Below are positions 1 through 64,000 of a stretch of DNA of 64,000 nucleotides, piece by piece. A model generated the notes under the pieces. That model ran no database searches. It was not told where the DNA came from and was given only the letters and a program-made list of their open reading frames with translations. The position numbers were made by a program, and so were the translations under genes. The stretch comes from a virus (Duplodnaviria; Caudoviricetes): the IMG/VR virus record IMGVR_UViG_3300022555_000004. One strand, given 5' to 3'. Within the stretch, counting starts at the first letter, position 1. Every line of letters begins with the position of its first letter.

Positions 1-2785
1 TACCAGATGTTCCACTAGAACCGCTTGTGCCTGATGTGCCTGAACTACCAGATGTTCCACTAGAACCACTTGTTCCTGATGCGCCTGTGGCTCCTGAACT
101 ACCAGATGTTCCACTAGAACCGCTTGTGCCTGATGTGCCTGAACTACCAGATGCTCCACTAGAACCTGAACTGCCTGAACTACCAGATGTTCCACTAGAA
201 CCGCTTGTGCCTGATGTGCCTGAACTACCAGATGTTCCACTAGAACCGCTTGTACCTGATGTTCCACTAGATCCAGATGTTCCACTAGAACCACTTGTTC
301 CTGATGCGCCTGAACTACCAGATGTTCCACTAGAACCGCTTGTGCCTGATGTGCCTGAACTACCAGATGTTCCACTAGAACCACTTGTTCCTGATGCGCC
401 TGTGGCTCCTGAACTACCAGACGTACCACTAGAACCTGAACTGCCTGAACTACCAGACGTACCACTAGAACCTGAACTGCCTGAACTACCAGATGTTCCA
501 CTAGAACCGCTTGTGCCGCTTGTTCCGCTAGAACCACTTGTGCCGCTTGTTCCGCTAGAACCACTTGTGCCTGAACTGCCTGATGATCCGCTTGTGCCCG
601 AACTACCAGATGTTCCACTAGAGCCAGACGTTCCACTAGAACCTGAACTGCCTGATGATCCGCTTGTGCCCGAACTGCCTGATGATCCGCTTGTGCCCGA
701 ACTACCAGATGTTCCACTAGAGCCAGACGTTCCACTAGAACCTGAACTGCCCGATGTACCACTAGACCCACTAGAGCCAGACGTGCCACTAGAACCAGAT
801 GTACCACTAGAACCAGAAGTGCCTGAACTACCAGATGTACCAGATGTACCACTAGAACCAGATGTTCCGCTTGTTCCACTAGAGCCAGATGTTCCTGAAC
901 TGCCACTTGTACCTGATGTTCCACTAGATCCAGATGTTCCTGAACTGCCGGACGTTCCGCTTGTACCAGAACTACCACTTGTTCCGCTTGTACCAGAACT
1001 GCCGCTTGTTCCACTAGAACCACTTGTGCCTGAACTACCAGAGGTTCCGCTTGTGCCACTAGACCCCGAAGTGCCTGAACTACCTGATGTTCCTGAACTA
1101 CCTGAACTACCTGATGTTCCGCTTGTGCCACTAGACCCCGAAGTGCCTGAACTGCCAGATGTTCCTGAACTGCCAGATGTACCACTTGTGCCTGAACTGC
1201 CGGACGTTCCACTAGAACCTGATGTTCCTGAACTGCCGCTCGTTCCACTAGAACCTGATGTGCCACTAGACCCTGATGTTCCTCTTGTTCCACTAGAGCC
1301 GGATGTTCCAGAACTACCTGATGTTCCTGATGTTACACCAAAAAAACTAACACCGCTTGTACCTGAACTACCAGATGATCCTGAGCTACCAGATGTACCT
1401 GTTCTACCACTAGAACCTGATGTTCCACTAGAGCCTGATGTGCCTGAACTGCCAGATGTTCCCCTTGTTCCACTAGAACCAGAACTACCAGAACTACCAG
1501 AACTACCAGATGTTCCTGTTGTGCCCGATGTTCCACTTGAACCTGAACTACCAGAACTACCAGAACTACCAGAACTACCCGATGTTCCTGTTGTGCCCGA
1601 TGTTCCGCTAGAACCTGAACTGCCTGATGTTCCCGTTGTGCCAGATGTTCCGCTTGAACCTGAACTGCCTGATGATCCACTAGAACCGCTAGAACCTGAA
1701 CTGCCTGATGTACCAGAACTACCGCGTGTGCCTGATGTTCCACTTGAACCTGAACTACCTGATGTACCAGATGAACCAGATGTTCCGCTAGAACCACTAG
1801 ACCCTGATGATCCACTTCTGCCTGAACTACCAGACGTTCCTCTTGTACCTGATGTTCCAGACGAGCCGTCAACACCAGATGTGCCTGATGTTCCAGACGA
1901 GCCGTCAACACCAGATGTGCCTGATGTTCCATCTATACCAGATGTACCCGAACTACCTGACGAACCGCTAGACCCCGATGTTCCTCTTGTTCCACTAGAA
2001 CCGCTTGTACCTGAACTACCAGCTGTTCCGCTAGAACCGCTTGTACCTGAGCTACCGCTAGATCCACTTGAACCACTAGAACCGGATGTTCCGCTTCTGC
2101 CTGAACTGCCTGATGTTCCGCTAGTACCTCTTGTTCCACTAGACCCACTTGTTCCACTAGACCCATCTATACCAGATGTTCCGCTTGAACCACTAGATCC
2201 CGATGTTCCTCTTGTTCCACTAGAACCACTAGAACCACTAGAACCAGATGTTCCCGAAAATCCAGATGTTCCATCTATACCTGATGTGCCTGAACTACCG
2301 TCTATACCTGATGTGCCAGAACTACCAGACGAACCACTAGATCCACTAGACCCTGATGTTCCTCTTGTTCCTGAACTACCAGAACTACCAGAAGATCCAC
2401 TAGAACCTGAGCTGCCTGAACTACCAGAAATGCCGCTTGTGCCCGATGTTCCGCTTGTGCCTGAACTACCAGAAGATCCGCTTGTGCCTGAACCACCGCT
2501 TGTTCCACTTGTTCCGCTTCTAAAAATATCAACATCATGATATGTTATATCATTTACAACAATATCAAACATTTCACCGTTATAATCATCTGTATCTACA
2601 TAAAATGAAAAAAGACCTTCACCATCAGATGTTATTTGCGGTGCCGTTTCAATTGCTGTAACGGATGTAGCCGTCAAATAAATTTTCGCTGGTGTCAATG
2701 TCCCAGCAACATATATGTAAACATCTACATTAGGAACAACATTACCATATGTTTCTCTTGTACGTCCTATAAAAATCTTTCTCAT
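1..2785 (-). CDS. Collagen-like Gly-X-Y (Gly/Ser/Thr-rich) fibre protein, 3' end runs off the window
   Basis: Not in the ORF track. ATG at 2785 overlaps the TAA of 2785..3051. My translation gives MRKIFIGRTRETYGNVVPNVDVYIYVAG...DVDIFR, then roughly 840 aa of GTS/GSS/GID/GVD/GAT triplets. The frame matches at both ends, and I saw no stop in the parts I translated. Confidence 0.85.
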   Translation of the reverse strand, partial: MRKIFIGRTRETYGNVVPNVDVYIYVAGTLTPAKIYLTATSVTAIETAPQITSDGEGLFSFYVDTDDYNGEMFDIVVNDITYHDVDIFRSGTSGTSGGSGTSGSSGSSGTSGTSGTSGISGSSGSSGSSGSSGSSGSSGTRGTSGSSGSSGSSGSSGTSGIDGSSGTSGIDGTSGFSGTSGSSGSSGSSGTRGTSGSSGSSGTSGIDGSSGTSGSSGTRGTSGTSGSSGRSGTSGSSGSSGSSGSSGTSGSSGTAGSSGTSGSSGTRGTSGSSGSSGSSGTSGIDGTSGTSGVDGSSGTSGTSGVDGSSGTSGTRGTSGSSGRSGSSGSSGSSGTSGSSGTSGSSGSSGTSGTRGSSGTSGSSGSSGSSGSSGSSGSSGTSGTTGTSGSSGSSGTSGTTGTSGSSGSSGSSGSSGSSGTSGTTGTSGSSGSSGSSGSSGTRGTSGSSGTSGSSGTSGSSGRTGTSGSSGSSGSSGTSGVSFFGVTSGTSGSSGTSGSSGTRGTSGSSGTSGSSGTSGSSGTSGSSGTSGSSGTSGTSGSSGTSGSSGTSGSSGTSGTSGSSGSSGTSGSSGTSGSSGTSGTSGSSGTSGSSGTSGSSGTSGTSGSSGTSGTSGSSGTSGSSGTSGTSGSSGTSGSSGTSGTSGSSGTSGTSGSSGTSGSSGTSGSSGTSGSSGSSGTSGSSGSSGTSGSSGTSGSSGTSGSSGSSGTSGSSGSSGSSGTSGSSGTSGSSGTSGSSGSSGTSGSSGTSGTSGSSGTSGTSGSSGTSGSSGSSGSSGTSGSSGSSGSSGTSGSSGATGASGTSGSSGTSGSSGTSGTSGSSGTSGSSGASGTSGSSGTSGSSGTSGTSGSSGTSGSSGTSGTSGSSGTSGSSGSSGSSGASGSSGTSGTSGSSGTSGSSGATGASGTSGSSGTSGSSGTSGTSGSSGTSG

Positions 2786-3051
2786 TATATTCCCTCAGTT
2801 TGAATAATGAATATATCAGCGACACAATAGGTTTCCATAAAATCTAAAAGAATAACATTCAATAATACAGGTATATCTGTCCCTTTTATTTCAAAATCTA
2901 TATCTATTGACGAGTTTGCAAAATCAATTCCTTTTTTTATTTCAAACGCCAAATCAAAAGACGAATTTATTACTTCAATGTCCGTTTTGACTATTTCAAA
3001 ATTTAACTCCGGCGAATCATCAACAATTTCAATTCTATGTGATTGTTCCAT
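2785..3051 (-). CDS. Hypothetical protein with three FEI-containing repeats, probably structural
   Basis: Translationally coupled (TAATG overlaps) between the BppU-like gene and the collagen-like gene. Confidence 0.6.
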   Translation of the reverse strand: MEQSHRIEIVDDSPELNFEIVKTDIEVINSSFDLAFEIKKGIDFANSSIDIDFEIKGTDIPVLLNVILLDFMETYCVADIFIIQTEGI

Positions 3052-3347
3052 TAAGATAGCTCTTCAATATTTAATATAGTTTTATGTTTATATATCAAAC
3101 TATTTTTTGTCAATGTCCATATGATAAAATAAATCCCTTTCGTGTCGGTTACGGTCGTTGGCACCGTTATTTTTACAACATTACCCACAACCATTGCCGT
3201 TGCTTCTGCCATAACTGTATCACCAGAACTATTTTCTATGTGACATGTTGCTGTGTCTATATTGAAATCTTCTTCTTCCATATCTCTGACAGTAACTTCT
3301 ACTGTCCTATATTCGTTTTCGTAAAATTTCATATATGTGTTTGACAT
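3051..3347 (-). CDS. BppU-like small beta-rich virion protein
   Basis: Pattern E.RTVEVTVRD...FNIDTATCHI...GIYFIIWTLT resembles BppU N-terminal domains. Confidence 0.5.
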   Translation of the reverse strand: MSNTYMKFYENEYRTVEVTVRDMEEEDFNIDTATCHIENSSGDTVMAEATAMVVGNVVKITVPTTVTDTKGIYFIIWTLTKNSLIYKHKTILNIEELS

Positions 3348-3364
3348 TATAAACTCCTAAAAAA

Positions 3365-3907
3365 TTACCTTGATGTTCTATATTTATACAAATACTTACT
3401 TAAACTTTTTGCAAATATGTTTTTATGTGCGTGTGGATTTCTCTCTTTCATTCTGTCTGTCAAAATTGCCAATTGTTTCATTGCTGACATAGAATAATCT
3501 CTCGTCCATGTGGAAATTACTTCGTCAACTACCTTGTCCATTGGTATCTCACGACCATATTTTATAAGGTTTTGTTTCAGAATATATCGTCTAATAGCAA
3601 CTTTCATAAATGGCCATGTGCTACTAACTTTGTTCCATGTTAGTCTTACATTCCCGTTATTCCGTTGAAGCAATGGCAACCACATATTGACAAATTTCTT
3701 TCTATAGTTTCTAGGTATATACGAAAGATTAATACACTGGGCGTATGAGTGAACATGACCTGTGTTTGGATGTGTGCCATGAACATAATTTAACATAACA
3801 ACTGTTGGAATCGGATCATTTTTATATGATTTGTAATAGAACGAATAAAAATGTCCTGACCTGAGCCAAAGCATTCCTTCCCTAACTTTAAGACTTGCTG
3901 TTAACAT
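3365..3907 (-). CDS. gp2: T4 gp2-like DNA end protector protein
   Basis: GHFYSFYY...INLSYIP..YR motif, and position next to gp4 as in T4-like phages. Confidence 0.6.
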   Translation of the reverse strand: MLTASLKVREGMLWLRSGHFYSFYYKSYKNDPIPTVVMLNYVHGTHPNTGHVHSYAQCINLSYIPRNYRKKFVNMWLPLLQRNNGNVRLTWNKVSSTWPFMKVAIRRYILKQNLIKYGREIPMDKVVDEVISTWTRDYSMSAMKQLAILTDRMKERNPHAHKNIFAKSLSKYLYKYRTSR

Positions 3908-4815
3908 ACCATATCACCAATCCTTTTATTGATAAAATCATCAATCATTGTAAAGTCTTTATTTTTAATCCAATTATGATGATCAATAACCAATAGATCT
4001 ATATTTAATTCCTTACATTTTTCTTTTTTAATATTATCTTTATACTCCACATATTCTCCTTCATGCCAGTGGATAGCATTATATTCAATTGCCTTGTTTA
4101 TTTCTGGTAATAATATATCAAGTTCTAAAAATCTACCACTTTTAGGATTAATAACGGTTGACCTATCACCTGATATTACTTCATAATTATATTTATCCTT
4201 TATGTAATTACAAATTTCGACCTCTGGTTTAGATTTTTGAATTGACAATGCACATATCGGACATCGTTGGCCTTGTTGAAAACTATTATATCTCATTGTA
4301 AATTGATGTTTTTTAGGGCACATTAATCGTATATCATTGAACGCCCCTATATATTCTGATGATAATAATGAATATCCCTCTTGTTCAATAAATTCTTTTA
4401 TATCATCATATGGTGTTCTTCTTTTTTCTCTTGCACATGTTGGACATCTTTGACCTTGATGAAACGCCGAATACCTCATTTTAAATATATGTTCATTTGG
4501 ACATTTAATTTTTAATTTATCTATCGCTTTATTGTATGTATCACTCAATAACACATATCCGGCATCCTCTATATATTTTTGTATAACATCATATGAAGTC
4601 GAATTACTATTGGCTATTTTAGTATTTTTACATTCTGGATGATTACATCTCGTTCCTTTCAAAAAATTATAAAACATCGGATAAAAAGTATGACCTTTTG
4701 GGCACATTACTATCAATGGCCTCACTGATGTTTTATATTCTGTACTCAATAATTTATAACCTTCAACACTGTTAATTGTATCCCCAACATGTTTATAAGT
4801 TAATTTTTTACACAT
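3901..4815 (-). CDS. Free-standing homing endonuclease-like protein (three zinc-ribbon repeats plus PD-(D/E)xK domain)
   Basis: Repeats CPxxH.F.MRY..F.QGQRCPxC; C-terminal SKPEVEI...ELDILLPEINKAIEYNAIHWH; lies between gp4 and gp2. Confidence 0.75.
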   Translation of the reverse strand: MCKKLTYKHVGDTINSVEGYKLLSTEYKTSVRPLIVMCPKGHTFYPMFYNFLKGTRCNHPECKNTKIANSNSTSYDVIQKYIEDAGYVLLSDTYNKAIDKLKIKCPNEHIFKMRYSAFHQGQRCPTCAREKRRTPYDDIKEFIEQEGYSLLSSEYIGAFNDIRLMCPKKHQFTMRYNSFQQGQRCPICALSIQKSKPEVEICNYIKDKYNYEVISGDRSTVINPKSGRFLELDILLPEINKAIEYNAIHWHEGEYVEYKDNIKKEKCKELNIDLLVIDHHNWIKNKDFTMIDDFINKRIGDMVC

Positions 4816-4818
4816 ATT

Positions 4819-5292
4819 TTACCCCTTTCCATCTTTGAATAAATCCTTTTCAGTTAAAATACGAAATGTTATACCATATTTCCTACAGAATATTTCTGCT
4901 GCTTTCCATTTGGCTATGTTGGTTTGCCATGTGCAAAATTCATACATAACCGTTTTATCTTTTTTATTGCCGTGTTGTGTTGGAACTACAGTTTCTTTAT
5001 ATGGTTTTATTTCAATAATATAATTTTGGATTCTTCCGTTTGTATCCTTTACACTCATTGCAAAATCTGGAAAATATCTTCTGTTTTTCTTTTTGATTGG
5101 GTCATAGTATGGTATTTGTAATGATTCAGATGACCATTTTATTATGTTTGGATTTGAATCACACCACTTACAAAAATTGGTTTCCCAACTTGATCTACAT
5201 ACAGGCAATTCTTTACCAAAATATTTTTCTTCGTTTATCGGCGTATATCGGGCATGTTTAGTAGGATTGAATGTGCTTGAATGATATCCCAT
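4819..5292 (-). CDS. gp4: Head completion nuclease (T4 gp4, TnsA-like)
   Basis: RSSWE..FCKWCD.NPNI.KWSSE...IPY...RYFPDF...IEIKP...N.AKW.AA. Confidence 0.9.
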   Translation of the reverse strand: MGYHSSTFNPTKHARYTPINEEKYFGKELPVCRSSWETNFCKWCDSNPNIIKWSSESLQIPYYDPIKKKNRRYFPDFAMSVKDTNGRIQNYIIEIKPYKETVVPTQHGNKKDKTVMYEFCTWQTNIAKWKAAEIFCRKYGITFRILTEKDLFKDGKG

Positions 5293-5300
5293 GTTTTATC

Positions 5301-5582
5301 CTATTTTTTTAATGTGTCTTCCATTTTTAGTAGTGCATCGTAATATTTTGGAAATTCGTTCAAATGTGCCAAAGCAATTTTAGCTGTCATAATTGGGTCA
5401 TCATCTGTAATATTTGTTTCCGGTGACTTTGTGCCGTGTTCAAGTTCAATATTTAATCCAATTTTAAATTGTTCTACATCAAATTTATCAAATTTGATGT
5501 TCAATTTTTTACCTATCTCAACAGCATCGTTGGTTGAAAAGGATTTCTTTTTTTCTTCGTTTATAAATGAATTGAATTTCAT
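5301..5582 (-). CDS. DUF5661-like protein with capsid-targeting-like N-terminus
   Basis: FDVEQFKIGLNIELEHG...TDDDP..TAKIALAHLNEFPKYY; starts MKFNSFINEE. Confidence 0.75.
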   Translation of the reverse strand: MKFNSFINEEKKKSFSTNDAVEIGKKLNIKFDKFDVEQFKIGLNIELEHGTKSPETNITDDDPIMTAKIALAHLNEFPKYYDALLKMEDTLKK

Positions 5583-6163
5583 TATATAATTCCTCCGGCA
5601 CCAACGGCTCTTTCTTTACTATATTCATCTGGGCTAGTTTTTTTCCAATCAAGCCATCCTTTGATGTATTTGCCTGATACTAATAACAACCAAAAAGCCG
5701 CATAAAATGCTATTGCTTTACCGCTATATTCGGTTCCTTTTAGCATTTTATCAAATTCAAGCCAGACTTGAAGTGCTGGATAAAACGCCAATGTTGGAAA
5801 CATTTCTGTTTTTAACAAGTCCCACCAATGCTTTGCATCCTCGTTTATTGCTACAGATTCTTGTTTGTTTTTTGATTTGTAGTATCTCATGTTTGTTGGT
5901 ATGCCCAATTCTTGCTCTAAATCGAAAAGTTCTTCTTCTCTCGCTGTCTTTTTCAAATCTTTTACATCAATATTAAGTTTTTTTGATAACGCTAACAGTT
6001 TATCTGGATCAACACATGATAGAATTTCTTTGAATGACATTTCACATTCTTTTTCAAATTGGGTGTATGTCATTTTTGATATTTCCTTTTTAATCTTACC
6101 AAATGCTGTTAAAATCCACGTTGGTAGTGACATTTCATTTACCATATATTTTTGTAATCTCAT
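5582..6163 (-). CDS. Hypothetical protein with capsid-targeting-like N-terminus and hydrophobic C-terminal helices
   Basis: Starts MRLQKYMVNE; hydrophobic segments FPTLAFYPALQVWL and AIAFYAAFWLLLVSG. Confidence 0.65.
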   Translation of the reverse strand: MRLQKYMVNEMSLPTWILTAFGKIKKEISKMTYTQFEKECEMSFKEILSCVDPDKLLALSKKLNIDVKDLKKTAREEELFDLEQELGIPTNMRYYKSKNKQESVAINEDAKHWWDLLKTEMFPTLAFYPALQVWLEFDKMLKGTEYSGKAIAFYAAFWLLLVSGKYIKGWLDWKKTSPDEYSKERAVGAGGII

Positions 6164-6840
6164 TAGTTTATCCTCTCTGTATCTCCGTTTTTCTTTACAT
6201 GATACGCTTCAAATGTTATAATCTTATCATCTGATATATTTTCAGGTATATCATATGTTTTTCTTATTTTATCAATAATATCTTTTGGCACATCATCTCT
6301 AATAGATAAAAATGCTTGGCAATTTTCTAAAAAATCATCATATATTCTTGTTCTACGATATACACCACTTTCCAGATATTCTATAATTATTCTTTTTTTG
6401 GCGTCTGGTATGCGCTCGCTAGGTGTTTTTTTGCTTCCTGCTCGAACAATATATGTCTTATCTATTGGAAATCCTTGTTTTCTAAATGTATTCAAAAATT
6501 TTTCTTTATCGTTCATATCTTCTCTGGCTGTAAGAAGAATAATTTTCGATCCTTTTACGCTCGATTTTTCTATTATTGTACTTATTTTATCTAACATTTT
6601 TTTGATAGGTTTGGACGTTTCATAAAAAAGTTTACCACTGAAAAATTCATCAAAACAAAGAGTTTCCCCTTCTTTTAGTTTATAAGCGTTATATTCTGCA
6701 TTAGTCAAGGATCTTATAAGTTTGTTATCTTTCACTACACCTATTGTAGCATGTGTATAGAATAATGTTTCATCAATATCAACAAAGGTTATCCCAAGAC
6801 CGTCATCATTTTGTTCATTTATGAATTTTTTCAATCTCAT
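6163..6840 (-). CDS. HAD-superfamily phosphatase paralog 1 (Pnk 3'-phosphatase-like)
   Basis: DIDET (motif I), LTAR (II), AKK (III), YDD (IV); probable start MRLKKFINE at 6840. Confidence 0.8.
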   Translation of the reverse strand: MRLKKFINEQNDDGLGITFVDIDETLFYTHATIGVVKDNKLIRSLTNAEYNAYKLKEGETLCFDEFFSGKLFYETSKPIKKMLDKISTIIEKSSVKGSKIILLTAREDMNDKEKFLNTFRKQGFPIDKTYIVRAGSKKTPSERIPDAKKRIIIEYLESGVYRRTRIYDDFLENCQAFLSIRDDVPKDIIDKIRKTYDIPENISDDKIITFEAYHVKKNGDTERIN

Positions 6841-7517
6841 TATTTTACGCTCCGTATTGTGCCGCCATCTTGAACATGCCAAGATTCAAATTGAATTACA
6901 TCTTCATCAGGAACGGTTTCATCAAGATCATATGTTTTTCTGATTTTTGTTATAATTTCTTTTGGAAGGGAATTGCCTAATGATAAAAATTCTTTACATA
7001 CGGTTAAGAAATCATCGAACACTCTTGTTCTTCTATATAGGCCGGTGTTCAAATACGATAAGATTATTTCTTTTTTTGCTTGCCAAACAGTAACATTACC
7101 TGTTTGTTTATTTCCGGCTCTTTCAACGTATGCTTGGTCTATTGGGATGCCTTCTTGTCTAAATTTTTCAAGAAACAATTCTTTATTATCTAAGTCACGT
7201 CTTGCTGTTAAAATTATTACTTTCGATCCTTTGACCTCTGTATGCTTGATAATTCTGGCCGCCCTTTTTACCATTTTTTCTATTGGTTTAGATGTTTCAT
7301 AAAATAATTTTGAACTTCTAAATTCTTCAAAGTCAAAGGATTCGCCGTCTTTAATTTTATAAGCATTAAATTCGCTGTTTGATAATGCTCTTATTACTTT
7401 TCCATCTTTGATGACATTTATTTTAGCAAAGGTGTTGAATAATGTTTCGTCAAGATCAATAAAGGTGATTCCAAGACCGATATTCTCTTTTTCCGATAGA
7501 TATTGATTAAGACGCAT
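6840..7517 (-). CDS. HAD-superfamily phosphatase paralog 2
   Basis: DLDET, LTAR, AKK, FDD; probable start MRLNQYLSE at 7517. Confidence 0.8.
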   Translation of the reverse strand: MRLNQYLSEKENIGLGITFIDLDETLFNTFAKINVIKDGKVIRALSNSEFNAYKIKDGESFDFEEFRSSKLFYETSKPIEKMVKRAARIIKHTEVKGSKVIILTARRDLDNKELFLEKFRQEGIPIDQAYVERAGNKQTGNVTVWQAKKEIILSYLNTGLYRRTRVFDDFLTVCKEFLSLGNSLPKEIITKIRKTYDLDETVPDEDVIQFESWHVQDGGTIRSVK

Positions 7518-7555
7518 TAATATTTTTCTCCATAATAAACGATGTTGTTTGGTAT

Positions 7556-7569
7556 TATTTATATAAATA
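7556..7569. promoter_or_regulatory. Overlapping divergent T4-type late promoters (TATAAATA on both strands)
   Basis: tatttatataaata: minus-strand TATAAATA at 7556-7563, plus-strand at 7562-7569, between divergent HAD genes. Confidence 0.7.
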
Positions 7570-7601
7570 GTTCTAAAGAAATTATACATGAGGTTATAAA
7601 A

Positions 7602-8282
7602 ATGCGTTTAAATTCATATTTGGATGAAAGTCAGAGTGTTTACGGGCCTGGCATAACATTCATGGATATTGATGACACAATTCTTAAAACATACGCCAGA
7701 GTTCAGATAAAAAAAGATGGCAAAACACTCCAACGATTACGAAATCATGAATACTTGACATATACGCCAAAAGAAGGCGAGGTTGCTGATTTTTCAGAAT
7801 ACTCTGATGCTGATGTATTTTACAAAACATCTGAACCTGTTGATCCCGTAATAAAAAGAATTCAAAAAATGTTTGTAAAATTAAAAGAACGTGGTTCTCG
7901 TATAGTAATAGTGTCTGGTAGAGAAGATGCTAATGATAAAAATAGATTTTTAGAAACATTCCGAAAATTTGGTGTTCCTATTGATGACATATATGTAGAA
8001 AGAGTTGGCAATGATCCGGCAGCGGTAAAAGACCTTCCTCATGCAAAAAAGAATGTTATACTAAAATATCTTAGTTCCGGTTTATATAGAAGGGCTCGTT
8101 TAGTAGATGACAGCACGGCAAATTGTGAAGTGTTTTTAGAATTAGAAGATGATTTGCCTGATAGTGTTTTAAATAAAATTAGAGATAAATATAATGTGCC
8201 TGATGGTGAGACACCAATAAAATTTTATGCACTAAAAGTATTGAAAAACGGGTCATTACAACAAATTGAACGAAATAACTAG
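7602..8282 (+). CDS. HAD-superfamily phosphatase paralog 3
   Basis: DIDDT, VSGR, AKK, VDD; probable start MRLNSYLDE at 7602 after a GAGG RBS. Confidence 0.8.
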   Translation: MRLNSYLDESQSVYGPGITFMDIDDTILKTYARVQIKKDGKTLQRLRNHEYLTYTPKEGEVADFSEYSDADVFYKTSEPVDPVIKRIQKMFVKLKERGSRIVIVSGREDANDKNRFLETFRKFGVPIDDIYVERVGNDPAAVKDLPHAKKNVILKYLSSGLYRRARLVDDSTANCEVFLELEDDLPDSVLNKIRDKYNVPDGETPIKFYALKVLKNGSLQQIERNN

Positions 8283-8306
8283 AATGTTATAACAGGAATA
8301 TAAAAG

Positions 8307-9035
8307 ATGAGATTAAAAAACTTCCTAAAAGAACAAGATGGTGGTGCAACACCAGGCGGCGAAGGATTCGTTGATGCTGGTACAGGAACAACAACCAAAA
8401 ACATTGAGCCTTTTATTAGTAAAATAGGTACTGCCCCAGTTAGTCGATTCAAAAAGAAGAAAAAGAAACGTATATTCTATAATGAATCCAAAGATAATTT
8501 TATTATGGATATATATGACGTTTTATCTAATAATACATTGAACGAATCCCTTGTTCCTGATTTTATATTCAATAATATCAAGTCCGTTGGTGATAAAATA
8601 GGGTTCAAAATAAAAAGATCCGATACTTTATTCAATTATATTGGTTACGCTGAACGAGAAATAGTTGAATTGTTCAATCTTGTTTGTTTATATATTATTG
8701 CCGGCCCTACGGATAAATCATCTTTGAAATCGGAGATTAAAAAATCGGTATCGGGTATAAACAGAAAAAGATTAGTTGCCTTTTTCATTCAAGCAGACAA
8801 ATTAACACTTGGCCTTGTTGCATTTGTTGGAAAAATTATTCAGAATATTACAGGGGTTGAAATAACATCATATAATAAATGGGTTAGTAATATAGAATAT
8901 ATTATTGTCCATTTAGATGATGTAAAAAGTGTGTTAGATACAATGAATCCAACACCAGAAGAAATATCGGCCTTTGATAATCTTTATAATTTGATATTGA
9001 AAACGAAAAAAGAAGTTGAGGATATAAAAAAGTAG
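8307..9035 (+). CDS. Hypothetical protein with capsid-targeting-like N-terminus
   Basis: Starts MRLKNFLKEQ; basic RFKKKKKKR tract. Confidence 0.65.
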   Translation: MRLKNFLKEQDGGATPGGEGFVDAGTGTTTKNIEPFISKIGTAPVSRFKKKKKKRIFYNESKDNFIMDIYDVLSNNTLNESLVPDFIFNNIKSVGDKIGFKIKRSDTLFNYIGYAEREIVELFNLVCLYIIAGPTDKSSLKSEIKKSVSGINRKRLVAFFIQADKLTLGLVAFVGKIIQNITGVEITSYNKWVSNIEYIIVHLDDVKSVLDTMNPTPEEISAFDNLYNLILKTKKEVEDIKK

Positions 9036-9042
9036 GAGAAAT

Positions 9043-9789
9043 ATGATACTGGGTTATATTAAAAAATTGTGGAATGGCAGGTCGGTTGTTATTGATAAAC
9101 CGGATGTTGGTTATGTTCAAGTTGAATATACATGTGATGAAACAACATGTGTCAATAAAAAGAAAATTCATACATCAAGATATAGTTCTATGGTTGATAT
9201 GAATAAATGGAATAATATAAATCATCAAATGTGTCGTTCTTGTAGAACACGTAAATCTGAGAAATACGTGAAAAATGCATTGATAACATATGATTTAATT
9301 GTTGATAATCTTAAACGTGAAAAATATATAATTATTACAACCAAAAAAGAATTTGAAAACTCATTGAGGCCATCAGCAACACAATTGAATGTAATATGCT
9401 CTAATGGTCATAAACATAATATATCATGGAATAATTGGAAAAATAAAAATCGTAGATGTGGTCAGTGTGAAAAAGAAAAACGATATAACAATGCTGTCAA
9501 ATATAAAGAAGGATATATTGAATATAGATTCCTTGTAGATCAAGAAACAAGAAAAACATACAAGGCATATAAACAAATAATAGATCCTAATAATATAGGT
9601 AGAAGTTATAAATATCACTTAGACCACAAATATTCGATATATCAGGGGTTTATTGATAATATTGATCCCAAAATAATAGGATCTATACATAATCTACAAA
9701 TGTTATCTTTTGATACAAATATATCAAAAGGGTCTGATTGTTCAATAACAAAGGAGAAATTAATTGATGAATGTCTTGGAAAAAATTGA
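9043..9789 (+). CDS. HNH-type homing endonuclease with zinc-ribbon modules
   Basis: YHLDHKYSI...IGSIHNLQML...N.SKG; CSNGH...RRCGQC. Confidence 0.75.
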   Translation: MILGYIKKLWNGRSVVIDKPDVGYVQVEYTCDETTCVNKKKIHTSRYSSMVDMNKWNNINHQMCRSCRTRKSEKYVKNALITYDLIVDNLKREKYIIITTKKEFENSLRPSATQLNVICSNGHKHNISWNNWKNKNRRCGQCEKEKRYNNAVKYKEGYIEYRFLVDQETRKTYKAYKQIIDPNNIGRSYKYHLDHKYSIYQGFIDNIDPKIIGSIHNLQMLSFDTNISKGSDCSITKEKLIDECLGKN

Positions 9790-11185
9790 ATACATAGAAA
9801 AATGTAAAAGAATAGATGAAAGCGGTATCCGAAACATGAAAGAATTGGCCAGGACACACAAAACGGCGGAAATCTATTTTCATCAAGATTTGGATGGCGT
9901 GGCTTCAGGAATCAGTATTAAAAATTATCTTGAACGATATGGTATCAAAACAGTAGATACACATGTTATTCAGTATGGCGAACGTGAATACGCTGTACCC
10001 AAACCACAAGACAAAACCCTTCATGTTCTTGTAGATTTTGCCCACTCTAAAATAATTATGCAAATTCATACCGACCATCACGATGGGCAGGTAGGTGTTT
10101 CAAAGAACACATCAACATCGTTTGTTCATACGCCATCTAATGCTGCCTATCTTTCTGCCATCCTCAGCCCATCAGATGCTTTCCCACAGGAAGATTTGAA
10201 TCTTATCTCAATGGTAGATAGTGCTGATTTTGCCAAAAATGATATAACACCTGATGATGTTATGAGAGCCGCTTTTCAAGTAAACAAGAATATTGATGTT
10301 GCTAGAAATAGAACCTTTATGGGCCTTGTTGCTAATAAACTTATTCTTGCCTATAAAAATAAACCTCAATTTATGGAAAAATTAGTAATGATGGCGGCAC
10401 CGTCATTGGTCAGTATGTACAATACAACCAAATATTTAGCAAAGAAAGAAGGATATAGGGCGCCAGAAGAATTACAGGCGGCTATGGATAATTATGTTGG
10501 TATTCAAAAAGGAAAAATTAGAAATTCTAATAAAACATCGGATGTCAAAACACTGAAAACGGGAGATTCGATAGAATTTGGCCCAGTTGTTGTTCAATAT
10601 GGTTCAAGTGCTCTAATGAGTCCTAAAGTATTATATGATAGATACACCGTATTCAAAAATCATCCTGATTCTGTATTTTTAGTTATGATGTGGCCGTTAG
10701 GTCTATTACAGGTTACAAAAAATCCGTTCAAGAAAAATTCGCCAGAAGTTGCAGACCTTCATCTTGGTCAATTAGCACAAGGGGTGTTGGAAAAATCTAA
10801 ATCAAAATTACAACAAATAGAAGTTTCATTAGAATATATCAAGAGAACCTTTGAAAAGAAGGCCGATGCTGATTCGTTGGGATTTACTTTCAATGATTTC
10901 TTGGCTCTTTTTGAGAAATATGCGAAGGGGATTGAAGGAAAAGATTCATGGAAGGCCCTTATTGCTGATATAACTAATAAACATTATGATGATTTATCAT
11001 TCAAACAGAAGGGTATATTGAAAAAAGTTAGTGTAACTGCTTGGGATGTTATTCAAGCACAAAGTGGTGGTCATAAAAATATTACAAATATTAGTGGAAT
11101 AAACTTTATTGGTAAAGGATATGTTGATATAATGAAAGGATTTGCTATGGATGTTGTTGATATATTGTCTAAAATGGATGTATAA
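9764..11185 (+). CDS. DHH-family phosphoesterase
   Basis: HQDLDG, VDF, TDHH, C-terminal SGGH. Confidence 0.8.
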   Translation: MMNVLEKIEYIEKCKRIDESGIRNMKELARTHKTAEIYFHQDLDGVASGISIKNYLERYGIKTVDTHVIQYGEREYAVPKPQDKTLHVLVDFAHSKIIMQIHTDHHDGQVGVSKNTSTSFVHTPSNAAYLSAILSPSDAFPQEDLNLISMVDSADFAKNDITPDDVMRAAFQVNKNIDVARNRTFMGLVANKLILAYKNKPQFMEKLVMMAAPSLVSMYNTTKYLAKKEGYRAPEELQAAMDNYVGIQKGKIRNSNKTSDVKTLKTGDSIEFGPVVVQYGSSALMSPKVLYDRYTVFKNHPDSVFLVMMWPLGLLQVTKNPFKKNSPEVADLHLGQLAQGVLEKSKSKLQQIEVSLEYIKRTFEKKADADSLGFTFNDFLALFEKYAKGIEGKDSWKALIADITNKHYDDLSFKQKGILKKVSVTAWDVIQAQSGGHKNITNISGINFIGKGYVDIMKGFAMDVVDILSKMDV

Positions 11186-11286
11186 TCCTATTTGACAATG
11201 TACATCAAGCCATATATATCCGGCTGCCCTGTTGCTAATGCATATTTTACCACATAAAAAACCAATAGTAAACTAGGAGAAATAAA

Positions 11287-11499
11287 ATGATAGACGAAAA
11301 GATTGAAAAGTATTTGAATGAAAAGGCAAAGGGTGGCGGTGGATTTCTTGATAGAGATAAATTATCATCACAATCAAAACAAGCACTCAAAAATCTTGAA
11401 GCTGCTTTGAAAAGAGGCGATGATGTTTCTAAATTTCTTGAACGACTGTTGATTGTTGTATATAGTGATGGATATTCGGACGGTTCTGACAATAAATAA
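11287..11499 (+). CDS. Small hypothetical protein with KYLNE N-terminal motif
   Basis: GGAG RBS; MIDEKIEKYLNE. Confidence 0.6.
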   Translation: MIDEKIEKYLNEKAKGGGGFLDRDKLSSQSKQALKNLEAALKRGDDVSKFLERLLIVVYSDGYSDGSDNK

Positions 11500-11517
11500 G
11501 TATAATAGGATATAATA

Positions 11518-12078
11518 ATGGGCAGACTTAGAAATTTTTTATCAAACACTAAACTATTGGATTTTCCAGGCTTTAGGCAAACATATAAATGGAATTGTGG
11601 CACGACTTCACTCAATATGGTATTAGCATATTATGGTAATGATATCAATGAAGTAGAACTGATAAAAACATCAGAAGCAAATAAAGAAATCGGAACACCA
11701 ATAGAAGGACTCAAAAAAGCAGCCAAAGGACATGGCTTGAAATTCAAAGAAGATTATAACATGACCACTGACGACCTTAGAAAGAACGTTGATGCCGGCC
11801 ATCCAACTTTGATTATGATTCAGGCATGGTCTAAACTTGACAATCCCGATTGGAAAAATGAATGGGATCAAGGACATTATACCGTTTGTATAGGATATGA
11901 TGAGAAAAAACTTATTTTTGCTGACCCAATATCAATAACCAGAGTATTTTTGAGTGATAGTGGACTAAATTCAAGATGGCATGGTTTTGGTGATGATGGT
12001 AAAAAGATTGGAAAATGGGGATTAACTTTTACTAATACACCTAAATATGATAAGAATGATATAGAGGAAATGGGGTAA
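11518..12078 (+). CDS. C39-like papain-fold cysteine peptidase
   Basis: RQTYKWNCG (Q,C), GHYTV (H), FADP (D). Confidence 0.85.
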   Translation: MGRLRNFLSNTKLLDFPGFRQTYKWNCGTTSLNMVLAYYGNDINEVELIKTSEANKEIGTPIEGLKKAAKGHGLKFKEDYNMTTDDLRKNVDAGHPTLIMIQAWSKLDNPDWKNEWDQGHYTVCIGYDEKKLIFADPISITRVFLSDSGLNSRWHGFGDDGKKIGKWGLTFTNTPKYDKNDIEEMG

Positions 12079-12081
12079 AAA

Positions 12082-13503
12082 ATGATAACTTTTGACGATT
12101 TTGTAAATGAAGCCATAGATGATGATATTCGTGTTGTTGTTATAACAAGTCGTAAAAAATCTGGCGGATATTTCAAAACTTCTGGTAAAATAAAGAAAAT
12201 ATGTGATGATATGGGCATAAAAAATTATATTGCCTATGCTGAAGAAGTGTTTCTTGATAAAGATGATGAAGGCAAACTTCGATTACATAACACAGATGAT
12301 AAAAAAGGATTTAGAATTAGTAAAAACAATACAGTCGCTATCATAAGAAATAGTGTTACAAAAGGCCAAGCCAGTCTTGATTTTGTATCACAACTGGAAC
12401 GATATGGTATTTTTTGTGTAAATTCACGTCAAAACATAGAAGAATGTTACGATAAGTATCGCACATATTTGAAGATGTCTGACGCTAAAATTTCTACGCC
12501 TAAGACGGCACTTATAACAAGCGAACACGGTATTGAAGCCGGATTCAAAAAAGTTGGCGGAAAATTCCCTTGTATTATCAAAACACTTACAGGTGAACAG
12601 GGGGTTGGTGTATTTCTTGTTGATTCCGTAGAAGGCATGAAATCAACATTACAAACCATTTGGAAGCTAAAAGAAGGAACAGAGGTTATAATTCAAGAAT
12701 TTTTAAAAGCCGAATATGATATGAGAATACATATACTTGGAGGCAAGTATATTGCTGGAATGAAACGATTCAAAATCAAAAAGGATTTTAGGTCTAATTA
12801 TTCATTGGGCGGATCAGTAGGGGAACTAAAGATAACAGAGGATGTAGAAAATTTAGCAATCTTAGCTGCTAAATGTGTTGGTTCTGTATGGGCAGGCGTT
12901 GACATACTCAAAACTAAAGACGGAAAATTATATGTTCTTGAAATCAATGCTTCGCCGGGTACGGATGGCATAGAAAAGGCCAGCGGAATTCCTGTAACAA
13001 AGAAAGTAATAAAATATATAACAGACAGAGAAAACTGGTTTAGAACACCAACCGAATGTGGCTATATTGAAAATATTACAATTGAAGCCATGGGCGACAT
13101 GAAAGCAAAAATGGATACGGGTAATGGATCATATTGTGTTATTCATTCTGATAAATGGGAAATCAAAAAAGATGGATATGTAACATGGACACATTTAGGT
13201 AAAGAATTTGAACATAAGTTAGATGGAATGAAGAATGTTAGAACGATGGGCAAAATGGAAGAACGTCCATCTGTATTATTGAACGTAATCTTCAATGGCG
13301 ATACATATAAAGATGTAAAGTTTACAATTAGTAACAGAGAAAATATGAGCACGCCTATTTTATTGAACAGATCATTTATCAAACAGGCAAATTTAGTAAT
13401 AAATCCGGCTAAACGATATGCTCTTTCGTTGGGTGGGCCAAAAAAAGGCGATAAGAAAGAAGATATAAAAGAAAGCTCTGGAATCAGAGGATGGTTATTA
13501 TAG
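12082..13503 (+). CDS. RimK-like ATP-grasp ligase fused to a RimK-associated (DTG) protease domain
   Basis: PCIIK..TGEQGVGV, IIQEF, RIHILGG, FRSNYSLGG, GVDI, LEINASPG; C-terminal AKMDTGNG...ERP...LLNR. Confidence 0.88.
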   Translation: MITFDDFVNEAIDDDIRVVVITSRKKSGGYFKTSGKIKKICDDMGIKNYIAYAEEVFLDKDDEGKLRLHNTDDKKGFRISKNNTVAIIRNSVTKGQASLDFVSQLERYGIFCVNSRQNIEECYDKYRTYLKMSDAKISTPKTALITSEHGIEAGFKKVGGKFPCIIKTLTGEQGVGVFLVDSVEGMKSTLQTIWKLKEGTEVIIQEFLKAEYDMRIHILGGKYIAGMKRFKIKKDFRSNYSLGGSVGELKITEDVENLAILAAKCVGSVWAGVDILKTKDGKLYVLEINASPGTDGIEKASGIPVTKKVIKYITDRENWFRTPTECGYIENITIEAMGDMKAKMDTGNGSYCVIHSDKWEIKKDGYVTWTHLGKEFEHKLDGMKNVRTMGKMEERPSVLLNVIFNGDTYKDVKFTISNRENMSTPILLNRSFIKQANLVINPAKRYALSLGGPKKGDKKEDIKESSGIRGWLL

Positions 13504-13512
13504 GAGAAAACG

Positions 13513-13695
13513 ATGAATGTTAATGAAAAAATTGATAAATATTTGAAAGAAGAATTGGAAGTTGATGATGATACATATACATTTGATATTGGTGGTTTCG
13601 ATAAAGATGTAACACCGGATGATGAACGAATATTCAAATCTATAAATTATGATACAGGTAATGTTGTGGTACATGTGCATTTATATCAAGGTTGA
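13513..13695 (+). CDS. Small acidic protein with KYLKE motif
   Basis: AGGAG RBS; MNVNEKIDKYLKEE. Confidence 0.6.
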   Translation: MNVNEKIDKYLKEELEVDDDTYTFDIGGFDKDVTPDDERIFKSINYDTGNVVVHVHLYQG

Positions 13696-13868
13696 TGCCA
13701 GATTACGAGGAATTTACTTATTGTAAAAACTCTGCTGTATTAAGTCTTGTTAATAATGTAGGAAAAAACACAAATATGAAACCAATTAAAAAGATAGCAA
13801 CAAAATGTTGGTTTAGTTGTAAAAATTGGAAAGAACATAATGATATGTATAGTCAGGGAGGATAGATA

Positions 13869-14147
13869 ATGAGAACAGAGGAAATAGTTGATAAATATTT
13901 GAAAGAAGATGCTGGTGATCCTGTGTTCTTTGGTTTGAATGAGTTTGATAAAAATCAAGCCAGAAAAGTCAATTATGAAAGCGCGAAGTGTTGTAGTAAT
14001 TGTAAATCTCATTTTGGATCTGCCAGTGGTATTGCATGTAATTCTTTGGCCATGAAAAAATATATAATGTCGTTTCTTGCTGAAGATGTATATGAATCAT
14101 TTGTTACTAAACCAGATATGATTTGTAAATTTCATTCAAATAAATAA
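13869..14147 (+). CDS. Small Cys-rich protein with KYLKE motif
   Basis: GGAG RBS; MRTEEIVDKYLKED; CCSNCKSH...C...ICKFH. Confidence 0.6.
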   Translation: MRTEEIVDKYLKEDAGDPVFFGLNEFDKNQARKVNYESAKCCSNCKSHFGSASGIACNSLAMKKYIMSFLAEDVYESFVTKPDMICKFHSNK

Positions 14148-14176
14148 AAAGTAAAATATTAAGGAAGGTTATTATA

Positions 14177-17113
14177 ATGACCAGATGGAATGGGTATTTA
14201 ATAGAACAAGGTAAAGCAAAGCCCGATAAAAAGAAAGAAGATGAATCACCAAAACCACCAAAAGATTTGGACGGTTCTGGTATTCCTATCAATGATAAAG
14301 GTGAACGCGACCATACAGGCACAGGGGTAAATCCAGAAGATGCGTGGAAAACACCTGAACAACGAGAACAAGATCAGGCAAATGCCCAAATAAGCCAAAA
14401 AGATCAAGAAGAACAAAAGATACAAGCTGAAATGGATAAACTTCAAGCTAGACATGATTTGATTCGTACAAAATTAGGCAGAATTTTAGCAACACCCAAA
14501 GAAATTGAAGAATTGGACGATGAACGCGATGAACAAGAAAAATTAGATGCTAAAAAAGATCAACTTAAAAAAGAAAAAGATAGTAAGGAAGTTAGTAAAC
14601 TTGAAGAAGCCTTGACTAATGTAAAAAAAAAGACACCACAAAAGCCGGTAAAAAAAGGAACAGCGCAAACACCTGTAAAAAAAGGAACAACAAAATCTAG
14701 TGCTCGTGATGTTCTTATAGCCAAACTTCAAAAACAAGGATATGAGGCTAAGGCTAGGGGGGTATGGGCAACACCGTCAGGCAAAAGAGGTAGAATAACA
14801 GATGATGATCGATGGGAAGATATACAAGATGATGAAAAAAAATCAAAGACATCTGGAGGAAAAGAAACTAAAAAGGGGCAAGGGGCACAGATGACGCAAG
14901 GAACAAAAGCATCTGGATCTGTAAAAGGGGCAAAAGCATCTGTTCCTATGTCACAAGTAACGGCGAAAAAAATTGCTGCGAAAGAAATGGAAAAAGTATG
15001 GGATGAAGAAAAAAAAGAAAAAGAAAAAAAAGAAATGAAAACATTGAAGGGCGATGAAAACAACAAAACAGGATCAAAACCAAAAAAAGGGCAGCCACCA
15101 AAAGAACCACATGTTACAGTTCAAAATGAAAAAGATTTTAAAAAAATTAGAGGAAAAATATCAAAAGAAAAATTAGAAATAAATAGTAAAAATTTTCCAC
15201 CACCAAAAAATGGATGGGCAAGTAAATTGCGAGTAGAAGAAACGGTTGTTTTTAACGCATCAACAGGAGAAACAACGTATCATTATCATAATAAAACATT
15301 AGAAAAGGTTTCTGAATTTACATCACAAGAGTTTAAAGAAGGACTTGGAAATGATACTAAAAAGTCTAAATTTTATGATAAAAAACTTGATGGGACGCAA
15401 GTCTTTGTAGATAAAGAAAATAGATGGGAAATGCCAGATGAAATATTGAAAAACGCGAATGTGCCCAAAAAAGTTTTGGATACATTTACGGCAATGATGA
15501 ATGCAAGAATGATTACAGGTAAAGCGCCAGGATTGTCGTTTATAATGAATGGAGAATCTGGCGGTGCTGGCACTATAAATTCACAAGCTGGCGAACTTAT
15601 GACACAAATATTTACAGGATTGAATGACGATAAATCAGAAAAATTATATAACCATATAGTAAATCATTTAGAAAATTTGAAAATAAATGACGCAGAATCA
15701 ACATCTAAATATGGTCATGTTGTCAAAATAGAATGGGTTCATGCGGCATTAAATAATAAACGATCTATTTATAATCAAATAAAAAGTGTATGCCCGTCAG
15801 CCAAACCAAATGAATCAATAAAAAGCTTATTTTGGGATAATTCTTCACAAGCAAAAGGGGCCGGATTTAATAATTCAGAAGAAAACAAAGAAACATCAAC
15901 TGATATATATGTAAAGATTCGTTGTAAAAACGAAGATTTGTTGGAAGAATGTTCGTTGAAGAAAGGCCTCAACGCAATGTTTAATAACGGATCAACCGGC
16001 GATTTAGTTAAAGGCGTCAAAGGCATTGAAGGAACCGATGCCGATAGTTATGTTCATGCTGACCAGCAAAAAAGGCAACTGTTTGACTATTATAATAAGA
16101 AAAAACAAGATAGAATTAATGATCTTATGCGTAGTGATAGTATCAAAAAGAGTAAAGAAGGAAAAGAATTGTTGTCATTGCTAAAAGAAAAAAGGATGAC
16201 ACTTGAAACAGCAATGAATGAAAAGGCTTCTGGCGATACACGAACAAAAAAGAATATAATGAATACGTCATTAGCTGTATTGATGGCTCATGGAACTAAT
16301 GAAGAAAAAAAATCAGCAAAAAAATTATATGATAAATTGACAGAAGATGACAAAAAGCTTGATGCTGGTATTTATAGAGCAATAAAAGTTAATCCAGAAT
16401 TGAGAGAAAAGGTTTTAAATATGGTAAGAGATAAATTACCATTAGCTGGTGCATTTGTAAATAAAGAATTTATGTCAATTGGCGACAATACAATAAATAA
16501 AGACGTGTTGGCAACGATTTTTGGTGTTGATAAATGGTCAGATGTATTAGATAGTATAGAGATTGAAGAAAATAAAAATGGATTTAGTGTTGTATATAAA
16601 GCAAAAAATAAAAAAGGTAAAACATTTGATATCGCTGATATAGTGAGTAGACCTGATGGCAATCATATTGGCGGGCATCACAAATTTGAAGTAAAAATGA
16701 ACACTTCTTTTGGTAAAGAAGTAGTAGCTGCAAATAAAAAACATTATCCAAATAGCCTTTCATGGGCGCCAGAAAGAACACAACAATTGGAAAATGAAAA
16801 AAGAGCAAACGGAGTAAAACAAAAAATAGAAATGGGGGATAATGTCAATATTTTTATGCAAAACAGAAAAACATTATATGAAACAATCAATAGAGAACCA
16901 GATGATCTTACAATTTCAAATGAAGATGATTATGAAACGGACGAAGATATTGAATGGCAAGAACATATGGATAATTTAGCAAATAATATAAAAATGGATG
17001 ATGACCAACAAATTACATATAATATGGATTTTAAGAAAAATGAACAAAGTTCTATAGAAGAATCAAAATTGAAAACGCATTTTGAATCATATGAATTACA
17101 AGAGGATGATTAA
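14177..17113 (+). CDS. Large (978 aa) putative internal virion protein, possible PD-(D/E)xK nuclease domain
   Basis: Starts MTRWNGYLIEQ; charged low-complexity N-terminal third; STDIYVKI...EECSLKK motif; acidic tail. Confidence 0.55.
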   Translation: MTRWNGYLIEQGKAKPDKKKEDESPKPPKDLDGSGIPINDKGERDHTGTGVNPEDAWKTPEQREQDQANAQISQKDQEEQKIQAEMDKLQARHDLIRTKLGRILATPKEIEELDDERDEQEKLDAKKDQLKKEKDSKEVSKLEEALTNVKKKTPQKPVKKGTAQTPVKKGTTKSSARDVLIAKLQKQGYEAKARGVWATPSGKRGRITDDDRWEDIQDDEKKSKTSGGKETKKGQGAQMTQGTKASGSVKGAKASVPMSQVTAKKIAAKEMEKVWDEEKKEKEKKEMKTLKGDENNKTGSKPKKGQPPKEPHVTVQNEKDFKKIRGKISKEKLEINSKNFPPPKNGWASKLRVEETVVFNASTGETTYHYHNKTLEKVSEFTSQEFKEGLGNDTKKSKFYDKKLDGTQVFVDKENRWEMPDEILKNANVPKKVLDTFTAMMNARMITGKAPGLSFIMNGESGGAGTINSQAGELMTQIFTGLNDDKSEKLYNHIVNHLENLKINDAESTSKYGHVVKIEWVHAALNNKRSIYNQIKSVCPSAKPNESIKSLFWDNSSQAKGAGFNNSEENKETSTDIYVKIRCKNEDLLEECSLKKGLNAMFNNGSTGDLVKGVKGIEGTDADSYVHADQQKRQLFDYYNKKKQDRINDLMRSDSIKKSKEGKELLSLLKEKRMTLETAMNEKASGDTRTKKNIMNTSLAVLMAHGTNEEKKSAKKLYDKLTEDDKKLDAGIYRAIKVNPELREKVLNMVRDKLPLAGAFVNKEFMSIGDNTINKDVLATIFGVDKWSDVLDSIEIEENKNGFSVVYKAKNKKGKTFDIADIVSRPDGNHIGGHHKFEVKMNTSFGKEVVAANKKHYPNSLSWAPERTQQLENEKRANGVKQKIEMGDNVNIFMQNRKTLYETINREPDDLTISNEDDYETDEDIEWQEHMDNLANNIKMDDDQQITYNMDFKKNEQSSIEESKLKTHFESYELQEDD

Positions 17114-17118
17114 TTTTC

Positions 17119-17147
17119 TTGACAAATATATGTTTTTTTAGTATAAT
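17119..17147 (+). promoter_or_regulatory. Sigma70-type promoter
   Basis: TTGACA-17-TATAAT exact. Confidence 0.8.
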
Positions 17148-17153
17148 ACATAA

Positions 17154-17375
17154 ATGGAGGAAAAAATGGAAAAAATTTTAGGACAGCTGACGGAACAAGA
17201 ACTGATACAGTATAATGCCGGTGATAAAAGTGTTACTGATAAGTATTTGAAAGAAGGAACAAAAGGAATGCCAAACGATTCTGTTATCAAAAAACAAATT
17301 AGTGACACCGTTGATGGTTTTATTCAGGATACAATGGATTGGGCAATGAAATTCGACGAGAATTACATTATATGA
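17154..17375 (+). CDS. Small hypothetical protein (internal DKYLKE motif)
   Basis: Directly downstream of the 17119 promoter. Confidence 0.5.
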   Translation: MEEKMEKILGQLTEQELIQYNAGDKSVTDKYLKEGTKGMPNDSVIKKQISDTVDGFIQDTMDWAMKFDENYII

Positions 17376-17384
17376 AGGAAGAAA

Positions 17385-18218
17385 ATGACTAGACTAAAAA
17401 AATATATCGTTGAATTTATAGAAAACGCTGAACAATGGGAAAAAGTACAAAACAAATATCCCATGATCAAATCAGCGGTTAAGATTATTATTAATATAAC
17501 TAATATGGGATATAAAGCATATTTGGTGGGCGGAGCAATTCGTGATATAGTTTTGGGCGATGAACCACATGATGTTGATATTTGTGGAAACGCTTCATTG
17601 GATGAAATACGAAAAATGTTTGATACATACGATTTGAGCGGAGAAGAATTTGGTATTATTGGCATTAAACTTGATGGACACACATATGAATATGCTCAAT
17701 TCAGATCAGACGGTAAATATGCTGATGGCCGTAAACCAGAAACTATAAAAATTGAAATGTCATTCAAAGAGGATGCTGCAAGACGAGATTTTAGCATTAA
17801 CGCACTTGCCATTGATAAAGATGGCAATATTATCGACTATTTTGATGGTCAAAAGGACATAAAAAATAAAATAATCAGAGCCGTTGGTGATCCGGAAAAA
17901 AGATTTGAGGAAGATCACCTACGAATATTGAGAGCTGCCCGTTTTGCGGCAAAACTAGGATTTACTATTGACAAAGATACAAAAGCCGCTGCAAAAAAAC
18001 TGTCATCTCACATCACTAAATTATCCCCCGAAAGAATCAAAGATGAAATTATTAAGGCGGCATCACAAGAAGGTAGTAAGTTTGCTGATTATATTTTACA
18101 ACTAGATGAATTAGGAATATTAGAAATCATTTTACCGGAAATAACTAAACAAAAAGGTTATGAACATCATATAGAACATCATCCCGAAGGGGCATATGTT
18201 AGAAAAATATTAAAATAA
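17385..18218 (+). CDS. cca: tRNA nucleotidyltransferase (CCA-adding enzyme), N-terminal fragment
   Basis: AYLVGGAIRD, HDVD, RRDFSINALA, RFEEDHLRILRAARF, SPERI; ends HHPEGAYVRKILK then stop. Confidence 0.9.
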   Translation: MTRLKKYIVEFIENAEQWEKVQNKYPMIKSAVKIIINITNMGYKAYLVGGAIRDIVLGDEPHDVDICGNASLDEIRKMFDTYDLSGEEFGIIGIKLDGHTYEYAQFRSDGKYADGRKPETIKIEMSFKEDAARRDFSINALAIDKDGNIIDYFDGQKDIKNKIIRAVGDPEKRFEEDHLRILRAARFAAKLGFTIDKDTKAAAKKLSSHITKLSPERIKDEIIKAASQEGSKFADYILQLDELGILEIILPEITKQKGYEHHIEHHPEGAYVRKILK

Positions 18219-18252
18219 TTTTTTACTTTCGTGTAATAATACTGTAAGATTT

Positions 18253-18260
18253 TATAAATA
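18253..18260 (+). promoter_or_regulatory. T4-type late promoter for the inserted endonuclease
   Basis: TATAAATA followed by an AGGAGG RBS. Confidence 0.75.
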
Positions 18261-18279
18261 GTATTAGGAGGTTTATTAC

Positions 18280-19176
18280 ATGAAACAAGATGAAAATTTA
18301 AAAATATTTTTAATTGACCTAATAGATAAACAGAAATTTAGATTTTGTAGAACAATTAAAGAGAAATACATTGATATAGAAAGAGAAATAAAAGAAAACA
18401 CATCTTTTTTTAATAGTGAAGTATCTCTAGCAGAAAGAATATATTGCATATTAAATGATATTAAGAATATTACCGTATGTCCTATATGTGAGAAAAAGGT
18501 AGTATATAGGAATTATACACTTGGATACCGTAAGCATTGTTCATCCCGATGTTCACAATTGGATGAAAAAACAAAAGAAAAGTATAAAAAAACATATAAT
18601 GAAAAATATGGTGAAAATGTTGATTGTAACTTTAAATTGAAGGATTTTTACAAAAAACAAAAAGTTATATTAAAAGAACGATATGGGGTGGAAAATGTTT
18701 CACAAATTGAGAATGTTAAAAATACTAAAAGAATTACATTTCAAAAAAATCATGGTGATATACCACATCCATTATGGGGTAACACATGGTATGATTTTAT
18801 AACACCTTCTGGAATAAAATTTAAAATACAAGGATATGAAAGGTTTGCATTACCAATTCTTATAAATAAATATGGTGAATGTAATATCTTAATAGACTAC
18901 AAAAGTATAAAAAATAAAATAGGCGAGATAACATATGTTGAAAATGATAAAAAATACCGCTATTATCCAGATTTTTTTATCATTTCAGAAAATAAAATAA
19001 TAGAAGTAAAATCAAAATTCACATTGGAACAACATCTGGATAATTTAAAAAATAAAATGTGTGAATGTTTAAACCGTGGCTATAAATTTGAAATAATTAT
19101 ATTTGATTATAAAGGAAATGATATTACACATGAACAGGACATTAAACGAATCCTTAAAAAAATTGGGGCCACCTGA
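18280..19176 (+). mobile_element. Free-standing homing endonuclease (zinc finger plus PD-(D/E)xK) inserted in the cca gene
   Basis: CPICE...HCSSRCS; KYGVENVSQ-like repeats; RYYPDFF...IIEVKS. Confidence 0.8.
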
Positions 19177-19858
19177 ACCATATGATCCAAAAAACCCCGA
19201 ACATAGTGATCCAACAAAATATGTATTATATCAAGGAACTGTATGGGATCATATGATTGCTGCGTTAAAAACAAATAAACTCGTTGATCCTATTGTAAAC
19301 CTTGCAATCCTCCTCCATGACTGTGCTAAGCCAGTCACAGCAACCATCAGAGATCATGGTGGCACGGCATACTTTGGTCATGCTGAAGAAGGAGTAAGGT
19401 TGGTAAATGATATTGCGGATAGATTGAAATTATCCAATGATGAACGAGAAAAATTGATATTTGCCGTTGGAAACCACATGAAATTTCATTTGATATTAGA
19501 TATGAAACCTAGTAAGATTGCTAAGTTGGTATCTGATGACAATTGGGATGTATTGGTTGCTGTTGCTATGGCAGATAATTATTCAAGAGGAAAGGACTTC
19601 AAATATAATATTGATTTTGAACATATTGTTGATAGGGCAATTGAAGTAAAAGAAAAATGGGGCCAAAAAGCCATGAACAATGTTATAAAAGTCGTCAGCG
19701 GAGATCATATAATGGAAATAACTGGATTAAAACCATCAAAAATGGTCGGAAATATAATAAAAAGTGTTACTGATTTTGTAATAGATAACAATATCAACCC
19801 ATCAAACAAAACGGAAATGGATAATATAATTTTACAGGTTTTTAAAGAATTACAATAA
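19103..19858 (+). CDS. cca: CCA-adding enzyme C-terminal (HD domain) fragment
   Basis: GTVWDH...LAILLHDCAKP...FGHAEEG...NHM; true start may be ATG 19118 or 19130. Confidence 0.85.
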   Translation: MIIKEMILHMNRTLNESLKKLGPPEPYDPKNPEHSDPTKYVLYQGTVWDHMIAALKTNKLVDPIVNLAILLHDCAKPVTATIRDHGGTAYFGHAEEGVRLVNDIADRLKLSNDEREKLIFAVGNHMKFHLILDMKPSKIAKLVSDDNWDVLVAVAMADNYSRGKDFKYNIDFEHIVDRAIEVKEKWGQKAMNNVIKVVSGDHIMEITGLKPSKMVGNIIKSVTDFVIDNNINPSNKTEMDNIILQVFKELQ

Positions 19859-20035
19859 ATGTATTTTTCTACACCAACTTTGAATTGTTGGTTCAGGTAT
19901 ATTCATTTTTACAGATATTTTTTTATAGGAAATACCGTCTTTTCGTAATTCTAATTTTTGAATGGTTCTACCAATATAACATTTACCATTTACCACATTA
20001 GTTGCTTTATATATTATTCCGAACGATTTACCCAT
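19850..20035 (-). pseudogene. Internally deleted GIY-YIG endonuclease (N-terminal motif joined directly to a C-terminal HTH)
   Basis: MGKSFGIIYKATNVVNGKCYIGRT followed directly by LRKDGISYKKISVKMNIPEPTIQSWC; only 61 aa. Confidence 0.7.
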
Positions 20036-20040
20036 GATAT

Positions 20041-20133
20041 TCACTCCTATAAATAGATTGAGAAGGGACAGCAGCAATCACTCCGCTGTTTCCAGTATGC
20101 TGAAACATCTGGATTACCTTCTATTACTATTTA
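20041..20133 (-). ncRNA. Structured leader element, copy A (unnamed three-way-junction motif)
   Basis: Shares GAAGG-UAA-[P2]-AACAGCG-loop-UGCUGU-CCCUUC and terminal UAAAUAG/CUAUUUA with copies at 27773 and 54033. Confidence 0.7.
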
Positions 20134-20140
20134 GAGATTT

Positions 20141-21457
20141 TTATCTGCCAACCTCTGATAGATATTTGTATTTGACTTCATCAAATGTCATACCAATCAA
20201 CCCATCATAAAACAGTATATTATTGTTGTTTTTGCCTTCTTTTACCAATTTTTCAATACGTTTACCAGCATATTTCTTTTTCCAGTAAGCAGATAAGGCA
20301 TCAACTGAATTATCAAATTTTCTTTCACCTAAGTCTTCTGTTTTATTACATAAAAACTCATTGGTATTCTTATATAATTCACAAAAATACACACCACGAC
20401 TAAAATCATTATTGACTGTTTTGACGTTCAGTTCTTTATGTGCCATTGATAATAAACGAGGACGAACATGACTTGCTGGCCCGCCTTTTCTTGGTGCCAT
20501 CAATTCAGCATATTTGACAGGCATATTTTCTTTGATATATTTTTTTATTTCTACATAAACACTTTCTTCTGGTTCAACAGGTATCTTGCCATCAGATGGT
20601 TCACATGATTTATACATTTTTAGTCCGGTATATTGGCTTTTACCACCCTCTTTTACACTTGTATACAAGGATGTTGTTGTAACGCCTGCCAATTTCTCAG
20701 CATATTTGTTATTCCAAAAATCTTCAATAACATTGGATGTTGATAACATAGCAATCAGTTTTCCGCCGGTATAATTATATCCGAATGGTTGTGTTGGAAC
20801 AATAGAACTGGCCATACATAGATAATTCAATTTATGGTCATCCATTTTATTTTTCATTGACCAGCCAATATACTTATCTCGGCCACCAATAGAAATGAAA
20901 TCAGATCCTATTGATATAACACCCAAATACATTTGTGTTTTTTTATCTCTTACAAGAAATTTGCCAAATCTACCGGGCGATTGTGACCATATAGCCGTTG
21001 AGATCATTCTACGCAATATTGTCCATGTAGTTGATAGTTCTTTATTTGTAGCATTAACAACCAACACTTCTGGTTCTAAGTCTATGTAATCATTAGGTTT
21101 TTTAGGTATCCAGATATTATTTTTGATGTCAAGAATTTTTTGTTTATCGCTTATAGACCATTCAATACCATTCAACTCTTGCCATTTACGGTATAGAGTA
21201 TAAGTTTGAACGCCCATTGAAGAAACGAATTTGATATTATCTTGAAACAGTTTTTTCAATGTTTTTTTATCCATTGTATCAGATGATTGTTGTTGTTCGA
21301 TTACTGTTGGTGGTGCCATAGGGAGAACATCTGGAAATGTTTCAATATTTAATTCTTTAGGTTTATTTGGAACGGTTTTTATAATAGGTAATTCTATAAT
21401 TTCCTTTTTTTTTGTGGTCGGCGTATTACCGAAAAACAAATCTAATCCTTTTGCCAT
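20141..21457 (-). CDS. DUF4338 / Druantia DruA-like protein
   Basis: PGR..KFLVRD...YLGVISIGSD..SIGGRDKYIGW...IVPTQPFGYNYTGGKLIA...TTTSLY...SQY. Confidence 0.7.
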   Translation of the reverse strand: MAKGLDLFFGNTPTTKKKEIIELPIIKTVPNKPKELNIETFPDVLPMAPPTVIEQQQSSDTMDKKTLKKLFQDNIKFVSSMGVQTYTLYRKWQELNGIEWSISDKQKILDIKNNIWIPKKPNDYIDLEPEVLVVNATNKELSTTWTILRRMISTAIWSQSPGRFGKFLVRDKKTQMYLGVISIGSDFISIGGRDKYIGWSMKNKMDDHKLNYLCMASSIVPTQPFGYNYTGGKLIAMLSTSNVIEDFWNNKYAEKLAGVTTTSLYTSVKEGGKSQYTGLKMYKSCEPSDGKIPVEPEESVYVEIKKYIKENMPVKYAELMAPRKGGPASHVRPRLLSMAHKELNVKTVNNDFSRGVYFCELYKNTNEFLCNKTEDLGERKFDNSVDALSAYWKKKYAGKRIEKLVKEGKNNNNILFYDGLIGMTFDEVKYKYLSEVGR

Positions 21458-21574
21458 ATATTATCCTTTTATTTTTTAATTTTTCCTTTTACCCAAAAAC
21501 GACTTGGTAGAAATATAATAACAACAAGAAATACCATAGCTAATATTATAAGTATTCTTCCAAGTATTTCCATA

Positions 21575-21964
21575 TTAATTTTTATTATGTAGTATTTCAA
21601 ATGCTTTCTTGATAGCAACTAAATTTCTATCAAGAAATGTTTCGCCGGCATGAAAATATTTAGCATAATCATATTCATCAATAATATCAACAACATCATG
21701 TGTTTTATCAAAATTGTTTCGGTTGATGGTGTATATTTCATTATTTTCGTTTGTAACTAACATGTCGGTTGGTGTCATTCTATATGTTCCGGCAGGTATG
21801 CAAATCAAATAACAGGAATCATTCTCATGCGTTATAGGATATCCTTTGTAAGTAAACGACCACGGCATTCCATTTACAATATTTCCATCGTGTATTATCC
21901 CATACGATACAAGTTCATCAAAGGTAATGGCGTCAACGATATCTGGTTTTTTTATATATTTCAT
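21575..21964 (-). CDS. Phage hypothetical protein (KYIKKP..VDAI family)
   Basis: MKYIKKPDIVDAITF...NGMPWSFTYKG..ITHENDSCYLI. Confidence 0.6.
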   Translation of the reverse strand: MKYIKKPDIVDAITFDELVSYGIIHDGNIVNGMPWSFTYKGYPITHENDSCYLICIPAGTYRMTPTDMLVTNENNEIYTINRNNFDKTHDVVDIIDEYDYAKYFHAGETFLDRNLVAIKKAFEILHNKN

Positions 21965-21974
21965 ATTTACCTCT

Positions 21975-22376
21975 TTAGTATATTGTTTGTTTTTCAGGGT
22001 TTGTGAGAATACGACTTTTTGATTTCATTCGTCCTTGTTTACTTTCAACATTCGACATTCCAAATCCTGATAGTGTTGATAGTCCTTCACAAGCAAGGGC
22101 CACATTTACATATAAATTCATGGCATGATCCCTGTCTGTAATCTTATCAATGCTTTTTCGATACATAATGATACGTTTCTTCAATTGAATGTCAGTATTC
22201 CATTCAATCATTTCCTCCGCCGTATCTAGGGCGCCTTCAATCCATCTAAGAATACCATCTAATGAAAAATATTTTAAGTCTTCCATGCCCAATGATAATA
22301 TATATCCAATTGCATGTGTTCCGTCTTTTATATATCCTTGATACTCACCATTTACTTTTATTCTGATTTCGTCCAC
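21975..22376 (-). CDS. Hypothetical protein
   Basis: In an operon-like run with neighbours. Confidence 0.55.
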   Translation of the reverse strand: MDEIRIKVNGEYQGYIKDGTHAIGYILSLGMEDLKYFSLDGILRWIEGALDTAEEMIEWNTDIQLKKRIIMYRKSIDKITDRDHAMNLYVNVALACEGLSTLSGFGMSNVESKQGRMKSKSRILTNPEKQTIY

Positions 22377-22378
22377 GT

Positions 22379-22900
22379 TTAATCTCCTTTTTTAACAATA
22401 AATACCCTATGGTCTAGGATTAGTTCTAATTCTTTTTCAACATCAGGCCAGTATAATTCACCATTATTACAGCCGGGCTGTGTCAACAAAACCGATTTGA
22501 ATTTACTTCTTTCTATCATTTCCATCAATTCATGCGCCGACCTTTTGATAATTTCTATTTCGGCTTTTAAGGCCCAGCCAGGAATTACGTTTCCATGTAA
22601 CATATTTCTTACAACGCCGGGACACCCTTCTTCTTTTTCCATATCAAATTTATCACGTTTTACGGGAAACGAAACAATATTTGTATGATTATCTGTCCAT
22701 ATTATTGAAACGTGATTACCGTATTGAGCCAATATTTTTCCTAATGTTTTTTTAACAGACGGATATCTTTGTGATGCTTCAAGAGCAATACCACGCCCCA
22801 TAACAGCATGTCCATTAGATGCAACAAAACCATTTGTAGTGACACAAATGGCATCAACTACACCAACAAAATCCCATATGTTACATTTATAACAAAACAT
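22379..22900 (-). CDS. Macrodomain (ADP-ribose binding / hydrolase)
   Basis: CVTTN...VMGRGIA..A..RYP...FPVK...PGCNNG.L.W..V. Confidence 0.8.
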   Translation of the reverse strand: MFCYKCNIWDFVGVVDAICVTTNGFVASNGHAVMGRGIALEASQRYPSVKKTLGKILAQYGNHVSIIWTDNHTNIVSFPVKRDKFDMEKEEGCPGVVRNMLHGNVIPGWALKAEIEIIKRSAHELMEMIERSKFKSVLLTQPGCNNGELYWPDVEKELELILDHRVFIVKKGD

Positions 22901-22929
22901 TCTTTTCCTTTATTTAAAAAACAATTGTA

Positions 22930-23466
22930 TCATATTATCACTAGGTTTGTCAAGTTTTTTACATATTTTGTTGTGGTGAATGGTGGTTTATCACAATCTT
23001 TTCTTACACCCTTAGCTACCTGTTCCTTCCATACGCAATCAACATCTTTAGGATATCCACTTCTATTCCATTCAAAAGGCGATGTGGCTATTATCTTTTT
23101 CCATTCTTTTTTATCACATAATGGATATACATATCTGAATTGAAGCCCAAAGTATTTTACAAGACCCATTGAAATTGTGACGACATGTCCTTTATAAACT
23201 TGCCTATTTCTATATGGATAAACAACTGTATATAAATCAGAATTTTCTGGATCATCTTCAACGGATAATTCATGACATAATACTAAATCTGTTGAATATA
23301 CCATGCTTGTTTCCATATGAATACAATTGGCATCATCCAAAAAATCCATTGAAGTGTAACGTGGGAGAATACCGGGCATCAGGTAACGTATCATTCCATG
23401 TCCTCCGCTGTCATATAAACTACGTTCTGCCATTTGTCGAATTTCTTTTGTAAAATGTACTTTCAT
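22930..23466 (-). CDS. Hypothetical protein
   Basis: Follows the polymerase gene on the same strand. Confidence 0.55.
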   Translation of the reverse strand: MKVHFTKEIRQMAERSLYDSGGHGMIRYLMPGILPRYTSMDFLDDANCIHMETSMVYSTDLVLCHELSVEDDPENSDLYTVVYPYRNRQVYKGHVVTISMGLVKYFGLQFRYVYPLCDKKEWKKIIATSPFEWNRSGYPKDVDCVWKEQVAKGVRKDCDKPPFTTTKYVKNLTNLVII

Positions 23467-23475
23467 ATGTTCCTA

Positions 23476-26400
23476 TTAGAAGAATAATTTCAAACTTTCT
23501 TTTGCTTTGACATATAATAGGTCGGTTTTACCCAATACTTTTAATAACATTTCACATTTATTCAAAAATGTTTTTTCAATCTGTCTAGTATAATCTACTT
23601 GTAACACCGAATCAAATTCCTTTGGCCATCTATTAAAGGCCATAGCATCAAATCCAAATTTGTTTTTCTTTACATAAAGAACCTTAACTTTTGCGTCTTC
23701 CATGATATCTTCATATTTTCCTTCTAATCCTAATATTTTCAAGAGAGCCCTATAATTAGCAACACCTTTTATTTGCATTGGTGTTCCTTTTACACTTTTA
23801 CCATCAGGCCCAATATATTTTTTAGTATCATGAATACCAATGTTTGTTGATATAGCCTCTGGTGGCATACCTTGTAGTTCTTTTTTACACTTAGAAATCA
23901 TGGTGGACAATTCATTATCTGATGAACCTTTGAGTATCATACTCATAATATCTTTTAAAACTGGGCGAACAACCTCTGGTGTATCAGACCGTACAATTTC
24001 AAGACCTGTAGTCTTTATTTTATCTACCGGATTTCTTTCTTCATCAACTATCCAAGCAGAATATTTCTTCTTTTTCACAAATAATATAGACTTGGCAATG
24101 ATTTCCCGTTTGAATTTTATTCTAAAATCGGTTTCTGTCGAATTATAAACGGTTCGTTGCATTTCTCTATATGCCTTATCATTTACATAATCCTCTGTTA
24201 CAACGGATATATTATGAATATGATTCATAATATATTCATCAGTTTTATTCTTCCACTCAACACCATATAAATCAAAAAGCCTACCAACATTAATAAACAA
24301 CGAATCTGTGTCCATATATAAAATTAAATCAACATCTTCACTAGGTTTTTTTGTAATGTCACGTTCCATATTATTCAATACATCTAATAATGCTTTTGAT
24401 GGTTTATTATACAATTGATTTACATATCGTTCAGATGCTTTGATTGTCTGCCTTCCACATGATACGATGGCTTCAGCAATGTTTGTATTGAAATAACGTG
24501 AGAATGGGACAGCCAAAATACCATAAGTTGAATTGAGAATAATTTTTAAAGCGTTTTGTAGACCTTGATACCTAGCAATTTTTTCTTTTGTTCGTTCAAA
24601 ATCTTTTCCTTTCAATTCAGGTAACGATTTTTTCATTTTTATCATTTTTTTCTTTACTTCGACACGTTTATAGAACATAGATTTTTCAACGGTTGCTATT
24701 ACGCCGGGAACGGTTGTAGAGAACACTGAACCACAAGGAGCGACACATAGGAATTTCTTTTTGAGTGCTTCTTGAAATATTTCCAATTTTCTACCAGAAA
24801 AACGAACCTTGCCAGTATCTTTCAACATATCAAATTCAGGCAAATCCCTATTCTTCATATGACTAATCATTTGATCTTCTGTGAATCCTATGATACGACC
24901 ATAGTAAGTTTCATTTGACATGTTTAGTGTAACGATGGCAGTTGGATATGAACTGATGATATCAAGGTCAATAACCCATTTGTGTAATCCAGTCAAGGGC
25001 TCTTTGACAAATGCTGCAGGAAATCCCTCTTGAACACCACCATAAAATGTTGGAGCACATAATCCGTTTCTTCTGAAATATGTGATAAGAATGCCTTCAA
25101 TTAGAGCAGTCTGTGTATGATAAAATTTCATCGGAGCTTTACATAACAAGGATAATGTTTGAATCAATTTGATATAACCAAGTTTTCCTTCTATTTGCCC
25201 AACACGATAAGCATCAATAATGTTATATTCAACATATAAATCCCAATTTTCATTATATAATTGTCTAAGGTCTTTATAGGCAGAGTAGTCCACCTTACCT
25301 TTTTCTAATTCATGGTTTGATACATAATCTAATGTGTATCGTTCTAGTTTTGCCGGTGAATACCATTTATAAACATCAAGATAATCAAGAAGTGTTACAC
25401 CAATTATATCAGCATTGAACTCACCATCTTTATTGATCCATGTTCTTACATTACTAATCGGTGATAAATTGTTGGCTACCTTACTATCCTCACCAAATAT
25501 TCTCAATGTACGATTGATAAGATATTGTATATCAAAAGATATGCAATTATGAACACGGACACCACTCGTTATAAAATAATTACTACTTGTTTTAATATCA
25601 CCCATTTCAACAGTTTCATCTGTTTCTTTAATATCATCTATTTTTATATAATAACATTCATCAATTTTTTTAAATCTTATTTGTGATGCTTTTTGTGATG
25701 ATGTTCTAGTATTTGTATTATACCTCATATTAGACCATCTATATGGATGGTTTAAATATAGTTTTGTTTCATCATATTCAATAAATCTCATGGTATTCTT
25801 ACTTCGTGTAACAAATATACCATTCCATAAACAAAGGTCGTATAGTTTATCAATACCATCGGATGTATAATCACATAGTCCCATCCCCACATCACTTTTA
25901 CACCCATCACCATCCAACACACCTGATAAAAATATGTAAAATTGTTCTTTTGATAATCTACTCAAAAGAGTTAAATTCAATGTTTTCTCACCGGCTTCAT
26001 TATATATATAATCATAAACATCCTTGATTATAGAATGTTTTATATGGCGACTATATCCTTTTTTCCTATCACCACATATACTTGTTGTTACATAAGGTAA
26101 TTGTTCTAATAATTCCGTATTTGATTGATATATTCTATACCCCTCACATTGTCGTGTCTTATCTCTCATTGATCCGTCTGTATAAATCAAACCGGCCATA
26201 TATAATAAATTATTATCAATATCAATATTATCATTTTTATTTAAATCGAAAGGAACTTGAACAAAACAGGATTTATCTAAAAAAGGTATATCACTAACTT
26301 TCATATCCCCTTCATTTAGTATTTGTTTATTTTTACGATTTTCAGATAATTTTGTATACTTATTATTATCAATGTATTTTATAGGTATTACATGATCTGC

Positions 26401-27147
26401 TGATGTTTTCAAAATATGACCATTTGATAATTTTATTTCATTCACTTTTTTGAAAGATCGTGGATAAACAATATTAACCATATCACCACTTGGTAGTATA
26501 TCACCTTTTGATATATCAGATAATAATACAATTTCTTTTTCTTTATATATCGTATTAGTAATAGGAATACAATTCCAACCAGTTATAACATCAGGGGCAT
26601 ATTTGTGCATAAATCCAAAGAATTGTTGTAATAATACTTCTTCATTCTTACAATGGATATAGGTCAGCCAAGGTTCTTTTTTATATTTACCATTATATTC
26701 TTTGATACCAAAGGTTGTTGTTTTATTTTCCAACATATTATATACTGAAATAAGAACAACAGGGGCCAACGCATCCTCAGCTTTAGGAAAAACATCTTGA
26801 AAATCGACTTCAATATCTATTGAGTAAATCTTCAATTTAGGATTTTCTATTTCATCATCAGGAATCTCATGATATCGTTCAGCCAGATATTGAATTTCTG
26901 GTCTTAGATTATTTTCTTTGCAATTAAGGTCAGATTTTTGGTAAATAAAGTAATCATTATATGTATTAAAAGTCTTTTTGGATACTGTATTACCTTCTAT
27001 TGATTTAATAGTGCCGTTTTCATCATCTATGAACACATATGGTATCCATTTTAATTCATTATACTTATCTTTCCCATTTATTTGGCTCCATAAATGTATG
27101 TTGTTAGTTCTACTATTATAATAAACATTCTTGAACATTATCCACAT
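23476..27147 (-). CDS. gp43: Family B DNA polymerase (T4 gp43-like) containing an intein
   Basis: DIEV (ExoI), TGWN..C.SFD..YL (ExoII, split by intein), YN..D, DLDIISSYP, K..LNSTYG, YMDTDS, KKKY. Confidence 0.95.
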   Translation of the reverse strand: MWIMFKNVYYNSRTNNIHLWSQINGKDKYNELKWIPYVFIDDENGTIKSIEGNTVSKKTFNTYNDYFIYQKSDLNCKENNLRPEIQYLAERYHEIPDDEIENPKLKIYSIDIEVDFQDVFPKAEDALAPVVLISVYNMLENKTTTFGIKEYNGKYKKEPWLTYIHCKNEEVLLQQFFGFMHKYAPDVITGWNCIPITNTIYKEKEIVLLSDISKGDILPSGDMVNIVYPRSFKKVNEIKLSNGHILKTSADHVIPIKYIDNNKYTKLSENRKNKQILNEGDMKVSDIPFLDKSCFVQVPFDLNKNDNIDIDNNLLYMAGLIYTDGSMRDKTRQCEGYRIYQSNTELLEQLPYVTTSICGDRKKGYSRHIKHSIIKDVYDYIYNEAGEKTLNLTLLSRLSKEQFYIFLSGVLDGDGCKSDVGMGLCDYTSDGIDKLYDLCLWNGIFVTRSKNTMRFIEYDETKLYLNHPYRWSNMRYNTNTRTSSQKASQIRFKKIDECYYIKIDDIKETDETVEMGDIKTSSNYFITSGVRVHNCISFDIQYLINRTLRIFGEDSKVANNLSPISNVRTWINKDGEFNADIIGVTLLDYLDVYKWYSPAKLERYTLDYVSNHELEKGKVDYSAYKDLRQLYNENWDLYVEYNIIDAYRVGQIEGKLGYIKLIQTLSLLCKAPMKFYHTQTALIEGILITYFRRNGLCAPTFYGGVQEGFPAAFVKEPLTGLHKWVIDLDIISSYPTAIVTLNMSNETYYGRIIGFTEDQMISHMKNRDLPEFDMLKDTGKVRFSGRKLEIFQEALKKKFLCVAPCGSVFSTTVPGVIATVEKSMFYKRVEVKKKMIKMKKSLPELKGKDFERTKEKIARYQGLQNALKIILNSTYGILAVPFSRYFNTNIAEAIVSCGRQTIKASERYVNQLYNKPSKALLDVLNNMERDITKKPSEDVDLILYMDTDSLFINVGRLFDLYGVEWKNKTDEYIMNHIHNISVVTEDYVNDKAYREMQRTVYNSTETDFRIKFKREIIAKSILFVKKKKYSAWIVDEERNPVDKIKTTGLEIVRSDTPEVVRPVLKDIMSMILKGSSDNELSTMISKCKKELQGMPPEAISTNIGIHDTKKYIGPDGKSVKGTPMQIKGVANYRALLKILGLEGKYEDIMEDAKVKVLYVKKNKFGFDAMAFNRWPKEFDSVLQVDYTRQIEKTFLNKCEMLLKVLGKTDLLYVKAKESLKLFF
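25546..26571 (-). mobile_element. Intein (342 aa) with LAGLIDADG homing endonuclease in the polymerase ExoII motif
   Basis: Starts C after TGWN, ends VHN before C-ISFD; LAGLIDADG-like YMAGLIYTDG and FLSGVLDGDG. Confidence 0.92.
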
Positions 27148-27766
27148 TCCTTTTTATTTTACTTTTTATATATTTTGACTTATTGTTATTACCTAACATT
27201 GCATCACTCATACGTTTTTTAGTTTCTTCTGATTTTTTAATCCCCTTTCGGGCCTCACTTATTTTCTTTCTATGTTCTAAAGTATTTTTTCTACCCATTG
27301 CACTTTCACTCATTTTTCTTTTAGACTCATCTGTATGTTGTTTTCCCGAAAAACTTGGTGTTCTTTTTTTGGCTCTTTCACTCATCTTTTTTCTTGTTTC
27401 ATCAGAAGGATTTGATGATCCTTCACCACCTTCTGTAAAATTACATAAAGGGCCTTTATGTAAATCAACCCTGCCTATAGTTTGTATAATATGTTTCTCA
27501 AGATTGAATGATATTTCCTCTGATATTTGATCCATAATTTTTATTATTATAGGATCACAACCAGTTTCTAACTGTATCTTCTTAATTTTATTTAAAATAT
27601 GATTATTACTATGATAACCGTCTTTTATATGATAATATAACCTATTATTACTACCCTTACCAACATAGAATGGTTCATAATCAAACGAATATTCATCATA
27701 GATATAGGTGCCTGGCTTACGCGGATCAAGATATACATAAACATAAAATATTGGATTTACTTTCAT
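27116..27766 (-). CDS. GIY-YIG (LEM3-like) homing endonuclease with NUMOD3 repeats
   Basis: YVYVYLDPRKPG...PFYVGKG...R; GEG..N; H..E.K.KMSE repeats; start ATG 27766 after a GAGG RBS. Confidence 0.85.
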   Translation of the reverse strand: MKVNPIFYVYVYLDPRKPGTYIYDEYSFDYEPFYVGKGSNNRLYYHIKDGYHSNNHILNKIKKIQLETGCDPIIIKIMDQISEEISFNLEKHIIQTIGRVDLHKGPLCNFTEGGEGSSNPSDETRKKMSERAKKRTPSFSGKQHTDESKRKMSESAMGRKNTLEHRKKISEARKGIKKSEETKKRMSDAMLGNNNKSKYIKSKIKRNVDNVQECLL

Positions 27767-27772
27767 TTGGTT

Positions 27773-27863
27773 CACCTCATAAATAGATGTGGAAGGGACA
27801 GCAGCAAACCTCACGCTGTTGATTGTGTGTTTCAGCACCAATCTTACCTTCTACATGTATTTA
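27773..27863 (-). ncRNA. Structured leader element, copy B
   Basis: GAAGG-UAA-GAUUG..CAAUC-AACAGCG-UGAGGUUUGC-UGCUGU-CCCUUC. Confidence 0.7.
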
Positions 27864-27871
27864 GAGAAAAA

Positions 27872-28165
27872 TTATTTTAATACAGCTGTTGTTATATCGG
27901 TTATCAATTCTCTTTTTAATTCCATATTATTTTCAGTTGCTATAAAACAAAGTAAAATAATTTCGTGAACCAACCATGCTTCTTCATCATCAATGTCACA
28001 TGGGAATATCCTAGCAACACGGGACGCTATATCATATCTAGTTTGTGACCAGTGTTCGCCATCATATACGTATTGAATGTCCCAATAAAATAGACAATTA
28101 AATCTATTTTTCCATAAATCAATAACTATTTGATTTTTTCTAACATATTCTGCAATACTATCCAT
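27872..28165 (-). CDS. Hypothetical protein
   Basis: Coupled to the YopX-like gene. Confidence 0.5.
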   Translation of the reverse strand: MDSIAEYVRKNQIVIDLWKNRFNCLFYWDIQYVYDGEHWSQTRYDIASRVARIFPCDIDDEEAWLVHEIILLCFIATENNMELKRELITDITTAVLK

Positions 28166-28549
28166 TTAATACTCCAATAATTCAGGATTTTCCCATATAT
28201 TACCTATGATTTCACGGTCATTTGTATCCATTGGTAATGGAAACATAGTATCGGGGTTGGTAACATTATAAATATGAAATCCGGTGTTGTGCCAACACAC
28301 AACCCAATGAGTATACGATTGTCTAGCTAACACATCACCTTCATATATGTCTTTTTTATTCTTATCTTGACGCTCAGTATATTGCATCAATTCAAGATGT
28401 TCAATTTCAACCGTTTTTTCATCACCACAATATCCTAAAAAATCACAAGCATGCGGCGTTCCATCAAAATATATGGCTGTCATAACGACATACATTGCTT
28501 TATGTTCTTTATCAAATGCTCTGTATTTTATATCTCTCATATTATTCAA
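28166..28549 (-). CDS. YopX family protein
   Basis: MRDIKYRAFDK...LMQYT...DKNKKDIYEGD...EIIGNIWENPELL. Confidence 0.85.
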   Translation of the reverse strand: MNNMRDIKYRAFDKEHKAMYVVMTAIYFDGTPHACDFLGYCGDEKTVEIEHLELMQYTERQDKNKKDIYEGDVLARQSYTHWVVCWHNTGFHIYNVTNPDTMFPLPMDTNDREIIGNIWENPELLEY

Positions 28550-29123
28550 ACCTATACATTGTATAACATGAATATATAAGGTTTTCTGCCAAATAAATTG
28601 ATTTATTGAATTTTATCGGCCAAATGCCTAATGTTACTACTGATATTGGAATAACTATTTCTGTTTTAGATAAACAATCAGCAGTAAATTCATGACAATA
28701 AAATTTATCTGGATCACTAAACAAAAAATCGTATTGTGTTTTGTTTTCCACATGCCATTTTGCTCTTTCTATTACTTTATTCCAACAATTAAAATCTTTA
28801 TATTTTGGTCTAAGAATGATAAACCCATCTGTATCTTTGATAAAATCAATAGGATGTATTTCTTGGACGCCCTCTGCTATACTATGAATCATTTTATTAT
28901 CATCAATGACGATACCGGAATGGCTAAAAACGCCCGGAATAAAATATGAGTCAAGATAGTAACTATATGCTCGGCATATAATATCTCCTGGCTCAATGAT
29001 TTCCATCATTTTCAATATTTGTTCTGCTTTTGTTTTAGGTGGTTTTGTTGCCATCATTATATCGCCAAACCATGTAAGAACCCTTTTTACTACATTATAG
29101 ATTATACTTTTAATGTTTTCCAT
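28542..29123 (-). CDS. Permuted papain-like (YiiX/YebB, NlpC/P60-type) amidase
   Basis: PGDII...IPG.FSHSGI...YDF.F...FYCHE (His before Cys). Confidence 0.8.
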   Translation of the reverse strand: MENIKSIIYNVVKRVLTWFGDIMMATKPPKTKAEQILKMMEIIEPGDIICRAYSYYLDSYFIPGVFSHSGIVIDDNKMIHSIAEGVQEIHPIDFIKDTDGFIILRPKYKDFNCWNKVIERAKWHVENKTQYDFLFSDPDKFYCHEFTADCLSKTEIVIPISVVTLGIWPIKFNKSIYLAENLIYSCYTMYRFE

Positions 29124-29234
29124 GAATATTCTCCCGTAAAATATATTTTACTAAGTTTACCACAGTCTATAAAAAAAGTAAAGGTGGTATATTTTCATAT
29201 ACCACCTTTTTACTCAAAGATATGCAAATATAAA

Positions 29235-29486
29235 TTATTTTACTGACGCTGGAGCGGTTGCTGGAACAGGAGCTACGACTTTCTTTGCAGGAACTTTCTT
29301 TGCTTTGGCTTTCTTTACGACTTTCTTTGCGGGTGCTTTCTTTTCTGCAACAACAACTTTCTTTGCAGGTGCCGGCTCAACTACAGCGGTTTTTGCGGGT
29401 GCAACTACTTTAGGTGCATCAGCAGCAAAAGCAAACGTGCTCAATGAAAATACAAGACAAAATAAAACGGCTAACATTTTCTTCAT
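29235..29486 (-). CDS. Small exported Ala/Lys/Pro-rich protein
   Basis: Signal peptide MKKMLAVLFCLVFSLSTFAFA; PAKKV repeats; GGAGG RBS. Confidence 0.75.
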   Translation of the reverse strand: MKKMLAVLFCLVFSLSTFAFAADAPKVVAPAKTAVVEPAPAKKVVVAEKKAPAKKVVKKAKAKKVPAKKVVAPVPATAPASVK

Positions 29487-29547
29487 TACATTACCTCCTT
29501 TTTCAATATTTTATAAACTATAACATTCTATCAGTGGAATGTAAACA

Positions 29548-29871
29548 CTAATCTTTACAATAAATTTTTTCCCATTTATCTAACTTCTTTAATTCCTTAT
29601 CTATATGAGCGGTCGCGTATGACCTGACGATCGGTTTTGTTACTATTGTCATTGGTTCTGGTTCATCAACTATTATGCAGTCATTTTTTGATATAGCAAC
29701 TTCAAGATGTAAAGCACGTTTCAATTTTTTCAATTGTTTTTGTGTCAATAAATAGACATTTGGTCTTTTTTCGTCTTCATATACTTCAAATACTTGAAAT
29801 ACTTTTTTTTGATACCATGTTTTATTGTGTCCAGATTTTGTGATTTGAACATACAATGGTTTATATTTCAT
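29548..29871 (-). CDS. Hypothetical protein
   Basis: Coupled to the upstream ORF. Confidence 0.5.
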   Translation of the reverse strand: MKYKPLYVQITKSGHNKTWYQKKVFQVFEVYEDEKRPNVYLLTQKQLKKLKRALHLEVAISKNDCIIVDEPEPMTIVTKPIVRSYATAHIDKELKKLDKWEKIYCKD

Positions 29872-30296
29872 TATAATTCAATCCACCCCTGTTCTTCCAA
29901 TAGTTTTTTGATATCAGGCGGTTTCCATCCCTCTGGCTTCATCTTTTTGCCGTCCTCTCTCATAGGGCCGTCCTTCTTTGACATGTTATTTTTGAATACT
30001 TCAATCCACAAAGGACGGATATCAATACCATATGCCACAGCTGTTCCAATAAGAACGACAATAGAATCAACGATACCATCCGCTACTTCAACCATGTCAT
30101 CTTCGTCCATAGCTTTCAACGTTTCAGCAACTTCTTCAATGATAAGACTTTTTCGTAGAGTTTTTACGGTATCACTTGGAATTTGTGGAAATGGTTGTAT
30201 ATCATCATTCATAACTTCGATATGAAAATCAATCATATCTTGATACCAATCTTGATCTTTGTATTCATCGTTTGTAAATTCATCTAATACTGTCAT
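29871..30296 (-). CDS. MazG-like / PRA-PH all-alpha NTP pyrophosphohydrolase
   Basis: LIIEEVAE...EVADGIVD...EV..NNMSK...REDGK..KPEGW.PPDI. Confidence 0.85.
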   Translation of the reverse strand: MTVLDEFTNDEYKDQDWYQDMIDFHIEVMNDDIQPFPQIPSDTVKTLRKSLIIEEVAETLKAMDEDDMVEVADGIVDSIVVLIGTAVAYGIDIRPLWIEVFKNNMSKKDGPMREDGKKMKPEGWKPPDIKKLLEEQGWIEL

Positions 30297-30595
30297 TTAT
30301 TCATCTCCTGTTCAATATATTTTTTAATTGTTTCGCCATGACATCGTTTCGGAGCACACCAACAAAACAAATTTAATTGATGATATGTTTTATATATTTC
30401 AATCAATCGTTGTAATTCATCTTTCAACATCAAAATATTTTCATCAAACCATTTTTCATACATATCACAAACCAAATCACGTTCACTTTCATTGTATAAA
30501 ATGTATGGGTTGCCCAGTATTGATTTAGTTCTACATATTTTAACATCCCAAGGTTCTTTGGGCTTTTCTTTTGAAAGATTTTTGATTTTTATCAT
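30293..30595 (-). CDS. DUF4326 family protein
   Basis: ICR..SILGNPY...R..VC..YE.WF...L.CWCAPKRCHG. Confidence 0.85.
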   Translation of the reverse strand: MIKIKNLSKEKPKEPWDVKICRTKSILGNPYILYNESERDLVCDMYEKWFDENILMLKDELQRLIEIYKTYHQLNLFCWCAPKRCHGETIKKYIEQEMNK

Positions 30596-31392
30596 TTTTT
30601 ACACCAACCTTGTATTGTTCCATCAGGAATATTCATTATTTCTGATATCTTTTTAAAAACCATGCCCTGTTTTCGTAAAGAAACAGATTGTAATATTATT
30701 TCATCCGAATATTTTCGATGAGCTTTTCCCATTTTTTCCCTTGTTTCTTTTGATGGCCTTATACCAGTATGGCTTTCGCCTATTTTTTGTCTGGTTTTTT
30801 CTGAATGAATTCTTCCTTTACCAGCACTACTTATTTTTTCCCTTGTTTCTTTTGAAAATTTTCTGTTTTTTGCTCGTTCACGCATTTTTTCTCTTGTTTC
30901 TTCTTTTATATCGTGTTTTTTTCGCATTTTTTCTTTTGTTTCTTCTGTAAATATTTGAAATTTTCTTTTTTCTTTTATTTTGTATTTTGTTTCTTCTGAT
31001 ACATAATGTCCTTTAAGTTTTTCACTAATCTTCTTTTTTGTTTCATTTGAACATATGGCGCCAGGGCATCCGCCACCAGCATCATTTTTATTAAACAGAG
31101 GCCCTGTTTCTTTGTTTAATCTGCCTATTGTTTTTACCATCTTTCGTTCTAGTGCTAGTGATACATTTTCAAACAAATCTTTTTTATAAAAAATAATATT
31201 TGGGGTTTTTATTTCTTGTACCATAAATAGAAAATCTTTATTCGTGCCGTGCCCTTTTAAATGAACATACGCCCTGTCACCATTACCTTTACCCACATAA
31301 AATGGTTCATATTCAAATTCATATTCGCCATAAACATAGTTGCCTGGTTTACGGGGATCAAGATATACATAAACATAAAAATTATCTGACAT
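30592..31392 (-). CDS. GIY-YIG (LEM3-like) homing endonuclease with NUMOD3 repeats and C-terminal HTH
   Basis: YVYVYLDPRKPG...PFYVGKG; SKETREK repeats; start MSDNF at 31392. Confidence 0.85.
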   Translation of the reverse strand: MSDNFYVYVYLDPRKPGNYVYGEYEFEYEPFYVGKGNGDRAYVHLKGHGTNKDFLFMVQEIKTPNIIFYKKDLFENVSLALERKMVKTIGRLNKETGPLFNKNDAGGGCPGAICSNETKKKISEKLKGHYVSEETKYKIKEKRKFQIFTEETKEKMRKKHDIKEETREKMRERAKNRKFSKETREKISSAGKGRIHSEKTRQKIGESHTGIRPSKETREKMGKAHRKYSDEIILQSVSLRKQGMVFKKISEIMNIPDGTIQGWCKK

Positions 31393-31403
31393 TATACACT
31401 CCC

Positions 31404-31440
31404 TCAATTCTAGTATTCTAATGACTATTTATAGAATTGA
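31404..31440 (-). promoter_or_regulatory. Late promoter inside a hairpin next to the RBS (T4 I-TevI-like control)
   Basis: tcaattcta/tagaattga inverted repeat encloses TATAAATA (31426-31433) and abuts a GGGAG RBS. Confidence 0.65.
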
Positions 31441-31636
31441 GCCAATTTTTAGCAAATTGATAATCTGTGGTGCCGCCATATTCTTTAGGGTTTAATACTT
31501 GTTCTTTGTCATCGGCTGTTGATTCCATTATACAATTACATACAATTTCATATAGTTCTAGCCGATTGAGTCTGTGTAATGAAAAATCATTGATTGATTC
31601 TGCGATTGATGAATAAATACATACTTTCCGTTTCAT
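31418..31636 (-). CDS. Small hypothetical protein
   Basis: AGGAG RBS upstream. Confidence 0.5.
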   Translation of the reverse strand: MKRKVCIYSSIAESINDFSLHRLNRLELYEIVCNCIMESTADDKEQVLNPKEYGGTTDYQFAKNWLNSINSH

Positions 31637-31645
31637 ATAATCTCC

Positions 31646-31837
31646 TTATATTACCATCAGATATGGTGGAATCCAGTTTATTGTTTCTTCATTCTTCTTA
31701 TCATCTGCTGACATTTCGCCCCAACATTTCAGACAAATAAATTCTTGTTGTGTTGGCTTTAATTCATTAGGAAAGTAAGTCAAAACACCATCTGCGTATA
31801 CTTTCCGACAACATTTATTGCATCTTAGTTCACACAT
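31646..31837 (-). CDS. Small zinc-ribbon protein
   Basis: CNKCC...ICLKC; AGGAG RBS. Confidence 0.5.
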   Translation of the reverse strand: MCELRCNKCCRKVYADGVLTYFPNELKPTQQEFICLKCWGEMSADDKKNEETINWIPPYLMVI

Positions 31838-31861
31838 AACAACTCTCCTATTAAATTTATT

Positions 31862-32089
31862 TTATTCTTTTCTGTTCAGAAATTTAGCCACATATTTTAC
31901 AACGGTGCTACCACAATTAGGACACATATTTTTATCGGTACTAAGTCTACGTTCAGATACACCAAAAATCGTATTACAATCAATACAAAGTTTAGCCTCG
32001 CTCAAAGCAATCATCCTTGGAATCGTGAACTTATTATCATACACAATATTTCCAGTTTGTTTATCTCTTGTCATTAGTATTCCTTTCAT
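31862..32089 (-). CDS. Small zinc-ribbon protein
   Basis: CIDC...CPNCGS. Confidence 0.55.
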   Translation of the reverse strand: MKGILMTRDKQTGNIVYDNKFTIPRMIALSEAKLCIDCNTIFGVSERRLSTDKNMCPNCGSTVVKYVAKFLNRKE

Positions 32090-32125
32090 GTTTTTCTCTT
32101 ATTATTCCTTTCATGTTTTTCTCTT

Positions 32126-32154
32126 ATTATATGATATTTGTAACAAAATGTCAA
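32126..32154 (-). promoter_or_regulatory. Sigma70-type promoter
   Basis: TTGACA-17-TATAAT exact on the minus strand. Confidence 0.8.
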
Positions 32155-32160
32155 GTAAAA

Positions 32161-32586
32161 TTATCTTCTTCTCACGTTTCCTCTTGCCCCTGATTGTTGC
32201 CCTCTGTTCCGTGCAATCGGATCGGCCACAACTTCTGCCATTTTTCTTGTATCATTAGATATTGCCGCATCATTCATCCATTGTTCTTGCTCACAACTAT
32301 CATACATTTTTAGGTTACGGGCATCGGTATAAAATTTATCAACAACACCAACACGACCACCTAACCGATTCTTTACTATCTTATAAAATAATTCACTTTC
32401 ATATATTGCCTTATCTTCGCCTGAACCAAATATGGCAACAAAGTCGGCGGTTGCCGCTACACCAATACTATTTTTGGTCAATATACCATTGGCATAAAAT
32501 AAGTGGTTATTTGAAACTTCAATATCCATACATTCTTGCTGGCCCAATTCTTCTATTGAAACTATTTCATCATCATACTGTATCAT
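32161..32586 (-). CDS. gp41: gp41 helicase C-terminal part preceded by split-intein C fragment (Int-C, 39 aa, 32470..32586)
   Basis: DEIVSIEELG..ECMDIEVSNNHLFYANGILTKN, then SIGVAATADF...KIVKNRLGG. Confidence 0.9.
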   Translation of the reverse strand: MIQYDDEIVSIEELGQQECMDIEVSNNHLFYANGILTKNSIGVAATADFVAIFGSGEDKAIYESELFYKIVKNRLGGRVGVVDKFYTDARNLKMYDSCEQEQWMNDAAISNDTRKMAEVVADPIARNRGQQSGARGNVRRR

Positions 32587-33806
32587 ATACTTTCCTCTAT
32601 AAAATTCATTACATTTTTCATTTCTTGTTCTCTGTCTTTATATGACCATATAACATAATATTTAAATCCAAGTTTTTCAGCAATATCTTTTCTCTTAGTA
32701 TCAATATCATTTTGTGTTTTATATGATATTCCATATGGCGACACCCAACTGTTCCTTTGTTCTTCCGTCAATATATCCGCTGGATGCCATCTATCACCAT
32801 GATATTCTATTATTATTTTTTTTGGTCTTATAGTAAAATCATATCTAAAATAGTATAATGTTGAATGAGCAAGGAAAAATTCTTTAGACCCTTCTATTCC
32901 TACATAAATATCATCTGGTGAAATTTTATATTTTTCTATCAACCATGTCCTCAATGGATTGAAATATTCTAGCGATTGTTTTGATGCTTTACAAACAAAT
33001 CCATCATTTTTTGTATGTGTTTTCATCTGTGTTATTTGTCTTTTATAACACATTTCTTCCCATTTTTCAACCCATTTCTCACCATATTTTTTCTCAAACA
33101 TATCCTTAGATTGGATTGATTTTACTGTTATTTCTTTTTGTTTTTGTATAGCTGTTTCATAATCAAAACCACGATATAACCAATAGTCTAGCGTATTTGG
33201 TATGTTTATTCTTGGATGATTATGTTTGACTTTTTGTGAATTTTTATTCATTGATGTATTATGGTTTTTAGCTAGATATATAGCATCATCAATAGAATAC
33301 CCCTTTTTAGTCCAATATTCTTTACACATAAGGGATCTTTCTTTTTGTGGTATAGGGCCTTCTCTTTCTACTTTCTTTGTCTGTGATATAGATAATTTTT
33401 TCTTATATTCTATAATCTGCTCTTTGCCATCTATTTCACCAAACTTATCTGTGTATCGCTTATTGATGTTTAGTTCACCAAGAAAATGATTATACTTCTC
33501 GGTTCCTTCTGACATACCAAATTGAAGAATAAACATATTTAAATTTCTTTTTTTTCTTTCATTACCAGGCATTGAAGATAATATATGAAAATTTTTCTTG
33601 ATATCTATCACATCAGCGTATTTTATAAGTCTTGCCAGTGTAATAACATTTGTTACATAAAGACTATCCCATGTTAAAATTATATCATTTATAATTTCAA
33701 CCTTTTCTTCGTCTATCTCAATATCACCAATTTCTCTTTTCCATACAACACTACTAAATAAATAGTTCTTTTTACTTTCCTTATCCATTGAAGATAATTT
33801 TGACAT
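32583..33806 (-). mobile_element. Free-standing endonuclease (PD-(D/E)xK / Vsr-like) between the split-intein halves
   Basis: YW.K.G repeats; RYDFTI..KKIIIEYHGDRWH; own late promoter TATAAATA at 33841-33848 and GGAGG RBS. Confidence 0.8.
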
Positions 33807-33843
33807 TGGTTCCCTCCAACAACTGAATTCGTTATAATTGTAT

Positions 33844-35217
33844 TTATAAAGAATTCAAAAAATTACCAACTTTTAATCCAGTTTTTATATTTTTGAACCC
33901 ATCAGATGTAGGAAACTTATGGTCTGCTGAACATATAATTTCTTTACCACTTTTTGTTTTTATTTTATACATTTTTTTAATTTTTTTATTGAAAACTCTG
34001 TTTACAGATACATTGCCATCGCTGCCTTTGATAATATCACCTTTTTTGAGATTACATATCTTTTCATTTTTATATGTTTTTCCATCCCACATCAACACAT
34101 CGGTATCTAATGACAAACATTCTGAAATGAACGTGAAATCAACTTCATCAAATGTAATGTTCATTCCTTCTCTGTTCAACTGGCTTACTGATACAACCGG
34201 CATCAAAAACTCAAACGATAATGCTCGTAGTTCTTCGGCTATAGATTTTACATCAGAATACATTTCACCTTTTGTTCTATATGCCGGTTTCATAAGATTC
34301 AAATAATCACATATGAAAATATCTGGTTTGATGCCACGAATCAACAATTCTCTAATATATTTTCGATAATCATCAACTGTGGCCTTGCCGGTAGGATATT
34401 GTTTGATATATAAATTTCCGCGTGTTGTTGATGCCTTCAAAACATCCAATGAACGAACCAATTTAGATTGTAATGGACGTTCTCTATACATTTTATTGAT
34501 ATCAAGTAACGATAGAATTGAGTCAAATCTTTGTGCAAAGGCTTCTTCTGACATTTCAAGTGAGGCTAATATGACATTTTTTCCGGCCATAACCTCTCTA
34601 GCCGCCATGTTAGCTAAGAATGTTGATTTGAACCCATGAATACGTGCCACCATTACAGACAATGTATATGGGGGAAATCCGCCTGATATATATTCGTCTA
34701 ATACAGGGAATCCTGATGGTATACGTATTTCACTTCTTGTGAAAATCTTTGTAAGTCGTTCATCAAGTGTGCCAAAATAATCAAGACCTAAATCAATTTT
34801 TAGGTCTTTACTTATGGCATCTTCTACCAATCGCCGTATCATTCCAATATCTTCTTTCTTATTGATAACATCGACTGATGATAATATTGCTTTTTTGACA
34901 GCTTTTTCTTTCAAATATTCGTTAGTGCTGGTGAATAAGAAATCATAATTATTGATGTAGTCAAAATCCGTTGCATCAATTTCACGAAAAAAATCTGCAA
35001 CATCAGTTGATCCTTCTTTATCAAATTCACTGATGATTGCTACTCTAGGTGGGATATTCTTATATTCTTGAAAATGTTTGATACTGTAATCATATATTTT
35101 TGACGCTGTTTGATTATCAAAATACTCTTTGTCGAATACAGACGATAGTGTTGCTATGTATTGTGGGTCTACCATACACCCTTTGATGATAAGATGTTCT
35201 AATAAAACAGATTCCAT
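33844..35217 (-). CDS. gp41: gp41 DnaB-like replicative helicase N-terminal part plus split-intein N fragment (Int-N, 91 aa, 33844..34119)
   Basis: ARIHGFKS (Walker A), SLEMSE, ICDYLNLM, VSVSQLNR; then FISE|CLSLDT...CSADHKFPT...GLKVG stop. Confidence 0.92.
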   Translation of the reverse strand: MESVLLEHLIIKGCMVDPQYIATLSSVFDKEYFDNQTASKIYDYSIKHFQEYKNIPPRVAIISEFDKEGSTDVADFFREIDATDFDYINNYDFLFTSTNEYLKEKAVKKAILSSVDVINKKEDIGMIRRLVEDAISKDLKIDLGLDYFGTLDERLTKIFTRSEIRIPSGFPVLDEYISGGFPPYTLSVMVARIHGFKSTFLANMAAREVMAGKNVILASLEMSEEAFAQRFDSILSLLDINKMYRERPLQSKLVRSLDVLKASTTRGNLYIKQYPTGKATVDDYRKYIRELLIRGIKPDIFICDYLNLMKPAYRTKGEMYSDVKSIAEELRALSFEFLMPVVSVSQLNREGMNITFDEVDFTFISECLSLDTDVLMWDGKTYKNEKICNLKKGDIIKGSDGNVSVNRVFNKKIKKMYKIKTKSGKEIICSADHKFPTSDGFKNIKTGLKVGNFLNSL

Positions 35218-35517
35218 TTAATTCTCCGTTTGTTCAACTATATATTCTGGTGGGGTCGATGGTGGTTCAGGTAAAGGCATCCAATGTGTAACAATGTCTG
35301 GCACAGGGCCCCAAACAGTTTCTGTCCCTATATATAATGACATAAAATCATTTTTTTCACTAGCCGGCCACATACTATTTTTTGGATATTTACCAAACAT
35401 ACAATCGTGAACAGAGTAACTTTGATCACAAGGATCATATTCAGCAACAATTACTTTTGCGGCATGATATCCTTCTTTTATTTCTGGCAATCTATCTTTT
35501 ACACTAATCCATTCCAT
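35218..35517 (-). CDS. DUF551 family protein
   Basis: MEWISVKDRLPE...VTHWMPLPEPP. Confidence 0.85.
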   Translation of the reverse strand: MEWISVKDRLPEIKEGYHAAKVIVAEYDPCDQSYSVHDCMFGKYPKNSMWPASEKNDFMSLYIGTETVWGPVPDIVTHWMPLPEPPSTPPEYIVEQTEN

Positions 35518-35797
35518 ATTATATTTCCCTTGTTACCATTTTATTAATTTTTTGCCAAAGATCTTTCAAATCTTTTTCATCACTTGTTTGTTTACCAAAT
35601 CCTCTTGTAAATTCAGATATTTGGTATTCTAACTTGATACATTTCAATATTGTACAAATCTCTTGTTCAGTCAATTCTATGTTCATTTTATTCCTTATTT
35701 GCTTGTTTTGTCAAATATTTTGAAGTCCATTTTCTTAGATATCGTTTCCAAAACCCTTTTTTGAATGACATCCAACTATTTCTTGGTTTTTTGCCCA

Positions 35798-36235
35798 TTA
35801 TGCCTTCCCATTACATGACATAATAAAAGCGTATGATGATTGTTTACAATTCTTTTTACATTTTATACAAATTTCATTGAGTTTGGCCCAAAACTGTTTG
35901 GCTGTTGGATGTGTATCTGTTCCATTTTCTGTCTTTTCAAATACAATAGGAACATCTTTGATATATAAACTTTGTATCTTGAATTTGGTAAGAAATTCCT
36001 CTGCTTCACCTTTTGTCTTGGTTTTTTTCATCCATTGTTTTAGTGTAAGATATTCCTGTGTTTCAGTAACATCAGATAGCTTGTTTATTTGTTTGGTTTT
36101 TCGTAATTTATCTTCTTTGATAGTGCCCGTAAACCATTTATTCGATTTTTTATATACGATTTTTGCGTTCATATTACCCTCACTTTCAAAAATATTATAC
36201 CATAATTGAATCAAAATGTCAATAAATGGTGCCAT
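35798..36235 (-). CDS. Hypothetical protein (true start probably MNAKIVY)
   Basis: GAGG RBS before MNAK; promoter TTGACA-17-TATAAT at 36194-36222. Confidence 0.55.
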   Translation of the reverse strand: MAPFIDILIQLWYNIFESEGNMNAKIVYKKSNKWFTGTIKEDKLRKTKQINKLSDVTETQEYLTLKQWMKKTKTKGEAEEFLTKFKIQSLYIKDVPIVFEKTENGTDTHPTAKQFWAKLNEICIKCKKNCKQSSYAFIMSCNGKA

Positions 36236-36302
36236 AGGTGGGAATAGAACCCACGTTGACGGCGTTTTAGAGGCGCCCGCTTAACCACTCAGCTACTACG
36301 GC
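36227..36302 (-). tRNA. tRNA with CUA anticodon (amber suppressor type)
   Basis: 76 nt. Acceptor GCCGUAG/CUAUGGC plus ACCA; D-arm GCU-GAGUGGUUA-AGC; anticodon arm GGCGC-CUCUAAA-ACGCC (C31.A39 mismatch); T-arm GUGGG-UUCUAUU-CCCAC; anticodon at 36268-36270. Confidence 0.88.
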
Positions 36303-36311
36303 ACATTATTT

Positions 36312-36650
36312 TTAGGTCAACATTTCTAAATCACTTAGAAATCCAGCATCTTCTTCATCAATCAATCCACAAATTCCTGTCAAAAGATCATCCCCAAATG
36401 GATAATTATCTGGCTCATGGAACATATATATGTCAATGTCTCTTCTTTCAAAGGAAAACATTACACCATATAATTGATCAGTATCAGGCACTTCCAGATA
36501 TATCAAATATTGATTATCCCATAACTTAGCATCAGGACTGTTCAAACAAAACTCAGCAACTATATGCCCTGCTTGAACTGCTGGTGATGAACACAATAAA
36601 TTTTTACGCACAATTACATATAGTCTGTTGTTTTTCATATTTTTCAACAA
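36312..36650 (-). CDS. Pth2-like peptidyl-tRNA hydrolase (start probably 36638)
   Basis: RLYVIVRK.L....AVQAGH.VAEF...YL.V...F.EPD...LT.I. Confidence 0.75.
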   Translation of the reverse strand: MLKNMKNNRLYVIVRKNLLCSSPAVQAGHIVAEFCLNSPDAKLWDNQYLIYLEVPDTDQLYGVMFSFERRDIDIYMFHEPDNYPFGDDLLTGICGLIDEEDAGFLSDLEMLT

Positions 36651-36906
36651 TCTCCTTCTTTATTTTATCAATGTATGTTTGGTTTGCTAGGTTGTTCTTT
36701 GCAGGAATCTCAATTTGATCTCTTGTTCTTCCCCTCAACTCACAATAAGCTATGTGGTGGTGCCGGAATTTATACTTTTTTTGAAAGATGGCATAATCAT
36801 CTTGGCTTAAATCATGCCCTTGTCTATTTGATAATGGTCTATAACTTTTCAATTCTTTAATTTCTTTAGCTAACAGTTTTAAATATTCTTTGGTTTCTTT
36901 TAACAT
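36604..36906 (-). CDS. Basic 100-aa protein upstream of the Pth2-like gene
   Basis: LKLLAKEIKELK...FRHHHIAYCELRGRTRDQIE; AGGAG RBS 8 nt upstream. Confidence 0.7.
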   Translation of the reverse strand: MLKETKEYLKLLAKEIKELKSYRPLSNRQGHDLSQDDYAIFQKKYKFRHHHIAYCELRGRTRDQIEIPAKNNLANQTYIDKIKKEIVEKYEKQQTICNCA

Positions 36907-36916
36907 GGCTTGTTCT

Positions 36917-36996
36917 CCTATAATATTGGTTTCAGGTTCTTTGTTCTGAAATATTATAGGCGGCCCTCTAAGTAATTGGATCTACTTCATTTTCAT
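36917..36996 (-). promoter_or_regulatory. Leader micro-ORF (M-K-UAG-IQLLRGPP) plus SD-sequestering hairpin
   Basis: GGAGG RBS, ATG 36990, AAG, TAG 36984-36982, then open in frame to ATG 36906. CCUAUAAUAUU (36960-36950) pairs perfectly with AAUAUUAUAGG (36927-36917), which contains the AGG of the SD. Confidence 0.75.
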
Positions 36997-37019
36997 TTCC
37001 TCCCTCATGTTGATGTAAC

Positions 37020-37048
37020 AATATAACACAAATATAATCGGTTGTCAA
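37020..37048 (-). promoter_or_regulatory. Sigma70-type promoter of the leader-Pth2-tRNA operon
   Basis: TTGACA-17-TATATT with TG extension. Confidence 0.75.
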
Positions 37049-37117
37049 CTATTATTTATATTTACTTATTATAGTAAATAATGTAAAATATGACATATAA
37101 AAAATGGAGGCATATTT

Positions 37118-37573
37118 ATGGATGAACTTGTTGTAAGTGTAATCAAGCCCAATCAAACAAATAAATCATATGAAGAAGTAATACAAGACTTATCGGATGA
37201 ATGTGACGTTGTAAATCTATTGTCATTCAATGAAATCAACATTCAGGACAAACTATTCACAAATGCTGCTAAGGTTCAACACTATACTGAATTGTATTAC
37301 AGAGAGAAAAATGATTATGATAAAATAATTGAGATAAAAGAGGCATTGATTGGTAAAAAGTTTGAATACTATAAAACCAATGCCGACCTTCTATTGAAAC
37401 AAAGTGAAATCGAAAAGTATTATTTACCACGTGATCCAGACATTATGAGAATAACATCTATTGCCAGACAACAGAAATGGCGCGTTGATTTTTACTGGGG
37501 ATTAAAAGGGGCCCTTGAAAAGCAAGGGTGGAACATGATGAATTATCTTAAAAGTATGCAAGTGGGATTATAA
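37118..37573 (+). CDS. uvsY: Recombination mediator UvsY
   Basis: K.FEYYK...L.QSEIEKY...DPDI...ALEKQGWNM.N; directly upstream of uvsW. Confidence 0.75.
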   Translation: MDELVVSVIKPNQTNKSYEEVIQDLSDECDVVNLLSFNEINIQDKLFTNAAKVQHYTELYYREKNDYDKIIEIKEALIGKKFEYYKTNADLLLKQSEIEKYYLPRDPDIMRITSIARQQKWRVDFYWGLKGALEKQGWNMMNYLKSMQVGL

Positions 37574-39013
37574 ATGACAATTAAAATAAAAAAATATGAT
37601 GCTCTACATATTCAAATTGTAACAGATAATAAGGCATATATAGCCGATATCAAAGAACATTTTACGGAATTCGTTGAGGGCTACAAATTTATGGGACGTT
37701 TTAAATGTGGCGGTTGGAATGGGAAAATTTGTGTTATGGCATCAAACAATACATTACCATATGGCCTCTTGTTTGATGTTATCAAATTTACAAAAACGAA
37801 ATATAATCACTTTGAATTACAAGTGGATAACGATGTTAAAGATTTTTTTTCGGGAATTGAAAATCCAGAACTTGAATATGATTTGGACATATGGCCCCGT
37901 GATTATCAAATTGATTGTATAGAAACAGCGCTAAAATATAAACGTTGTATAATGAGAGTTGCAACAGCCGGGGGCAAATCTTTAATTATATCATATATAA
38001 TAAAGTATTTAATGGATACAAACAAAATACAACGGGCTATTATTATAGTTCCAACGCAATCCCTCGTTGAACAATTTTTTAAAGATATGAATGAATATGG
38101 CATGGATATTAATAAAATTGGTAGGGTTTATTCAAAAATAAAAGAATATGATAAATCCATCGTTATATCTACTTGGCAAAGTCTATCAAGAAACCTTGAA
38201 TGGATTAAAGATTTTCAATGTGTAATATGTGATGAGGTACATGGTGTGCGAGGAGTAGAACTAAGAAAAATACTATCACATGCCATCAATGCCGATTTTC
38301 GTATGGGATTTACAGGAACATTACCCATATCAAAATTAGATATATTTAATATAAAAGGATTTATTGGCCCTGTTATTAGAGAATATGGATCATCTGAACT
38401 ATCCGAAAAAGGATATATATCACATTGTAAGGTAAACATAATCAATATCCAATATAGTAAAGAGTATTCAGGGGAATATGATGTAGTAAAAGATGAAGTA
38501 TTTAATAATATTAATAGACTGTCTTTAATAAAAAATATTGTTAAATCAATAGATGGTAATATTCTTTTATTGGTCGGTAAAGTAGAAAAAGAGGGCAAAG
38601 TATTACAGGAATATCTTTCAAATATTGAAGGTAAAGAAGTTGTCTTTATATGGGGCGATACCCCTGTGGCAGAAAGAGAAAAATGGCGCATGGAGTGCGA
38701 AAAAAGAAAAAACATTATTCTTATTGCCACATATGGTATAATGAGTGTTGGTGTTAATATACCAAGTCTAAAATATATTTTATTTGCATCACCATTTAAA
38801 TCAAAAATTCGTATTTTACAATCTATTGGAAGATCATTAAGATTACACATTGATAAAGAAGAAGCGATAATTTATGATTTAGCAGATGATGTGTTGTATT
38901 TAAAAGATCATTCGATAAAAAGATTAAGATACTATGGTTCAGAGAAATTTGAAGTAATTGAAACTAAACACAACATAAATCAGTTTTCCTTATTTTCCAT
39001 CCCTTCCAAGTAA
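37574..39013 (+). CDS. uvsW: SF2 DNA helicase UvsW
   Basis: PRDYQ, ATAGGKS, DEVH, GFTGT, GVNIP, LQSIGRSLR. Confidence 0.92.
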   Translation: MTIKIKKYDALHIQIVTDNKAYIADIKEHFTEFVEGYKFMGRFKCGGWNGKICVMASNNTLPYGLLFDVIKFTKTKYNHFELQVDNDVKDFFSGIENPELEYDLDIWPRDYQIDCIETALKYKRCIMRVATAGGKSLIISYIIKYLMDTNKIQRAIIIVPTQSLVEQFFKDMNEYGMDINKIGRVYSKIKEYDKSIVISTWQSLSRNLEWIKDFQCVICDEVHGVRGVELRKILSHAINADFRMGFTGTLPISKLDIFNIKGFIGPVIREYGSSELSEKGYISHCKVNIINIQYSKEYSGEYDVVKDEVFNNINRLSLIKNIVKSIDGNILLLVGKVEKEGKVLQEYLSNIEGKEVVFIWGDTPVAEREKWRMECEKRKNIILIATYGIMSVGVNIPSLKYILFASPFKSKIRILQSIGRSLRLHIDKEEAIIYDLADDVLYLKDHSIKRLRYYGSEKFEVIETKHNINQFSLFSIPSK

Positions 39014-39164
39014 AATGTGTGCCTCGAAGAACATTATAAAACCCCCATCTCTGTAAGTTATTATTTTTACAAAACAATGTTAAGTCTTTCACATACATCT
39101 CATTGTTTTCAGGCGAAGTTAATATAAACCCTAATGTGTTTCTTTGCACCTTTATTTTTGACAT
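38964..39164 (-). pseudogene. Orphan NUMOD1-like DNA-binding module (endonuclease remnant)
   Basis: LTSPENNEMYVKDLTLFCKNNNL...KGWKI with no nuclease domain. Confidence 0.45.
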
Positions 39165-39255
39165 TGTTGTTATATATTGCCTTATTTTTTCTTCATTGTC
39201 ACCTGATATATTACTATTTATAAAATATTTTTATTTTGTAAATGAAAAAATGTTA

Positions 39256-40023
39256 TTATTTAAATAATGTTATTCCTATTTCGCTCTCTACGTCAATAAG
39301 TAGGCATTCACTGCCTATCCAGACTTCTACATCATCCCCAAAATATTTATCAGGGGCCATAAGTCTAAATTCATGTTCTTTAGGATCTAATAGATTACTA
39401 AGAAAATCAATGAGTTTTGTTTTGCCTTTATTATATATTCTCAAATAATCAATATCATAATCGTCATTGTAAATTAGATCACCATTATCTCTAATTTTAT
39501 CAATATCACTACATGCAATTTTAAATTCTTTGTAATTTACATCCCAAAATTCATCATCTATTTCTACTCGTCCTTGTTGTAGAAATTCATGTAAGTCACT
39601 ATTAAAATTATTCATATTATAACTAAATGATTGAAATGAATACCATATATCATTAGCTGGGCATACAGCTATTTTAGCACTATTTGTTGGGATAACATAA
39701 TACGGATGTTTACGATGTGCTCGTCTTTCGGCATTATTAATATCGGTTGTACAGATAATAGATTTGTTTCTTTTAGGATATGATGACCATGATGGTAAAT
39801 TACTCAAAAGCAAGTTGTAATAGTTATGGTCAGCATATGGACTTGTTCTTTCATCAAAATCTGATGGGGTTATAGTATAGTAATTTTCTGTATAGTCATC
39901 AACACCACGATATATTGGTTGCCCTTTCAATGCTTTTGAACAATATTTTTCAAGATAATGTTGGGCAAACTGATATGTTACTTCATTTCTTCTGGCTTCA
40001 TTGATAAAAGTTTTTAATCTCAT
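39256..40023 (-). CDS. ADP-ribosyltransferase-like paralog 1 (capsid-targeting-like N-terminus)
   Basis: MRLKTFINE; IYRG, ICTTD, VEVW. Confidence 0.6.
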   Translation of the reverse strand: MRLKTFINEARRNEVTYQFAQHYLEKYCSKALKGQPIYRGVDDYTENYYTITPSDFDERTSPYADHNYYNLLLSNLPSWSSYPKRNKSIICTTDINNAERRAHRKHPYYVIPTNSAKIAVCPANDIWYSFQSFSYNMNNFNSDLHEFLQQGRVEIDDEFWDVNYKEFKIACSDIDKIRDNGDLIYNDDYDIDYLRIYNKGKTKLIDFLSNLLDPKEHEFRLMAPDKYFGDDVEVWIGSECLLIDVESEIGITLFK

Positions 40024-40790
40024 AAGTTTTCTTCCAACCTAAAACTTTCCCCTAATTTACTAGACGTATCAATTAAAATACATGGGCTATCTGTCCATAC
40101 TTCATTATCGCCGCCCATATTTTCGCCAACATTTACTAATTTGAATCCATTTTTTTCAGGGTCTAATATGTCATTCAAATATTTGATAAATGGTATATCA
40201 CCTTCAATATACTCGCTAAATATGTTATAATCATCAGGATCAAGATTTTTTATTTTATCAAGTTCCAAACAATCTTTTACAAAAGAAGAAAAATCCACTT
40301 GACTTCGTTTTCTAAATATACCATTATCACGAAATAAACTATATATGGTATCATTTAAATCTGACAGGTCATACCACCCCTCAAATGCATCTCTAAATCC
40401 ATCCCAAATATCATCTCTAGGGCATACCCCTATTTTAGCACCATCGACAGGCAAAACATAATGGGCGATTCCTCTGCCACGATTTGAAGCATTTTCATAA
40501 TCAGTCGTACATATAACTGACTTATTTCTTTTTGGATATTGTGACCATGCTGGCAGATTACTCAATAATAGATTGTAATAATTTTCATCAGCAAACGGAC
40601 TTTTTCTCTCACCAAAATTCTTAGGATTTGTAAGGAAATATTCACCATCAATATGCCTATTCCCTCTATATATTGGATACCTTGTTATACTTGATAATGC
40701 TTTTTTACAATGTCTTTCAATATAATGTTGGGCAACTGAATAACTAATATGTTCTGACCTATTTTCATTGATAAATGTTTTTAATCTCAT
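40020..40790 (-). CDS. ADP-ribosyltransferase-like paralog 2
   Basis: MRLKTFINE; IYRG, ICTTD, NEVW. Confidence 0.6.
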   Translation of the reverse strand: MRLKTFINENRSEHISYSVAQHYIERHCKKALSSITRYPIYRGNRHIDGEYFLTNPKNFGERKSPFADENYYNLLLSNLPAWSQYPKRNKSVICTTDYENASNRGRGIAHYVLPVDGAKIGVCPRDDIWDGFRDAFEGWYDLSDLNDTIYSLFRDNGIFRKRSQVDFSSFVKDCLELDKIKNLDPDDYNIFSEYIEGDIPFIKYLNDILDPEKNGFKLVNVGENMGGDNEVWTDSPCILIDTSSKLGESFRLEENL

Positions 40791-41464
40791 ATATTTAACA
40801 TCCTTTCAACATCATCTTGTGAATTATTATCTATAACATAATAATAATCACATTTTATAGATACTTCATTACCAGACCTTATTGCCGCTGGTAGGTTTGT
40901 ATTTTTATATAAAAGGGGCACTCGTTTTATTTGTTTTTCAACCTCTTTATGCCAATCATCAATCACGGATTGTTCATATTGTTCTTTTGTCATACCTAAT
41001 TCAACAAGTTCTTCTGGATTGATGTCAGTCAATTTCCATTTTAGTGTTGCTGGATGAATATCATATGTTGATCTATTATCTTTATTTTCTATTGCTGATG
41101 AATATAAATCCATTATATCAGGCGACCATAAGAATGAAAATCCATTTTTAGGAAATACAATATACATATGATCACCATAAATATCAATCTCTGTCAGGTC
41201 GCTCGTACAAAACATTGCTTCTGACCGTGGTTTCCATCCAAACAATTTATAAAATTCTTCATCATATCGTATTGATAATTTAGAATCCATATTCAATGTT
41301 TTTCTATCTTTACGGGGATATATTTGAGCAAAATCATTAAAAATATGATTAGACGCTCTATATAAAAAACTGCCTGTTTTTGAATATGCCTTACATATTT
41401 CAGAACATTTTTTTTGAATATCTGAAAATTTATTATCAAATATAATATTTTGTTTTAATCTCAT
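40787..41464 (-). CDS. ADP-ribosyltransferase-like paralog 3
   Basis: MRLKQ; LYRA, FCTSD, NEVS; FGWKPRSE. Confidence 0.55.
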   Translation of the reverse strand: MRLKQNIIFDNKFSDIQKKCSEICKAYSKTGSFLYRASNHIFNDFAQIYPRKDRKTLNMDSKLSIRYDEEFYKLFGWKPRSEAMFCTSDLTEIDIYGDHMYIVFPKNGFSFLWSPDIMDLYSSAIENKDNRSTYDIHPATLKWKLTDINPEELVELGMTKEQYEQSVIDDWHKEVEKQIKRVPLLYKNTNLPAAIRSGNEVSIKCDYYYVIDNNSQDDVERMLNI

Positions 41465-42333
41465 TATCCAAATCCTAGATCTTTTATCGTAAAACCGCTG
41501 TAATATCCATTAGAACCATTAGATGGAAGTAATATTCCATAATAATAATTACATTTGAACATCATTTCATTTTTATTACCACCTTTTAAATAGGTATGTA
41601 AATTCCTATCTTGGTATGTTTCGACCACATTTTCTAATGAAGGATCACGTGAGTCCATCCATTCTTCTTCGGATACAACAGGCACCCATAAATATGTTTT
41701 ACTTATTTGCAAATCATCTTCATCTACATATATATCTATTTTCATTCCATTATAACTATATGTAGCATAATCAGAATTAGCATATGGAATATCATATTTT
41801 TCAGCAAACTTCTCATTTGTTTCCTGATCAATCCAATCACCAATATATGAAAAGGGATCATATTCATCATATAATGTTTTATTTTCAAAATAATCTGAAT
41901 ATAGATCTTCATAATTAGGCGACCAAACATATTTATAACCATTTACTGGGAAAAATACATATATTTTTCCATATGATTTTGCTACCGTTGAAGAAGATGA
42001 AACAAAAACTCCTTCTGATCTAGGACGCCATCCAAATATATCCTCAAAAAGATCATCAATACTTCTTTGATCAGATGGATCTGTGTCTTTAGGTTTTCTA
42101 TCATTTCTAGGAATTATTTTATATACATTATCAGAAATAGTTTCCCTTCTTGATGTTTTTGTTCCTCTATATAAAAGTTTGTTAGTCAAAGCATATTCTT
42201 TTACTATATCACTACATTCATGTTTTATTTTACTAATAACCTCTCTGTCCAATGAAAATTCAACATCACCATGTTTTACATTTATTTTCATATCTGGAAA
42301 TAATTCTTGTTGCATATGTTTATTCAATCTCAT
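41464..42333 (-). CDS. ADP-ribosyltransferase-like paralog 4
   Basis: Start MRLNKHMQQE at 42333; LYRG, FVSSS, NEMM; FGWRPRSE. Confidence 0.55.
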   Translation of the reverse strand: MRLNKHMQQELFPDMKINVKHGDVEFSLDREVISKIKHECSDIVKEYALTNKLLYRGTKTSRRETISDNVYKIIPRNDRKPKDTDPSDQRSIDDLFEDIFGWRPRSEGVFVSSSSTVAKSYGKIYVFFPVNGYKYVWSPNYEDLYSDYFENKTLYDEYDPFSYIGDWIDQETNEKFAEKYDIPYANSDYATYSYNGMKIDIYVDEDDLQISKTYLWVPVVSEEEWMDSRDPSLENVVETYQDRNLHTYLKGGNKNEMMFKCNYYYGILLPSNGSNGYYSGFTIKDLGFG

Positions 42334-43079
42334 AATAGATTTGCCCCTACTTTTACTAATACACAAGGATCTGAAATCCAAATTTCACGATTTGGTGGTA
42401 TGTTATTTCCAGCCCTTACTAATGAAAAATCACAAGCATCTGGATCCATAAGATAATCAATAAAACCATAAAATGTTTTTCCACTACCCATATATGATAC
42501 AAAAAAGGGCATAGCATACTTATATCTAAAAGCCTTGATATCCATTTCTTTTATAATTAACTCTTTATTTTTATCTATTAGTTTGAATATTTTTACCATA
42601 TTAGGAAAATCATAATCTGCTCTAGTAACACATATATAATCTGATTCAACCACTATGCCGGTAATTTCTGAAATATCTTCAAATGAATATTGTAATCTTT
42701 TAGATCCCCAAATGTCCATATATGGGCATACCCCAACCTTTCCACCATTTATTGGGTATACATTATAAACATCCCCGAATCCATCGGAATATTCAGAATC
42801 GGTTGAACATATAATAGATTTACTTCTTTTTGGATATTTTGACCATTTTGATGAATTATCCATCATCAATGTATAATAATTAGATGTACTGGCTGACCTT
42901 CTAAGATCTTTAGATTTTGATGGATCAATATAAGCAAAATCACCATATCCACCAACACCACGATATATTTGAACTTTACTAACAAAGGCATCAGCATGGT
43001 CAGTTCGTAATAATTCACGGGCTTCTTCTTTGGTAATTGGTTTGCCTCTTTGTTTTTCTACGTATTCATTTAATCTCAT
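42330..43079 (-). CDS. ADP-ribosyltransferase-like paralog 5
   Basis: MRLNEYVE; IYRG, ICSTD, REIW. Confidence 0.6.
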   Translation of the reverse strand: MRLNEYVEKQRGKPITKEEARELLRTDHADAFVSKVQIYRGVGGYGDFAYIDPSKSKDLRRSASTSNYYTLMMDNSSKWSKYPKRSKSIICSTDSEYSDGFGDVYNVYPINGGKVGVCPYMDIWGSKRLQYSFEDISEITGIVVESDYICVTRADYDFPNMVKIFKLIDKNKELIIKEMDIKAFRYKYAMPFFVSYMGSGKTFYGFIDYLMDPDACDFSLVRAGNNIPPNREIWISDPCVLVKVGANLL

Positions 43080-43083
43080 TATT

Positions 43084-43311
43084 TTATAATCCAGAGTCTT
43101 TGAGTAATTGTGGAATCATTTTTTTAATCTTATTATCTAGTATAGTTCTATGATAGTTCTTCAATGAACACTTTTCATCCTTAAATATTTCACACTTGTC
43201 ACATTCTAATTTTTTAACTATACAATATATTGGTTTGTTACTCATTGATTTTACCAATACCAATTGTTCCAAAAGGGGTTTCAACGAATATTGTAGTATC
43301 GGGGAACACAT
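43084..43311 (-). CDS. Small Cys-containing hypothetical protein
   Basis: CIVKKLECDKCE...CSL. Confidence 0.45.
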   Translation of the reverse strand: MCSPILQYSLKPLLEQLVLVKSMSNKPIYCIVKKLECDKCEIFKDEKCSLKNYHRTILDNKIKKMIPQLLKDSGL

Positions 43312-43407
43312 CTATTAATTCCTGGCAAAAAGGACAAACCATATCGTATCCATATTTTTTTACATTAAATTCTTTCTCGCAATAAGGACAAATTCCTTTA
43401 TCGTTTA

Positions 43408-43710
43408 TCATTTTTTATAAACTACCAAGTATATGAAAAAAATCAATAATTGCAGTAACGCTAATACGGCAGAAATTGCATACTGTGTTTTTGTGACTCG
43501 GCTGAGATGATCTTTGGATGCAAAACTTTCTGCTTGTTTATCCATTTTGTGTTGCAAATTATTAACGGAATCAAAGTGTTGATCGGTGGTTTGTTTGAAT
43601 AATTTATGCTCGGCCAAAATCAATTCTCTAGCTAAAACTAAAGCCTTCTCTTCCAATTCCATTTTAGTTTCAATGATGACTATTCTGTCATGATCACTAT
43701 GTTCAGTCAT
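43408..43710 (-). CDS. Coiled-coil protein with a single C-terminal TM helix (XhlA/holin-like)
   Basis: HDRIVIIETK...; AISAVLALLQLLIFFIYLVVYKK. Confidence 0.6.
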   Translation of the reverse strand: MTEHSDHDRIVIIETKMELEEKALVLARELILAEHKLFKQTTDQHFDSVNNLQHKMDKQAESFASKDHLSRVTKTQYAISAVLALLQLLIFFIYLVVYKK

Positions 43711-43729
43711 ATTATCCTCTCATTAAATT

Positions 43730-44173
43730 TTATTCAATTGATTTATCATCTTTTCTACCATAGTATCTTCTGTTAGTAATATCTTCTATAATGGATAAAT
43801 AACAATCTGTTCCTTTTATGGTTATAATTTTTGTTGTAACTTCCGTATGAACTAATCTTGTTTTTACCTGATATGTAATTTTTATCTTAGAAGCAATTCC
43901 ATTTTTTTTGATCTCATTAACTATTTTTTGTCTATCATCATCATTAACATACATTCCAACATCAACTAATTTTTTGCCTAAAAGTTCGTATTCAGAATAA
44001 CCAGATATTTCTTCAAAGGCATGGTTGATTTTTACAACTTCACCTGTAAGTTTAGTAATAGACATAGGTGTTGGGTTCATACAAAATGCTAGTCGAAACA
44101 TTGTTTCAGATTCTTTCAATGCAATGTCACGTTCGATTAATTTCTTTGTTAATTCAGATAATGTCAATTCCAT
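43730..44173 (-). CDS. Stand-alone PAS domain protein
   Basis: FRLAF..NPTPMSIT...G...INHAFEEISGYS..ELLGK...DIT. Confidence 0.85.
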   Translation of the reverse strand: MELTLSELTKKLIERDIALKESETMFRLAFCMNPTPMSITKLTGEVVKINHAFEEISGYSEYELLGKKLVDVGMYVNDDDRQKIVNEIKKNGIASKIKITYQVKTRLVHTEVTTKIITIKGTDCYLSIIEDITNRRYYGRKDDKSIE

Positions 44174-44184
44174 AATTCACCTCG

Positions 44185-44439
44185 TTATCGAATAAGGTAC
44201 TTTAGTCCGAGCATAATCAAACCACAAAATATGCCAACACCAATTCCAGAAATTATACCCCATTTTCTACCAGCTCGTTCTCCGGCTTCCTTAGCAATAT
44301 GTGTAAGTTCATTATCAAATACAGCAAGTCTTCTTAGAATTAGTTCTACTTTTTCACCATATTTCTCTTTCCATTTTTTATCGTCTTCTATATAAGTCAA
44401 TACGGCCTTCGCCCATTCACTCCAATCTTCTGATGCCAT
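44185..44439 (-). CDS. Small protein with C-terminal TM helix (XhlA/holin-like)
   Basis: WGIISGIGVGIFCGLIMLGLKYLIR. Confidence 0.6.
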   Translation of the reverse strand: MASEDWSEWAKAVLTYIEDDKKWKEKYGEKVELILRRLAVFDNELTHIAKEAGERAGRKWGIISGIGVGIFCGLIMLGLKYLIR

Positions 44440-44940
44440 TTAAGCCCCCTTACGTTGGTTATCGGTAATATTTCTTCCACTTCCAACCGTTCCTATCAAT
44501 GTATTATTTAGAAAAATAGGTGATTTATTGACTTCCAAACATAAATATTTTCCTTTAACATTTCCATCCTCAATAAATGTACCAGACTTTTTGGTTTTCA
44601 ATATTATTGCATCAGAATCAACACATACTTCACCAAAGGTATGCCATAGCGGATCATTAGGATGTAATTCTCTAGCACGGTTTACAAAAAACATATCATT
44701 TTTTCCAATCGGCTCATCAAAATCTGATGTACATAACAAATTTTCACACATGGATTTGTTTACATGTGTAAACACACCATTTACATCCTTTGCCCATATC
44801 AAATCTGGATTTGAATTACATATTAATTTTAATGTTTCATATAGAATTTGAAAATGATGTTCATTTTCTTGTATTTGAAGTTCATTGTTTAATAATCGTT
44901 CCGTTAATTCTCTAAGAGACAAATTATTTATCACACTCAT
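44440..44940 (-). CDS. Stand-alone PAS (PAS_4-like) domain protein
   Basis: NPDLIWAKDVNG.F..VNK...IGKND...KSPIF...IGTVG.GRNIT. Confidence 0.85.
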   Translation of the reverse strand: MSVINNLSLRELTERLLNNELQIQENEHHFQILYETLKLICNSNPDLIWAKDVNGVFTHVNKSMCENLLCTSDFDEPIGKNDMFFVNRARELHPNDPLWHTFGEVCVDSDAIILKTKKSGTFIEDGNVKGKYLCLEVNKSPIFLNNTLIGTVGSGRNITDNQRKGA

Positions 44941-45000
44941 TACTCCCCCCGTATTTGTAATCTTTTATTTTGATATTCAAAAATAAATAGTCGTTTAATC

Positions 45001-46329
45001 TCATGGTTTTATATTCAACATTCTCATAAATTCTTCCTCTTTTTTACTAAGTTTTGGTAAGAATTGTAGTCGCCTTTCTAATTTTTTTAAATATTGAGCA
45101 TTTACCTTATTTGAATATAATGATTCTTTTTTATCGGATCTATAAGATCTTTTTGGTTCATATAGTATCGGATCAGTTTTACTTTTTACCTTATCAATCT
45201 CTTGCATAATAAGATATACTTCTAGTTTTGATAGGATACGACTGCATTTGGCTATGTATTCTTTTTTCTTATAATTCGGGTCACGTGATATCTTTAAGGC
45301 GTATACATATTGTGCAATAACTACTTTGATTTTATCCCATTTCAAATGATATCCACTACCGCCAATATATCTAAATTCGATATAAGGGCTTTCTTCATCC
45401 ATATGTTCTATGTTTATGCCATGATAATGTTGTGAACTATATTTTATATCTAAATCTTTTGTTCTAATCATATTACGCAATTGATGAACTCTTGTCACAC
45501 CTTCACTACCAAACTGTTTTGTACTATCAGAATACATTTCTTGTCTAATTTTTTCTTTCATACTAATAACATACATATTCGCTTCTCTACCATCAAAGAA
45601 CTTCCATAAATAATCTTCATCAACAAATAAACATAATTTCACCGTATCAATTTTATCCATTCCATTTTTCAATGAAATGTTTATATGTAACCCACAGTCA
45701 TTGTCCGTATCACCAATTTTCTTGATCATATCAAAAACATTAGGGCAAATTTTTAAAAATTTAGGTAATGACATAGGCGGACTAACAAGTTCAATGCCAT
45801 ATCCGCCCCCTAACGAACAATCTTCATTTATATCCCATCCTCTTGATGATTCCAATATTTGTGGATTAGCGTCCAAATAATCCTGAAGCGAATTTCTCAT
45901 ATGGTCAAAATCATTTTCAAACTCATTCCTATTCCATGAACTAATATAATCATTTGGTTGATCTGGTTCTTCTGGTGCAGGATGTTCGTCTTCCCATTTT
46001 TCGGTTGCTTCTTCTACAATGCCATCTTCTTCATCTGTAAGGTCTGAATGATCTCTGTCAGGAAATGTTTCTTCTAAAAAATCCGATACGAATCTTGACC
46101 GTTCATTTCGCCATGAACGGTCAAAGTCGTAAAGAGCGTCATCATAATTTATAGAATTTTCTATTGCATTTTCATAATCTTCTTTTTCAGCTGATCTGTA
46201 ATTATCTAAAAAAGATTCATTCATTTTAAATTCAAATTCGGCCCCAACGAGGATATCATCAGACCCAAGTATGGCATCTATTTCCTTCTTATTAACTTTT
46301 TCATTCAAATCATTATAAAATCTGGACAT
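45001..46329 (-). CDS. Putative amidoligase (COOH-NH2 ligase) enzyme
   Basis: VGAEFEF, EDCSL...IELVSPPM, CGLHINIS, YHGINI, IEFR..GG; starts MSRFYNDLNE. Confidence 0.8.
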   Translation of the reverse strand: MSRFYNDLNEKVNKKEIDAILGSDDILVGAEFEFKMNESFLDNYRSAEKEDYENAIENSINYDDALYDFDRSWRNERSRFVSDFLEETFPDRDHSDLTDEEDGIVEEATEKWEDEHPAPEEPDQPNDYISSWNRNEFENDFDHMRNSLQDYLDANPQILESSRGWDINEDCSLGGGYGIELVSPPMSLPKFLKICPNVFDMIKKIGDTDNDCGLHINISLKNGMDKIDTVKLCLFVDEDYLWKFFDGREANMYVISMKEKIRQEMYSDSTKQFGSEGVTRVHQLRNMIRTKDLDIKYSSQHYHGINIEHMDEESPYIEFRYIGGSGYHLKWDKIKVVIAQYVYALKISRDPNYKKKEYIAKCSRILSKLEVYLIMQEIDKVKSKTDPILYEPKRSYRSDKKESLYSNKVNAQYLKKLERRLQFLPKLSKKEEEFMRMLNIKP

Positions 46330-46331
46330 CG

Positions 46332-46742
46332 TTACCTCACGAAAATTTCAAATATAATTCTGCTCGTATCTTCTTGAACGCCTGATGTAAATGGCCAGCC
46401 CATCTGGTCGCACAATTCTACAATAAAATCAGATATTTCTTCCAATTCTTCAAATAATACAACAAGAACCATGTTTCCACTTTTTCTTGAAAAAACTATG
46501 GTTCTATCGACATCTTCATATGTGTCACTATATGTTGCCAACGTATATTGGGCATTACATGGATGTTCAATATAATGATATATCATTTCTTTGTCATTAC
46601 TCTTGACCGCAACGGCTTCATTGAGAAGATTTTGTATTGGTTTGGCTTTCTTTTCTTCTTTTATAATAACCTTTGCCGGTATTTTATTCAAGAATTTTTT
46701 CATTTTATCTGACATACTAATACTCCTTATTTGCCATACCAT
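46332..46742 (-). CDS. Hypothetical protein
   Basis: Probable start MSDKMKKFLNK. Confidence 0.55.
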   Translation of the reverse strand: MVWQIRSISMSDKMKKFLNKIPAKVIIKEEKKAKPIQNLLNEAVAVKSNDKEMIYHYIEHPCNAQYTLATYSDTYEDVDRTIVFSRKSGNMVLVVLFEELEEISDFIVELCDQMGWPFTSGVQEDTSRIIFEIFVR

Positions 46743-47443
46743 GTGCTGGCTATTCTTTTTATATCTTCAATATCCATTATATTCGGTGATAAATATTTCC
46801 ACCCATTCACTAACATTTTATCATATCGTTCAACACCAATAGGATTTTCAATCGGAGCATCATAAAAATATGAAATTCGTTTGAATGCTTTTTTGATAAC
46901 ATCATCAGTCAGTTCATTGTCATCATTATTTATCTCCATATTAAAATTAAAATACCCTTTTACATCATTTTTTAATTTTTGTAGTTTTTTATGATAATCA
47001 ACTATAACGGATTGGTCAACTTTACGTTGTCTATTATTAGCACGTTGTAATGCTGTATCTAATGATGTATTGACAAATATCATGGCATAATCATATCCTA
47101 TTTCATCTAATACATTCAATCTTGCCCTCAATCTATTTGGATTTGCTGCCGTTGTATCAATAAATAATGGTAGAATACCATTAAAATATTGAACCAATTG
47201 ATTTTTAGATATTATTTTAGAACGGTCATATACTGCCGGTATGTTTTCTATGTCAAGAAATTCAGTAAACTTATCAACATTTACAATTCTAGGTTCAACG
47301 GTTCCTGATTTGATTTTTGTTAATATATAACTTTTTCCTGAACCGGCTGTTCCGGCCATGAATATAGCTTTGAATCGCCCGGCATCATTCACACTTTCGG
47401 TTAATAATGATGTTGTTTCATTCATATACGATAAAAAGCCCAT
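46727..47443 (-). CDS. P-loop kinase (zeta-toxin / AAA_33-like)
   Basis: FMAGTAGSGKS, VNVD, IDTT, R..R.R; starts MGFLSYMNE. Confidence 0.8.
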   Translation of the reverse strand: MGFLSYMNETTSLLTESVNDAGRFKAIFMAGTAGSGKSYILTKIKSGTVEPRIVNVDKFTEFLDIENIPAVYDRSKIISKNQLVQYFNGILPLFIDTTAANPNRLRARLNVLDEIGYDYAMIFVNTSLDTALQRANNRQRKVDQSVIVDYHKKLQKLKNDVKGYFNFNMEINNDDNELTDDVIKKAFKRISYFYDAPIENPIGVERYDKMLVNGWKYLSPNIMDIEDIKRIASTWYGK

Positions 47444-47505
47444 TAATATTCTCCTTTAGTTATCTTTTTAACAGCATAATAAGATACATTTAAAGCATCC
47501 ATTAT

Positions 47506-47670
47506 TTATTGAAATGTATTACCAGCATCACGCAATAATAAAATATTATCTATATATTTTTTATATTTTCTTTTACCAAACTTTCCATTTTTTTCACCTG
47601 TTGTTCCGATATGAGATTGGCTATTTTTTAATATTCTTTCTGTCAAATATTTTTCTTCAATATTAATCAT
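47506..47670 (-). pseudogene. 54-aa ORF: EKYLTE N-terminus fused to a NUMOD3/HTH-like remnant
   Basis: My translation (not in the track): MINIEEKYLTERILKNSQSHIGTTGEKNGKFGKRKY...LRDAGNTFQ. Confidence 0.4.
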
Positions 47671-48221
47671 TACTTGCCTCCAACCTTCATCTTACTTATA
47701 AATTTCTTATCCAATTTTTCTAAAAACATATCAAATTCAAAGAAAACTATACTAGGCAATTCATCATCGTATGATAAGATGACATGTTGTTTGATATTTG
47801 TTTTCATCAATTTCGATAATGATGTGTCATCTTCAATGCCTACTAATATTGGCATTCCCTTTTTTCTGAATATCAACATCCCTTGTTTATCAGCAGTTCT
47901 AGCATCCTTGATACATTGTGCCCAGAAATCTTGTATTGTATCATTCTTATTATTCTTGAATAATTTCATGAAATCAGCATCAGGATACCCATCTTTACAT
48001 TCAATAGAGAATTTTGATGTCAAAACTCTAGCTTCTGGTTTTATGGCTATTATATCGCCTGTTATTTCACCGTTTTGTTCGTTCATTGTGGCCACAGCAC
48101 CTGAACTTGGGCTTCTGTAGAAATAATATTCTTTATCCTGTCCTGTAAGCCACAAACTAAGTTTATGTGATATCAATCGTTCAAAAGCACTGCCTTTCGA
48201 TTTTCCCTTGCCTGGTTTCAT
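47670..48221 (-). CDS. Holliday junction resolvase-like PD-(D/E)xK nuclease
   Basis: KSKGSAFER...RSPSSGA...GDII...SIECK. Confidence 0.8.
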   Translation of the reverse strand: MKPGKGKSKGSAFERLISHKLSLWLTGQDKEYYFYRSPSSGAVATMNEQNGEITGDIIAIKPEARVLTSKFSIECKDGYPDADFMKLFKNNKNDTIQDFWAQCIKDARTADKQGMLIFRKKGMPILVGIEDDTSLSKLMKTNIKQHVILSYDDELPSIVFFEFDMFLEKLDKKFISKMKVGGK

Positions 48222-48223
48222 TA

Positions 48224-48433
48224 TTAAACAACCTCCCTCAATATAAATCCATTATATCCTCTATATCTCAACATTTTAAATTCATCAGATATTTCCTTGA
48301 TTGCTTGTTTTATCTCTTTGAATATTGTAGGTATAAGATTAGTCAATGATTCAGATACATTATAGTTATCTAAAAAATGAATATAATCTTCATAGGTTAT
48401 ACTTTCTTCTTGAACATAAGTATTCAATCTCAT
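48224..48433 (-). CDS. Small protein with capsid-targeting-like N-terminus
   Basis: MRLNTYVQEE. Confidence 0.5.
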   Translation of the reverse strand: MRLNTYVQEESITYEDYIHFLDNYNVSESLTNLIPTIFKEIKQAIKEISDEFKMLRYRGYNGFILREVV

Positions 48434-48443
48434 TGACGTTTTC

Positions 48444-48713
48444 CTATTTTGTATCAGTTGGAGTAGTTGTTTTTGCCGATGTTAATGCCGTTTCTATTAC
48501 TGATTTACCAGCCCATAGACCAAAAGATATACCAAAAAAACTGATTATAAATCCTTGTAGTTCTTTCAGATTTTGAATCATTTCTTTTGAACTGAAACAT
48601 ATAGCAATTGTAAGCATACAAAATATCATAACTGTTATGACTAAATTGACAAATGATCCTTTGATTGATTTTTTTTCATCATCCCAAAATATATTACTAT
48701 TCATGTTTATCAC
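48444..48713 (-). CDS. Two-TM membrane protein (holin-like)
   Basis: Two hydrophobic helices; located in the lysis cluster. Confidence 0.55.
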   Translation of the reverse strand: MINMNSNIFWDDEKKSIKGSFVNLVITVMIFCMLTIAICFSSKEMIQNLKELQGFIISFFGISFGLWAGKSVIETALTSAKTTTPTDTK

Positions 48714-49030
48714 CTCTTGATATTATCTATTTTATTTTTGACATCAATTCGTTCTTGTTCTATTTTTTGAAAATCCTCTTTTAATTCAACATCTTTAGGG
48801 TTCTTTTTTGTAAGTGCCTTATATTGATAATATTGGTCTGTTAGATTTATATATCTCTGTTCCAATCTATCTTTTACCATATCACTTTGAAATGATTTTA
48901 ATGTTTGAACAAGTTGTATTTCAGATTTCTTCAAGTCATCTGATGTGGCATATCGGCTATCAATAGCTAATACGCCTGTTATCAAGGATATACCTAATAC
49001 AATACTTCCTATAATTGTTTTTATTTCCAT
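48710..49030 (-). CDS. N-terminal TM plus coiled-coil protein
   Basis: IIGSIVLGISLITGVLAID.. Confidence 0.55.
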   Translation of the reverse strand: MEIKTIIGSIVLGISLITGVLAIDSRYATSDDLKKSEIQLVQTLKSFQSDMVKDRLEQRYINLTDQYYQYKALTKKNPKDVELKEDFQKIEQERIDVKNKIDNIKR

Positions 49031-49055
49031 TATACACCTCTCACATTCAAAAGTA

Positions 49056-49505
49056 TTACAACAATAATACTAATACTGCGCCTGCAAGTATACCTATACC
49101 AATACCACCAACAGCAATAAACACTTTATCCCATATATTGCCTTTGTCTTTTTCATATACTTTGATCTTATCTTCATATACTTTCTTTTGATTTTCAAGT
49201 TCCTTTGCTGATAAGTCTAATTGGTCTTGTTTTAACTTTACTTGTTCTTTTAGAATAATATTTTGTTCCATCAATAAAGTGTTTTGATCCACTAATTGAC
49301 TATTCGCCTTTTCAATCAAAACCACCTGACGTTCATATAAACTAGACCTTTCCAATTCAACAACCATTTTTTTAGCATCAGCAATTGGAATAACAATATC
49401 TTCTGCAAACGATATGAGTGGTGTACATAATATGAATATACTACTTAACAGTATACCCAAGGGTTTTAAGCCTTGCTTTAATTTCTTTAACATCTTTAGG
49501 TTCAT
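49056..49505 (-). CDS. Spanin-like coiled-coil membrane protein
   Basis: Signal-like N-terminus, coiled coil, C-terminal TM. Confidence 0.5.
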   Translation of the reverse strand: MNLKMLKKLKQGLKPLGILLSSIFILCTPLISFAEDIVIPIADAKKMVVELERSSLYERQVVLIEKANSQLVDQNTLLMEQNIILKEQVKLKQDQLDLSAKELENQKKVYEDKIKVYEKDKGNIWDKVFIAVGGIGIGILAGAVLVLLL

Positions 49506-49812
49506 TTATATCAGTGACCTCCTTTTTTAATATATCCAATTCTTTCTTTGTTGCTACATATGCTAGTTGTGATGTTCGTAATTGAATAGTCAATGCGCTC
49601 AATTGTTTTTCTTTTTCTTGTAATTCTTTATTTTTTATTTCCATATTATTTACATACTCAATACGGTATTTTTCAATATAACTATCTAATACACTTTGGA
49701 AATATTTTGATGATGGCCCTTTCAGACCATAAAATAATAACACAAGGCATATGATAACAATACCTATTGCAATCACATATTTTCCAACAACATCCCATAC
49801 TTCCTTAAACAT
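49441..49812 (-). CDS. i-spanin-like protein
   Basis: N-terminal TM then coiled coil; overlaps the next gene. Confidence 0.5.
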   Translation of the reverse strand: MFKEVWDVVGKYVIAIGIVIICLVLLFYGLKGPSSKYFQSVLDSYIEKYRIEYVNNMEIKNKELQEKEKQLSALTIQLRTSQLAYVATKKELDILKKEVTDINEPKDVKEIKARLKTLGYTVK

Positions 49813-49823
49813 TTTGATACCTC

Positions 49824-50474
49824 CTAAATTGTACCTTCATAATATCCAACTACATCAGATGGATTCCAAATATTTTCATTACTTTTTATTTGATTTACAT
49901 ATCTCAATTTACCACAAAGGCAAGCATCGAATCCAGTGGTTGCTTCTTTGTTTATTTGTCCGCCCCAACCACCGCCAAATTGAAAATATCTATATTTACC
50001 AATTCGTATATTCATTGAAAAATATGGTATTGGTATATAGTGCCAAAATGAAGCAGCAAATTGAATAAAGAACATACTATTACAATATTTTGTATACCAT
50101 TTATTCCAAATACGAAGATCAGCAATTACATATTTTTTTCCTTTCCACATAAGTTTTCTATCACCCATAGGGACAGACCAACAATTATTTATAGGTTCCT
50201 TTTCATCATAAGGAAGATATCCCATTCTCAAATTCAATAATGAATATGGTTTTACATTTTTGAATACAAACGGCGGAACTGTATCTCGTAATACCTCTGC
50301 CGGATTACGGACAAAATCTTCAAGATTACTTGATTTACCATAAATGTAGGTGTCAAACCATTTCCATTTTCTACAAAAAGTAATCAACGATTGAAACCAT
50401 TTCATTTCCCAAATATGCATTTTAATCCCCTCCATCAACTTCATCTTCATCATAGTCATTTTCAACAAAATCAC
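49824..50474 (-). CDS. Trp/Tyr-rich hypothetical protein (start probably MHIWEMKW)
   Basis: GGAG RBS before MHIW. Confidence 0.5.
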   Translation of the reverse strand: MILLKMTMMKMKLMEGIKMHIWEMKWFQSLITFCRKWKWFDTYIYGKSSNLEDFVRNPAEVLRDTVPPFVFKNVKPYSLLNLRMGYLPYDEKEPINNCWSVPMGDRKLMWKGKKYVIADLRIWNKWYTKYCNSMFFIQFAASFWHYIPIPYFSMNIRIGKYRYFQFGGGWGGQINKEATTGFDACLCGKLRYVNQIKSNENIWNPSDVVGYYEGTI

Positions 50475-51243
50475 TGGTTGTAATTCTATACTTTTCTAAT
50501 AAACACGGGCTTTCTGTCCATACCTCTTTATTTCCAGGCAATTTATCGCCAATCTTTTTTATCATAAATCTATTTGCTGGTAATACATTTCTAAATGCTT
50601 CAAGAACAGGCACACCTTTCTTAATTTTTATCAATATGTCATCAACTTGTTTAGGACACCAAATATGTTCATCACGAAATTTAATAATATCTATATGTTC
50701 TTTATCTGCTTTATTAATCTTATCAAACATTTCTTTTAATACATTTGGTTTAGTTTCATTTGATTCTATCGAAATATCAAAAACATTGAGTATCATTCTA
50801 ATCATTTGATTCATTTCTGGCATACTATAATCAAACGACCCCCAAAAATGATTTGCTGGTGTTACACCAAGTATGGCGCCATCATACGGATATACTTGAT
50901 ATAGTGATCCCCAATCAGACCCACCACTTTTGCTTGTCGAACATATAACAGATTTGGAGAATTTAGGATATTTCTTCCATTGAGATAAAAGTTCCATCAA
51001 TAACATATACCAATTTTGTGTATATTCAGATACTCTTGTATGTTGAGATGGATCAATGAATAAATATGGAACATTTTCCATTTTACTAATACCACGATAT
51101 AATGGTGAATGCATAGAATGTTTACAATGTTTTTCTTTCAATTCTAAAAACATATCTTCTGTTATAGGAACTGAACGATGTTTTTTTCCTTCTAATCTAT
51201 CATTATTACCATATTCAAGTAAGAAATTATTTAATCTGCTCAT
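50422..51243 (-). CDS. ADP-ribosyltransferase-like paralog 6
   Basis: MSRLNNFLLE; LYRG, ICSTS, KEVW; YPK.SKS.IC shared with paralogs 1, 2 and 5. Confidence 0.6.
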   Translation of the reverse strand: MSRLNNFLLEYGNNDRLEGKKHRSVPITEDMFLELKEKHCKHSMHSPLYRGISKMENVPYLFIDPSQHTRVSEYTQNWYMLLMELLSQWKKYPKFSKSVICSTSKSGGSDWGSLYQVYPYDGAILGVTPANHFWGSFDYSMPEMNQMIRMILNVFDISIESNETKPNVLKEMFDKINKADKEHIDIIKFRDEHIWCPKQVDDILIKIKKGVPVLEAFRNVLPANRFMIKKIGDKLPGNKEVWTESPCLLEKYRITTSDFVENDYDEDEVDGGD

Positions 51244-52040
51244 TTTACTCCAAGGATATGTTCATTAGGATTTATAAAATTATACCAATGCATCGGGTCA
51301 ATAGTTTTCTCAAAAAATAATGGAACATATGTTTTTGGTTTTATAATCTCTATTGGTTCTATTGTTTTAGTTGATTTCACATACCAAAATCGTTGACCGT
51401 CCGGCCCTAATCTATATTGTTGTGAATACTTATAAACCTTTTCCCCATATGAATAATTTACATCACAAAAGGATAACCATTTTGTTTTAGCTTTATCAGT
51501 ATATACACCACCACGAACACAATATTTTTTCATCTCTGTGTTGTCGCATACAGTTCCACCACGTTCACTTTCATAAAAGAACCAATATCCACCATTATAA
51601 AATCTGTATACATCGGCTAAATTTTCACCACATATATCTTTATACTTAGAAGGATATCCTTTATTCTTGTTCTTACCTACTGTAATTGATTGTTGATTAA
51701 ACTTTTGTGTTCTAATCAACATGATATAATACGACTGAGCACGTATAGAACTTTGTACATTATATGGGTCAATGGTAATATATTTTCTTATTTCGGCCGT
51801 TACTCCTGTTGATGGTGTGAATTGAAATAATCCAATGCCCCCATCAAATGATACTAAATCACCACGGCAGGATGTTTCAGTTATAGCACATCCGATATTA
51901 TACCACCAAGGAAAACTAGGGCCATTATATTGTATACCATATGCCCGTATATCTGGCAAATAATCTTGACATCTATCCTTAGCAACGGATGAAAAAGGCA
52001 ATAGTGCCATAAGTAGTATAAGTAACCATTTTTTAATCAT
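51240..52040 (-). CDS. Lytic transglycosylase (SLT-like) endolysin with signal peptide
   Basis: TETSCR...GGIGLFQFTP.T...YNGG; signal MIKKWLLILLMALLPFSSVA. Confidence 0.8.
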   Translation of the reverse strand: MIKKWLLILLMALLPFSSVAKDRCQDYLPDIRAYGIQYNGPSFPWWYNIGCAITETSCRGDLVSFDGGIGLFQFTPSTGVTAEIRKYITIDPYNVQSSIRAQSYYIMLIRTQKFNQQSITVGKNKNKGYPSKYKDICGENLADVYRFYNGGYWFFYESERGGTVCDNTEMKKYCVRGGVYTDKAKTKWLSFCDVNYSYGEKVYKYSQQYRLGPDGQRFWYVKSTKTIEPIEIIKPKTYVPLFFEKTIDPMHWYNFINPNEHILGVK

Positions 52041-52543
52041 TAGTTCTCCAATACCATAAGTTGAACATCTGTTACTATGCCCTTATACGGCGTTCCAAGT
52101 GGGACAAATCCTAATTTTTTATTGACAATCAACGATGCTTTGTTCGTTACTCTTATTGTAGCATATATGCCTTGATTGTTTACCTTAACAAACAATTTCT
52201 TTTTCAATAATGTATTATATCCTTTTCCTCTGCTCGATGGATCAGTAAATGAGAATCCAACTTCATATGGATAGTCATCAGCGTAATCTTCAACACCGGC
52301 TTTTCTGAAAATGTCAAAATCACCCTCTTTTAGTGAAGTGACTGCCTTGATTGCCGACCCTTCAAATAGAAATCCTACCCAAATCAATTCTTTGAATGAA
52401 TTTTTGACGTGGGCAGGCGTGTTCTGATCACCTGATACTACGAGGTCAATAAATTTTTGACGGTCTTCTAGGGAACATTCAGACGGTTTTTGTATAACAA
52501 TTTTTACATTGCTTTGTTCTGTTATATATTGTTGTAATCTCAA
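52040..52543 (-). CDS. GNAT acetyltransferase with capsid-targeting-like N-terminus
   Basis: TTG start gives MRLQQYITE; SRGKGY, N.AS..VN.KLGF. Confidence 0.75.
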   Translation of the reverse strand: MRLQQYITEQSNVKIVIQKPSECSLEDRQKFIDLVVSGDQNTPAHVKNSFKELIWVGFLFEGSAIKAVTSLKEGDFDIFRKAGVEDYADDYPYEVGFSFTDPSSRGKGYNTLLKKKLFVKVNNQGIYATIRVTNKASLIVNKKLGFVPLGTPYKGIVTDVQLMVLEN

Positions 52544-52547
52544 TGGT

Positions 52548-52871
52548 TTATCCGCCTCTTGCCCACGCAAAGATTATTGTTACATACCAAGCAATAATCA
52601 ATAGATTGTTTGACCAATCCTTTTCTAATGCAAAATTGATATATGGGAATATGATTTTTCGTGATATATGAGCATGAATGATACCAGCAGATACAAATAC
52701 TAATTTACTAAAGAAGATACTGATTAGTCCTAGTTTTGCTGTAGCGGGTAATATAACATCAGGAGCAAAAAATGCTATCAAGAATACACCTAATAACATC
52801 AAGGCATCAATTGATATTCGTTTTATAAAATCAAATTTAGATATTTTTGCTTCATCTTTTTTATCTGACAT
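52548..52871 (-). CDS. Putative holin (three TM)
   Basis: Three hydrophobic helices, HISRKIIFPYI; upstream of the SLT gene. Confidence 0.65.
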   Translation of the reverse strand: MSDKKDEAKISKFDFIKRISIDALMLLGVFLIAFFAPDVILPATAKLGLISIFFSKLVFVSAGIIHAHISRKIIFPYINFALEKDWSNNLLIIAWYVTIIFAWARGG

Positions 52872-52913
52872 AACACACCTCTTTACACTAATTTATTTCA
52901 TATCTTTATTTAT

Positions 52914-52953
52914 AAAAAAAAACACTAAAGAAACGAAACTTCCTTAGTGTTTT
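52914..52953. terminator. Putative bidirectional intrinsic terminator
   Basis: aaaaacactaa...ttagtgttttt inverted repeat with A/T tails. Confidence 0.5.
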
Positions 52954-52974
52954 TATATATGATATGTGTTTATT

Positions 52975-53181
52975 CTATTTCGTTGCCTGCTTATATAATC
53001 TAATAATCGAAACTCCTACACATAATAGTAACCAACCAATCATGAACATAGGCGATGTTCCAAACCAACTATCCATCTTCAATCCAACAAAGGTGAATAA
53101 CATTGTGCTTAATACCATTATAAACGACCAAGCACTCAACGAATATACTTTCTGCATTATGTTTCTTTGTGTGTTATTCAT
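52975..53181 (-). CDS. AtpZ/AtpI (ATPase gene 1)-like two-TM protein
   Basis: FVGLKMDSWFGTSPMFMIGWLLL; ATG 53181 overlaps the endonuclease stop. Confidence 0.7.
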   Translation of the reverse strand: MNNTQRNIMQKVYSLSAWSFIMVLSTMLFTFVGLKMDSWFGTSPMFMIGWLLLCVGVSIIRLYKQATK

Positions 53182-54028
53182 AATATCCTCCGATATTTTT
53201 ATGTACTTCACACATTTTCTTTTTTGTTTCTTCGTTATGTTTTTTACCATACATACCATTTTTACACCCTCTACAGGATTCACTAATCTTTCTTTTTGTT
53301 TCTTCTGTATGTGTTCTTCCTTTCATAATCTCACTATGATGTTTTCTTTGTTCTTCTGATATTATCTTTCCTTTATGTCTATCACTCATTTTCTTTTTTG
53401 ATTCGGTTGTATGTTTACGACCCTTACCAGACTTACTCATTTTCTGCTTTGTTTCTTCTGATACTTCTATACCTTTATGTGACTCACTCATTTTCTGCTT
53501 TGTTTCTTCTGAAGCAAAATGTTTTCCTTTATTGGATTCGCTTATTTTCTGTCGTGATTTTTCTGATAGTATCCGTTCTTTTGCGTATATACTAGCCGCT
53601 TGTTTTATCCTTAGTTTTATCTCATCCGTTCTATTTTTATACGCCTCTCTCATTTTTTGTTTTGCATCATCTGTATGACATATACCAGCCATTCCTCCAC
53701 TAATTGTGTCAACAAAATTACATAGAGGGCCTGTATTATTGTTTTGTCTACCAACAGCTCGGTTTATTTTTCCTTCTAAAACAAATGCATCATATTCATT
53801 TAAATGTTCTGTATGAAAAATAATTAAAGGCGTGCCTATCTCTTTTATTTTATTACTGAAATCTTTATTATAACATCTTTTCAAATGACTATGCGCCCGT
53901 CCATTACACCCTTTACCTACATAGAATGGTTCATAACCAAACTCATATTCACCATACACATAGTTACCAGGCTTACGTGGATCAAGATATACATAGACAT
54001 AAAAAATATTTTCTTCTGGGTTACACAT
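53174..54028 (-). CDS. GIY-YIG (LEM3-like) homing endonuclease with NUMOD3 repeats
   Basis: YVYVYLDPRKPG...PFYVGKG; SEETKQKMS repeats. Confidence 0.85.
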   Translation of the reverse strand: MCNPEENIFYVYVYLDPRKPGNYVYGEYEFGYEPFYVGKGCNGRAHSHLKRCYNKDFSNKIKEIGTPLIIFHTEHLNEYDAFVLEGKINRAVGRQNNNTGPLCNFVDTISGGMAGICHTDDAKQKMREAYKNRTDEIKLRIKQAASIYAKERILSEKSRQKISESNKGKHFASEETKQKMSESHKGIEVSEETKQKMSKSGKGRKHTTESKKKMSDRHKGKIISEEQRKHHSEIMKGRTHTEETKRKISESCRGCKNGMYGKKHNEETKKKMCEVHKNIGGYYE

Positions 54029-54032
54029 AGAT

Positions 54033-54128
54033 TACCTCACTATAAATAGAATTGGAAGGGACAGCGGATACCTCACGCCGTTGCTTGTGTGGTCTCAACA
54101 CCAAGCTTACCTTCTATATCTATTTATA
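54033..54128 (-). ncRNA. Structured leader element, copy C
   Basis: TATAAATA..GAAGG-UAA-GCUUG..CAAGC-AACGGCG-UGAGGUAUC-CGCUGU-CCCUUC..CUAUUUAUA. Confidence 0.7.
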
Positions 54129-54163
54129 AAATTGTATAATATGGTAAATCTAAAAACTTAATA

Positions 54164-54439
54164 TTAAGCAGAAACAAGAGTTTTGATGGCATCAATAACT
54201 GGATTAGTAAACAAAGATACCAATAAGGTATAAAGAGCAAATGTTCCAATAGCTTCACTTGTAAATATTCTTTTATACTTGTTCTTTAATCCTACAATAA
54301 CTAAACCACCCACCATCAAACATCCAAGTTGAAAATAAGGAAATGCTTCGATTGGTGCTGCTGTTGCCTGTGCAATTGCAAATGTGCCTGTCATCAATAC
54401 TACTGCCGCTGTCGTCAATAATGTCGTTAATTTTTTCAT
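54164..54439 (-). CDS. Small membrane protein with signal peptide
   Basis: Signal MKKLTTLL..FAIA; two TM helices; AGGAG RBS. Confidence 0.7.
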   Translation of the reverse strand: MKKLTTLLTTAAVVLMTGTFAIAQATAAPIEAFPYFQLGCLMVGGLVIVGLKNKYKRIFTSEAIGTFALYTLLVSLFTNPVIDAIKTLVSA

Positions 54440-54553
54440 ATCATTTCTCCTAAACTAAAGTATTTTTGTCACAATCATGCCTTATTAAGTAGAAATATCT
54501 ATACCAAAGTGACCTGTTTTTGAAAATATATTTTAAACTGACTGAATAAAGAC

Positions 54554-54582
54554 TTGACAAAAATAATAAGATAAGATATAAT
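54554..54582 (+). promoter_or_regulatory. Sigma70-type promoter
   Basis: TTGACA-17-TATAAT exact. Confidence 0.75.
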
Positions 54583-54678
54583 GTTTACAAATGAAAAATT
54601 GAACATTATATCAAATGGTATTGAACGAAATGATTTAATGAAGTTACATACTTAACTAATGATTGAACGAGGTGATAA

Positions 54679-55209
54679 ATGAATGAAAATATATATTATG
54701 TCTATGTTTTTTTAGACCAAATGAAAGAAGGTATTTATAATTATGGTGGTGAATATATGTTCAACTATGAACCGTTTTATGTTGGTAAAGGAAAAAATGG
54801 TCGATATTCATCACATCTAAAAGGCAAATCACACAATAAAGAATTAAGAGCGAGAATAGATTATATAAAAGAAACAACAAAAACAGAACCAACTATTATG
54901 AAACTCTATTATCATTTGAGTAATTCTGATGCCATAATTGAAGAACGGCGAGCGATCAATATTATTGGAACCAAAACCAGTAAACGAATCAAAGGGCCAT
55001 TAGTCAATAAAGATTTTTCTAATGTATATGACAATTCTATACCTAATATAGACAAAGAAACTTACATTTTGGATCACCCTTATATTTCATCACAACAAGT
55101 ATTTATTGGTATATACAATTTTCTTGCTTTCTGTAAACGAAAACATTTGAATAGTCAATCGTTAATTGACGGTAAAATAATTGATGGATGGTCTTTAACT
55201 ATTGTATAA
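54679..55209 (+). CDS. GIY-YIG (LEM3-like) endonuclease, short version
   Basis: YYVYVFLD...EPFYVGKGK..R...GPLVN; GAGG RBS. Confidence 0.8.
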   Translation: MNENIYYVYVFLDQMKEGIYNYGGEYMFNYEPFYVGKGKNGRYSSHLKGKSHNKELRARIDYIKETTKTEPTIMKLYYHLSNSDAIIEERRAINIIGTKTSKRIKGPLVNKDFSNVYDNSIPNIDKETYILDHPYISSQQVFIGIYNFLAFCKRKHLNSQSLIDGKIIDGWSLTIV

Positions 55210-55210
55210 T

Positions 55211-55238
55211 AAAAAAGGGAGGCTCTATGGCCTCCCTT
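55211..55238 (-). terminator. Intrinsic terminator after gp32
   Basis: AAGGGAGGC/GCCUCCCUU stem followed by a U-tract on the minus strand, between convergent genes. Confidence 0.8.
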
Positions 55239-55259
55239 CAAAACTATTTTAATTCCGTA

Positions 55260-56216
55260 TTAACGCATGGCTCTAAGCTCGGCCATCAAATCTGCTTCAT
55301 CCAAATCACCTGTTTCAACGGCTTCTGCTTCCAATGTGGTTGCTGGTACTTCTTCACCTAATTCAGCGGGCACATCATCAACAACTTTTGATGCCTTAAT
55401 AGGAGCGCCGTTGTGTTTCTGCCATTCTACTTCAACCATATCCCACAACATTTCGTTTTTCAACATCTTGATTGTATCGTCTTTTGACATTTCAAGGCTT
55501 GTAAGATATTCATCAATAGAATATGTTGAACCCATAATTTCCTTAATCCTTGCATCATTGTCAGCCAATGGTGAAGATTTGCGTGAGAAAATAGAATCCG
55601 AATAATCAGGATATGTATTTCCCTTTGCATCTGGTTTGGTTGATTTGATTTTGATTATGATATTATGTCCATCTGCGCCTGGGTCAAATATGGCATAGCC
55701 TAATCCTTCCTTCTTATCCAAAACCTCATTCTTTAACTTAGATTCTAGTTTAGAAGGAAATTCATATAACTTCGTTTTACCTGATGCCTTCTTTGTTTCA
55801 TCATCTTGGTCTTTATCTCTTGGGTCATCAACAACATAAAAATTGCCGACATGACGTTCTTTCCTCTTTCTGGCAAAAGCAACCTTCTTGTCATCTGCTG
55901 TACCTGTATATAGTGAACTTACAACGGAACATACCGGACAAAAACATTCCATTCCATGTGTTTTAGGGCACATAAAGAATATCCACCGATCTCCAGATTT
56001 CCACATATGATAGAAATACTTGCGCGTGAAACATCCCTTCTGATCAGGAATAAATCTTCCTTCATATACTTTTGCTTTTTCAGCAGTTCCTGCTTGTGGT
56101 GATTGCCATACGAAATCTTGCCGCCTTATTGGGTTTTTTACTTCACTAATTTCCTTTTGTTTTTCGCCAACATAATTGTCGAAAAGTTTAGCATTGATCC
56201 ATTTTGATTGCCCCAT
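55260..56216 (-). CDS. gp32: Single-stranded DNA-binding protein (T4 gp32-like)
   Basis: GRFIP...YH...CP.THG..C.CPVC...RK....NFYVVDDP...GK.KLY; acidic tail; start ATG 56216 after GGAGG. Confidence 0.88.
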   Translation of the reverse strand: MGQSKWINAKLFDNYVGEKQKEISEVKNPIRRQDFVWQSPQAGTAEKAKVYEGRFIPDQKGCFTRKYFYHMWKSGDRWIFFMCPKTHGMECFCPVCSVVSSLYTGTADDKKVAFARKRKERHVGNFYVVDDPRDKDQDDETKKASGKTKLYEFPSKLESKLKNEVLDKKEGLGYAIFDPGADGHNIIIKIKSTKPDAKGNTYPDYSDSIFSRKSSPLADNDARIKEIMGSTYSIDEYLTSLEMSKDDTIKMLKNEMLWDMVEVEWQKHNGAPIKASKVVDDVPAELGEEVPATTLEAEAVETGDLDEADLMAELRAMR

Positions 56217-56238
56217 TTCTATTACCTCCATTCAATTT

Positions 56239-56262
56239 GCTTAGTTATTGCCTTAAGCGGCA
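56239..56262 (-). promoter_or_regulatory. Putative H-type pseudoknot in the gp32 leader
   Basis: UGCC-GCUUAA-GGCA-AUAAC-UAAGC: S1 UGCC/GGCA, S2 (G)CUUA/UAAG(C). Confidence 0.5.
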
Positions 56263-56308
56263 TTATTTTACCCTTGTGGGTATATTTTAATTAGTGTAAC
56301 ATTATTCA

Positions 56309-56560
56309 TTAGTATTGTAAACTATTTTTTATCCAATATTGAATTGTAGCTGTTGGAATAGACATCATATCTGATATTTGTTTTTGTGTTTTACCATTTA
56401 TTTTTAGTGATATGGCCTCTAAAATGATAGCATTAGAATATTTTTGATTCTTTCCTTTACCAGACTTGCTTATGTTTCTTTTGTGTTCTTCGGATTTATG
56501 TCTGCCTTTAGCTGATTTACTAATATTCTTCTTATGTTCTTCTGAAAATATTTTTTCCAT
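56309..56560 (-). pseudogene. NUMOD3 plus HTH protein lacking a nuclease domain
   Basis: SEEHK.NISKS repeats; HTH similar to the C-terminus of 30592..31392. Confidence 0.6.
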
Positions 56561-56561
56561 T

Positions 56562-56831
56562 TCATATTAGATCCTTTATTTTATAAATTAGTTTCCAAAA
56601 CCATACTCGAAATTGTCTAATTGGGTGACCCTTTAAATAACGAGTATGTAGTATTTTAACAGCGTCTGTTTCTTTCATTCGTCTCATTCCTCCACAATAT
56701 TCTGGACTAGCACAATGAGATAATCCGATACTTCTACAATCTGGACAATATAGTCCAGATGGATTATCTGAAATTGGAGCATTTTTTGCTGGTTTCTTTT
56801 CCAGATATTCAAATGGTTTCATTTTGTTCAA
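56562..56831 (-). CDS. Small Cys-rich hypothetical protein
   Basis: YCPDCR...HCASPEYCGGM. Confidence 0.5.
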   Translation of the reverse strand: MNKMKPFEYLEKKPAKNAPISDNPSGLYCPDCRSIGLSHCASPEYCGGMRRMKETDAVKILHTRYLKGHPIRQFRVWFWKLIYKIKDLI

Positions 56832-57051
56832 TTTGCTTATATTTTTCGATTTCCTCTATTAATATACTTGTTACAGAATATTGTATCAATTTTGTAATAT
56901 CATTCTCACTCAATGGTAAAGTATATTGTACCTCATTTGGTTCAAGTTGTAAACGACTCATTGCATATGTTAATAATTTTTCTATATCTAGTTCTGCCAA
57001 ATCAACGTCACAAACGAAATTCCCATCTGTATCTTCAATTCTTATAATCAT
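56809..57051 (-). CDS. Small acidic hypothetical protein
   Basis: In a run of coupled ORFs. Confidence 0.45.
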   Translation of the reverse strand: MIIRIEDTDGNFVCDVDLAELDIEKLLTYAMSRLQLEPNEVQYTLPLSENDITKLIQYSVTSILIEEIEKYKQIEQNETI

Positions 57052-57414
57052 CTTTTCCTATTCCTATTCCTTCTTTTAATTTTTCAAGTTCATCGGCAAA
57101 TACAGCCCGAAATGCCATCAATGCCACTCGTCTACGTCTATCGTATTCGGATTCAGATTCAAATACTTCTAAACATTCATCTTTCAATTCATTAGTTGGC
57201 AATGATGTCATATTGGTTCCCAATTTTTCTTATTACTTTCTATTTCTTGAAGTATCATATCATCACGAACGCTTTTCATATAAACTAAAGAAGATGTTGA
57301 CCATCCATCATAACAATCTAACCAATACCATAAAATCTTCCTTTGAATTTTATATTGTCCTGAAACTTTATTTTTAACAATTCTAAGTTTATTCATAACC
57401 ATTATTACCTTTTC

Positions 57415-58335
57415 TTATACATTACCACATGTTATAAAATCTGTAAACGTTTTTCTTTCAGTAAATCCAGCAGCATTTTTATGACCACCACCGCCATATT
57501 TTACGGCAATCCTTGATACATCAATCTTAACACTTCGTAATTGATTTATCTTTAATATTCCACCTGTTACTTCATCTAATTTGTGATAAAATATCCAAGC
57601 CAGGTCGTAATTACGTTCTTTATATATAATATGCCCTAATTGTGATGCCGACCTCAAATGTGTTGAATTAATCATTAAACATGAATACATTTTATCTTCC
57701 CACATAATAGGCAACGGAAATCCAATTTCATCAATCATCTGATTCAATTCCCTATATTTTATATCCTTTGCATCTTTACCTAATTTGAATAATGGTTTAA
57801 ATTCATCATCAGGTAATGACAACAAATAATCCCATATATTCCCTTTAATATCAGATAAATCTATACTTTGTGTGTATTCATAGAAATGTAATGTATTATC
57901 ACCATATCTCATTACCCATCTATCATAATCATCAACTAATGCTACAACACATGGAATACTCTTTTTTGGTTTGATAACATTATATGCATCAGGATGAAAA
58001 TATAACCAAGTCAACATAGCTCCAGAATAATCAATAGACCTCATTCCTTTCAAATCACTAAATTCTGTTAATCCTTCTATGACAGATTTGTGATGGTCAA
58101 TATGCACCACGTTCTCTCGTCCAACAATATCAATCAATTCATTAAACTTATCTCGTTTTAATGAATAATCTAAGATATAAACTTTATCCATATCTTTTGT
58201 AAATGTTGGTTGTTTCAAATTATAATCTGTTTCAATACATATGATTTCATCATATCTATTCTTCAATTCTCTATATGCTACAGCGGCCGCACACCTGCCA
58301 TCCAAATCATTGTGTGCACAGATGACTATTGACAA
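57415..58335 (-). CDS. DHH/DHHA1 phosphoesterase
   Basis: HNDLDG, ILDYS, IDHH, YGGGGHKNAAGF. Confidence 0.88.
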   Translation of the reverse strand: MSIVICAHNDLDGRCAAAVAYRELKNRYDEIICIETDYNLKQPTFTKDMDKVYILDYSLKRDKFNELIDIVGRENVVHIDHHKSVIEGLTEFSDLKGMRSIDYSGAMLTWLYFHPDAYNVIKPKKSIPCVVALVDDYDRWVMRYGDNTLHFYEYTQSIDLSDIKGNIWDYLLSLPDDEFKPLFKLGKDAKDIKYRELNQMIDEIGFPLPIMWEDKMYSCLMINSTHLRSASQLGHIIYKERNYDLAWIFYHKLDEVTGGILKINQLRSVKIDVSRIAVKYGGGGHKNAAGFTERKTFTDFITCGNV

Positions 58336-58546
58336 TTTTAAATATCCTCACTTTCATTTATAATTTTTGATGCTCGTTTTCTTGCTTCAATCATTGCTCT
58401 TGGATGCCTATAAATGTCACGAAATTTCTCAACCATCATATCAATTGTTGTATGTTCGCCTTTATAATCAGTGTCATCAACAGTTATAGTATTTTTAGCA
58501 ATAATTTTATATCTTGATTCATTCATTGGGCTTGTATCTTTCATGA

Positions 58547-58882
58547 TTATAAATACTCCTTAAATGCTTGCCACCAACTCATTTCATATTCTTTATGCCT
58601 ATATATAATTCGTTCCATTGTTCTCAAATTAGATTCAATCCATATCTTTATACCATAACCAATACAACATAATAATATAGCTCCAGAAATACTTGTAAAT
58701 ATTAATAACATAATTTCAAGCATAACAATCAGTTTTATCAACATAACAATCAGTTCTATCAACATAGCCAATCCAACAACAATACCGATCCAAAGACCAA
58801 TCAATAAACACCATTTGATAATTTCATACAACTTCAATAACACAAACACAATTATTTTTTCTATCATTTTATTCACCAACAC
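58547..58882 (-). CDS. Membrane protein
   Basis: Long hydrophobic region. Confidence 0.5.
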   Translation of the reverse strand: MLVNKMIEKIIVFVLLKLYEIIKWCLLIGLWIGIVVGLAMLIELIVMLIKLIVMLEIMLLIFTSISGAILLCCIGYGIKIWIESNLRTMERIIYRHKEYEMSWWQAFKEYL

Positions 58883-59716
58883 TTTCGTCTTTAATCATTT
58901 TATATCCCTTTGCAATACTATTCCTGATACCAATTTCTAAATATCTGTCCTTATTTTCAATTATGACATATTGTAATATCTGTTCAAGATTCGTGAACCA
59001 TTGACTATCAGGCACAGTTTGTAAAAAATTAATCTCCATATTATTATCTCCTATTATTTTTTAATCATCATCTGGTAATATTCTTTCCATCATCTCTGTT
59101 AATTCATCATCCTTATATCTTTTCTTGATTTCATCACTTACTTCTTTATCATATAACATCTGTTGTCCTGCTGATAAACCGGGCGTTTTCGTATTCAATA
59201 ACTTGCCCTTCTTTTTAGTAATCATTCATTATCCTCCTAAACTTCATCGTGACATCTTTGTTCACATACACTACAACAATTACAAACAGTTGGATCATCA
59301 CCAAATACATCAAACAATGGGCATATATGTGGATTCTGACCAATTCTAATCTTACAACTCTGACACAGCATATCCTCTGATACTATATCTTTAAAATGGG
59401 GCATCTTCTTCTTCATATTCTTCCTCATATTTTTCATCATGTTCATTCTTCCATGTTTCTTCGTGTTTTTCTACATATTTGTTATCAACCATATTTATGC
59501 CTTTGATTAGGCCACCTGTCAATGGGCATACACTTGGAAATGTAAAATCAACATTATGATACTTATTTGCCCTAATATTAAGACAAGGATTTATGCAACA
59601 ATATGGACTATAATCTGTTGACCGTTCATGATAATGACAAAATGGACAATCATTACAACCACTTATCTTGATAATGCCTTCTTCAAATACAATTCTATTC
59701 ATATCAATTCCTTTTC

Positions 59717-60328
59717 TTATAATTTACTACTAAATATATTATTCACAACTCTATTGATTTCTTCCGATAATGTCCAATAATTCTTCATCACTAATGGAAT
59801 CAACGCTCGTTCATAATCCTCTAATATTAAAAACTTCTGACTAATTAAAAATGCTAATGTGTGTTTATCAATTCTATTCAATAAGAAATGTTTGATTGGC
59901 GCCTTCATACCATCTTCATTCATTCTACAATATTGTGAATATATATTCAAATCACTACGAAATTCATGTTTATCCATCCATTCCTTAATGTAATATATAC
60001 TATTATTGTAACATTCTAATACATTCCCATTTGTTCTCTTTAATTGCTTATCCTTCTCAATATATGATAACAATATCCGTCTATCATAAAATTTTGAATA
60101 TGAAAATGCCTTACCATGTAACTCAAAACCATAATCAAAATATCTATCCATGTCGATATTTTGCCATCGCGTGTTGAAGGCAATCGTGATTAGCTCTAAT
60201 TGTTTCACATTCTCTTTGGTCATTTTAGACCATACACTATCCCAATTCTTGGGTATACGAAATCCACGCCCTAAATATCTTGATTGTGCCCCACGAAATG
60301 ACAAATATGTATCTTGAATTTCAATCAT
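59717..60328 (-). CDS. Hypothetical protein, possibly a gp59-like helicase loader
   Basis: Size, aromatic/basic composition and position upstream of gp32 only. Confidence 0.3.
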   Translation of the reverse strand: MIEIQDTYLSFRGAQSRYLGRGFRIPKNWDSVWSKMTKENVKQLELITIAFNTRWQNIDMDRYFDYGFELHGKAFSYSKFYDRRILLSYIEKDKQLKRTNGNVLECYNNSIYYIKEWMDKHEFRSDLNIYSQYCRMNEDGMKAPIKHFLLNRIDKHTLAFLISQKFLILEDYERALIPLVMKNYWTLSEEINRVVNNIFSSKL

Positions 60329-60329
60329 G

Positions 60330-60560
60330 TTATTTTTTCCTTATAATTAATGATACCATCTTATACAAACCCAATGACATAAGATATAATGTCCCTAATA
60401 TCCCTATGACCGGCCAAAATATACCATATCCTACAGCAAATAATAAATGAAGATTAAATTCTTCAAATGTCAATTTACCATTATGATTACTAATAAAACG
60501 TATAAATGATGCCACACCAACAACAAACAATCCAATAAAATATATTAATTCATAATTCAT
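60330..60560 (-). CDS. Small two-TM protein (GIFWP family) 3
   Basis: YGIFWP. Confidence 0.6.
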   Translation of the reverse strand: MNYELIYFIGLFVVGVASFIRFISNHNGKLTFEEFNLHLLFAVGYGIFWPVIGILGTLYLMSLGLYKMVSLIIRKK

Positions 60561-60793
60561 TTAATCTTCCCTTTCAAATATATCTTATATGCTAAGGCCA
60601 ATATCAATTGACCAATCCACATACCAATTGTAATAGGCCAAAATAATCCCATCACAAAACTAACACCTAAATATAAACAAAAATATCCAAATGAAACAAC
60701 ACCAACAACATTATCATGTTTGAGTAAATATCTAAATGTACCACCCCAAACAAGTATCCATACAACTATATGAAAAATCATCCATAATTCCAT
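60557..60793 (-). CDS. Small two-TM protein (GIFWP family) 2
   Basis: MGLFWP. Confidence 0.6.
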   Translation of the reverse strand: MELWMIFHIVVWILVWGGTFRYLLKHDNVVGVVSFGYFCLYLGVSFVMGLFWPITIGMWIGQLILALAYKIYLKGKIK

Positions 60794-60796
60794 ATC

Positions 60797-61060
60797 CTAT
60801 TTGCCTCTCTTATCAAGAACTAATTTCGTATATAATACCATCATTACTTTACGTAAAAGTAATATAACAATAACAATTGGCCAAAATATACCACCCCAAC
60901 TACTCAGGGCAAACCAAATACAAAAATCAGAGAAATCAATATAATCCAAATATACATTTTGTGATTTAACCCAATAAATAAATGTCCCAAACCAAAATAC
61001 AATCCCTATAATAATATAACTAATCCAAAATTCTAACATTTTATATAACCTCACTTTCAA
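60797..61060 (-). CDS. Small two-TM protein (GIFWP family) 1
   Basis: GGIFWP; promoter TTGCCG-17-TATAGT at 61066-61094. Confidence 0.6.
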   Translation of the reverse strand: MKVRLYKMLEFWISYIIIGIVFWFGTFIYWVKSQNVYLDYIDFSDFCIWFALSSWGGIFWPIVIVILLLRKVMMVLYTKLVLDKRGK

Positions 61061-61094
61061 ATAATACTATATCATATTATTTCAAATTCGGCAA

Positions 61095-62222
61095 TCACTT
61101 TATTCCCTTGCCGAATAAGGATAAATACGAACTCACATATGCCTTTAAATTCTTATAGCCATTATCTTCCCAAAACAATTGATCATGAACCTTACCATAA
61201 TCATTTTCAAAGGTAGCCACACGATAATCAATATCATTTGCCAATGATTCAATATGATTTATAATCCCATCTTCATCATTACTAATACATGACATATCCT
61301 TATATGGTTCAATATCACTATATACGCCGGGACAACCAATAACAGTATATTCTAAACATTTGATATTCGACTTACTCTCATTAAATATGCCAGGTGATAA
61401 CAAAGCCACACATATATCTAAATCTAATGATTTTAAATGTGCTGGATAATCAAATATGCTCTTCCATCCATGAAATTCAATTTTATCTTTTATATCCTCT
61501 AATTCAACAGGACAAGCCCCACTAAATACCCAACAATATTTGTCAACTGTTTTCTTAATAAAATTCAATATCTTATCACCAAAATCACCACCACGAATAC
61601 CATTTTTATATTCAGCCGAATTAATATTACAAAAATGATTCTCCGATCCAGCCCATCCAATTCGCGGTCGCTCACTAATAGAACGATGATGCCTATCTAT
61701 TCTAACATCACCCCAAATAAATTTAGGTAAATGATTAGGTATAACTACAATATTATTACAATATGCACTATATATCTCTTTTAATTTATTAGTGCTAACA
61801 GTCATACCATCAACTATCTCCATCATTTTATATATCGCCCCATTATTACTATTGTAAAATGATGATGCATAATTCCATGCAGGTATGTCCTGTAATAAAT
61901 CATCAATCTCATATATGATCGGAACCTTCACTAACTTCCTTATGTTCCTTATGTAATGCTGAAATATCCGTAAATGCTGATCTGTTGCTGAACGCTGAAA
62001 TTGAACAAATGTATATGATTTATAAAAATTAGGGTCATTTATAAAACTTGTGGTGTAATCTGCCTCAAATGCATAACCATTATCCTTATCACGATATAAA
62101 TTCAATAATAACGATGGATACATAATTCGTATATGAGCGCAACCTTGACGATCTCCCATATATGACATAAATCTAAATTTCGCAGGCCCATTTATAATAC
62201 TCAATTCTTTATCATTCACCAT
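61095..62222 (-). CDS. Glycosyltransferase (GT-B / GT4-like)
   Basis: GCAHIR..YP, YEIDDL, VST..L, IGWAGS..H, FNESKSNIKCLEY..G.PGVYS. Confidence 0.8.
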   Translation of the reverse strand: MVNDKELSIINGPAKFRFMSYMGDRQGCAHIRIMYPSLLLNLYRDKDNGYAFEADYTTSFINDPNFYKSYTFVQFQRSATDQHLRIFQHYIRNIRKLVKVPIIYEIDDLLQDIPAWNYASSFYNSNNGAIYKMMEIVDGMTVSTNKLKEIYSAYCNNIVVIPNHLPKFIWGDVRIDRHHRSISERPRIGWAGSENHFCNINSAEYKNGIRGGDFGDKILNFIKKTVDKYCWVFSGACPVELEDIKDKIEFHGWKSIFDYPAHLKSLDLDICVALLSPGIFNESKSNIKCLEYTVIGCPGVYSDIEPYKDMSCISNDEDGIINHIESLANDIDYRVATFENDYGKVHDQLFWEDNGYKNLKAYVSSYLSLFGKGIK

Positions 62223-62345
62223 TTATATCCTACCCTCTATTCTATATATTTTTGGTTCATTATTCGTTATGTTCGTATCATCTATCCCAATGCCACATAT
62301 CTCACATATATTCCTCTTTTTATCCAATATGTTCACTAAATCCTT

Positions 62346-62690
62346 CTAATCAACTATATCATATTTCGGTGGATTAATATTCGGATTAGGTTCGTTATCC
62401 TTGTGTCGTTCATTCTCTGGTTTATCTAAATCTAACCACATCATAGTGCCATGTGGTATGTCACGAATATCATCATGATTTGTACAATCCTGTATTCCAA
62501 TCAAATTCGCACCACTATCACCATCAATAAATTTATGTAAAATATATTTCTTATCCTTATGATCAATAACTATGCCTTCATCAACACGAAACATACAATA
62601 TAACGCCTTTACAAAAATGTTGAATCCTAATCTGTCCTCTGGATGCTCTAAATGGTCTGCCGGTACTAATATCTCATTCTCATTTATCAT
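62346..62690 (-). CDS. Hypothetical protein
   Basis: AGGAG RBS upstream. Confidence 0.5.
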   Translation of the reverse strand: MINENEILVPADHLEHPEDRLGFNIFVKALYCMFRVDEGIVIDHKDKKYILHKFIDGDSGANLIGIQDCTNHDDIRDIPHGTMMWLDLDKPENERHKDNEPNPNINPPKYDIVD

Positions 62691-62803
62691 ATATCTAAAT
62701 CCTCCTATAATTTTTCCTATTATGCCAGTATATAATTTTATATCTAATCTAACCTAGGACTGGCCTTGGATAATGAACCAATAATAATCCACAATAATCC
62801 ATT

Positions 62804-63526
62804 TTACTCTACCCTTTTTGCTTTATCAGGCTTCAAAACTTTTTCAACGGTCATACCCTTGTATTTCTTGCCATGCTGCAGTGCCCATAAAATACTCGAC
62901 TTGGCAAACTCTTTGTGTGTTTTACAAAACCCATTCAGGCTATCATTCTCGATTGTAATCACTTCACCATCAGGTTTCGTGAGGATGTAGTTCCATAACG
63001 CCCTATTGTTCTTAATTCCCATCTTGCTCTGTCGTTCTTTCTCTCTGGTTGCGGGATTGTCCATAGGATTCCATACTTCCATTCTTTTCTTGGCATGTTC
63101 TATCTTTGAGAGATTGCCTGTCAATTTTTTACTGATTTTTGCCTTAATTTCGTCAGATTTTTCTTTGCCATGGATTTCTTCTAATGTTCTGTGGTCGCCG
63201 TATCTGCCGGCATTTTCACCTGCCATATCCTCATTGATAACAAGATTATATCCCATTTCATCTGATTTGTATTCGCCGATGTAATATTTTAATAATTCTT
63301 TTGCCTCGTCCACATCCTGACATTCATCCAGTATTTCCCATTTGAAATATTGTGTGCCTAAGTGTTTGATTATTCTATGGATTTCATCTTTTGGATTTTC
63401 TAATTGGGAATGATACAAGTGGAAGTGTAATCTTTGTTTTAGTGGCATATGGGTCATTTCTATATAGACAGATGGGATGTCACGATTTGCCGTCATCATA
63501 TTGGTTGCCATGAGGATAATATACAT
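62804..63526 (-). CDS. Degenerate GIY-YIG endonuclease with NUMOD3/NUMOD1-like modules
   Basis: YIILMATN...VYIEMT..LKQR..H (YIG altered to YIE); E..YI..Y.S..MGYN. Confidence 0.65.
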   Translation of the reverse strand: MYIILMATNMMTANRDIPSVYIEMTHMPLKQRLHFHLYHSQLENPKDEIHRIIKHLGTQYFKWEILDECQDVDEAKELLKYYIGEYKSDEMGYNLVINEDMAGENAGRYGDHRTLEEIHGKEKSDEIKAKISKKLTGNLSKIEHAKKRMEVWNPMDNPATREKERQSKMGIKNNRALWNYILTKPDGEVITIENDSLNGFCKTHKEFAKSSILWALQHGKKYKGMTVEKVLKPDKAKRVE

Positions 63527-63566
63527 AGATGTTATAAGTCCTTGTTATGATTGGTATTAATACTGC

Positions 63567-63898
63567 TTGACTTTTTTACAATAATATGATATAATGAAGC
63601 ATGGAGTGTATATAATATAAGGGTTAACATTATGACCACATTTGATTTAGTATAACACATTATATAAAATATGTCAAGTTATTTATTTTATCTGCGGTCG
63701 AAAATAACGACCGCAAAATAAATAGATTGCCTTATATGACGTTTTGTGATATAATAGGAATGATATATATAATATTAATATTGGATTTTACGCATGCCGC
63801 TCTAAGGATATTATATCACATTATGGAAAATAAGGCAAGCGTTATTTTCATACTGGCAAAAGATAATGCTTGATTTCTCGATGATAATGTGATATAAT
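63567..63898. promoter_or_regulatory. Cluster of five interleaved sigma70-type promoters
   Basis: Plus strand: 63567-63595, 63727-63755, 63870-63898. Minus strand: 63649-63677, 63810-63838. All have 17-bp spacers. Confidence 0.75.
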
Positions 63899-64000
63899 GG
63901 GAGTGATGCGTAACTCGCCGAGGGTCTAATAATATCAAGTAGTTAGACAGAAACAATCATAATATCTACTTATATAAAATAGTAGTTTTTGTATTCCAAA

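Follow-up and report, generated by a model that had tools for sequence, protein, structure and literature searches.

Free-standing homing-endonuclease genes of an uncultured phage were found to be preceded by a conserved, covarying three-way junction (P1-P2-P3), and this element is the 5' end of a mobile cassette, a module that is gained, lost and swapped together with its endonuclease gene. It is an undescribed RNA family, present in neither Rfam nor the literature searched, and is best explained as a module that regulates free-standing homing-endonuclease cassettes from their 5' end, within a clade of uncultured T4-like phages. As to how such a module would work, the reading we prefer, at a probability of about 45% as judged from sequence, is a late antisense RNA whose loop would pair with the ribosome site and limit endonuclease translation.

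As shown in Table 1, the window, which is the whole 64,000-nt stretch of phage DNA analysed (IMG/VR record IMGVR_UViG_3300022555_000004), carries three copies of the element, all on the minus strand and at the positions given in the preliminary description. A gapped pattern anchored in the two invariant ends gave exactly three matches in the window versus 0.00 expected (100 shuffles), and a covariance model run over the whole window with filters off recovered the same three copies (88-95 bits, E about 1e-17) and no further match. The association with GIY-YIG genes that had been proposed holds for copies B and C, whereas the gene of copy A is only a remnant and the wider family is not limited to GIY-YIG: the genes following the element encode homing endonucleases of at least four types (GIY-YIG, HNH-like, LAGLIDADG and phrog_559 type). 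The copy B endonuclease gene lies directly upstream of a family B DNA polymerase gene, and a search for syntenic loci using the N-terminus of this polymerase confirmed no relative.

Table 1 Positions of the element and its associated features at the three loci of the window.
Copy	Feature	Position	Strand	Remark
A	5' box TCTAAATA	20128..20135	-	late-promoter-like, sense, 6 nt before P1
A	three-way-junction core	20062..20121	-	P1 (GAAGG/CCTTC), P2, P3
A	P3-loop copy of ribosome site (TIR-1)	20078..20084	-	GGAGTGA
A	perfect TATAAATA	20048..20055	+	antisense, 3' arm of inverted repeat, 6 nt from P1
A	gene's own SD region (TIR-2)	20041..20047	-	GGAGTGA
A	gene, 61-aa remnant	19853..20035	-	GIY-YIG N-terminus fused to HTH
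B	5' box TCTAAATA	27858..27865	-	sense
B	three-way-junction core	27792..27851	-	
B	P3-loop copy (TIR-1)	27808..27813	-	TGAGGT
B	antisense box CATAAATA	27778..27785	+	
B	own SD region (TIR-2)	27774..27779	-	TGAGGT
B	gene, homing endonuclease, 216 aa	27116..27766	-	GIY-YIG (LEM-3-like) + NUMOD3
C	5' box TATAAATA	54121..54128	-	sense
C	three-way-junction core	54055..54114	-	
C	P3-loop copy (TIR-1)	54069..54076	-	GTGAGGTA
C	perfect TATAAATA	54041..54048	+	antisense
C	own SD region (TIR-2)	54033..54040	-	GTGAGGTA
C	gene, homing endonuclease, 284 aa	53174..54028	-	GIY-YIG + NUMOD3

The family was enlarged to 57 distinct copies by pattern scans and the covariance model. A first loose pattern scan gave mostly chance matches, so patterns requiring the TAAATA box were used instead, and the three matches in genome contigs looked like chance. 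All 57 copies came from uncultured phage or metagenome DNA of lakes, sediments, digesters and sludge, and the five public sequencing runs listed with a match were all DNA, from lake or freshwater metagenomes. The element was absent from cultured phage records, in which blastn in distant mode gave short chance matches only. Comparison with Rfam 15 at the gathering threshold gave a single tRNA as the only match in the whole window, and when the three loci were compared at E up to 10, the element remained without a match, hammerhead and the int-alpA motif RF02996 included. The proposed novelty with respect to known ribozymes and riboswitches thus holds, and together with the strong covariation in 57 copies the lack of an Rfam match supports a new, structured RNA.

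The compensatory changes in the P2 arms of the three window copies were exactly as first described. In the 57 copies, 97.3% of helix cells were paired, with double changes in 16 of 18 pairs, values reached by none of 500 shuffles, and sliding of the helix partners lowered pairing to 38-50%. P1 covaries too, in rare variants (GAGAG/CTCTC, TAAGG/CCTTA); P1 and the junction strands (UAA, AA, CUGUC) are almost invariant, and P2 and P3 vary freely. Wobble pairs occupied only 15 of 1025 helix cells, 11 of these in one terminal pair, and were no commoner than A-C cells. The predicted stability of the core was similar for the sense and antisense strands (-20.5 versus -19.0 kcal/mol), and this similarity and the near-absence of wobbles suggest that both strands can fold. 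P3 has two registers: the inner one, the sole register open to the antisense strand, shows pure Watson-Crick covariation, and the outer one is conserved through G-U wobbles that are possible on the sense strand only. Such double constraint fits two functional strands.

TAAATA boxes had been noticed on both strands and were confirmed, with two T4-type late boxes facing each other and bracketing the junction 5-7 nt from P1, a spacing found on both sides in 49 of 56 copies. The TAAATA core was retained in 54-56 of 56 copies on each strand, and the full TATAAATA was perfect in 48/56 sense boxes (86%) and 30/56 antisense boxes (54%). Imperfect boxes deviated at the first two positions only, and natural T4-like late promoters also vary at these positions, C at -12 being known, for example, in the CTAAATA of Aeh1 (PMC1524935); counting such variants, 55 of 56 copies have a candidate sense late box. 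Since a T4-type late box spans -13 to -6 (PMC1524935), the box-P1 spacing puts the predicted transcript start, on either strand, at the first base of P1, and we infer that late transcripts would start inside the structure, without its 5' arm. In the window, 7 of 21 occurrences of TATAAATA fall 5-110 nt before a correctly oriented start codon versus about 8% by chance, and four lie 33-35 nt before an ATG, making this box a plausible promoter in this phage. A sigma-70 promoter scan around the three copies gave no site on the element.

As first described, the words in the P3 loops of the three copies recur just 5' of each ATG. The P3 loop (TIR-1) repeats the gene's own SD and about 4 spacer bases (TIR-2), and sits 36-43 nt upstream of TIR-2. 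This correlation persisted in the enlarged set, where the longest word shared by loop and own site averaged 7.9 nt versus 4.8 nt for the sites of other copies, a difference equalled in 0/2000 permutations. In one subfamily, the bases after GGAG are TTAC, TTGT, CAAA, CTAA or TGAA, with loop and site agreeing each time, and these four matched bases lie outside what the ribosome's anti-SD reads. The complement of the shared word had only scattered chance matches on the sense strand from -1500 to +2500, and no partner was found there. A weak reverse-complement excess between the P2 loop and the start region (4.80 versus 4.50; 9/2000) was dropped, because it arises where the conserved CACACA of P2 meets ATGTGT gene starts.

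In the antisense reading, the sense box would direct a late endonuclease mRNA carrying the junction at its 5' end, and the antisense box a small RNA folding as the mirror junction, whose P3' loop would display the complement of the ribosome site. This loop could pair with the real ribosome site (about -11 kcal/mol; -10.8 kcal/mol computed for the duplex) as well as with the loop copy, and the anti-site was 78% unpaired in the predicted antisense fold. Pairing of this kind would limit translation of a potentially harmful nuclease, and selection would keep loop and ribosome site identical because the opposite strand of the loop is the only partner that changes automatically with it. We propose, with somewhat more reserve, a candidate design in which each cassette would carry a private antisense brake that is self-matching: the 60-nt junction would be transcribed from both strands by a pair of facing late promoters, and the loop copy would make the opposite strand encode the anti-site. 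This privacy would not extend to every gene, since TGAGGT is common to copies B and C. The loop copy may also be a decoy or a weak CUG start. Several observations count against antisense action. Perfect boxes are scarcer on the antisense strand (54% versus 86%), and the antisense box lacks the T-rich run that lies 5' of six other late boxes in the window; no terminator-like site was found after the element on either strand around the three copies; and a plainer arrangement would be an RNA that simply overlapped the ribosome site. At 33 of 50 loci, a co-oriented gene lies upstream and the antisense RNA would extend into its 3' end. Conservation of the 3' box could also reflect no more than its pairing with the invariant 5' box, as the T4 paradigm has it.

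That paradigm leads to the main rival reading, a sense-only leader, which we consider somewhat unlikely. T-even endonuclease genes (I-TevI, I-TevII, I-TevIII, segB and Aeh1 mobE) combine a late promoter with RBS-hairpin control (PMC2988022). Like their leaders, the element places a TATAAATA late box just 5' of a selfish nuclease gene within an inverted repeat, its structure ends beside the SD, and late transcripts would be without the 5' arm. On this account the endonuclease gene would have the 5' box as its late promoter; in early or middle read-through RNA this box would pair with the 3' arm, and the closed structure abutting the SD would damp translation; late transcripts would begin at P1 with the site free and the junction as a 5' stabiliser; and the loop copy would serve as a decoy or standby site for ribosomes, or as a further weak start (loop SD, junction NUG). 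The window's fourth GIY-YIG gene (30592-31392) has such a classical leader, a 10-bp hairpin with its 5' arm over the late box and its 3' arm over the SD, resembling those of I-TevI, segB and mobE (PMC2988022).

At the element itself, the outer stem of 5' box and 3' arm was predicted in read-through RNA with a mean pair probability of 0.71, and the SD was predicted to be less accessible in read-through than in late transcripts (0.34 versus 0.46). However, this effect is small, and the SD begins 0-3 nt past the last stem, outside every predicted stem, so that the predicted read-through folds show no SD paired within a hairpin as in T-even leaders; the seg43(25) hairpin of Aeromonas phage 25 likewise abuts the SD without containing it (PMC2988022). 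Unlike T-even leaders, the element leaves the SD unsequestered, holds between its arms a covarying three-way junction with invariant junction bases, repeats the ribosome site in one loop, has a second late box facing the first and is common to four nuclease types. The sense-only wobbles of the outer P3 register agree with a leader, as does the junction codon, which is CUG in 53 copies, AUG in 2 and UUG in 2. At one locus (L158), a complete LAGLIDADG reading frame runs on without a break from the junction CUG, and it lacks any other start or a second ribosome site. A leader peptide or N-terminal extension from the junction CUG was rejected as a general feature, because the in-frame excess (29/56) was not significant after relatives were collapsed (10/22, p = 0.16), and distances showed no 3-nt periodicity. 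Furthermore, P1-P3 are almost without wobbles, which is unusual for an RNA working from a single strand, and a sense-only leader gives no reason for the copy-by-copy match of the loop to the gene's own spacer bases.

That the element might be the end of a mobile cassette, as had also been suggested, was borne out at other loci. A related phage (L122) has an empty site from which the whole element is missing. Two loci (L159 and L179) with flanks 97-100% identical show no differences across the 5' box and GAAGGTAA, beyond which they diverge in P2, P3, ribosome sites and endonucleases, so that the crossover of this cassette swap falls within the element, at its conserved 5' end. In T4-type phages, PeSL cassettes, in which a promoter and stem-loop mark variable-cassette borders and crossover points, are a precedent (PMC2839356, PMC4122927), and the element likewise acts as a crossover point at such a border. 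Unlike the element, PeSLs flank genes of many kinds and combine early promoters with a simple terminator-like hairpin; the element has a three-way junction and late boxes, is tied to homing endonucleases, and in scans around the three copies showed neither an early (sigma-70 type) promoter nor a terminator-like hairpin. A mainly DNA-level, PeSL-like recombination module, with conserved ends providing homology for swaps between loci and phages and the RNA features secondary, would account for the L159/L179 swap and for one element before four unrelated nuclease types, and a DNA hairpin would fit Watson-Crick-only covariation too. Yet we regard it as improbable: recombination by homology can do without a covarying three-way junction or a loop that follows the ribosome site, and after a crossover in the conserved 3' region (CTGTCCCTTC) loop and ribosome site would no longer belong together, yet they stay matched, suggesting that selection acts on the pair. 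A self-cleaving ribozyme, riboswitch or protein-binding RNA with the conserved junction as its active or binding core is very improbable: although the junction strands and P1 are almost invariant with P2 and P3 free, and GAAAC after P2 and GUC before P1 recall part of the hammerhead core, the hammerhead CUGANGA strand is absent (J1/2 is UAA only), no Rfam ribozyme or riboswitch matched at E up to 10, and the loop match would be left unexplained.

The preferred antisense reading has relatives among known systems. RNA-OUT of IS10 is a small structured antisense RNA whose promoter faces that of the gene and which limits the transposase, its loop starting the pairing with RNA-IN at the translation start region. 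The element, as proposed here from its letters, would likewise be a selfish element limiting its own enzyme by an antisense RNA from a facing promoter; RNA-OUT overlaps the real ribosome site, whereas the overlap of the element covers only the copy and leaves the real site outside. The c4 antisense RNA is reportedly excised from the same sense transcript, and its loops are said to pair with short target words present twice in the mRNA, one at a ribosome site. The element would be like c4 in setting the loops of a small RNA against twice-occurring words, and unlike it in that the complementary loops can be obtained from the opposite strand only. The c4 RNA belongs to phages P1 and P7 (Citron and Schuster 1990, as cited in PMC12197685). 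In the T4-like cyanophage S-PM2, the expressed antisense RNA CfrI overlaps a homing endonuclease gene (Millard et al. 2010, as cited in PMC2984593 and PMC12197685), and so, as related in PMC2984593, provides a precedent for antisense RNA over a free-standing homing endonuclease gene in a T4-like phage. As summarised in these citing papers, CfrI is about 225 nt long and links psbA to the endonuclease gene, and their accounts of it describe no three-way junction or ribosome-site loop, unlike the element. CfrI and the element have no sequence relation.

To our knowledge, control that keeps selfish nucleases harmless to the carrier phage is known for a handful of T-even examples only. The family described here is widespread and travels with four unrelated nuclease types, and its loop and ribosome site covary by identity rather than by complementarity, which is rare. 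If the antisense reading is true, the element would be a compact, portable and re-targetable translation brake and would clearly illustrate how regulation co-evolves with a mobile gene; its antisense design would have the target outside the overlap, with the match kept by selection, and would be common to four unrelated nuclease families. The element also provides a simple marker for endonuclease cassettes in phage metagenomes.

Inspection of the window confirmed the three minus-strand copies of the element reported in the preliminary description, and a gapped pattern on both invariant ends gave three matches in the window against 0.00 expected. In all three copies, the 5' half consisted of a TAAATA-containing box, a 5-6 nt spacer and the invariant GAAGGTAA, followed in the middle by P2 (a variable hairpin), AA and the P3 hairpin, while the 3' half comprised the invariant CTGTCCCTTC, a 5-6 nt spacer and the box in reverse complement, then the SD and ATG. 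The element had been proposed to be new, and searches of Rfam gave no match to it, either at the gathering threshold across the window or with E values up to 10 at the three loci. No Rfam model and no description of it was found in Rfam and the papers searched; the nearest known systems are partly alike in action, but none has a junction loop mirroring the ribosome site. The window is approximately the entire 64-kb IMG/VR record, with an estimated completeness of about 39%, and carries T4-like replication genes, including those for a family B DNA polymerase, a replicative helicase that is DnaB-like, as is T4 gp41, a PHROG 224 SSB assumed to be gp32-like, and a second DNA helicase. The element copies and other features of the window are listed in the table.

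Coordinates of the element copies and other features of the window
Feature	Position	Strand	Observation
Element copy A, core	20062-20121	-	Before endonuclease gene
Element copy B, core	27792-27851	-	Before endonuclease gene
Element copy C, core	54055-54114	-	Before endonuclease gene
Repeat array	1-2785		Very long; spaced in multiples of 9 nt (family D1 with 91 copies); both strands have open frames >800 aa that contain it; resembles a triplet-repeat protein, collagen-like or other
438-aa gene directly upstream of copy A	20141-21457	-	Match to Druantia protein DruA family (PF14236, E 2.4e-16), a defence-system protein family, here in a phage
Family B DNA polymerase, 1223 aa	23476-27147	-	Gap separates exonuclease and polymerase matches; weak intein-splicing match at residues 230-534 (E 0.006); may contain an intein
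Fourth GIY-YIG/NUMOD3 endonuclease gene (30592-31392) with leader	30592-31445	-	No three-way junction; leader of classical T4 type with a 10-bp hairpin, 5' arm overlapping a TATAAATA box and 3' arm overlapping the SD
TATAAATA box in inverted repeat	33800-33860	-	34 nt before ATG of gene 32583-33806, within a perfect GAATTC...GAATTC inverted repeat
tRNA gene	36227-36302	-	CUA anticodon; tRNA-Pyl by ARAGORN, Rfam 52 bits; would read the amber stop codon
Three paralogous genes	39256-40790, 42330-43079	-	About 250 aa each; common DNA stretches 70-75% identical (repeat families D6, D14, D15)
Three small ORFs	60142-61160		Fill the site that holds element and endonuclease at L138, a locus in another contig; flanking genes the same as at L138, 70-77% identity

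Single-sequence folds and RNAalifold agreed on a three-way junction. The covariation first noticed among the three copies held in the model-fitted alignment, where 16 of the 18 pairs changed on both sides (210 cells) and 97.3% of cells were paired. These values were reached by none of 500 shuffles, and sliding the partners by 1-3 columns lowered the pairing to 38-50%. P1 was near-invariant, and the exceptions, GAGAG/CTCTC and TAAGG/CCTTA in two divergent copies, covaried. Wobble pairs occupied just 15 of 1025 helix cells, 11 of them at the terminal pair of P3, and were no commoner than A-C cells, so that either strand can form the helices equally well. P3 had two registers. The inner one showed pure Watson-Crick covariation and is the sole register possible on the antisense strand. 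In the outer one, shifted by 3 nt, the invariant CUGU pairs with ACAG, ACGG, AUGG or AUAG; this register is kept only through G-U wobbles of the sense strand, and was favoured by individual sense sequences in single-sequence folds.

A covariance-model search, suggested when the element was first described, was run together with pattern scans and extended the family beyond the window. Viral, metagenome and genome collections were scanned with patterns and then searched with covariance model R1, which together gave 74 matches representing 57 distinct sequences, all from uncultured phage contigs or metagenomes. Named sources were activated sludge and one TARA ocean sample, the sequencing runs containing the window's DNA were freshwater and lake metagenomes, and the element was absent from cultured phage records, where blastn in distant mode gave just short matches attributable to chance. 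The genes 3' of the element included GIY-YIG genes from several subfamilies (36), phrog_559-type genes with CapR and treble-clef repeats (seven), LAGLIDADG genes (two), and also HNH or endonuclease VII-like genes. Several, including that of window copy A, were decayed remnants of 21-61 aa, before which the element was still intact.

Comparison of loci indicated that the element is the 5' end of a mobile endonuclease cassette, one of the readings offered in the preliminary description, and an empty site and a swap bore this out. At L138 the upstream gene's stop codon is directly followed by the box, and at the homologous site in L122 both element and endonuclease are missing and the next gene begins at once. 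The L138 site and its counterpart in the window constitute a hyperplastic locus. In another pair of contigs, L159 and L179, the flanks were 97-100% identical and the identity continued through the 5' box and GAAGGTAA, after which P2, P3, the ribosome sites and the endonucleases all differed. The crossover therefore fell within the conserved 5' end, and TIR-2 and the gene were transferred together with P2 and P3 as a single unit. Throughout the family, the distance from the upstream stop codon to the start of P1 was mostly 14-28 nt.

The P3 loop had been described as repeating the SD of each gene, and in every informative copy the loop word (TIR-1) indeed equalled the SD of its own gene plus about four following bases (TIR-2), 36-43 nt away. 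The longest word common to loop and site averaged 7.9 nt for the own site versus 4.8 nt for the sites of other copies, and 0 of 2000 permutations reached the own-site mean. The match extended past the SD: GGAG was followed, within one subfamily, by TTAC, TTGT, CAAA, CTAA or TGAA, identical between loop and site each time. Such spacer bases are outside the reach of the 16S anti-SD, so a sequence-reading agent must keep TIR-1 and TIR-2 together. The reverse complement of the shared word gave only scattered chance matches on the sense strand from -1500 to +2500.

Nolan et al. (PMC1524935) give the T4 late promoter as TATAAATA, spanning -13 to -6, and position -13 is poorly conserved in T4-like phages, Aeh1 having CTAAATA (PMC1524935). 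In the window, 7 of 21 TATAAATA motifs preceded a correctly oriented start codon by 5-110 nt, against a chance expectation of about 8%, and four of these were 33-35 nt upstream of ATG. On the element, the box was perfect in 48/56 copies on the sense strand and 30/56 on the antisense strand; variants changed only at the first two positions, and the TAAATA core was kept in 54-56 of 56 copies on each strand. The box-to-P1 spacing was 5-7 nt on both sides in 49/56 copies, and a transcript of either strand would therefore start at the first base of P1. Elsewhere in the window, the classical leader of the fourth endonuclease gene suggests that late-only endonuclease translation would already be a theme in this phage, and the box within the GAATTC repeat indicates that promoter-in-hairpin leaders extend beyond endonuclease genes here.

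A leader acting on the sense strand only is the main alternative, which we regard as rather unlikely. Such a leader accounts for the boxes and their location beside the SD, but leaves the copy-specific match of loop and site unexplained, and in the predicted folds the SD was never within a stem. What keeps it alive is the junction codon, which was CUG (53 copies), AUG (2) or UUG (2), 4-11 nt downstream of the loop SD. In L158, a locus of another contig, a complete two-domain LAGLIDADG frame (534-1205, minus strand) is continuous with the junction CUG; neither ATG, GTG nor TTG precedes the first motif, and a second ribosome site is lacking. An identical element occurs in L176 with a different gene behind it. 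Judged from its sequence, L158 would represent either translation that initiates at CUG using the loop SD or else a dead fusion. The in-frame excess of the junction codon was not significant family-wide with relatives collapsed.

We tentatively favour an antisense RNA whose loop, displaying the anti-site, would limit endonuclease translation. The opposite strand was taken as the partner because it alone changes automatically with the loop. The antisense box would start an RNA folding into the mirror junction, with a predicted core stability of -19.0 versus -20.5 kcal/mol for the sense strand. The anti-site, 78% unpaired in the predicted antisense fold, would pair with the real ribosome site in a predicted duplex of about -10.8 kcal/mol, within the range of known antisense seeds. 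The antisense reading would account for the loop-site identity, the scarcity of wobbles, the two P3 registers and the second box. T4-like phages make antisense RNAs over endonuclease genes, as exemplified by CfrI of S-PM2 (PMC2984593). Scans around the three window copies revealed no evident terminator. The 3' box could serve only to pair with the sense box, and the resulting outer stem, which follows the T4 paradigm, was predicted in the read-through RNA with a mean pair probability of 0.71. Because of the missing terminator, the weaker antisense box and this possible pairing-arm role, we place the antisense reading at a probability of about 0.45. It is consistent with the logic of a selfish element, which would throttle its own enzyme.

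What the first reader, a model, noticed from the sequence alone, without database searches (positions are those of the whole stretch)
36227..37048. Candidate amber-readthrough-sensing switch: M-K-UAG-...-RGPP leader controlling a Pth2-like gene and a CUA tRNA
Seen: the order is sigma70 promoter (37020-37048), GGAGG RBS, ATG AAG TAG (36990-36982), then an open frame IQLL-RGPP-IIF... continuing in frame to the ATG of the 100-aa gene (36906). An 11-bp perfect stem (36960-36950 with 36927-36917, plus an inner UCAG/CUGA stem) begins exactly at the last Pro codon of RGPP and buries the AGG of the downstream SD. The 100-aa gene, the Pth2-like gene and the CUA tRNA follow, with only 9 nt between the last stop codon and the tRNA. 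Established: RAGP/RAPP/RGPP-type motifs stall ribosomes (SecM, ApdA/ApdP), and stalling over a 5' hairpin arm activates downstream translation (ErmCL/SecM logic). Inference: a ribosome terminating at the UAG, about 22 nt upstream of the stem, leaves the operon off. Readthrough (RF1 loss or inhibition, or a suppressor tRNA) lets it stall at RGPP, open the stem and induce the hydrolase. The operon's own amber tRNA could close a positive-feedback loop. I know of no described phage system with this architecture.
Basis: partly seen in the sequence, partly recalled or inferred. Interest (0 to 1): 0.93.

Follow-up and report, generated by a model that had tools for sequence, protein, structure and literature searches.

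The report
Stop-codon-gated leader sensing suppressor tRNA
A lake-water phage carries a small operon whose short leader can only be read to its ribosome-stalling Arg-Gly-Pro-Pro motif if the operon's own stop-codon-reading tRNA reads through a UAG. The same design recurs in dozens of phages, always with the leader's stop codon matching the tRNA, so it looks like a natural "is stop-codon readthrough working?" switch that has not been described.

Summary
The order is promoter, SD, ATG-AAG-TAG, in-frame IQLL-RGPP, and an 11+4-bp hairpin. The hairpin starts on the last Pro codon and buries the SD of a 100-aa gene (A). Gene A overlaps a Pth2-fold gene (B), and a tRNA(CUA) lies 9 nt after B.

Comparative evidence supports the reading:
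- 40 of 45 non-redundant related phage loci have the same leader: a short ORF, one to three in-frame stops, then RxPP or a related Pro motif.
- This pattern is in 34/45 leader windows against 14/255 control windows.
- The stalling site always abuts the arm that pairs with gene A's ribosome-binding site. Cognate arm/RBS duplexes average -13.3 kcal/mol against -6.2 for non-cognate pairs (0 of 10,000 permutations).
- The gate codon tracks the module's tRNA: TAG with CUA (54 loci), TGA with UCA (3), TAA with UUA (Lak megaphages).

The Lak case gives a partner to Lak's published, unexplained, universal TAA-suppressor tRNA.

Most likely mechanism: readthrough, then a stall or transit over the arm, then the RBS is freed and A and B are translated. 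Stalling itself and the roles of A and B are untested. Six literature searches found no description. Earlier notes of this scan record the same design on other genomes.

The parts
37020..37048 (-). Sigma-70-type promoter of the operon (TTGACA, 17 nt with TGn, TATATT)
   Evidence: 11 of 12 matches, TG before the -10; sequence. A comparable TTGACA-type promoter sits in front of the leaders of L003 and L015.
36999..37006 (-). Shine-Dalgarno of the leader (GAGGGAGG)
   Evidence: It lies 8 nt before ATG 36990. GGAGGA is invariant in the alignment with the three closest diverged relatives.
36982..36990 (-). Leader start and gate: ATG AAG TAG (Met-Lys-UAG). An in-frame ATG AAA lies just upstream at 36996-36991.
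   Evidence: ATG-NNN-TAG recurs in at least 14 of 40 non-redundant leaders, and the base after the gate stop is a purine in 38 of 40.
36958..36981 (-). Readthrough-only part of the leader: I-Q-L-L-R-G-P-P. RGPP is 36969-36958. The expected stall has CCG 36963-36961 in the P site and CCU 36960-36958 in the A site.
   Evidence: RGPP is the commonest variant among relatives (8 of 40), with RAPP 4, RSPP 2 and RDPP 1. Arg is encoded by AGA, AGG, CGA, CGT and CGC, which indicates selection on the peptide. Stall geometry follows PMC10951233.
36917..36960 (-). RBS-sequestering hairpin. The 5' arm is 36960-36946 and starts on the last Pro codon. The loop is 36945-36936. The 3' arm is CUGA 36935-36932 plus AAUAUUAUAGG 36927-36917.
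   Evidence: -15.6 kcal/mol, z -3.96. The family-wide equivalent is shown.
36915..36919 (-). Shine-Dalgarno (AGGAG) of gene A. Its first three bases lie in the hairpin's 3' arm.
   Evidence: AUAGGAG is invariant in the four-way alignment.
36604..36906 (-). Gene A: a 100-aa all-helical protein of unknown function, always found directly upstream of B
   Evidence: 36 homologues, motif RHxHIAYCELRGR. The model has pLDDT 93.7. No informative fold or family match.
36312..36638 (-). Gene B: a 108-aa Pth2-fold protein (putative peptidyl- or aminoacyl-tRNA ester hydrolase). It overlaps A by 35 nt.
   Evidence: Profile against PDB Pth2 2zv3 gives E 7e-6. 52 of 77 family members hit PF01981. The model has pLDDT 92.8 and Foldseek TM 0.66-0.80 to 3erj, 2zv3, 1xty and 1q7s.
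36227..36302 (-). Suppressor tRNA: anticodon CUA, class I (short variable loop), A73, encoded CCA. It starts 9 nt after B's stop.
   Evidence: ARAGORN. Rfam RF00005 52.1 bits. A suppressor tRNA follows B in 65 of 74 non-redundant loci.

Best explanation
This is a translational switch whose input is readthrough of a stop codon by the operon's own suppressor tRNA.

The mRNA starts at the promoter at 37048-37020 and carries the leader, gene A, gene B and the tRNA.

OFF state: ribosomes start at the leader's strong SD, make Met-Lys and meet UAG. If a release factor wins, they leave 24 nt before the hairpin. The hairpin then stays closed and hides the SD of gene A.

ON state: if tRNA(CUA) wins, the ribosome translates IQLL-RGPP. 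[quoted passage not shown] A ribosome held there covers about 15 nt downstream of the P-site codon, which is the whole 11-nt 5' arm. The SD of A is freed, and A and the translationally coupled Pth2-like B are made.

The circuit therefore reports the ratio of active suppressor tRNA to release factor.

Shown here: the anatomy; its conservation; arm/RBS covariation; and the matching of gate codon to tRNA anticodon.
Inferred: the stall itself, the ON direction, and the co-transcription of the tRNA.
Unknown: what A and B do. My leading guess is that they handle peptidyl-tRNA or stalled ribosomes that arise when stop codons are read through.
For: 1. Anatomy: exact in the window.
2. Conservation: 40 of 45 non-redundant loci that encode a B homologue have a short leader with 1-3 in-frame gate stops followed after 5-13 codons by RxPP, xRPP, KPP, RGSP or RGP-D. 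A strict pattern is present in 34/45 leader windows against 14/255 control windows (Fisher p = 3e-24) and 3/45 on the antisense strand. The same pattern with TGA or TAA is at background.
3. Closest diverged relative (B 73% identical): MT-UAG-VRRL-RAPP-stop, with a different stem sequence that still pairs with AUAGGAGG.
4. Peptide-level selection: Arg uses five different codons. A Ser codon switches between AGT and TCT in sister leaders. The residue after the gate is Val or Ile in 30 of 40.
5. Structure: the RBS zone of A is paired upstream in 39 of 39 MFE folds. The partner arm starts at a median of -1 nt from the motif end and within +13 nt in 38 of 39. The gate stop lies a median of 22 nt before the arm (at least 16 nt in 36 of 39). 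P(RBS paired with that arm) is 0.73 against 0.19 in shuffles, and the mean MFE z is -3.4.
6. Alignment-free covariation: cognate arm/RBS duplexes average -13.3 against -6.2 kcal/mol for non-cognate pairs. The cognate is the best partner in 21 of 39. None of 10,000 permutations reaches the observed mean.
7. Gate/anticodon matching: TAG leaders with CUA tRNA in 54 loci. TGA leaders with UCA tRNA in L050, L083 and L084. TAA leaders with UUA tRNA in Lak-A2 and Lak-B5. There are no mismatched cases. Chance of a perfect match under random assignment is 2e-8, although the number of independent evolutionary events is small.
8. [quoted passage not shown]
Against: - There is no experimental or expression data. 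Only DNA runs from lake water hold the sequence.
- The nascent chain at the presumed stall is only about 10 residues. Published RxPP arrest depends on context. Such short chains may drop off rather than stall.
- About a third of relatives lack a clean RxPP (KPP, APP, WPP, RGSP, RGP-D). The Pro codons also serve as the RNA partner of GGAGG or AUGG. Part of the Pro conservation may therefore act at the RNA level.
- The window's leader is in frame with gene A, which is true of only 2 of 40 leaders. Ribosomes that escape the stall would make an N-terminally extended A.
- The UCA and UUA cases each come from one clade. The UCA tRNA has a different tRNA backbone and is not a point mutant.
- The physiological purpose is unknown. 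In the 64 kb held here, TAG still ends 12 of 104 predicted genes, and no gene convincingly needs suppression.
Confidence: 0.7

Rival explanations
1. Same gate, no true arrest. Any ribosome that reads through the stop simply transits the 5' arm and transiently opens the hairpin, as in ordinary translational coupling. The Pro codons are kept mainly because CCN-CCN (plus a UAA or UGA stop) is the RNA complement of GGAGG or of AUGG at gene A's start.
For: Pro-Pro codons pair directly with the SD (for example L016, L018) or with the AUG in SD-less phages (CCACCAUAA with UUAUGG; L022, L057, L065). About a third of leaders lack Arg at -3. In 18 of 40 the leader stops right after the motif, on the arm.
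Against: Arg or Lys two or three residues before the last Pro is kept through five different Arg codons and has no role in the pairing. RGP-D and RGSP variants keep the peptide motif while the arm begins downstream of it. A Pro-Pro C-terminus is itself known to slow elongation and termination (references listed in PMC6412442).
Confidence: 0.18
2. The variable being sensed is not the tRNA but the host's release-factor activity, or the charging and integrity of tRNAs. The co-encoded suppressor tRNA is a constant competitor. Readthrough of the gate therefore rises when RF1 (TAG), RF2 (TGA) or both (TAA) fail. A and B would then be a back-up system for ribosomes or peptidyl-tRNAs stuck at stop codons.
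For: The module is self-contained and occurs both in phages that recode TAG and in phages that do not. In Lak phages it uses TAA with tRNA(UUA), although only TAG is reported to be recoded there (PMC8346664). B has the fold of a peptidyl-tRNA hydrolase. The logic resembles RF2 autoregulation at an in-frame UGA and the control of ArfA by tmRNA (own knowledge).
Against: There is no evidence that A or B binds ribosomes. A has no recognisable fold relative. Nothing in the sequence separates this reading from simple sensing of tRNA abundance.
Confidence: 0.25
3. The main output is transcriptional or at the level of RNA stability. Translation of A and B after readthrough protects the transcript from Rho-dependent polarity or decay. 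This raises the yield of the tRNA at the 3' end, giving the positive feedback the first reader suggested.
For: The tRNA lies 9 nt after B. No promoter-like site scored in the scan separates them, and no terminator was found in 3 kb. An engineered UAG-gated tna/trp leader works through Rho in exactly this way (PMC6412442, section 6).
Against: In Lak phages the tRNA lies upstream of the leader. In several loci it lies 300-700 nt or more after B, with other genes between. Feedback on tRNA yield therefore cannot be the conserved function. The conserved hairpin targets an RBS, not a terminator.
Confidence: 0.1
4. The TAG is just a sense codon in an alternatively coded phage, and the 'leader' is the N-terminus of gene A.
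For: In the window the leader frame runs into gene A without a stop. Some related phages clearly recode TAG, because B itself carries in-frame TAGs there.
Against: Only 2 of 40 leaders are in frame with A. The rest end in TAA or TGA 32-104 nt before A's start. A has its own SD and a conserved N-terminus starting at M-L/K-K-E-T-K. Large ORFs in the 64 kb are intact under the standard code.
Confidence: 0.02

Closest known systems
RAPP/RxPP-type ribosome arrest peptides (ApdA, ApdP, ApcA; the RAG-P of SecM)
   Same: A C-terminal Arg-x-Pro-Pro at the presumed stall site. The stalled ribosome sits on the 5' arm of a hairpin that hides the next gene's ribosome-binding site.
   Different: Known members are long secreted or membrane-targeted proteins upstream of secA, secDF or yidC, and their arrest is released by pulling force. 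Here the peptide is about 10 residues with no targeting signal. The target genes are a Pth2-like pair. The motif can only be reached by reading through a stop codon.
Leader-peptide translational attenuation of erm and cat genes (ErmCL, ErmBL)
   Same: A short leader ORF with its own SD. A ribosome held in the leader opens an RBS-sequestering hairpin and switches on the downstream gene.
   Different: The inducer there is a ribosome-bound antibiotic. Here it is decoding of an in-frame stop codon by a co-encoded suppressor tRNA.
Autoregulation of release factor 2 (prfB) by an in-frame UGA (own knowledge)
   Same: An early in-frame stop codon serves as a sensor of the balance between termination and an alternative decoding event.
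   Different: prfB uses a +1 frameshift within the coding gene and senses RF2 only. Here the alternative event is suppression by a dedicated tRNA, and the read-out is an arrest/hairpin leader.
Engineered UAG-gated leader switches (amber codons placed in the tna or trp leader; reviewed in PMC6412442, section 6)
   Same: [quoted passage not shown] This is the same logic as proposed here.
   Different: Those are synthetic and act through Rho-dependent transcription termination. The present element is natural and widespread in phages, and it acts on an RBS hairpin.
'Code-change modules' of stop-codon-recoded phages (suppressor tRNA + aaRS + release factor; Borges et al. preprint 10.1101/2021.08.26.457843)
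   Same: Phage-encoded suppressor tRNA embedded in a small operon of translation-related genes.
   Different: That paper does not mention a gated leader, an arrest motif or a Pth2-like gene. This module also occurs in phage DNA that still uses TAG as a stop.
Pro-stop termination stalls (TnaC; C-terminal Pro-Pro peptides) (own knowledge; references 79-81 and 112 listed in PMC6412442)
   Same: In 18 of 40 relatives the leader ends Pro-Pro-stop, a context known to slow release.
   Different: The window's own leader continues past RGPP, so an elongation arrest is expected there rather than a termination stall.

Membership tests
RxPP/RAPP-type ribosome arrest peptides | Arg-x-Pro-Pro (or RAG-P / RAP-G) at the arrest point | tested here: met
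   RGPP at 36969-36958. R-x-P-P occurs in 15 of 40 related leaders, and xRPP, RGSP or RGP-D in most others.
RxPP/RAPP-type ribosome arrest peptides | Demonstrated elongation arrest (peptidyl-tRNA accumulation, toeprint) | not testable with these tools
   No ribosome profiling or RNA data; only DNA metagenome runs hold the sequence.
RxPP/RAPP-type ribosome arrest peptides | Long nascent chain with a signal or TM segment, located upstream of Sec/YidC genes, with arrest relieved by translocation force | tested here: not met
   There are 2-8 codons before the gate and about 10 residues at the motif. The downstream genes are A and a Pth2-like protein.
Leader-peptide translational attenuators (erm/cat type) | Short leader ORF with its own SD whose coding region forms the 5' arm of a hairpin that sequesters the downstream RBS | tested here: met
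   for the window. Across the family: 39 of 39 loci, cognate against non-cognate duplex -13.3 against -6.2 kcal/mol.
Leader-peptide translational attenuators (erm/cat type) | Induction by a ribosome-targeting antibiotic, with a resistance gene downstream | tested here: not met
   There is no resistance gene. The conserved extra feature is an in-frame stop matched to a suppressor tRNA.
PTH2 peptidyl-tRNA hydrolase (PF01981), for gene B | Pth2 alpha/beta fold | tested here: met
   pLDDT 92.8. Foldseek matches to 3erj, 2zv3, 1xty and 1q7s at E 3e-6 to 3e-4, TM 0.66-0.80.
PTH2 peptidyl-tRNA hydrolase (PF01981), for gene B | Sequence match to the Pfam model at its curated threshold | tested here: not met
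   The window's protein gives no Pfam hit. However, 52 of 77 family members hit PF01981 at E <= 0.01, and the family profile hits PDB Pth2 at E 7e-6. It is a divergent subfamily.
PTH2 peptidyl-tRNA hydrolase (PF01981), for gene B | Catalytic residues and hydrolase activity | tested here: inconclusive
   The invariant Q22, H25, E75/D77 and T87 align with the conserved AQ..HA and D..T positions of MJ0051. The Lys of the GKGK loop is not evidently kept. Activity cannot be tested here.
Nonsense-suppressor tRNA | Canonical tRNA cloverleaf with an anticodon complementary to a stop codon | tested here: met
   ARAGORN anticodon CUA. Rfam tRNA 52.1 bits against a 29-bit threshold.
Nonsense-suppressor tRNA | Aminoacylated and active in decoding UAG | not testable with these tools
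   The short variable loop shows a class I tRNA, so it is not a bacterial Leu, Ser or Tyr type. The amino acid carried is unknown.
Stop-codon-recoded (code 15) phage genome | In-frame TAG codons inside conserved genes, and coding density restored by reading TAG as sense | tested here: not met
   In the 64 kb held, large ORFs are intact under code 11. 12 of 104 predicted genes end in TAG. Candidate post-TAG extensions are not supported by a relative. The rest of the roughly 229-kb phage could not be read.

The most novel reading that the evidence does not exclude
The leader, A, B and suppressor tRNA form a self-contained, mobile 'termination-versus-readthrough sensor' module of phages. It exists in TAG/CUA, TGA/UCA and TAA/UUA versions. 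It would explain orphan suppressor tRNAs in phages that do not recode their genes, including the TAA suppressor found in all 51 Lak megaphage genomes with no recoded TAA. Its output, helical protein A with the Pth2-like B, would be a new factor pair that releases or recycles peptidyl-tRNA or ribosomes when stop codons are not terminated normally.
Probability: 0.25. Interest if true: 0.95.

Novelty: new variant of a known kind. Interest (0 to 1): 0.88.

Why it matters
Phage suppressor tRNAs are usually discussed only as tools for reading recoded late genes, yet many sit in genomes with no recoded genes. This module gives them a conserved cis target and a plausible control circuit.

It would be the first natural leader peptide whose input is stop-codon readthrough. 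Synthetic biologists built the same device by hand (a UAG placed in the tna or trp leader).

It extends RxPP arrest motifs from secretion monitoring to monitoring the genetic code.

It links a published puzzle, the universal TAA-suppressor tRNA of Lak megaphages, to a specific neighbouring element.

It also defines a large unstudied Pth2-like family (2,350 cluster representatives at E <= 1e-3) and its constant partner protein as candidates for new translation-quality-control functions.

All the predictions can be tested with simple reporters and toeprinting.

Tried and rejected
- A-B complex prediction gave no verdict (score 0.00). It is not evidence either way.
- Function of gene A: Pfam, PHROGs, Foldseek against PDB, VIA-align against 48,000 chains and AlphaFold DB clusters gave only generic helical matches.
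- RNAalifold on a MAFFT alignment of 15 hairpin regions predicted no pairs, because loop lengths differ and the arms were not aligned. It was replaced by per-sequence folding and the cognate/non-cognate duplex test.
- Targets of the tRNA in the window: three TAG-terminated ORFs have coding-like extensions.
  - Homologues of the 473-aa ATP-grasp protein are all about 470 aa.
  - In a relative that gene ends in TAA and abuts the next gene.
  - The extensions are therefore better read as small separate ORFs in a roughly 670-nt insertion. I rejected them as evidence of recoding.
- Expression data: no RNA run holds the sequence.
- Rfam holds no family for the leader.
- blastn of the locus against GenBank phages found only a tRNA match.
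- The Stenotrophomonas phage RAS14/CM1 hit is an HD-domain/Pth2-like fusion with no leader or tRNA, so it is not this module.
- Representative prokaryote genomes gave only 5 hits, all on MAG contigs and all with gated leaders.
- Chance, and the reading of the leader as an N-terminal extension of A, were considered and rejected (see rivals).
Full report
**What is in the window**

- An 11/12 sigma-70-type promoter with an extended -10 lies at 37048-37020.
- It is followed by GAGGGAGG and, 8 nt later, ATG AAG TAG (36990-36982).
- The frame after TAG reads IQLL-RGPP-IIF and stays open into the ATG of a 100-aa gene at 36906.
- Starting on the second Pro codon, CCUAUAAUAUU (36960-36950) pairs perfectly with AAUAUUAUAGG (36927-36917). 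A 4-bp inner stem extends the helix. The last three paired bases are the AGG of the AGGAG SD of that gene.
- The 66-nt segment folds at -15.6 kcal/mol, z = -3.96 against dinucleotide shuffles.
- Gene A (36906-36604) overlaps gene B (36638-36312) by 35 nt.
- A tRNA with anticodon CUA starts 9 nt after B's stop (Rfam 52.1 bits).
- No terminator-like site lies in the 3 kb around it.
- A short ORF with TAG followed by a Pro motif occurs nowhere else in the six frames of the 64 kb.

**What the genes are**

- Gene B has no Pfam hit on its own, but it belongs to a large family. A profile search found 2,350 cluster representatives at E <= 1e-3 and 612 at <= 1e-10.
- 52 of 77 sampled B-family members match PF01981 (PTH2). 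The family profile finds the solved archaeal Pth2 structures.
- The AlphaFold model of B (pLDDT 92.8) superposes on archaeal Pth2 and human Bit1 at TM 0.66-0.80.
- The invariant Q22, H25, E75/D77 and T87 of B line up with conserved Pth2 positions. Activity is not established.
- Gene A is a confidently modelled helical protein (pLDDT 93.7). It has a conserved RHxHIAYCELRGR motif and no informative relative.

**The same leader in relatives**

I fetched the DNA around B homologues from metagenome contigs, IMG/VR, representative genomes and GenBank.

In nearly every locus an A homologue overlaps or abuts B. A suppressor tRNA follows B on the same strand in 65 of 74 non-redundant loci.

Upstream of A, 40 of 45 non-redundant loci of the first set carry a short ORF with these features:
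- 1-3 in-frame stops.
- Then, 5-13 codons later, a Pro-rich C-terminal motif.

Examples:
- MT-UAG-VRRL-RAPP-stop in the closest diverged relative (B 73% identical)
- MK-UAG-IIRF-RAPP-stop
- ML-UAG-ISNF-RAPP...
- MK-UAG-INNYLNQQF-RGPP...
- MT-UAG-VNQQ-RPP-stop
- MKRNSFW-UAG-VSDQFW-UAG-LKQI-RGPD...

A fixed pattern (TAG, then within 20 codons PP or R[AGSD]P, with no other stop) is found as follows:
- 34/45 leader windows
- 14/255 control windows of the same loci (p = 3e-24)
- 3/45 on the antisense strand
- With TGA or TAA instead of TAG the frequency is at background.

**Peptide or RNA?**

- Arg in the motif is written with AGA, AGG, CGA, CGT and CGC.
- A Ser in sister leaders switches between AGT and TCT.
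- The residue after the gate is Val or Ile in 30 of 40.
- The base after the gate stop is a purine in 38 of 40. From my own knowledge of the classical context studies, this context favours suppression over release.

These features point to selection on decoding and on the peptide. They are not explained by base pairing alone. The Pro codons do double duty, because they often pair with GGAGG or, in SD-less phages, with the AUGG at A's start.

**The hairpin is conserved as an architecture and covaries**

- In 39 of 39 leaders the region from A's SD to its AUG is paired in the MFE structure with an upstream arm.
- That arm begins at a median of -1 nt from the end of the motif, and within +13 nt in 38 of 39. 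This is inside the footprint of a ribosome held on the motif.
- The gate stop lies a median of 22 nt before the arm, at least 16 nt in 36 of 39. This is out of reach of a terminating ribosome.
- The probability that the RBS pairs with this arm is 0.73 against 0.19 in shuffles. The mean MFE z is -3.4.
- The stems differ in sequence, so I paired every arm with every RBS. Cognate pairs average -13.3 kcal/mol and non-cognate pairs -6.2. The cognate partner is the best of 39 in 21 cases. No permutation out of 10,000 reaches the observed mean.

**The gate codon follows the tRNA**

- All 54 non-redundant loci with a CUA tRNA that match the strict pattern have TAG gates, and none has a TGA gate.
- Three loci whose tRNA after B has anticodon UCA (Rfam 61-70 bits) have TGA gates instead: MKRI-UGA-TRN-RGPD..., and two variants with KGPD.
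- In the published Lak megaphages the module is ordered tRNA, leader, A, B. The tRNA has anticodon UUA and the gate is TAA:
  - Lak-A2: MKLQHW-UAA-VTLS-RGSP-L...
  - Lak-B5: MELQHW-UAA-VTCD-RGP-UAA.
- The Lak-A2 leader is recognisably the same peptide as TAG-gated leaders of other phages (...UAG-V.S..RGSP-F/L...).
[quoted passage not shown] The gated leader next to that tRNA is a candidate explanation.
- The UCA and UUA cases each represent one clade, so the number of independent switches is small. The UCA tRNA is a different tRNA, not a point mutant.

**Mechanism proposed**

With Met-Lys made and UAG in the A site, the ribosome covers mRNA to about 36972, which is 12 nt short of the arm. Release leaves the hairpin closed.

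If tRNA(CUA) decodes UAG, the ribosome reaches RGPP. [quoted passage not shown] With CCG 36963-36961 in the P site, the ribosome covers to about 36948, which is the entire 11-nt arm. The AGGAG of A is then free, and A and the overlapping B are translated.

This is the logic of ErmCL, SecM or ApdA with a new input. Stalling and the ON direction are inferred from geometry. A weaker version, in which mere transit of the arm suffices, cannot be excluded.

**What it is for**

This remains open.
- In the 64 kb I could read, TAG ends 12 of 104 predicted genes, and no gene convincingly needs suppression.
- The file held for this genome is only 64,375 nt. Public contigs carrying the identical B protein reach 229 kb, and earlier notes of this scan refer to sequence far beyond the window. 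So the phage is probably a jumbo phage whose remainder I could not inspect.
- The module also occurs in clearly TAG-recoded phages, where B itself has in-frame TAGs.
- It also occurs in Lak phages with a different stop codon from the one they recode.

This suggests a self-contained unit that measures suppressor tRNA against release factor. It expresses a Pth2-like enzyme and its partner only when stop codons are being read through. They might clear peptidyl-tRNA or ribosomes that result, or serve as a back-up when release fails.

**Novelty**

Six full-text searches found no description of a stop-gated arrest leader or of a Pth2-like gene linked to phage suppressor tRNAs. The main paper on phage recoding does not mention either. 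The closest thing in print is synthetic: amber codons placed in the tna or trp leader (PMC6412442).

Earlier notes of this scan independently record the same design on other genomes. I treated them as leads only. The tests above were run here.

Noticed in passing
L150:740-1030 (Lak-A2, MK250019) and L152:841-1000 (Lak-B5, MK250024): In Lak megaphages a tRNA(UUA) sits 30-140 nt upstream of a TAA-gated RG(S)P leader, followed by A and B homologues. The published 'universal but unexplained' TAA suppressor of Lak phages may belong to this module.
   Followed up: partly
L050:2154-2204 and 2841-2914; L083; L084: A small clade carries the module with a TGA gate and a tRNA(UCA). ARAGORN labels the tRNA SeC, but it is an ordinary 73-nt tRNA with a different backbone from the CUA tRNAs.
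   Followed up: yes
window 36194-36222 (-): A perfect 12/12 sigma-70 promoter (TTGACA, 17 nt, TATAAT, with TGn) starts 5 nt after the 3' end of the suppressor tRNA. It drives the next gene (36172-35798).
   Followed up: no
window 13504-14176 (+): A roughly 670-nt stretch between the RimK-like ATP-grasp gene (12082-13503, which ends in TAG) and the 978-aa gene is absent in a relative (L142). It holds small ORFs separated by TAG that have coding-like codon usage. These are possible readthrough targets, or just small genes.
   Followed up: partly
window 1-2794: Long ORFs are open on both strands (928 aa on the minus strand, 845 aa on the plus strand), and dozens of evenly spaced TAGs lie in other frames. 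This indicates a highly repetitive coding region, possibly a collagen-like fibre.
   Followed up: no
window 33844-35217 (-): The DnaB-type helicase carries a C-terminal Hint/intein-like segment (a weak PF14890 hit is on record for the identical protein).
   Followed up: no
L047:~2075-2120: One relative has a leader in which the Arg codon of RGSP is replaced by TGA (MKKVFL-UAG-IFN-UGA-GSP). This is either a decayed leader or a double gate.
   Followed up: no
L020, L031, L033, L044, L045, L048, L052-L056, L059-L063 (B genes): In these phages the B gene itself contains in-frame TAG codons. They are genuinely TAG-recoded, and B is doubly dependent on suppression there.
   Followed up: partly
L151 (Stenotrophomonas phage RAS14, OP752703: 88311-89096): Two cultured jumbo phages, RAS14 and CM1, carry a distant B-like match. 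In RAS14 it is fused behind an HD-type domain in a 261-aa protein next to a valyl-tRNA synthetase, with no leader or suppressor tRNA (CM1 was not inspected).
   Followed up: partly
The phage is probably a jumbo phage, and only part of it could be examined.
   Followed up: partly

Follow-up and report, generated by a model that had tools for sequence, protein, structure and literature searches.

We report that a T4-like freshwater phage, which otherwise uses the standard genetic code, encodes a genuine tRNA with a CUA anticodon that is predicted to read UAG as an amber suppressor. We think it probable that this tRNA is not part of a changed code but acts as a translational licence, or timer, of its own operon, in a feed-forward loop that runs through a UAG codon in the operon's leader. 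The phage is represented here by a stretch of 64,000 nt (Duplodnaviria; Caudoviricetes; IMG/VR record IMGVR_UViG_3300022555_000004), the whole of which we call the window. The tRNA is the final gene of the operon, whose order is promoter, leader, 100-aa helical protein, Pth2-fold protein, tRNA (Table 1).

Table 1. Features of the suppressor tRNA operon and genes used in judging the genetic code
Feature	Position	Strand	Details
Sigma-70-type early promoter	37020..37048	minus	TTGACA, 17 nt, TATATT, TG before -10; 11/12, consensus only
Leader Shine-Dalgarno	37006-36999	minus	GAGGGAGG
Leader mini-ORF	36982..36996	minus	ATG AAA ATG AAG TAG (MKMK-stop); UAG 36984-36982; direct reading
Putative read-through extension	36958..36981	minus	IQLLRGPP; RGPP 36969-36958
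Predicted Shine-Dalgarno hairpin	36917..36960	minus	5' arm CCTATAATATT 36960-36950; 3' arm AATATTATAGG 36927-36917
100-aa all-helical protein	36604..36906	minus	conserved core YxFRHxHIAYCELRGRTRxQIExP
Pth2-fold protein	36312..36638	minus	108 aa from ATG; upstream TTG 36650 gives 112 aa
tRNA(CUA)	36227..36302	minus	76 nt, encoded CCA; ARAGORN and Rfam
Promoter of next gene	36194..36222	minus	TTGACA, 17 nt, TATAAT; 12/12, consensus only
PolB	23476-27147		1223 aa; uninterrupted, code 11
UvsW	37574-39013		479 aa; uninterrupted, code 11
gp32			323 aa; uninterrupted, code 11

The amber suppressor tRNA

What kind of tRNA is it? ARAGORN finds a single tRNA in the whole window, with the anticodon CTA, and Rfam model RF00005 matches it over model positions 1-71 of 71 with 52.1 bits against a cut-off of 29 (E 2.6e-08). 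The molecule has the cloverleaf as its fold of minimum free energy. Direct reading gives an acceptor stem that runs from G1-C72 to G7-C66, G4-U69 included, and an anticodon loop, CUCUAAA, of 7 nt with U33 and a purine at position 37, which is the anticodon loop of an amber suppressor. A preliminary description of this DNA had proposed a complete cloverleaf with an encoded CCA and the anticodon CUA, and had listed discriminator A73, a C31.A39 mismatch, a UUCUAUU T-loop (with U57) and a 6-nt variable region; all of these are borne out by direct reading. The strand, which that description did not give, is minus, and the tRNA starts 10 nt past the stop codon of the Pth2-like gene.

An error in the sequence of the anticodon is excluded. 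The same tRNA with the anticodon CTA is present in five independent assemblies (ENA, Logan and JGI), and among the contigs of four DNA runs from two studies there are zero differing letters from 36150 to 37100. Among the runs listed with this locus, none is of RNA. Over 39 distinct related tRNAs, conservation is highest in the anticodon loop, with CUCUAAA in 21 and CCCUAAA in 7, and the acceptor stems vary, as do the discriminators (A in 23, U in 8, G in 6 and C in 2). The form that the loop takes is the best one for amber suppression. The C31.A39 mismatch and U57 suggest that the present tRNA is a weak decoder.

The label 'Pyl' that ARAGORN attaches to the tRNA derives from the anticodon alone. 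A tRNA-Pyl has a compact D-loop, a 3-nt variable loop and a 6-bp anticodon stem, and it is without the usual G18G19 and T-loop elements, whereas the present tRNA has an ordinary D-loop (AGUGGUUAA) with G18G19, a 5-bp anticodon stem, a 6-nt variable region and a standard T-arm. The CUA anticodon is the sole likeness, and we reject this identity. The inserted amino acid is most likely Gln or Lys. The nearest of 154 sense phage tRNAs have identities of 0.65-0.69 and are scattered over many isotypes, so that assigning an isotype by nearest neighbour was uninformative; the tRNA is nearer to other Pth2-linked CUA tRNAs, with identities of 0.70-0.79. An exact-pattern search of viral contigs with the anticodon arm, the anticodon being left free, gave no match, and a search for near-identical DNA in cultured phages gave none.

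Leader, hairpin and conserved linkage

The informative part of this locus proved to be the operon context of leader, helical protein and Pth2-like gene, which the preliminary description had overlooked. The leader holds a mini-ORF that encodes MKMK and then stops at UAG. Full read-through would produce MKMK-UAG-IQLLRGPP, which closes with an arrest core of the RAPP/RGPP type; RAPP and RGPP are experimentally robust, and RGPP is reported to be the most robust arrest core (PMC12992588; cf. PMC10951233). The predicted hairpin of 11 bp (RNAfold -15.6 kcal/mol, z -3.1) begins its 5' arm at the second Pro codon, and its 3' arm overlaps the AGGAG Shine-Dalgarno sequence (36919-36915) of the gene for the 100-aa protein. 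The leader thus appears to combine the two marks of RAPP/RGPP leaders, namely R-[AG]-P-P at the close of a small upstream ORF and, coupled to it, a structure that would hide a Shine-Dalgarno sequence. Leader peptides of this kind are very short, with 11-18 residues, and because the published RAPP/RGPP peptides were tested in longer nascent chains, we assume efficient stalling here.

How specific is this arrangement? The pattern start-x(1-3)-TAG-...-R-x-P-P occurs at one site on both strands of the window, its TAA and TGA versions at none, and the TAG pattern occurs once in G001, a related genome of 180 kb; beyond the leader, we found no other early-TAG-gated open frames or genes in the window. 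The pattern start-x(1-3)-TAG-x-R-(x)-P-P with a Shine-Dalgarno sequence was found at 16 distinct loci, the window's included, in every case at a distance of 334-546 nt before the Pth2-like start, and the control patterns across related loci gave 0 matches with TAA and 1 with TGA. In the relatives, the core is RGPP, RAPP, RSPP, RDPP or RPP, and no R[AG]PP occurs in the window's called proteins (18,952 residues) or in the predicted proteome of G001. Of 15 leaders, 10 have their Pro-Pro codons paired with the Shine-Dalgarno region, and five have a hiding hairpin that begins a few nucleotides past these codons. Since a stop codon closes the leader frame past the Pro-Pro pair in most relatives, the conserved feature would be a stall site and not a fusion protein.

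The operon's 3' boundary is marked by the promoter of the next gene, which lies directly after the tRNA. Linkage of the tRNA to the Pth2-like gene extends well beyond this phage: of 55 distinct loci with a Pth2-like gene, 47 have a suppressor tRNA on the same strand at a distance of 4-894 nt (median 92 nt) downstream of it, and the first tRNA downstream is a suppressor in 48 of the 55, with the anticodon CUA in 47 and UCA in 1. One further locus has a D-arm-reduced CUA tRNA that ARAGORN missed. A second collection, of MAG contigs, has a CUA tRNA near the Pth2-like gene in four of seven loci, and in G001 the CUA tRNA is the sole tRNA in 180 kb. Phage tmRNA genes stand near the module in several loci, and the window also codes for a set of proteins for tRNA repair and maturation, consisting of a CCA-adding enzyme and a Pnk-like kinase.

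The 108-aa protein encoded directly before the tRNA has, in its structural model, the alpha/beta fold of Pth2. Its AlphaFold2 model has a pLDDT of 93.7, and the best 15 Foldseek matches in the PDB are all Pth2 or Bit1 (TM 0.6-0.8, E down to 5.6e-06). A profile of the family matches PDB Pth2 chains, and 26 of 37 family members match PF01981 (E up to 1, best 1.8e-10). In common with Pth2 (PF01981; PDB 2zv3, 3erj and 1xty; human Bit1, 1q7s), the phage protein has the fold and the Q...H motif of helix 1, and it has an acidic residue at the position of the aspartate in Pth2's DAG; Q22, H25, E75, D77 and T87 are invariant. The identity to Pth2 is only 12-20%, however, and because the window's protein scores 11.6 bits against PF01981, below the gathering cut-off of 23, and is without the GKGK loop of archaeal Pth2, its hydrolase activity is not assured. 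The 100-aa helical protein (pLDDT 92.6) gave no significant match in Pfam, PHROG and the PDB or in a fold search, and in about 20 loci a homologue of it immediately precedes the Pth2-like gene. Its gene overlaps the Pth2-like start, so the two are probably translationally coupled.

The Pth2-like gene of the window has zero in-frame TAG codons. Among its relatives, 12 other distinct sequences carry an in-frame TAG within an otherwise conserved frame, in at least five alignment columns, and two of these genes sit in standard-code genomes, G006 (locus L014) and G008 (locus L050). The TAGs fall mostly in variable columns; in one case, L068, the TAG aligns with an invariant Trp. Deducing the inserted amino acid from these positions was given up, as the columns are variable and the single Trp is not decisive. 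At the level of sequence, the tRNA itself is established, and so are the standard code of this fragment and of three large relatives, the conserved gene linkage, the conserved UAG...R-x-P-P leader with its Shine-Dalgarno hairpin, and the UAGs of Pth2-like genes in other lineages.

Proposed switch and alternative readings

How might the tRNA act on its own operon? When no charged tRNA is present, ribosomes on the leader would stop at the UAG after MKMK, too far upstream to disturb the hairpin over the Shine-Dalgarno sequence. Once the UAG is decoded by the tRNA, they would proceed through eight further codons, up to Arg-Gly-Pro-Pro, and stall there with the 5' arm of the hairpin in the mRNA channel, which would free the Shine-Dalgarno sequence and permit translation of the helical protein and of the overlapping Pth2-like gene. 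The Pth2-like enzyme would thereby be made only while suppression is active, and it would presumably clear the peptidyl-tRNA by-products of read-through or set the level of suppression. We infer from sequence that the tRNA is charged, that ribosomes stall and that the hairpin opens, and likewise what the enzyme acts on and how the phage would benefit. With its own operon as the sole visible target, the circuit is circular and leaves the phage's gain unexplained. The preliminary description had suggested conditional suppression or a regulatory tRNA, besides competition with RF1, and the first two now have a conserved candidate target, the leader UAG. It had also remarked that several genes end in TAG, which we can put at 10 of 94 called genes; a strong suppressor would be costly for this reason, so that suppression must be weak, brief or tolerated. 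A wider claim seems to us evenly balanced, namely that tRNA(CUA), the UAG...RGPP leader and the hairpin form a self-contained read-through sensor, with an arrest peptide armed only by suppression, that times or doses a Pth2-type enzyme in many standard-code large phages.

Could the tRNA instead serve a partial recoding to code 15, reading TAGs in late genes for virion or lysis proteins outside the window as in crAss-like and Lak phages, with the leader as a side feature? Only early and middle genes fall within the window, none of them for virion or lysis proteins (completeness of the record, 39%), the replication genes of recoded phages stay in the standard code (10.1101/2021.08.26.457843), and TAG-recoded Lak phages have a Pth2-like homologue beside a suppressor-type tRNA. 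The preliminary description's statement that the core genes are not TAG-recoded is therefore right for the window, where PolB (1223 aa), UvsW and gp32 are open in code 11 as it reported, but it covers only the class of genes that recoded phages leave unrecoded too. The comparison of codes 11 and 15 that it called for gives no gain from TAG as sense: the coding fraction goes from 0.884 to 0.870 in the window and, in three large relatives covered over their whole length (175-212 kb), from 0.931 to 0.921 (G001), from 0.814 to 0.784 (G006) and from 0.872 to 0.849 (G008), and a control with TGA as sense behaves in the same way. The window's 94 genes (93 in the run used for the density comparison) end in TAA, TGA and TAG in 63, 21 and 10 cases, and TAG ends 23-30 genes in each relative (9-13%; 12% in G001), often within TAGGAG junctions; back-up stops after TAG-ended genes are not enriched in the window or in G001. 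Late genes speak against partial recoding as well, for six relatives have an uninterrupted gp23 capsid gene and the best 120 capsid homologues of the clade are all full length, at 478-508 aa. The window and the three relatives thus have neither the rise in coding density nor the loss of TAG as a terminator that characterize code-15 phages; they use the standard code, and we regard partial recoding as very improbable.

An alternative with a better claim, although we still think it unlikely, is that genome-wide, low-level suppression is the real function of the tRNA: by competing with RF1 at UAG stops of host and phage, it would yield extended proteins or loaded ribosome-rescue systems during host takeover, and the Pth2-like operon would be its clean-up or dosage control. 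Such a role could coexist with the leader switch, from which it differs only in the purpose given to the tRNA. That at least 55 diverged phages keep the module suggests more of a benefit than self-regulation alone, the tRNA is placed behind an early promoter, tmRNA genes lie nearby in several loci as noted above, and peptidyl-tRNA from rescued ribosomes would be expected to call for a Pth-type enzyme, as has been discussed for jumbo-phage PTH2 (PMC7824862). Adapted read-through products were, however, not found: extensions after TAG are not clearly longer than those after TAA, the ORFs that follow in frame begin with a start codon and Shine-Dalgarno sequence of their own, and in XacN1, according to its authors, none of the extensions resembles a database entry either (PMC5852040). 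The C31.A39 mismatch and U57, which point to weak decoding, also weigh against it. Candidate fusions by TAG read-through (12082-13503 into 13513, 13692-13865 into 13869, and 60797-61060 into 60557) were rejected, as an ATG and Shine-Dalgarno sequence of the downstream frame lie within 1-3 codons of the TAG, and an apparent parallel in G001, also of 63 codons, is not homologous. The same two irregularities, the variable discriminators of related tRNAs and the window's tRNA repair and maturation set might instead be read as signs of a tRNA that does not decode at all, but serves as a decoy or spare part against host anticodon nucleases or as a tRNA-like element that processes or stabilizes the 3' end of the operon transcript, or is a decaying gene with CUA by chance. 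This we find hardly credible: it is the anticodon loop that is best conserved across the 39 tRNAs, in the form optimal for amber suppression; one lineage has a UCA tRNA swapped in at the same place; and UAGs recur at many independent positions in the leader and the Pth2-like gene with the frame conserved beyond them, a pattern that is intelligible only if UAG is decoded. The UAG-gated control of the tRNA's own operon remains the reading that we favour.

Significance and comparison with known systems

We found no paper that describes a module of suppressor tRNA, leader and Pth2-like gene. A suppressor tRNA, an RGPP arrest core and a ribosome-binding-site hairpin are each known elements, and their combination was not found described. 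The suppressor tRNAs of non-recoded phages such as XacN1 and Atu_ph07 are without a known target and are otherwise read as a step to recoding; the tRNA described here has a specific, conserved and testable candidate target in its own operon. If the proposal is true, this would be the first defined target for these long-puzzling tRNAs, and a phage Pth2-type enzyme would be functionally tied to stop-codon suppression. The leader would also be a compact natural sensor of UAG read-through, which could be reused as a reporter of suppressor activity in genetic-code expansion, and the module is a plausible first foothold for the evolution of full TAG recoding.

The code-15 phages, in which TAG is read as Gln (crAss-like, Lak and others; 10.1101/2021.08.26.457843; PMC9523058), resemble our phage in having a tRNA(CUA), a low-GC genome and a host that presumably uses the standard code, in a suppressor tRNA that has been proposed to time gene expression, and, in Lak phages, in a homologue of the Pth2-like gene. 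They differ in that here no gene needing TAG as sense was detected outside the tRNA's own operon in the window and three relatives, and TAG is the ordinary stop of about 10% of genes. The preliminary description's premise that CUA tRNAs usually accompany code 15 was overstated. Among the relatives of recoded phages, Borges et al. described one with the standard code and a suppressor tRNA (10.1101/2021.08.26.457843), and two standard-code jumbo phages, XacN1 with two CUA tRNAs (PMC5852040) and Atu_ph07 with one UCA tRNA (PMC6102473), were published with no target found. Both are like our phage in being large, using the standard code and having a suppressor tRNA and a peptidyl-tRNA hydrolase in their gene lists. 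Those papers made no connection between the tRNA and the hydrolase, whereas here the two are adjacent in one operon with a candidate UAG target in its leader.

In ApdA, ApdP, ApcA and SecM RAGP (PMC7897499, PMC10951233, PMC12992588), as in the phage leader, the arrest core closes a small upstream ORF, and the overlap in RAPP/RGPP arrest systems between the stall site and the 5' arm of a Shine-Dalgarno-hiding hairpin appears to recur here in the same layout. The known RAPP/RGPP systems sense protein export and every ribosome reaches the motif; here, in contrast, the motif lies behind a UAG and would be reached by read-through only. The phage leader peptide is also much shorter than the known RAPP/RGPP peptides. 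Finally, the gene for release factor 2, prfB, is autoregulated through an in-frame UGA, with escape by a +1 frameshift. The likeness is that an early stop codon gauges the efficiency of its own decoding and so sets expression; prfB gauges the release factor, whereas the phage leader would gauge the suppressor tRNA by means of a stall and the opening of a hairpin.

A suppressor tRNA linked to a Pth2-like gene

Does a phage that reads UAG as stop carry a genuine amber suppressor tRNA? ARAGORN finds a single tRNA gene in the 64-kb window, and its anticodon is CTA; the label "tRNA-Pyl" is the program's name for that anticodon and nothing more. The gene matches the Rfam tRNA model end to end (52.1 bits against a cut-off of 29, E 2.6e-08), and the cloverleaf is its minimum-free-energy fold. 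All three agree with the complete CUA cloverleaf of the preliminary description, whose details are borne out by the sequence, which shows an acceptor stem from G1-C72 to G7-C66, discriminator A73 with an encoded CCA, the anticodon loop CUCUAAA, a C31.A39 mismatch, the T-loop UUCUAUU and a variable region of six bases. A sequencing error in the anticodon is ruled out: the CTA tRNA with an identical neighbouring protein occurs in five independent assemblies (ENA, Logan, JGI), and contigs of four DNA runs from two studies show zero differing letters over 36150-37100. Among the runs listed as containing the locus, none is an RNA run. The window also encodes a CCA-adding enzyme and a Pnk-like kinase; that such a tRNA repair and maturation set accompanies a tRNA whose CCA is encoded is notable.

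The tRNA is preceded by a promoter, a short leader and two ORFs, and is directly followed by the next gene's promoter, a perfect consensus match. Searched alone against Pfam, the 108-aa protein has no match; one close homologue carries PF01981, 26 of the 37 members of its family match PTH2, and the family profile matches solved peptidyl-tRNA hydrolases. The best 15 Foldseek matches of its AlphaFold2 model (pLDDT 93.7) are exclusively Pth2 and Bit1 structures, with TM up to 0.80. Several lines of sequence comparison and modeling thus identify a putative Pth2-like protein, which retains the Q...H motif, has an acidic residue where the DAG aspartate of Pth2 would be, and lacks the GKGK loop. The predicted model of the 100-aa protein is confident and all-helical (pLDDT 92.6), and searches of Pfam, PHROGs and the PDB gave no match for this protein.

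A profile search for the Pth2-like gene returned 63 viral loci (27-64% identity), 55 of them distinct once duplicates are removed. In 47 of the 55, the gene is followed on its own strand by a suppressor tRNA at a distance of 4-894 nt (median 92 nt), and the first downstream tRNA is a suppressor in 48 (47 CUA, one UCA). In three further loci a CUA tRNA is close by but placed differently, and one locus runs into the end of its contig. A second, independent set of MAG contigs again shows a CUA tRNA beside the gene, in 4 of 7 loci. The amber suppressor is the sole tRNA that ARAGORN calls in the 180 kb of the relative G001 (26% GC). In such phages the number of suppressor tRNAs may be underestimated; ARAGORN scored one locus, L024, as empty. 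The TAG-recoded Lak megaphages have a Pth2-like homologue too. Several unrelated loci have a phage tmRNA gene no more than a few kb away from the module, which fits a link to ribosome rescue.

Among 39 related CUA tRNAs, the anticodon loop is CUCUAAA in 21 and CCCUAAA in 7, and G1-C72 is present in 35; discriminators vary (A 23, U 8, G 6, C 2), as do acceptor stems. Since a non-Watson-Crick 31:39 pair (A.C, C.A or C.C) recurs in 10 of these 39 distinct tRNAs (loci L009-L069), the window's included, the C31.A39 mismatch is a family trait, and it perhaps keeps suppression weak. What amino acid is inserted? Nearest-neighbour comparison with 154 sense tRNAs of the same phages was uninformative as to isotype. 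In synthetic amber suppressors of E. coli, class I tRNA bodies with CUA tend toward charging by GlnRS or LysRS, and A73 of the window's tRNA would presumably suit Lys better than Gln. The only hint for the family comes from the alignment of locus L068, where the second of two in-frame TAGs in the Pth2-like ORF falls, gap-free, on a Trp that every other family member shares.

Features of the window and of related viral loci
Sequence	Feature	Coordinates	Strand	Remark
Window	Contig start	1-2785		Highly repetitive, with multiple open frames across the two strands (837 aa on plus, 928 aa on minus); resembles a gene for a low-complexity repeat protein, for example a fibre, coded on one strand or the other
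Window	Pnk-like kinase (phrog_415) and CCA-adding enzyme (phrog_2244, E 3e-66)	7542-8282 and 17385-19176		Homing-endonuclease-like ORF next after the CCA-adding enzyme
Window	ATP-grasp gene (RimK-like, phrog_2599), then ORFs of 60, 57 and 92 aa	12082-14147		At two junctions the preceding gene ends in TAG, in frame with the ORF that follows; both look ordinary, each ORF having its own start. The RimK-like ligase may use the small ORF products as substrates
Window	DnaB-like helicase	33844-35217		Weak C-terminal intein/Hint matches (PF14890, PF05203), both below cut-off
Window	tRNA(CUA)	36227-36302	minus	
Window	Pth2-like 108-aa ORF	36312-36638	minus	Ends 10 bases upstream of the tRNA
Window	100-aa ORF	36604-36906	minus	End overlapped by the 108-aa ORF
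Window	Near-consensus sigma-70-type promoter	37048-37020	minus	11/12 consensus matches
Window	Difference from G000 (IMG/VR record)	53336		A against T; the sole one in 64,000 bases
G001	Amber suppressor tRNA (loci L077-L085)	72528-72601		
L024	CUA tRNA with shortened D-arm	4924-4988		Infernal 31 bits; missed by ARAGORN
L044	UCA (opal-reading) tRNA	4341-4414		Follows the Pth2-like gene, in the place taken by CUA in all others
L068	Pth2-like ORF	near 4001-4294		
L106 (Prevotella phage Lak-A2, MK250019.1)	UUA-anticodon tRNA	2240-2312		About 700 nt upstream of the homologue, same strand
L019	tmRNA	5277-5662		
L024	tmRNA	1855-2186		
L045	tmRNA	2434-2775		
L113	tmRNA	1597-1924		

The genetic code of the lineage

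The IMG/VR record is a linear contig of 64,375 bases, rated 39% complete; its one-base difference from the window indicates that the window stems from a near-identical but separate assembly. The window's gene content is early and middle, including PolB (1223 aa), UvsW, a DnaB-like helicase and gp32, and virion and lysis genes are absent. A simple codon-usage gene caller places 94 genes under code 11, with stops TAA 63, TGA 21 and TAG 10, in keeping with the earlier remark that several genes end in TAG. If TAG is read as sense, the coding fraction drops from 0.884 to 0.870 (run calling 93 genes), and a TGA control is equal. Replication genes of recoded phages stay in the standard code (10.1101/2021.08.26.457843), so the window alone cannot decide the matter, and we therefore read three large relatives end to end. 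With TAG as sense, the coding fraction drops from 0.931 to 0.921 in G001 (180 kb), from 0.814 to 0.784 in G006 (174 kb) and from 0.872 to 0.849 in G008 (212 kb), and TAG terminates 23-30 genes per genome. Six relatives have an uninterrupted gp23 capsid gene, and the clade's best 120 capsid homologues are every one 478-508 aa. The lineage uses the standard code, which for the late genes of the window phage itself we infer. TAG stops are neither depleted nor backed up, and suppression must therefore be weak, brief or tolerated; a search for an adapted read-through product found none.

UAG codons in the leader and in the Pth2-like frame

The leader reads ATG AAA ATG AAG TAG behind a strong Shine-Dalgarno (SD) sequence, GAGGGAGG, and continues in frame after the TAG as IQLLRGPP. 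The 5' arm of an 11-bp hairpin, CCTATAATATT, begins at the second Pro codon, and the 3' arm overlaps the AGGAG SD of the 100-aa gene. Defined as SD, start, one to three codons, TAG and then R-(x)-P-P, this pattern occurs once in the window (both strands) and once in G001, each time preceding the Pth2-like operon, and with TAA or TGA instead it occurs in neither. It is found in 16 distinct loci, in every case 334-546 nt ahead of where the Pth2-like gene starts; the TAA control gives 0 hits and the TGA control 1. The motif varies (RGPP, RAPP, RSPP, RDPP, RPP), and several leaders have two UAGs; that of L024 has three (MFK#IKIPP#VRGPP#). In 10 of 15 leaders, the Pro-Pro codons are predicted to pair with the next gene's SD, and in the remaining 5 the SD-hiding hairpin starts a few bases 3' of PP; the arms have different sequences from phage to phage and yet still pair. 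In most relatives a stop codon ends the leader frame shortly after PP, which argues that what is conserved is a putative stall site rather than an extended N-terminus.

Among arrest cores, RAPP and RGPP stand out as the most robust and are EF-P-resistant, RGPP being the strongest (PMC12992588; see also PMC10951233), although the arrest peptides tested are far longer than these leader peptides. R[AG]PP is absent from the 18,952 residues of the window's proteins and the 55,755 of G001's, in agreement with the reported exclusion of such motifs from proteomes.

In 12 other distinct sequences, two of them in the standard-code genomes G006 and G008, a TAG lies within the Pth2-like frame itself, whether at codon 4-5, in the loop that follows helix 1 or immediately ahead of the invariant E-P-D. 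These TAGs occupy at least five different alignment columns, the frame is conserved 3' of them, and the leader motif is absent from these loci. Thus, independent lineages have repeatedly made the operon depend on UAG decoding.

A proposed mechanism and its relation to known systems

From the sequence it follows that the early promoter yields one transcript ending in the tRNA and that, without a working suppressor, ribosomes terminate at the leader UAG, about 24 nt before the hairpin, which stays closed. For the further steps we propose that, as processed, charged tRNA(CUA) accumulates, some ribosomes would decode the UAG, reach RGPP and stall there. The first Pro codon would then occupy the P site, and the whole 5' arm would lie in the mRNA channel. 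The freed SD would permit translation of the 100-aa gene and, by overlap, of the Pth2-like gene, whose enzyme may handle read-through peptidyl-tRNA or limit suppression. Such operon logic, as read from sequence, would be that of a feed-forward timer or licence, and it leaves the benefit of suppression itself unexplained.

Our literature searches returned no description of the operon, of a UAG-armed arrest leader or of the pairing. Suppressor tRNAs of recoded phages are well described (10.1101/2021.08.26.457843), and the standard-code jumbo phages XacN1 (PMC5852040) and Atu_ph07 (PMC6102473) carry suppressor tRNAs and a suppressor tRNA, respectively, with no target reported. Jumbo-phage PTH2 has been noted as a ribosome-rescue or tRNA-recycling enzyme, without a link to suppressors (PMC7824862). 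The tRNA(CUA) is real and belongs to a known class, and its setting is known in part; the regulatory role that we propose for it is new, concrete and testable, and it probably applies to many large phages.
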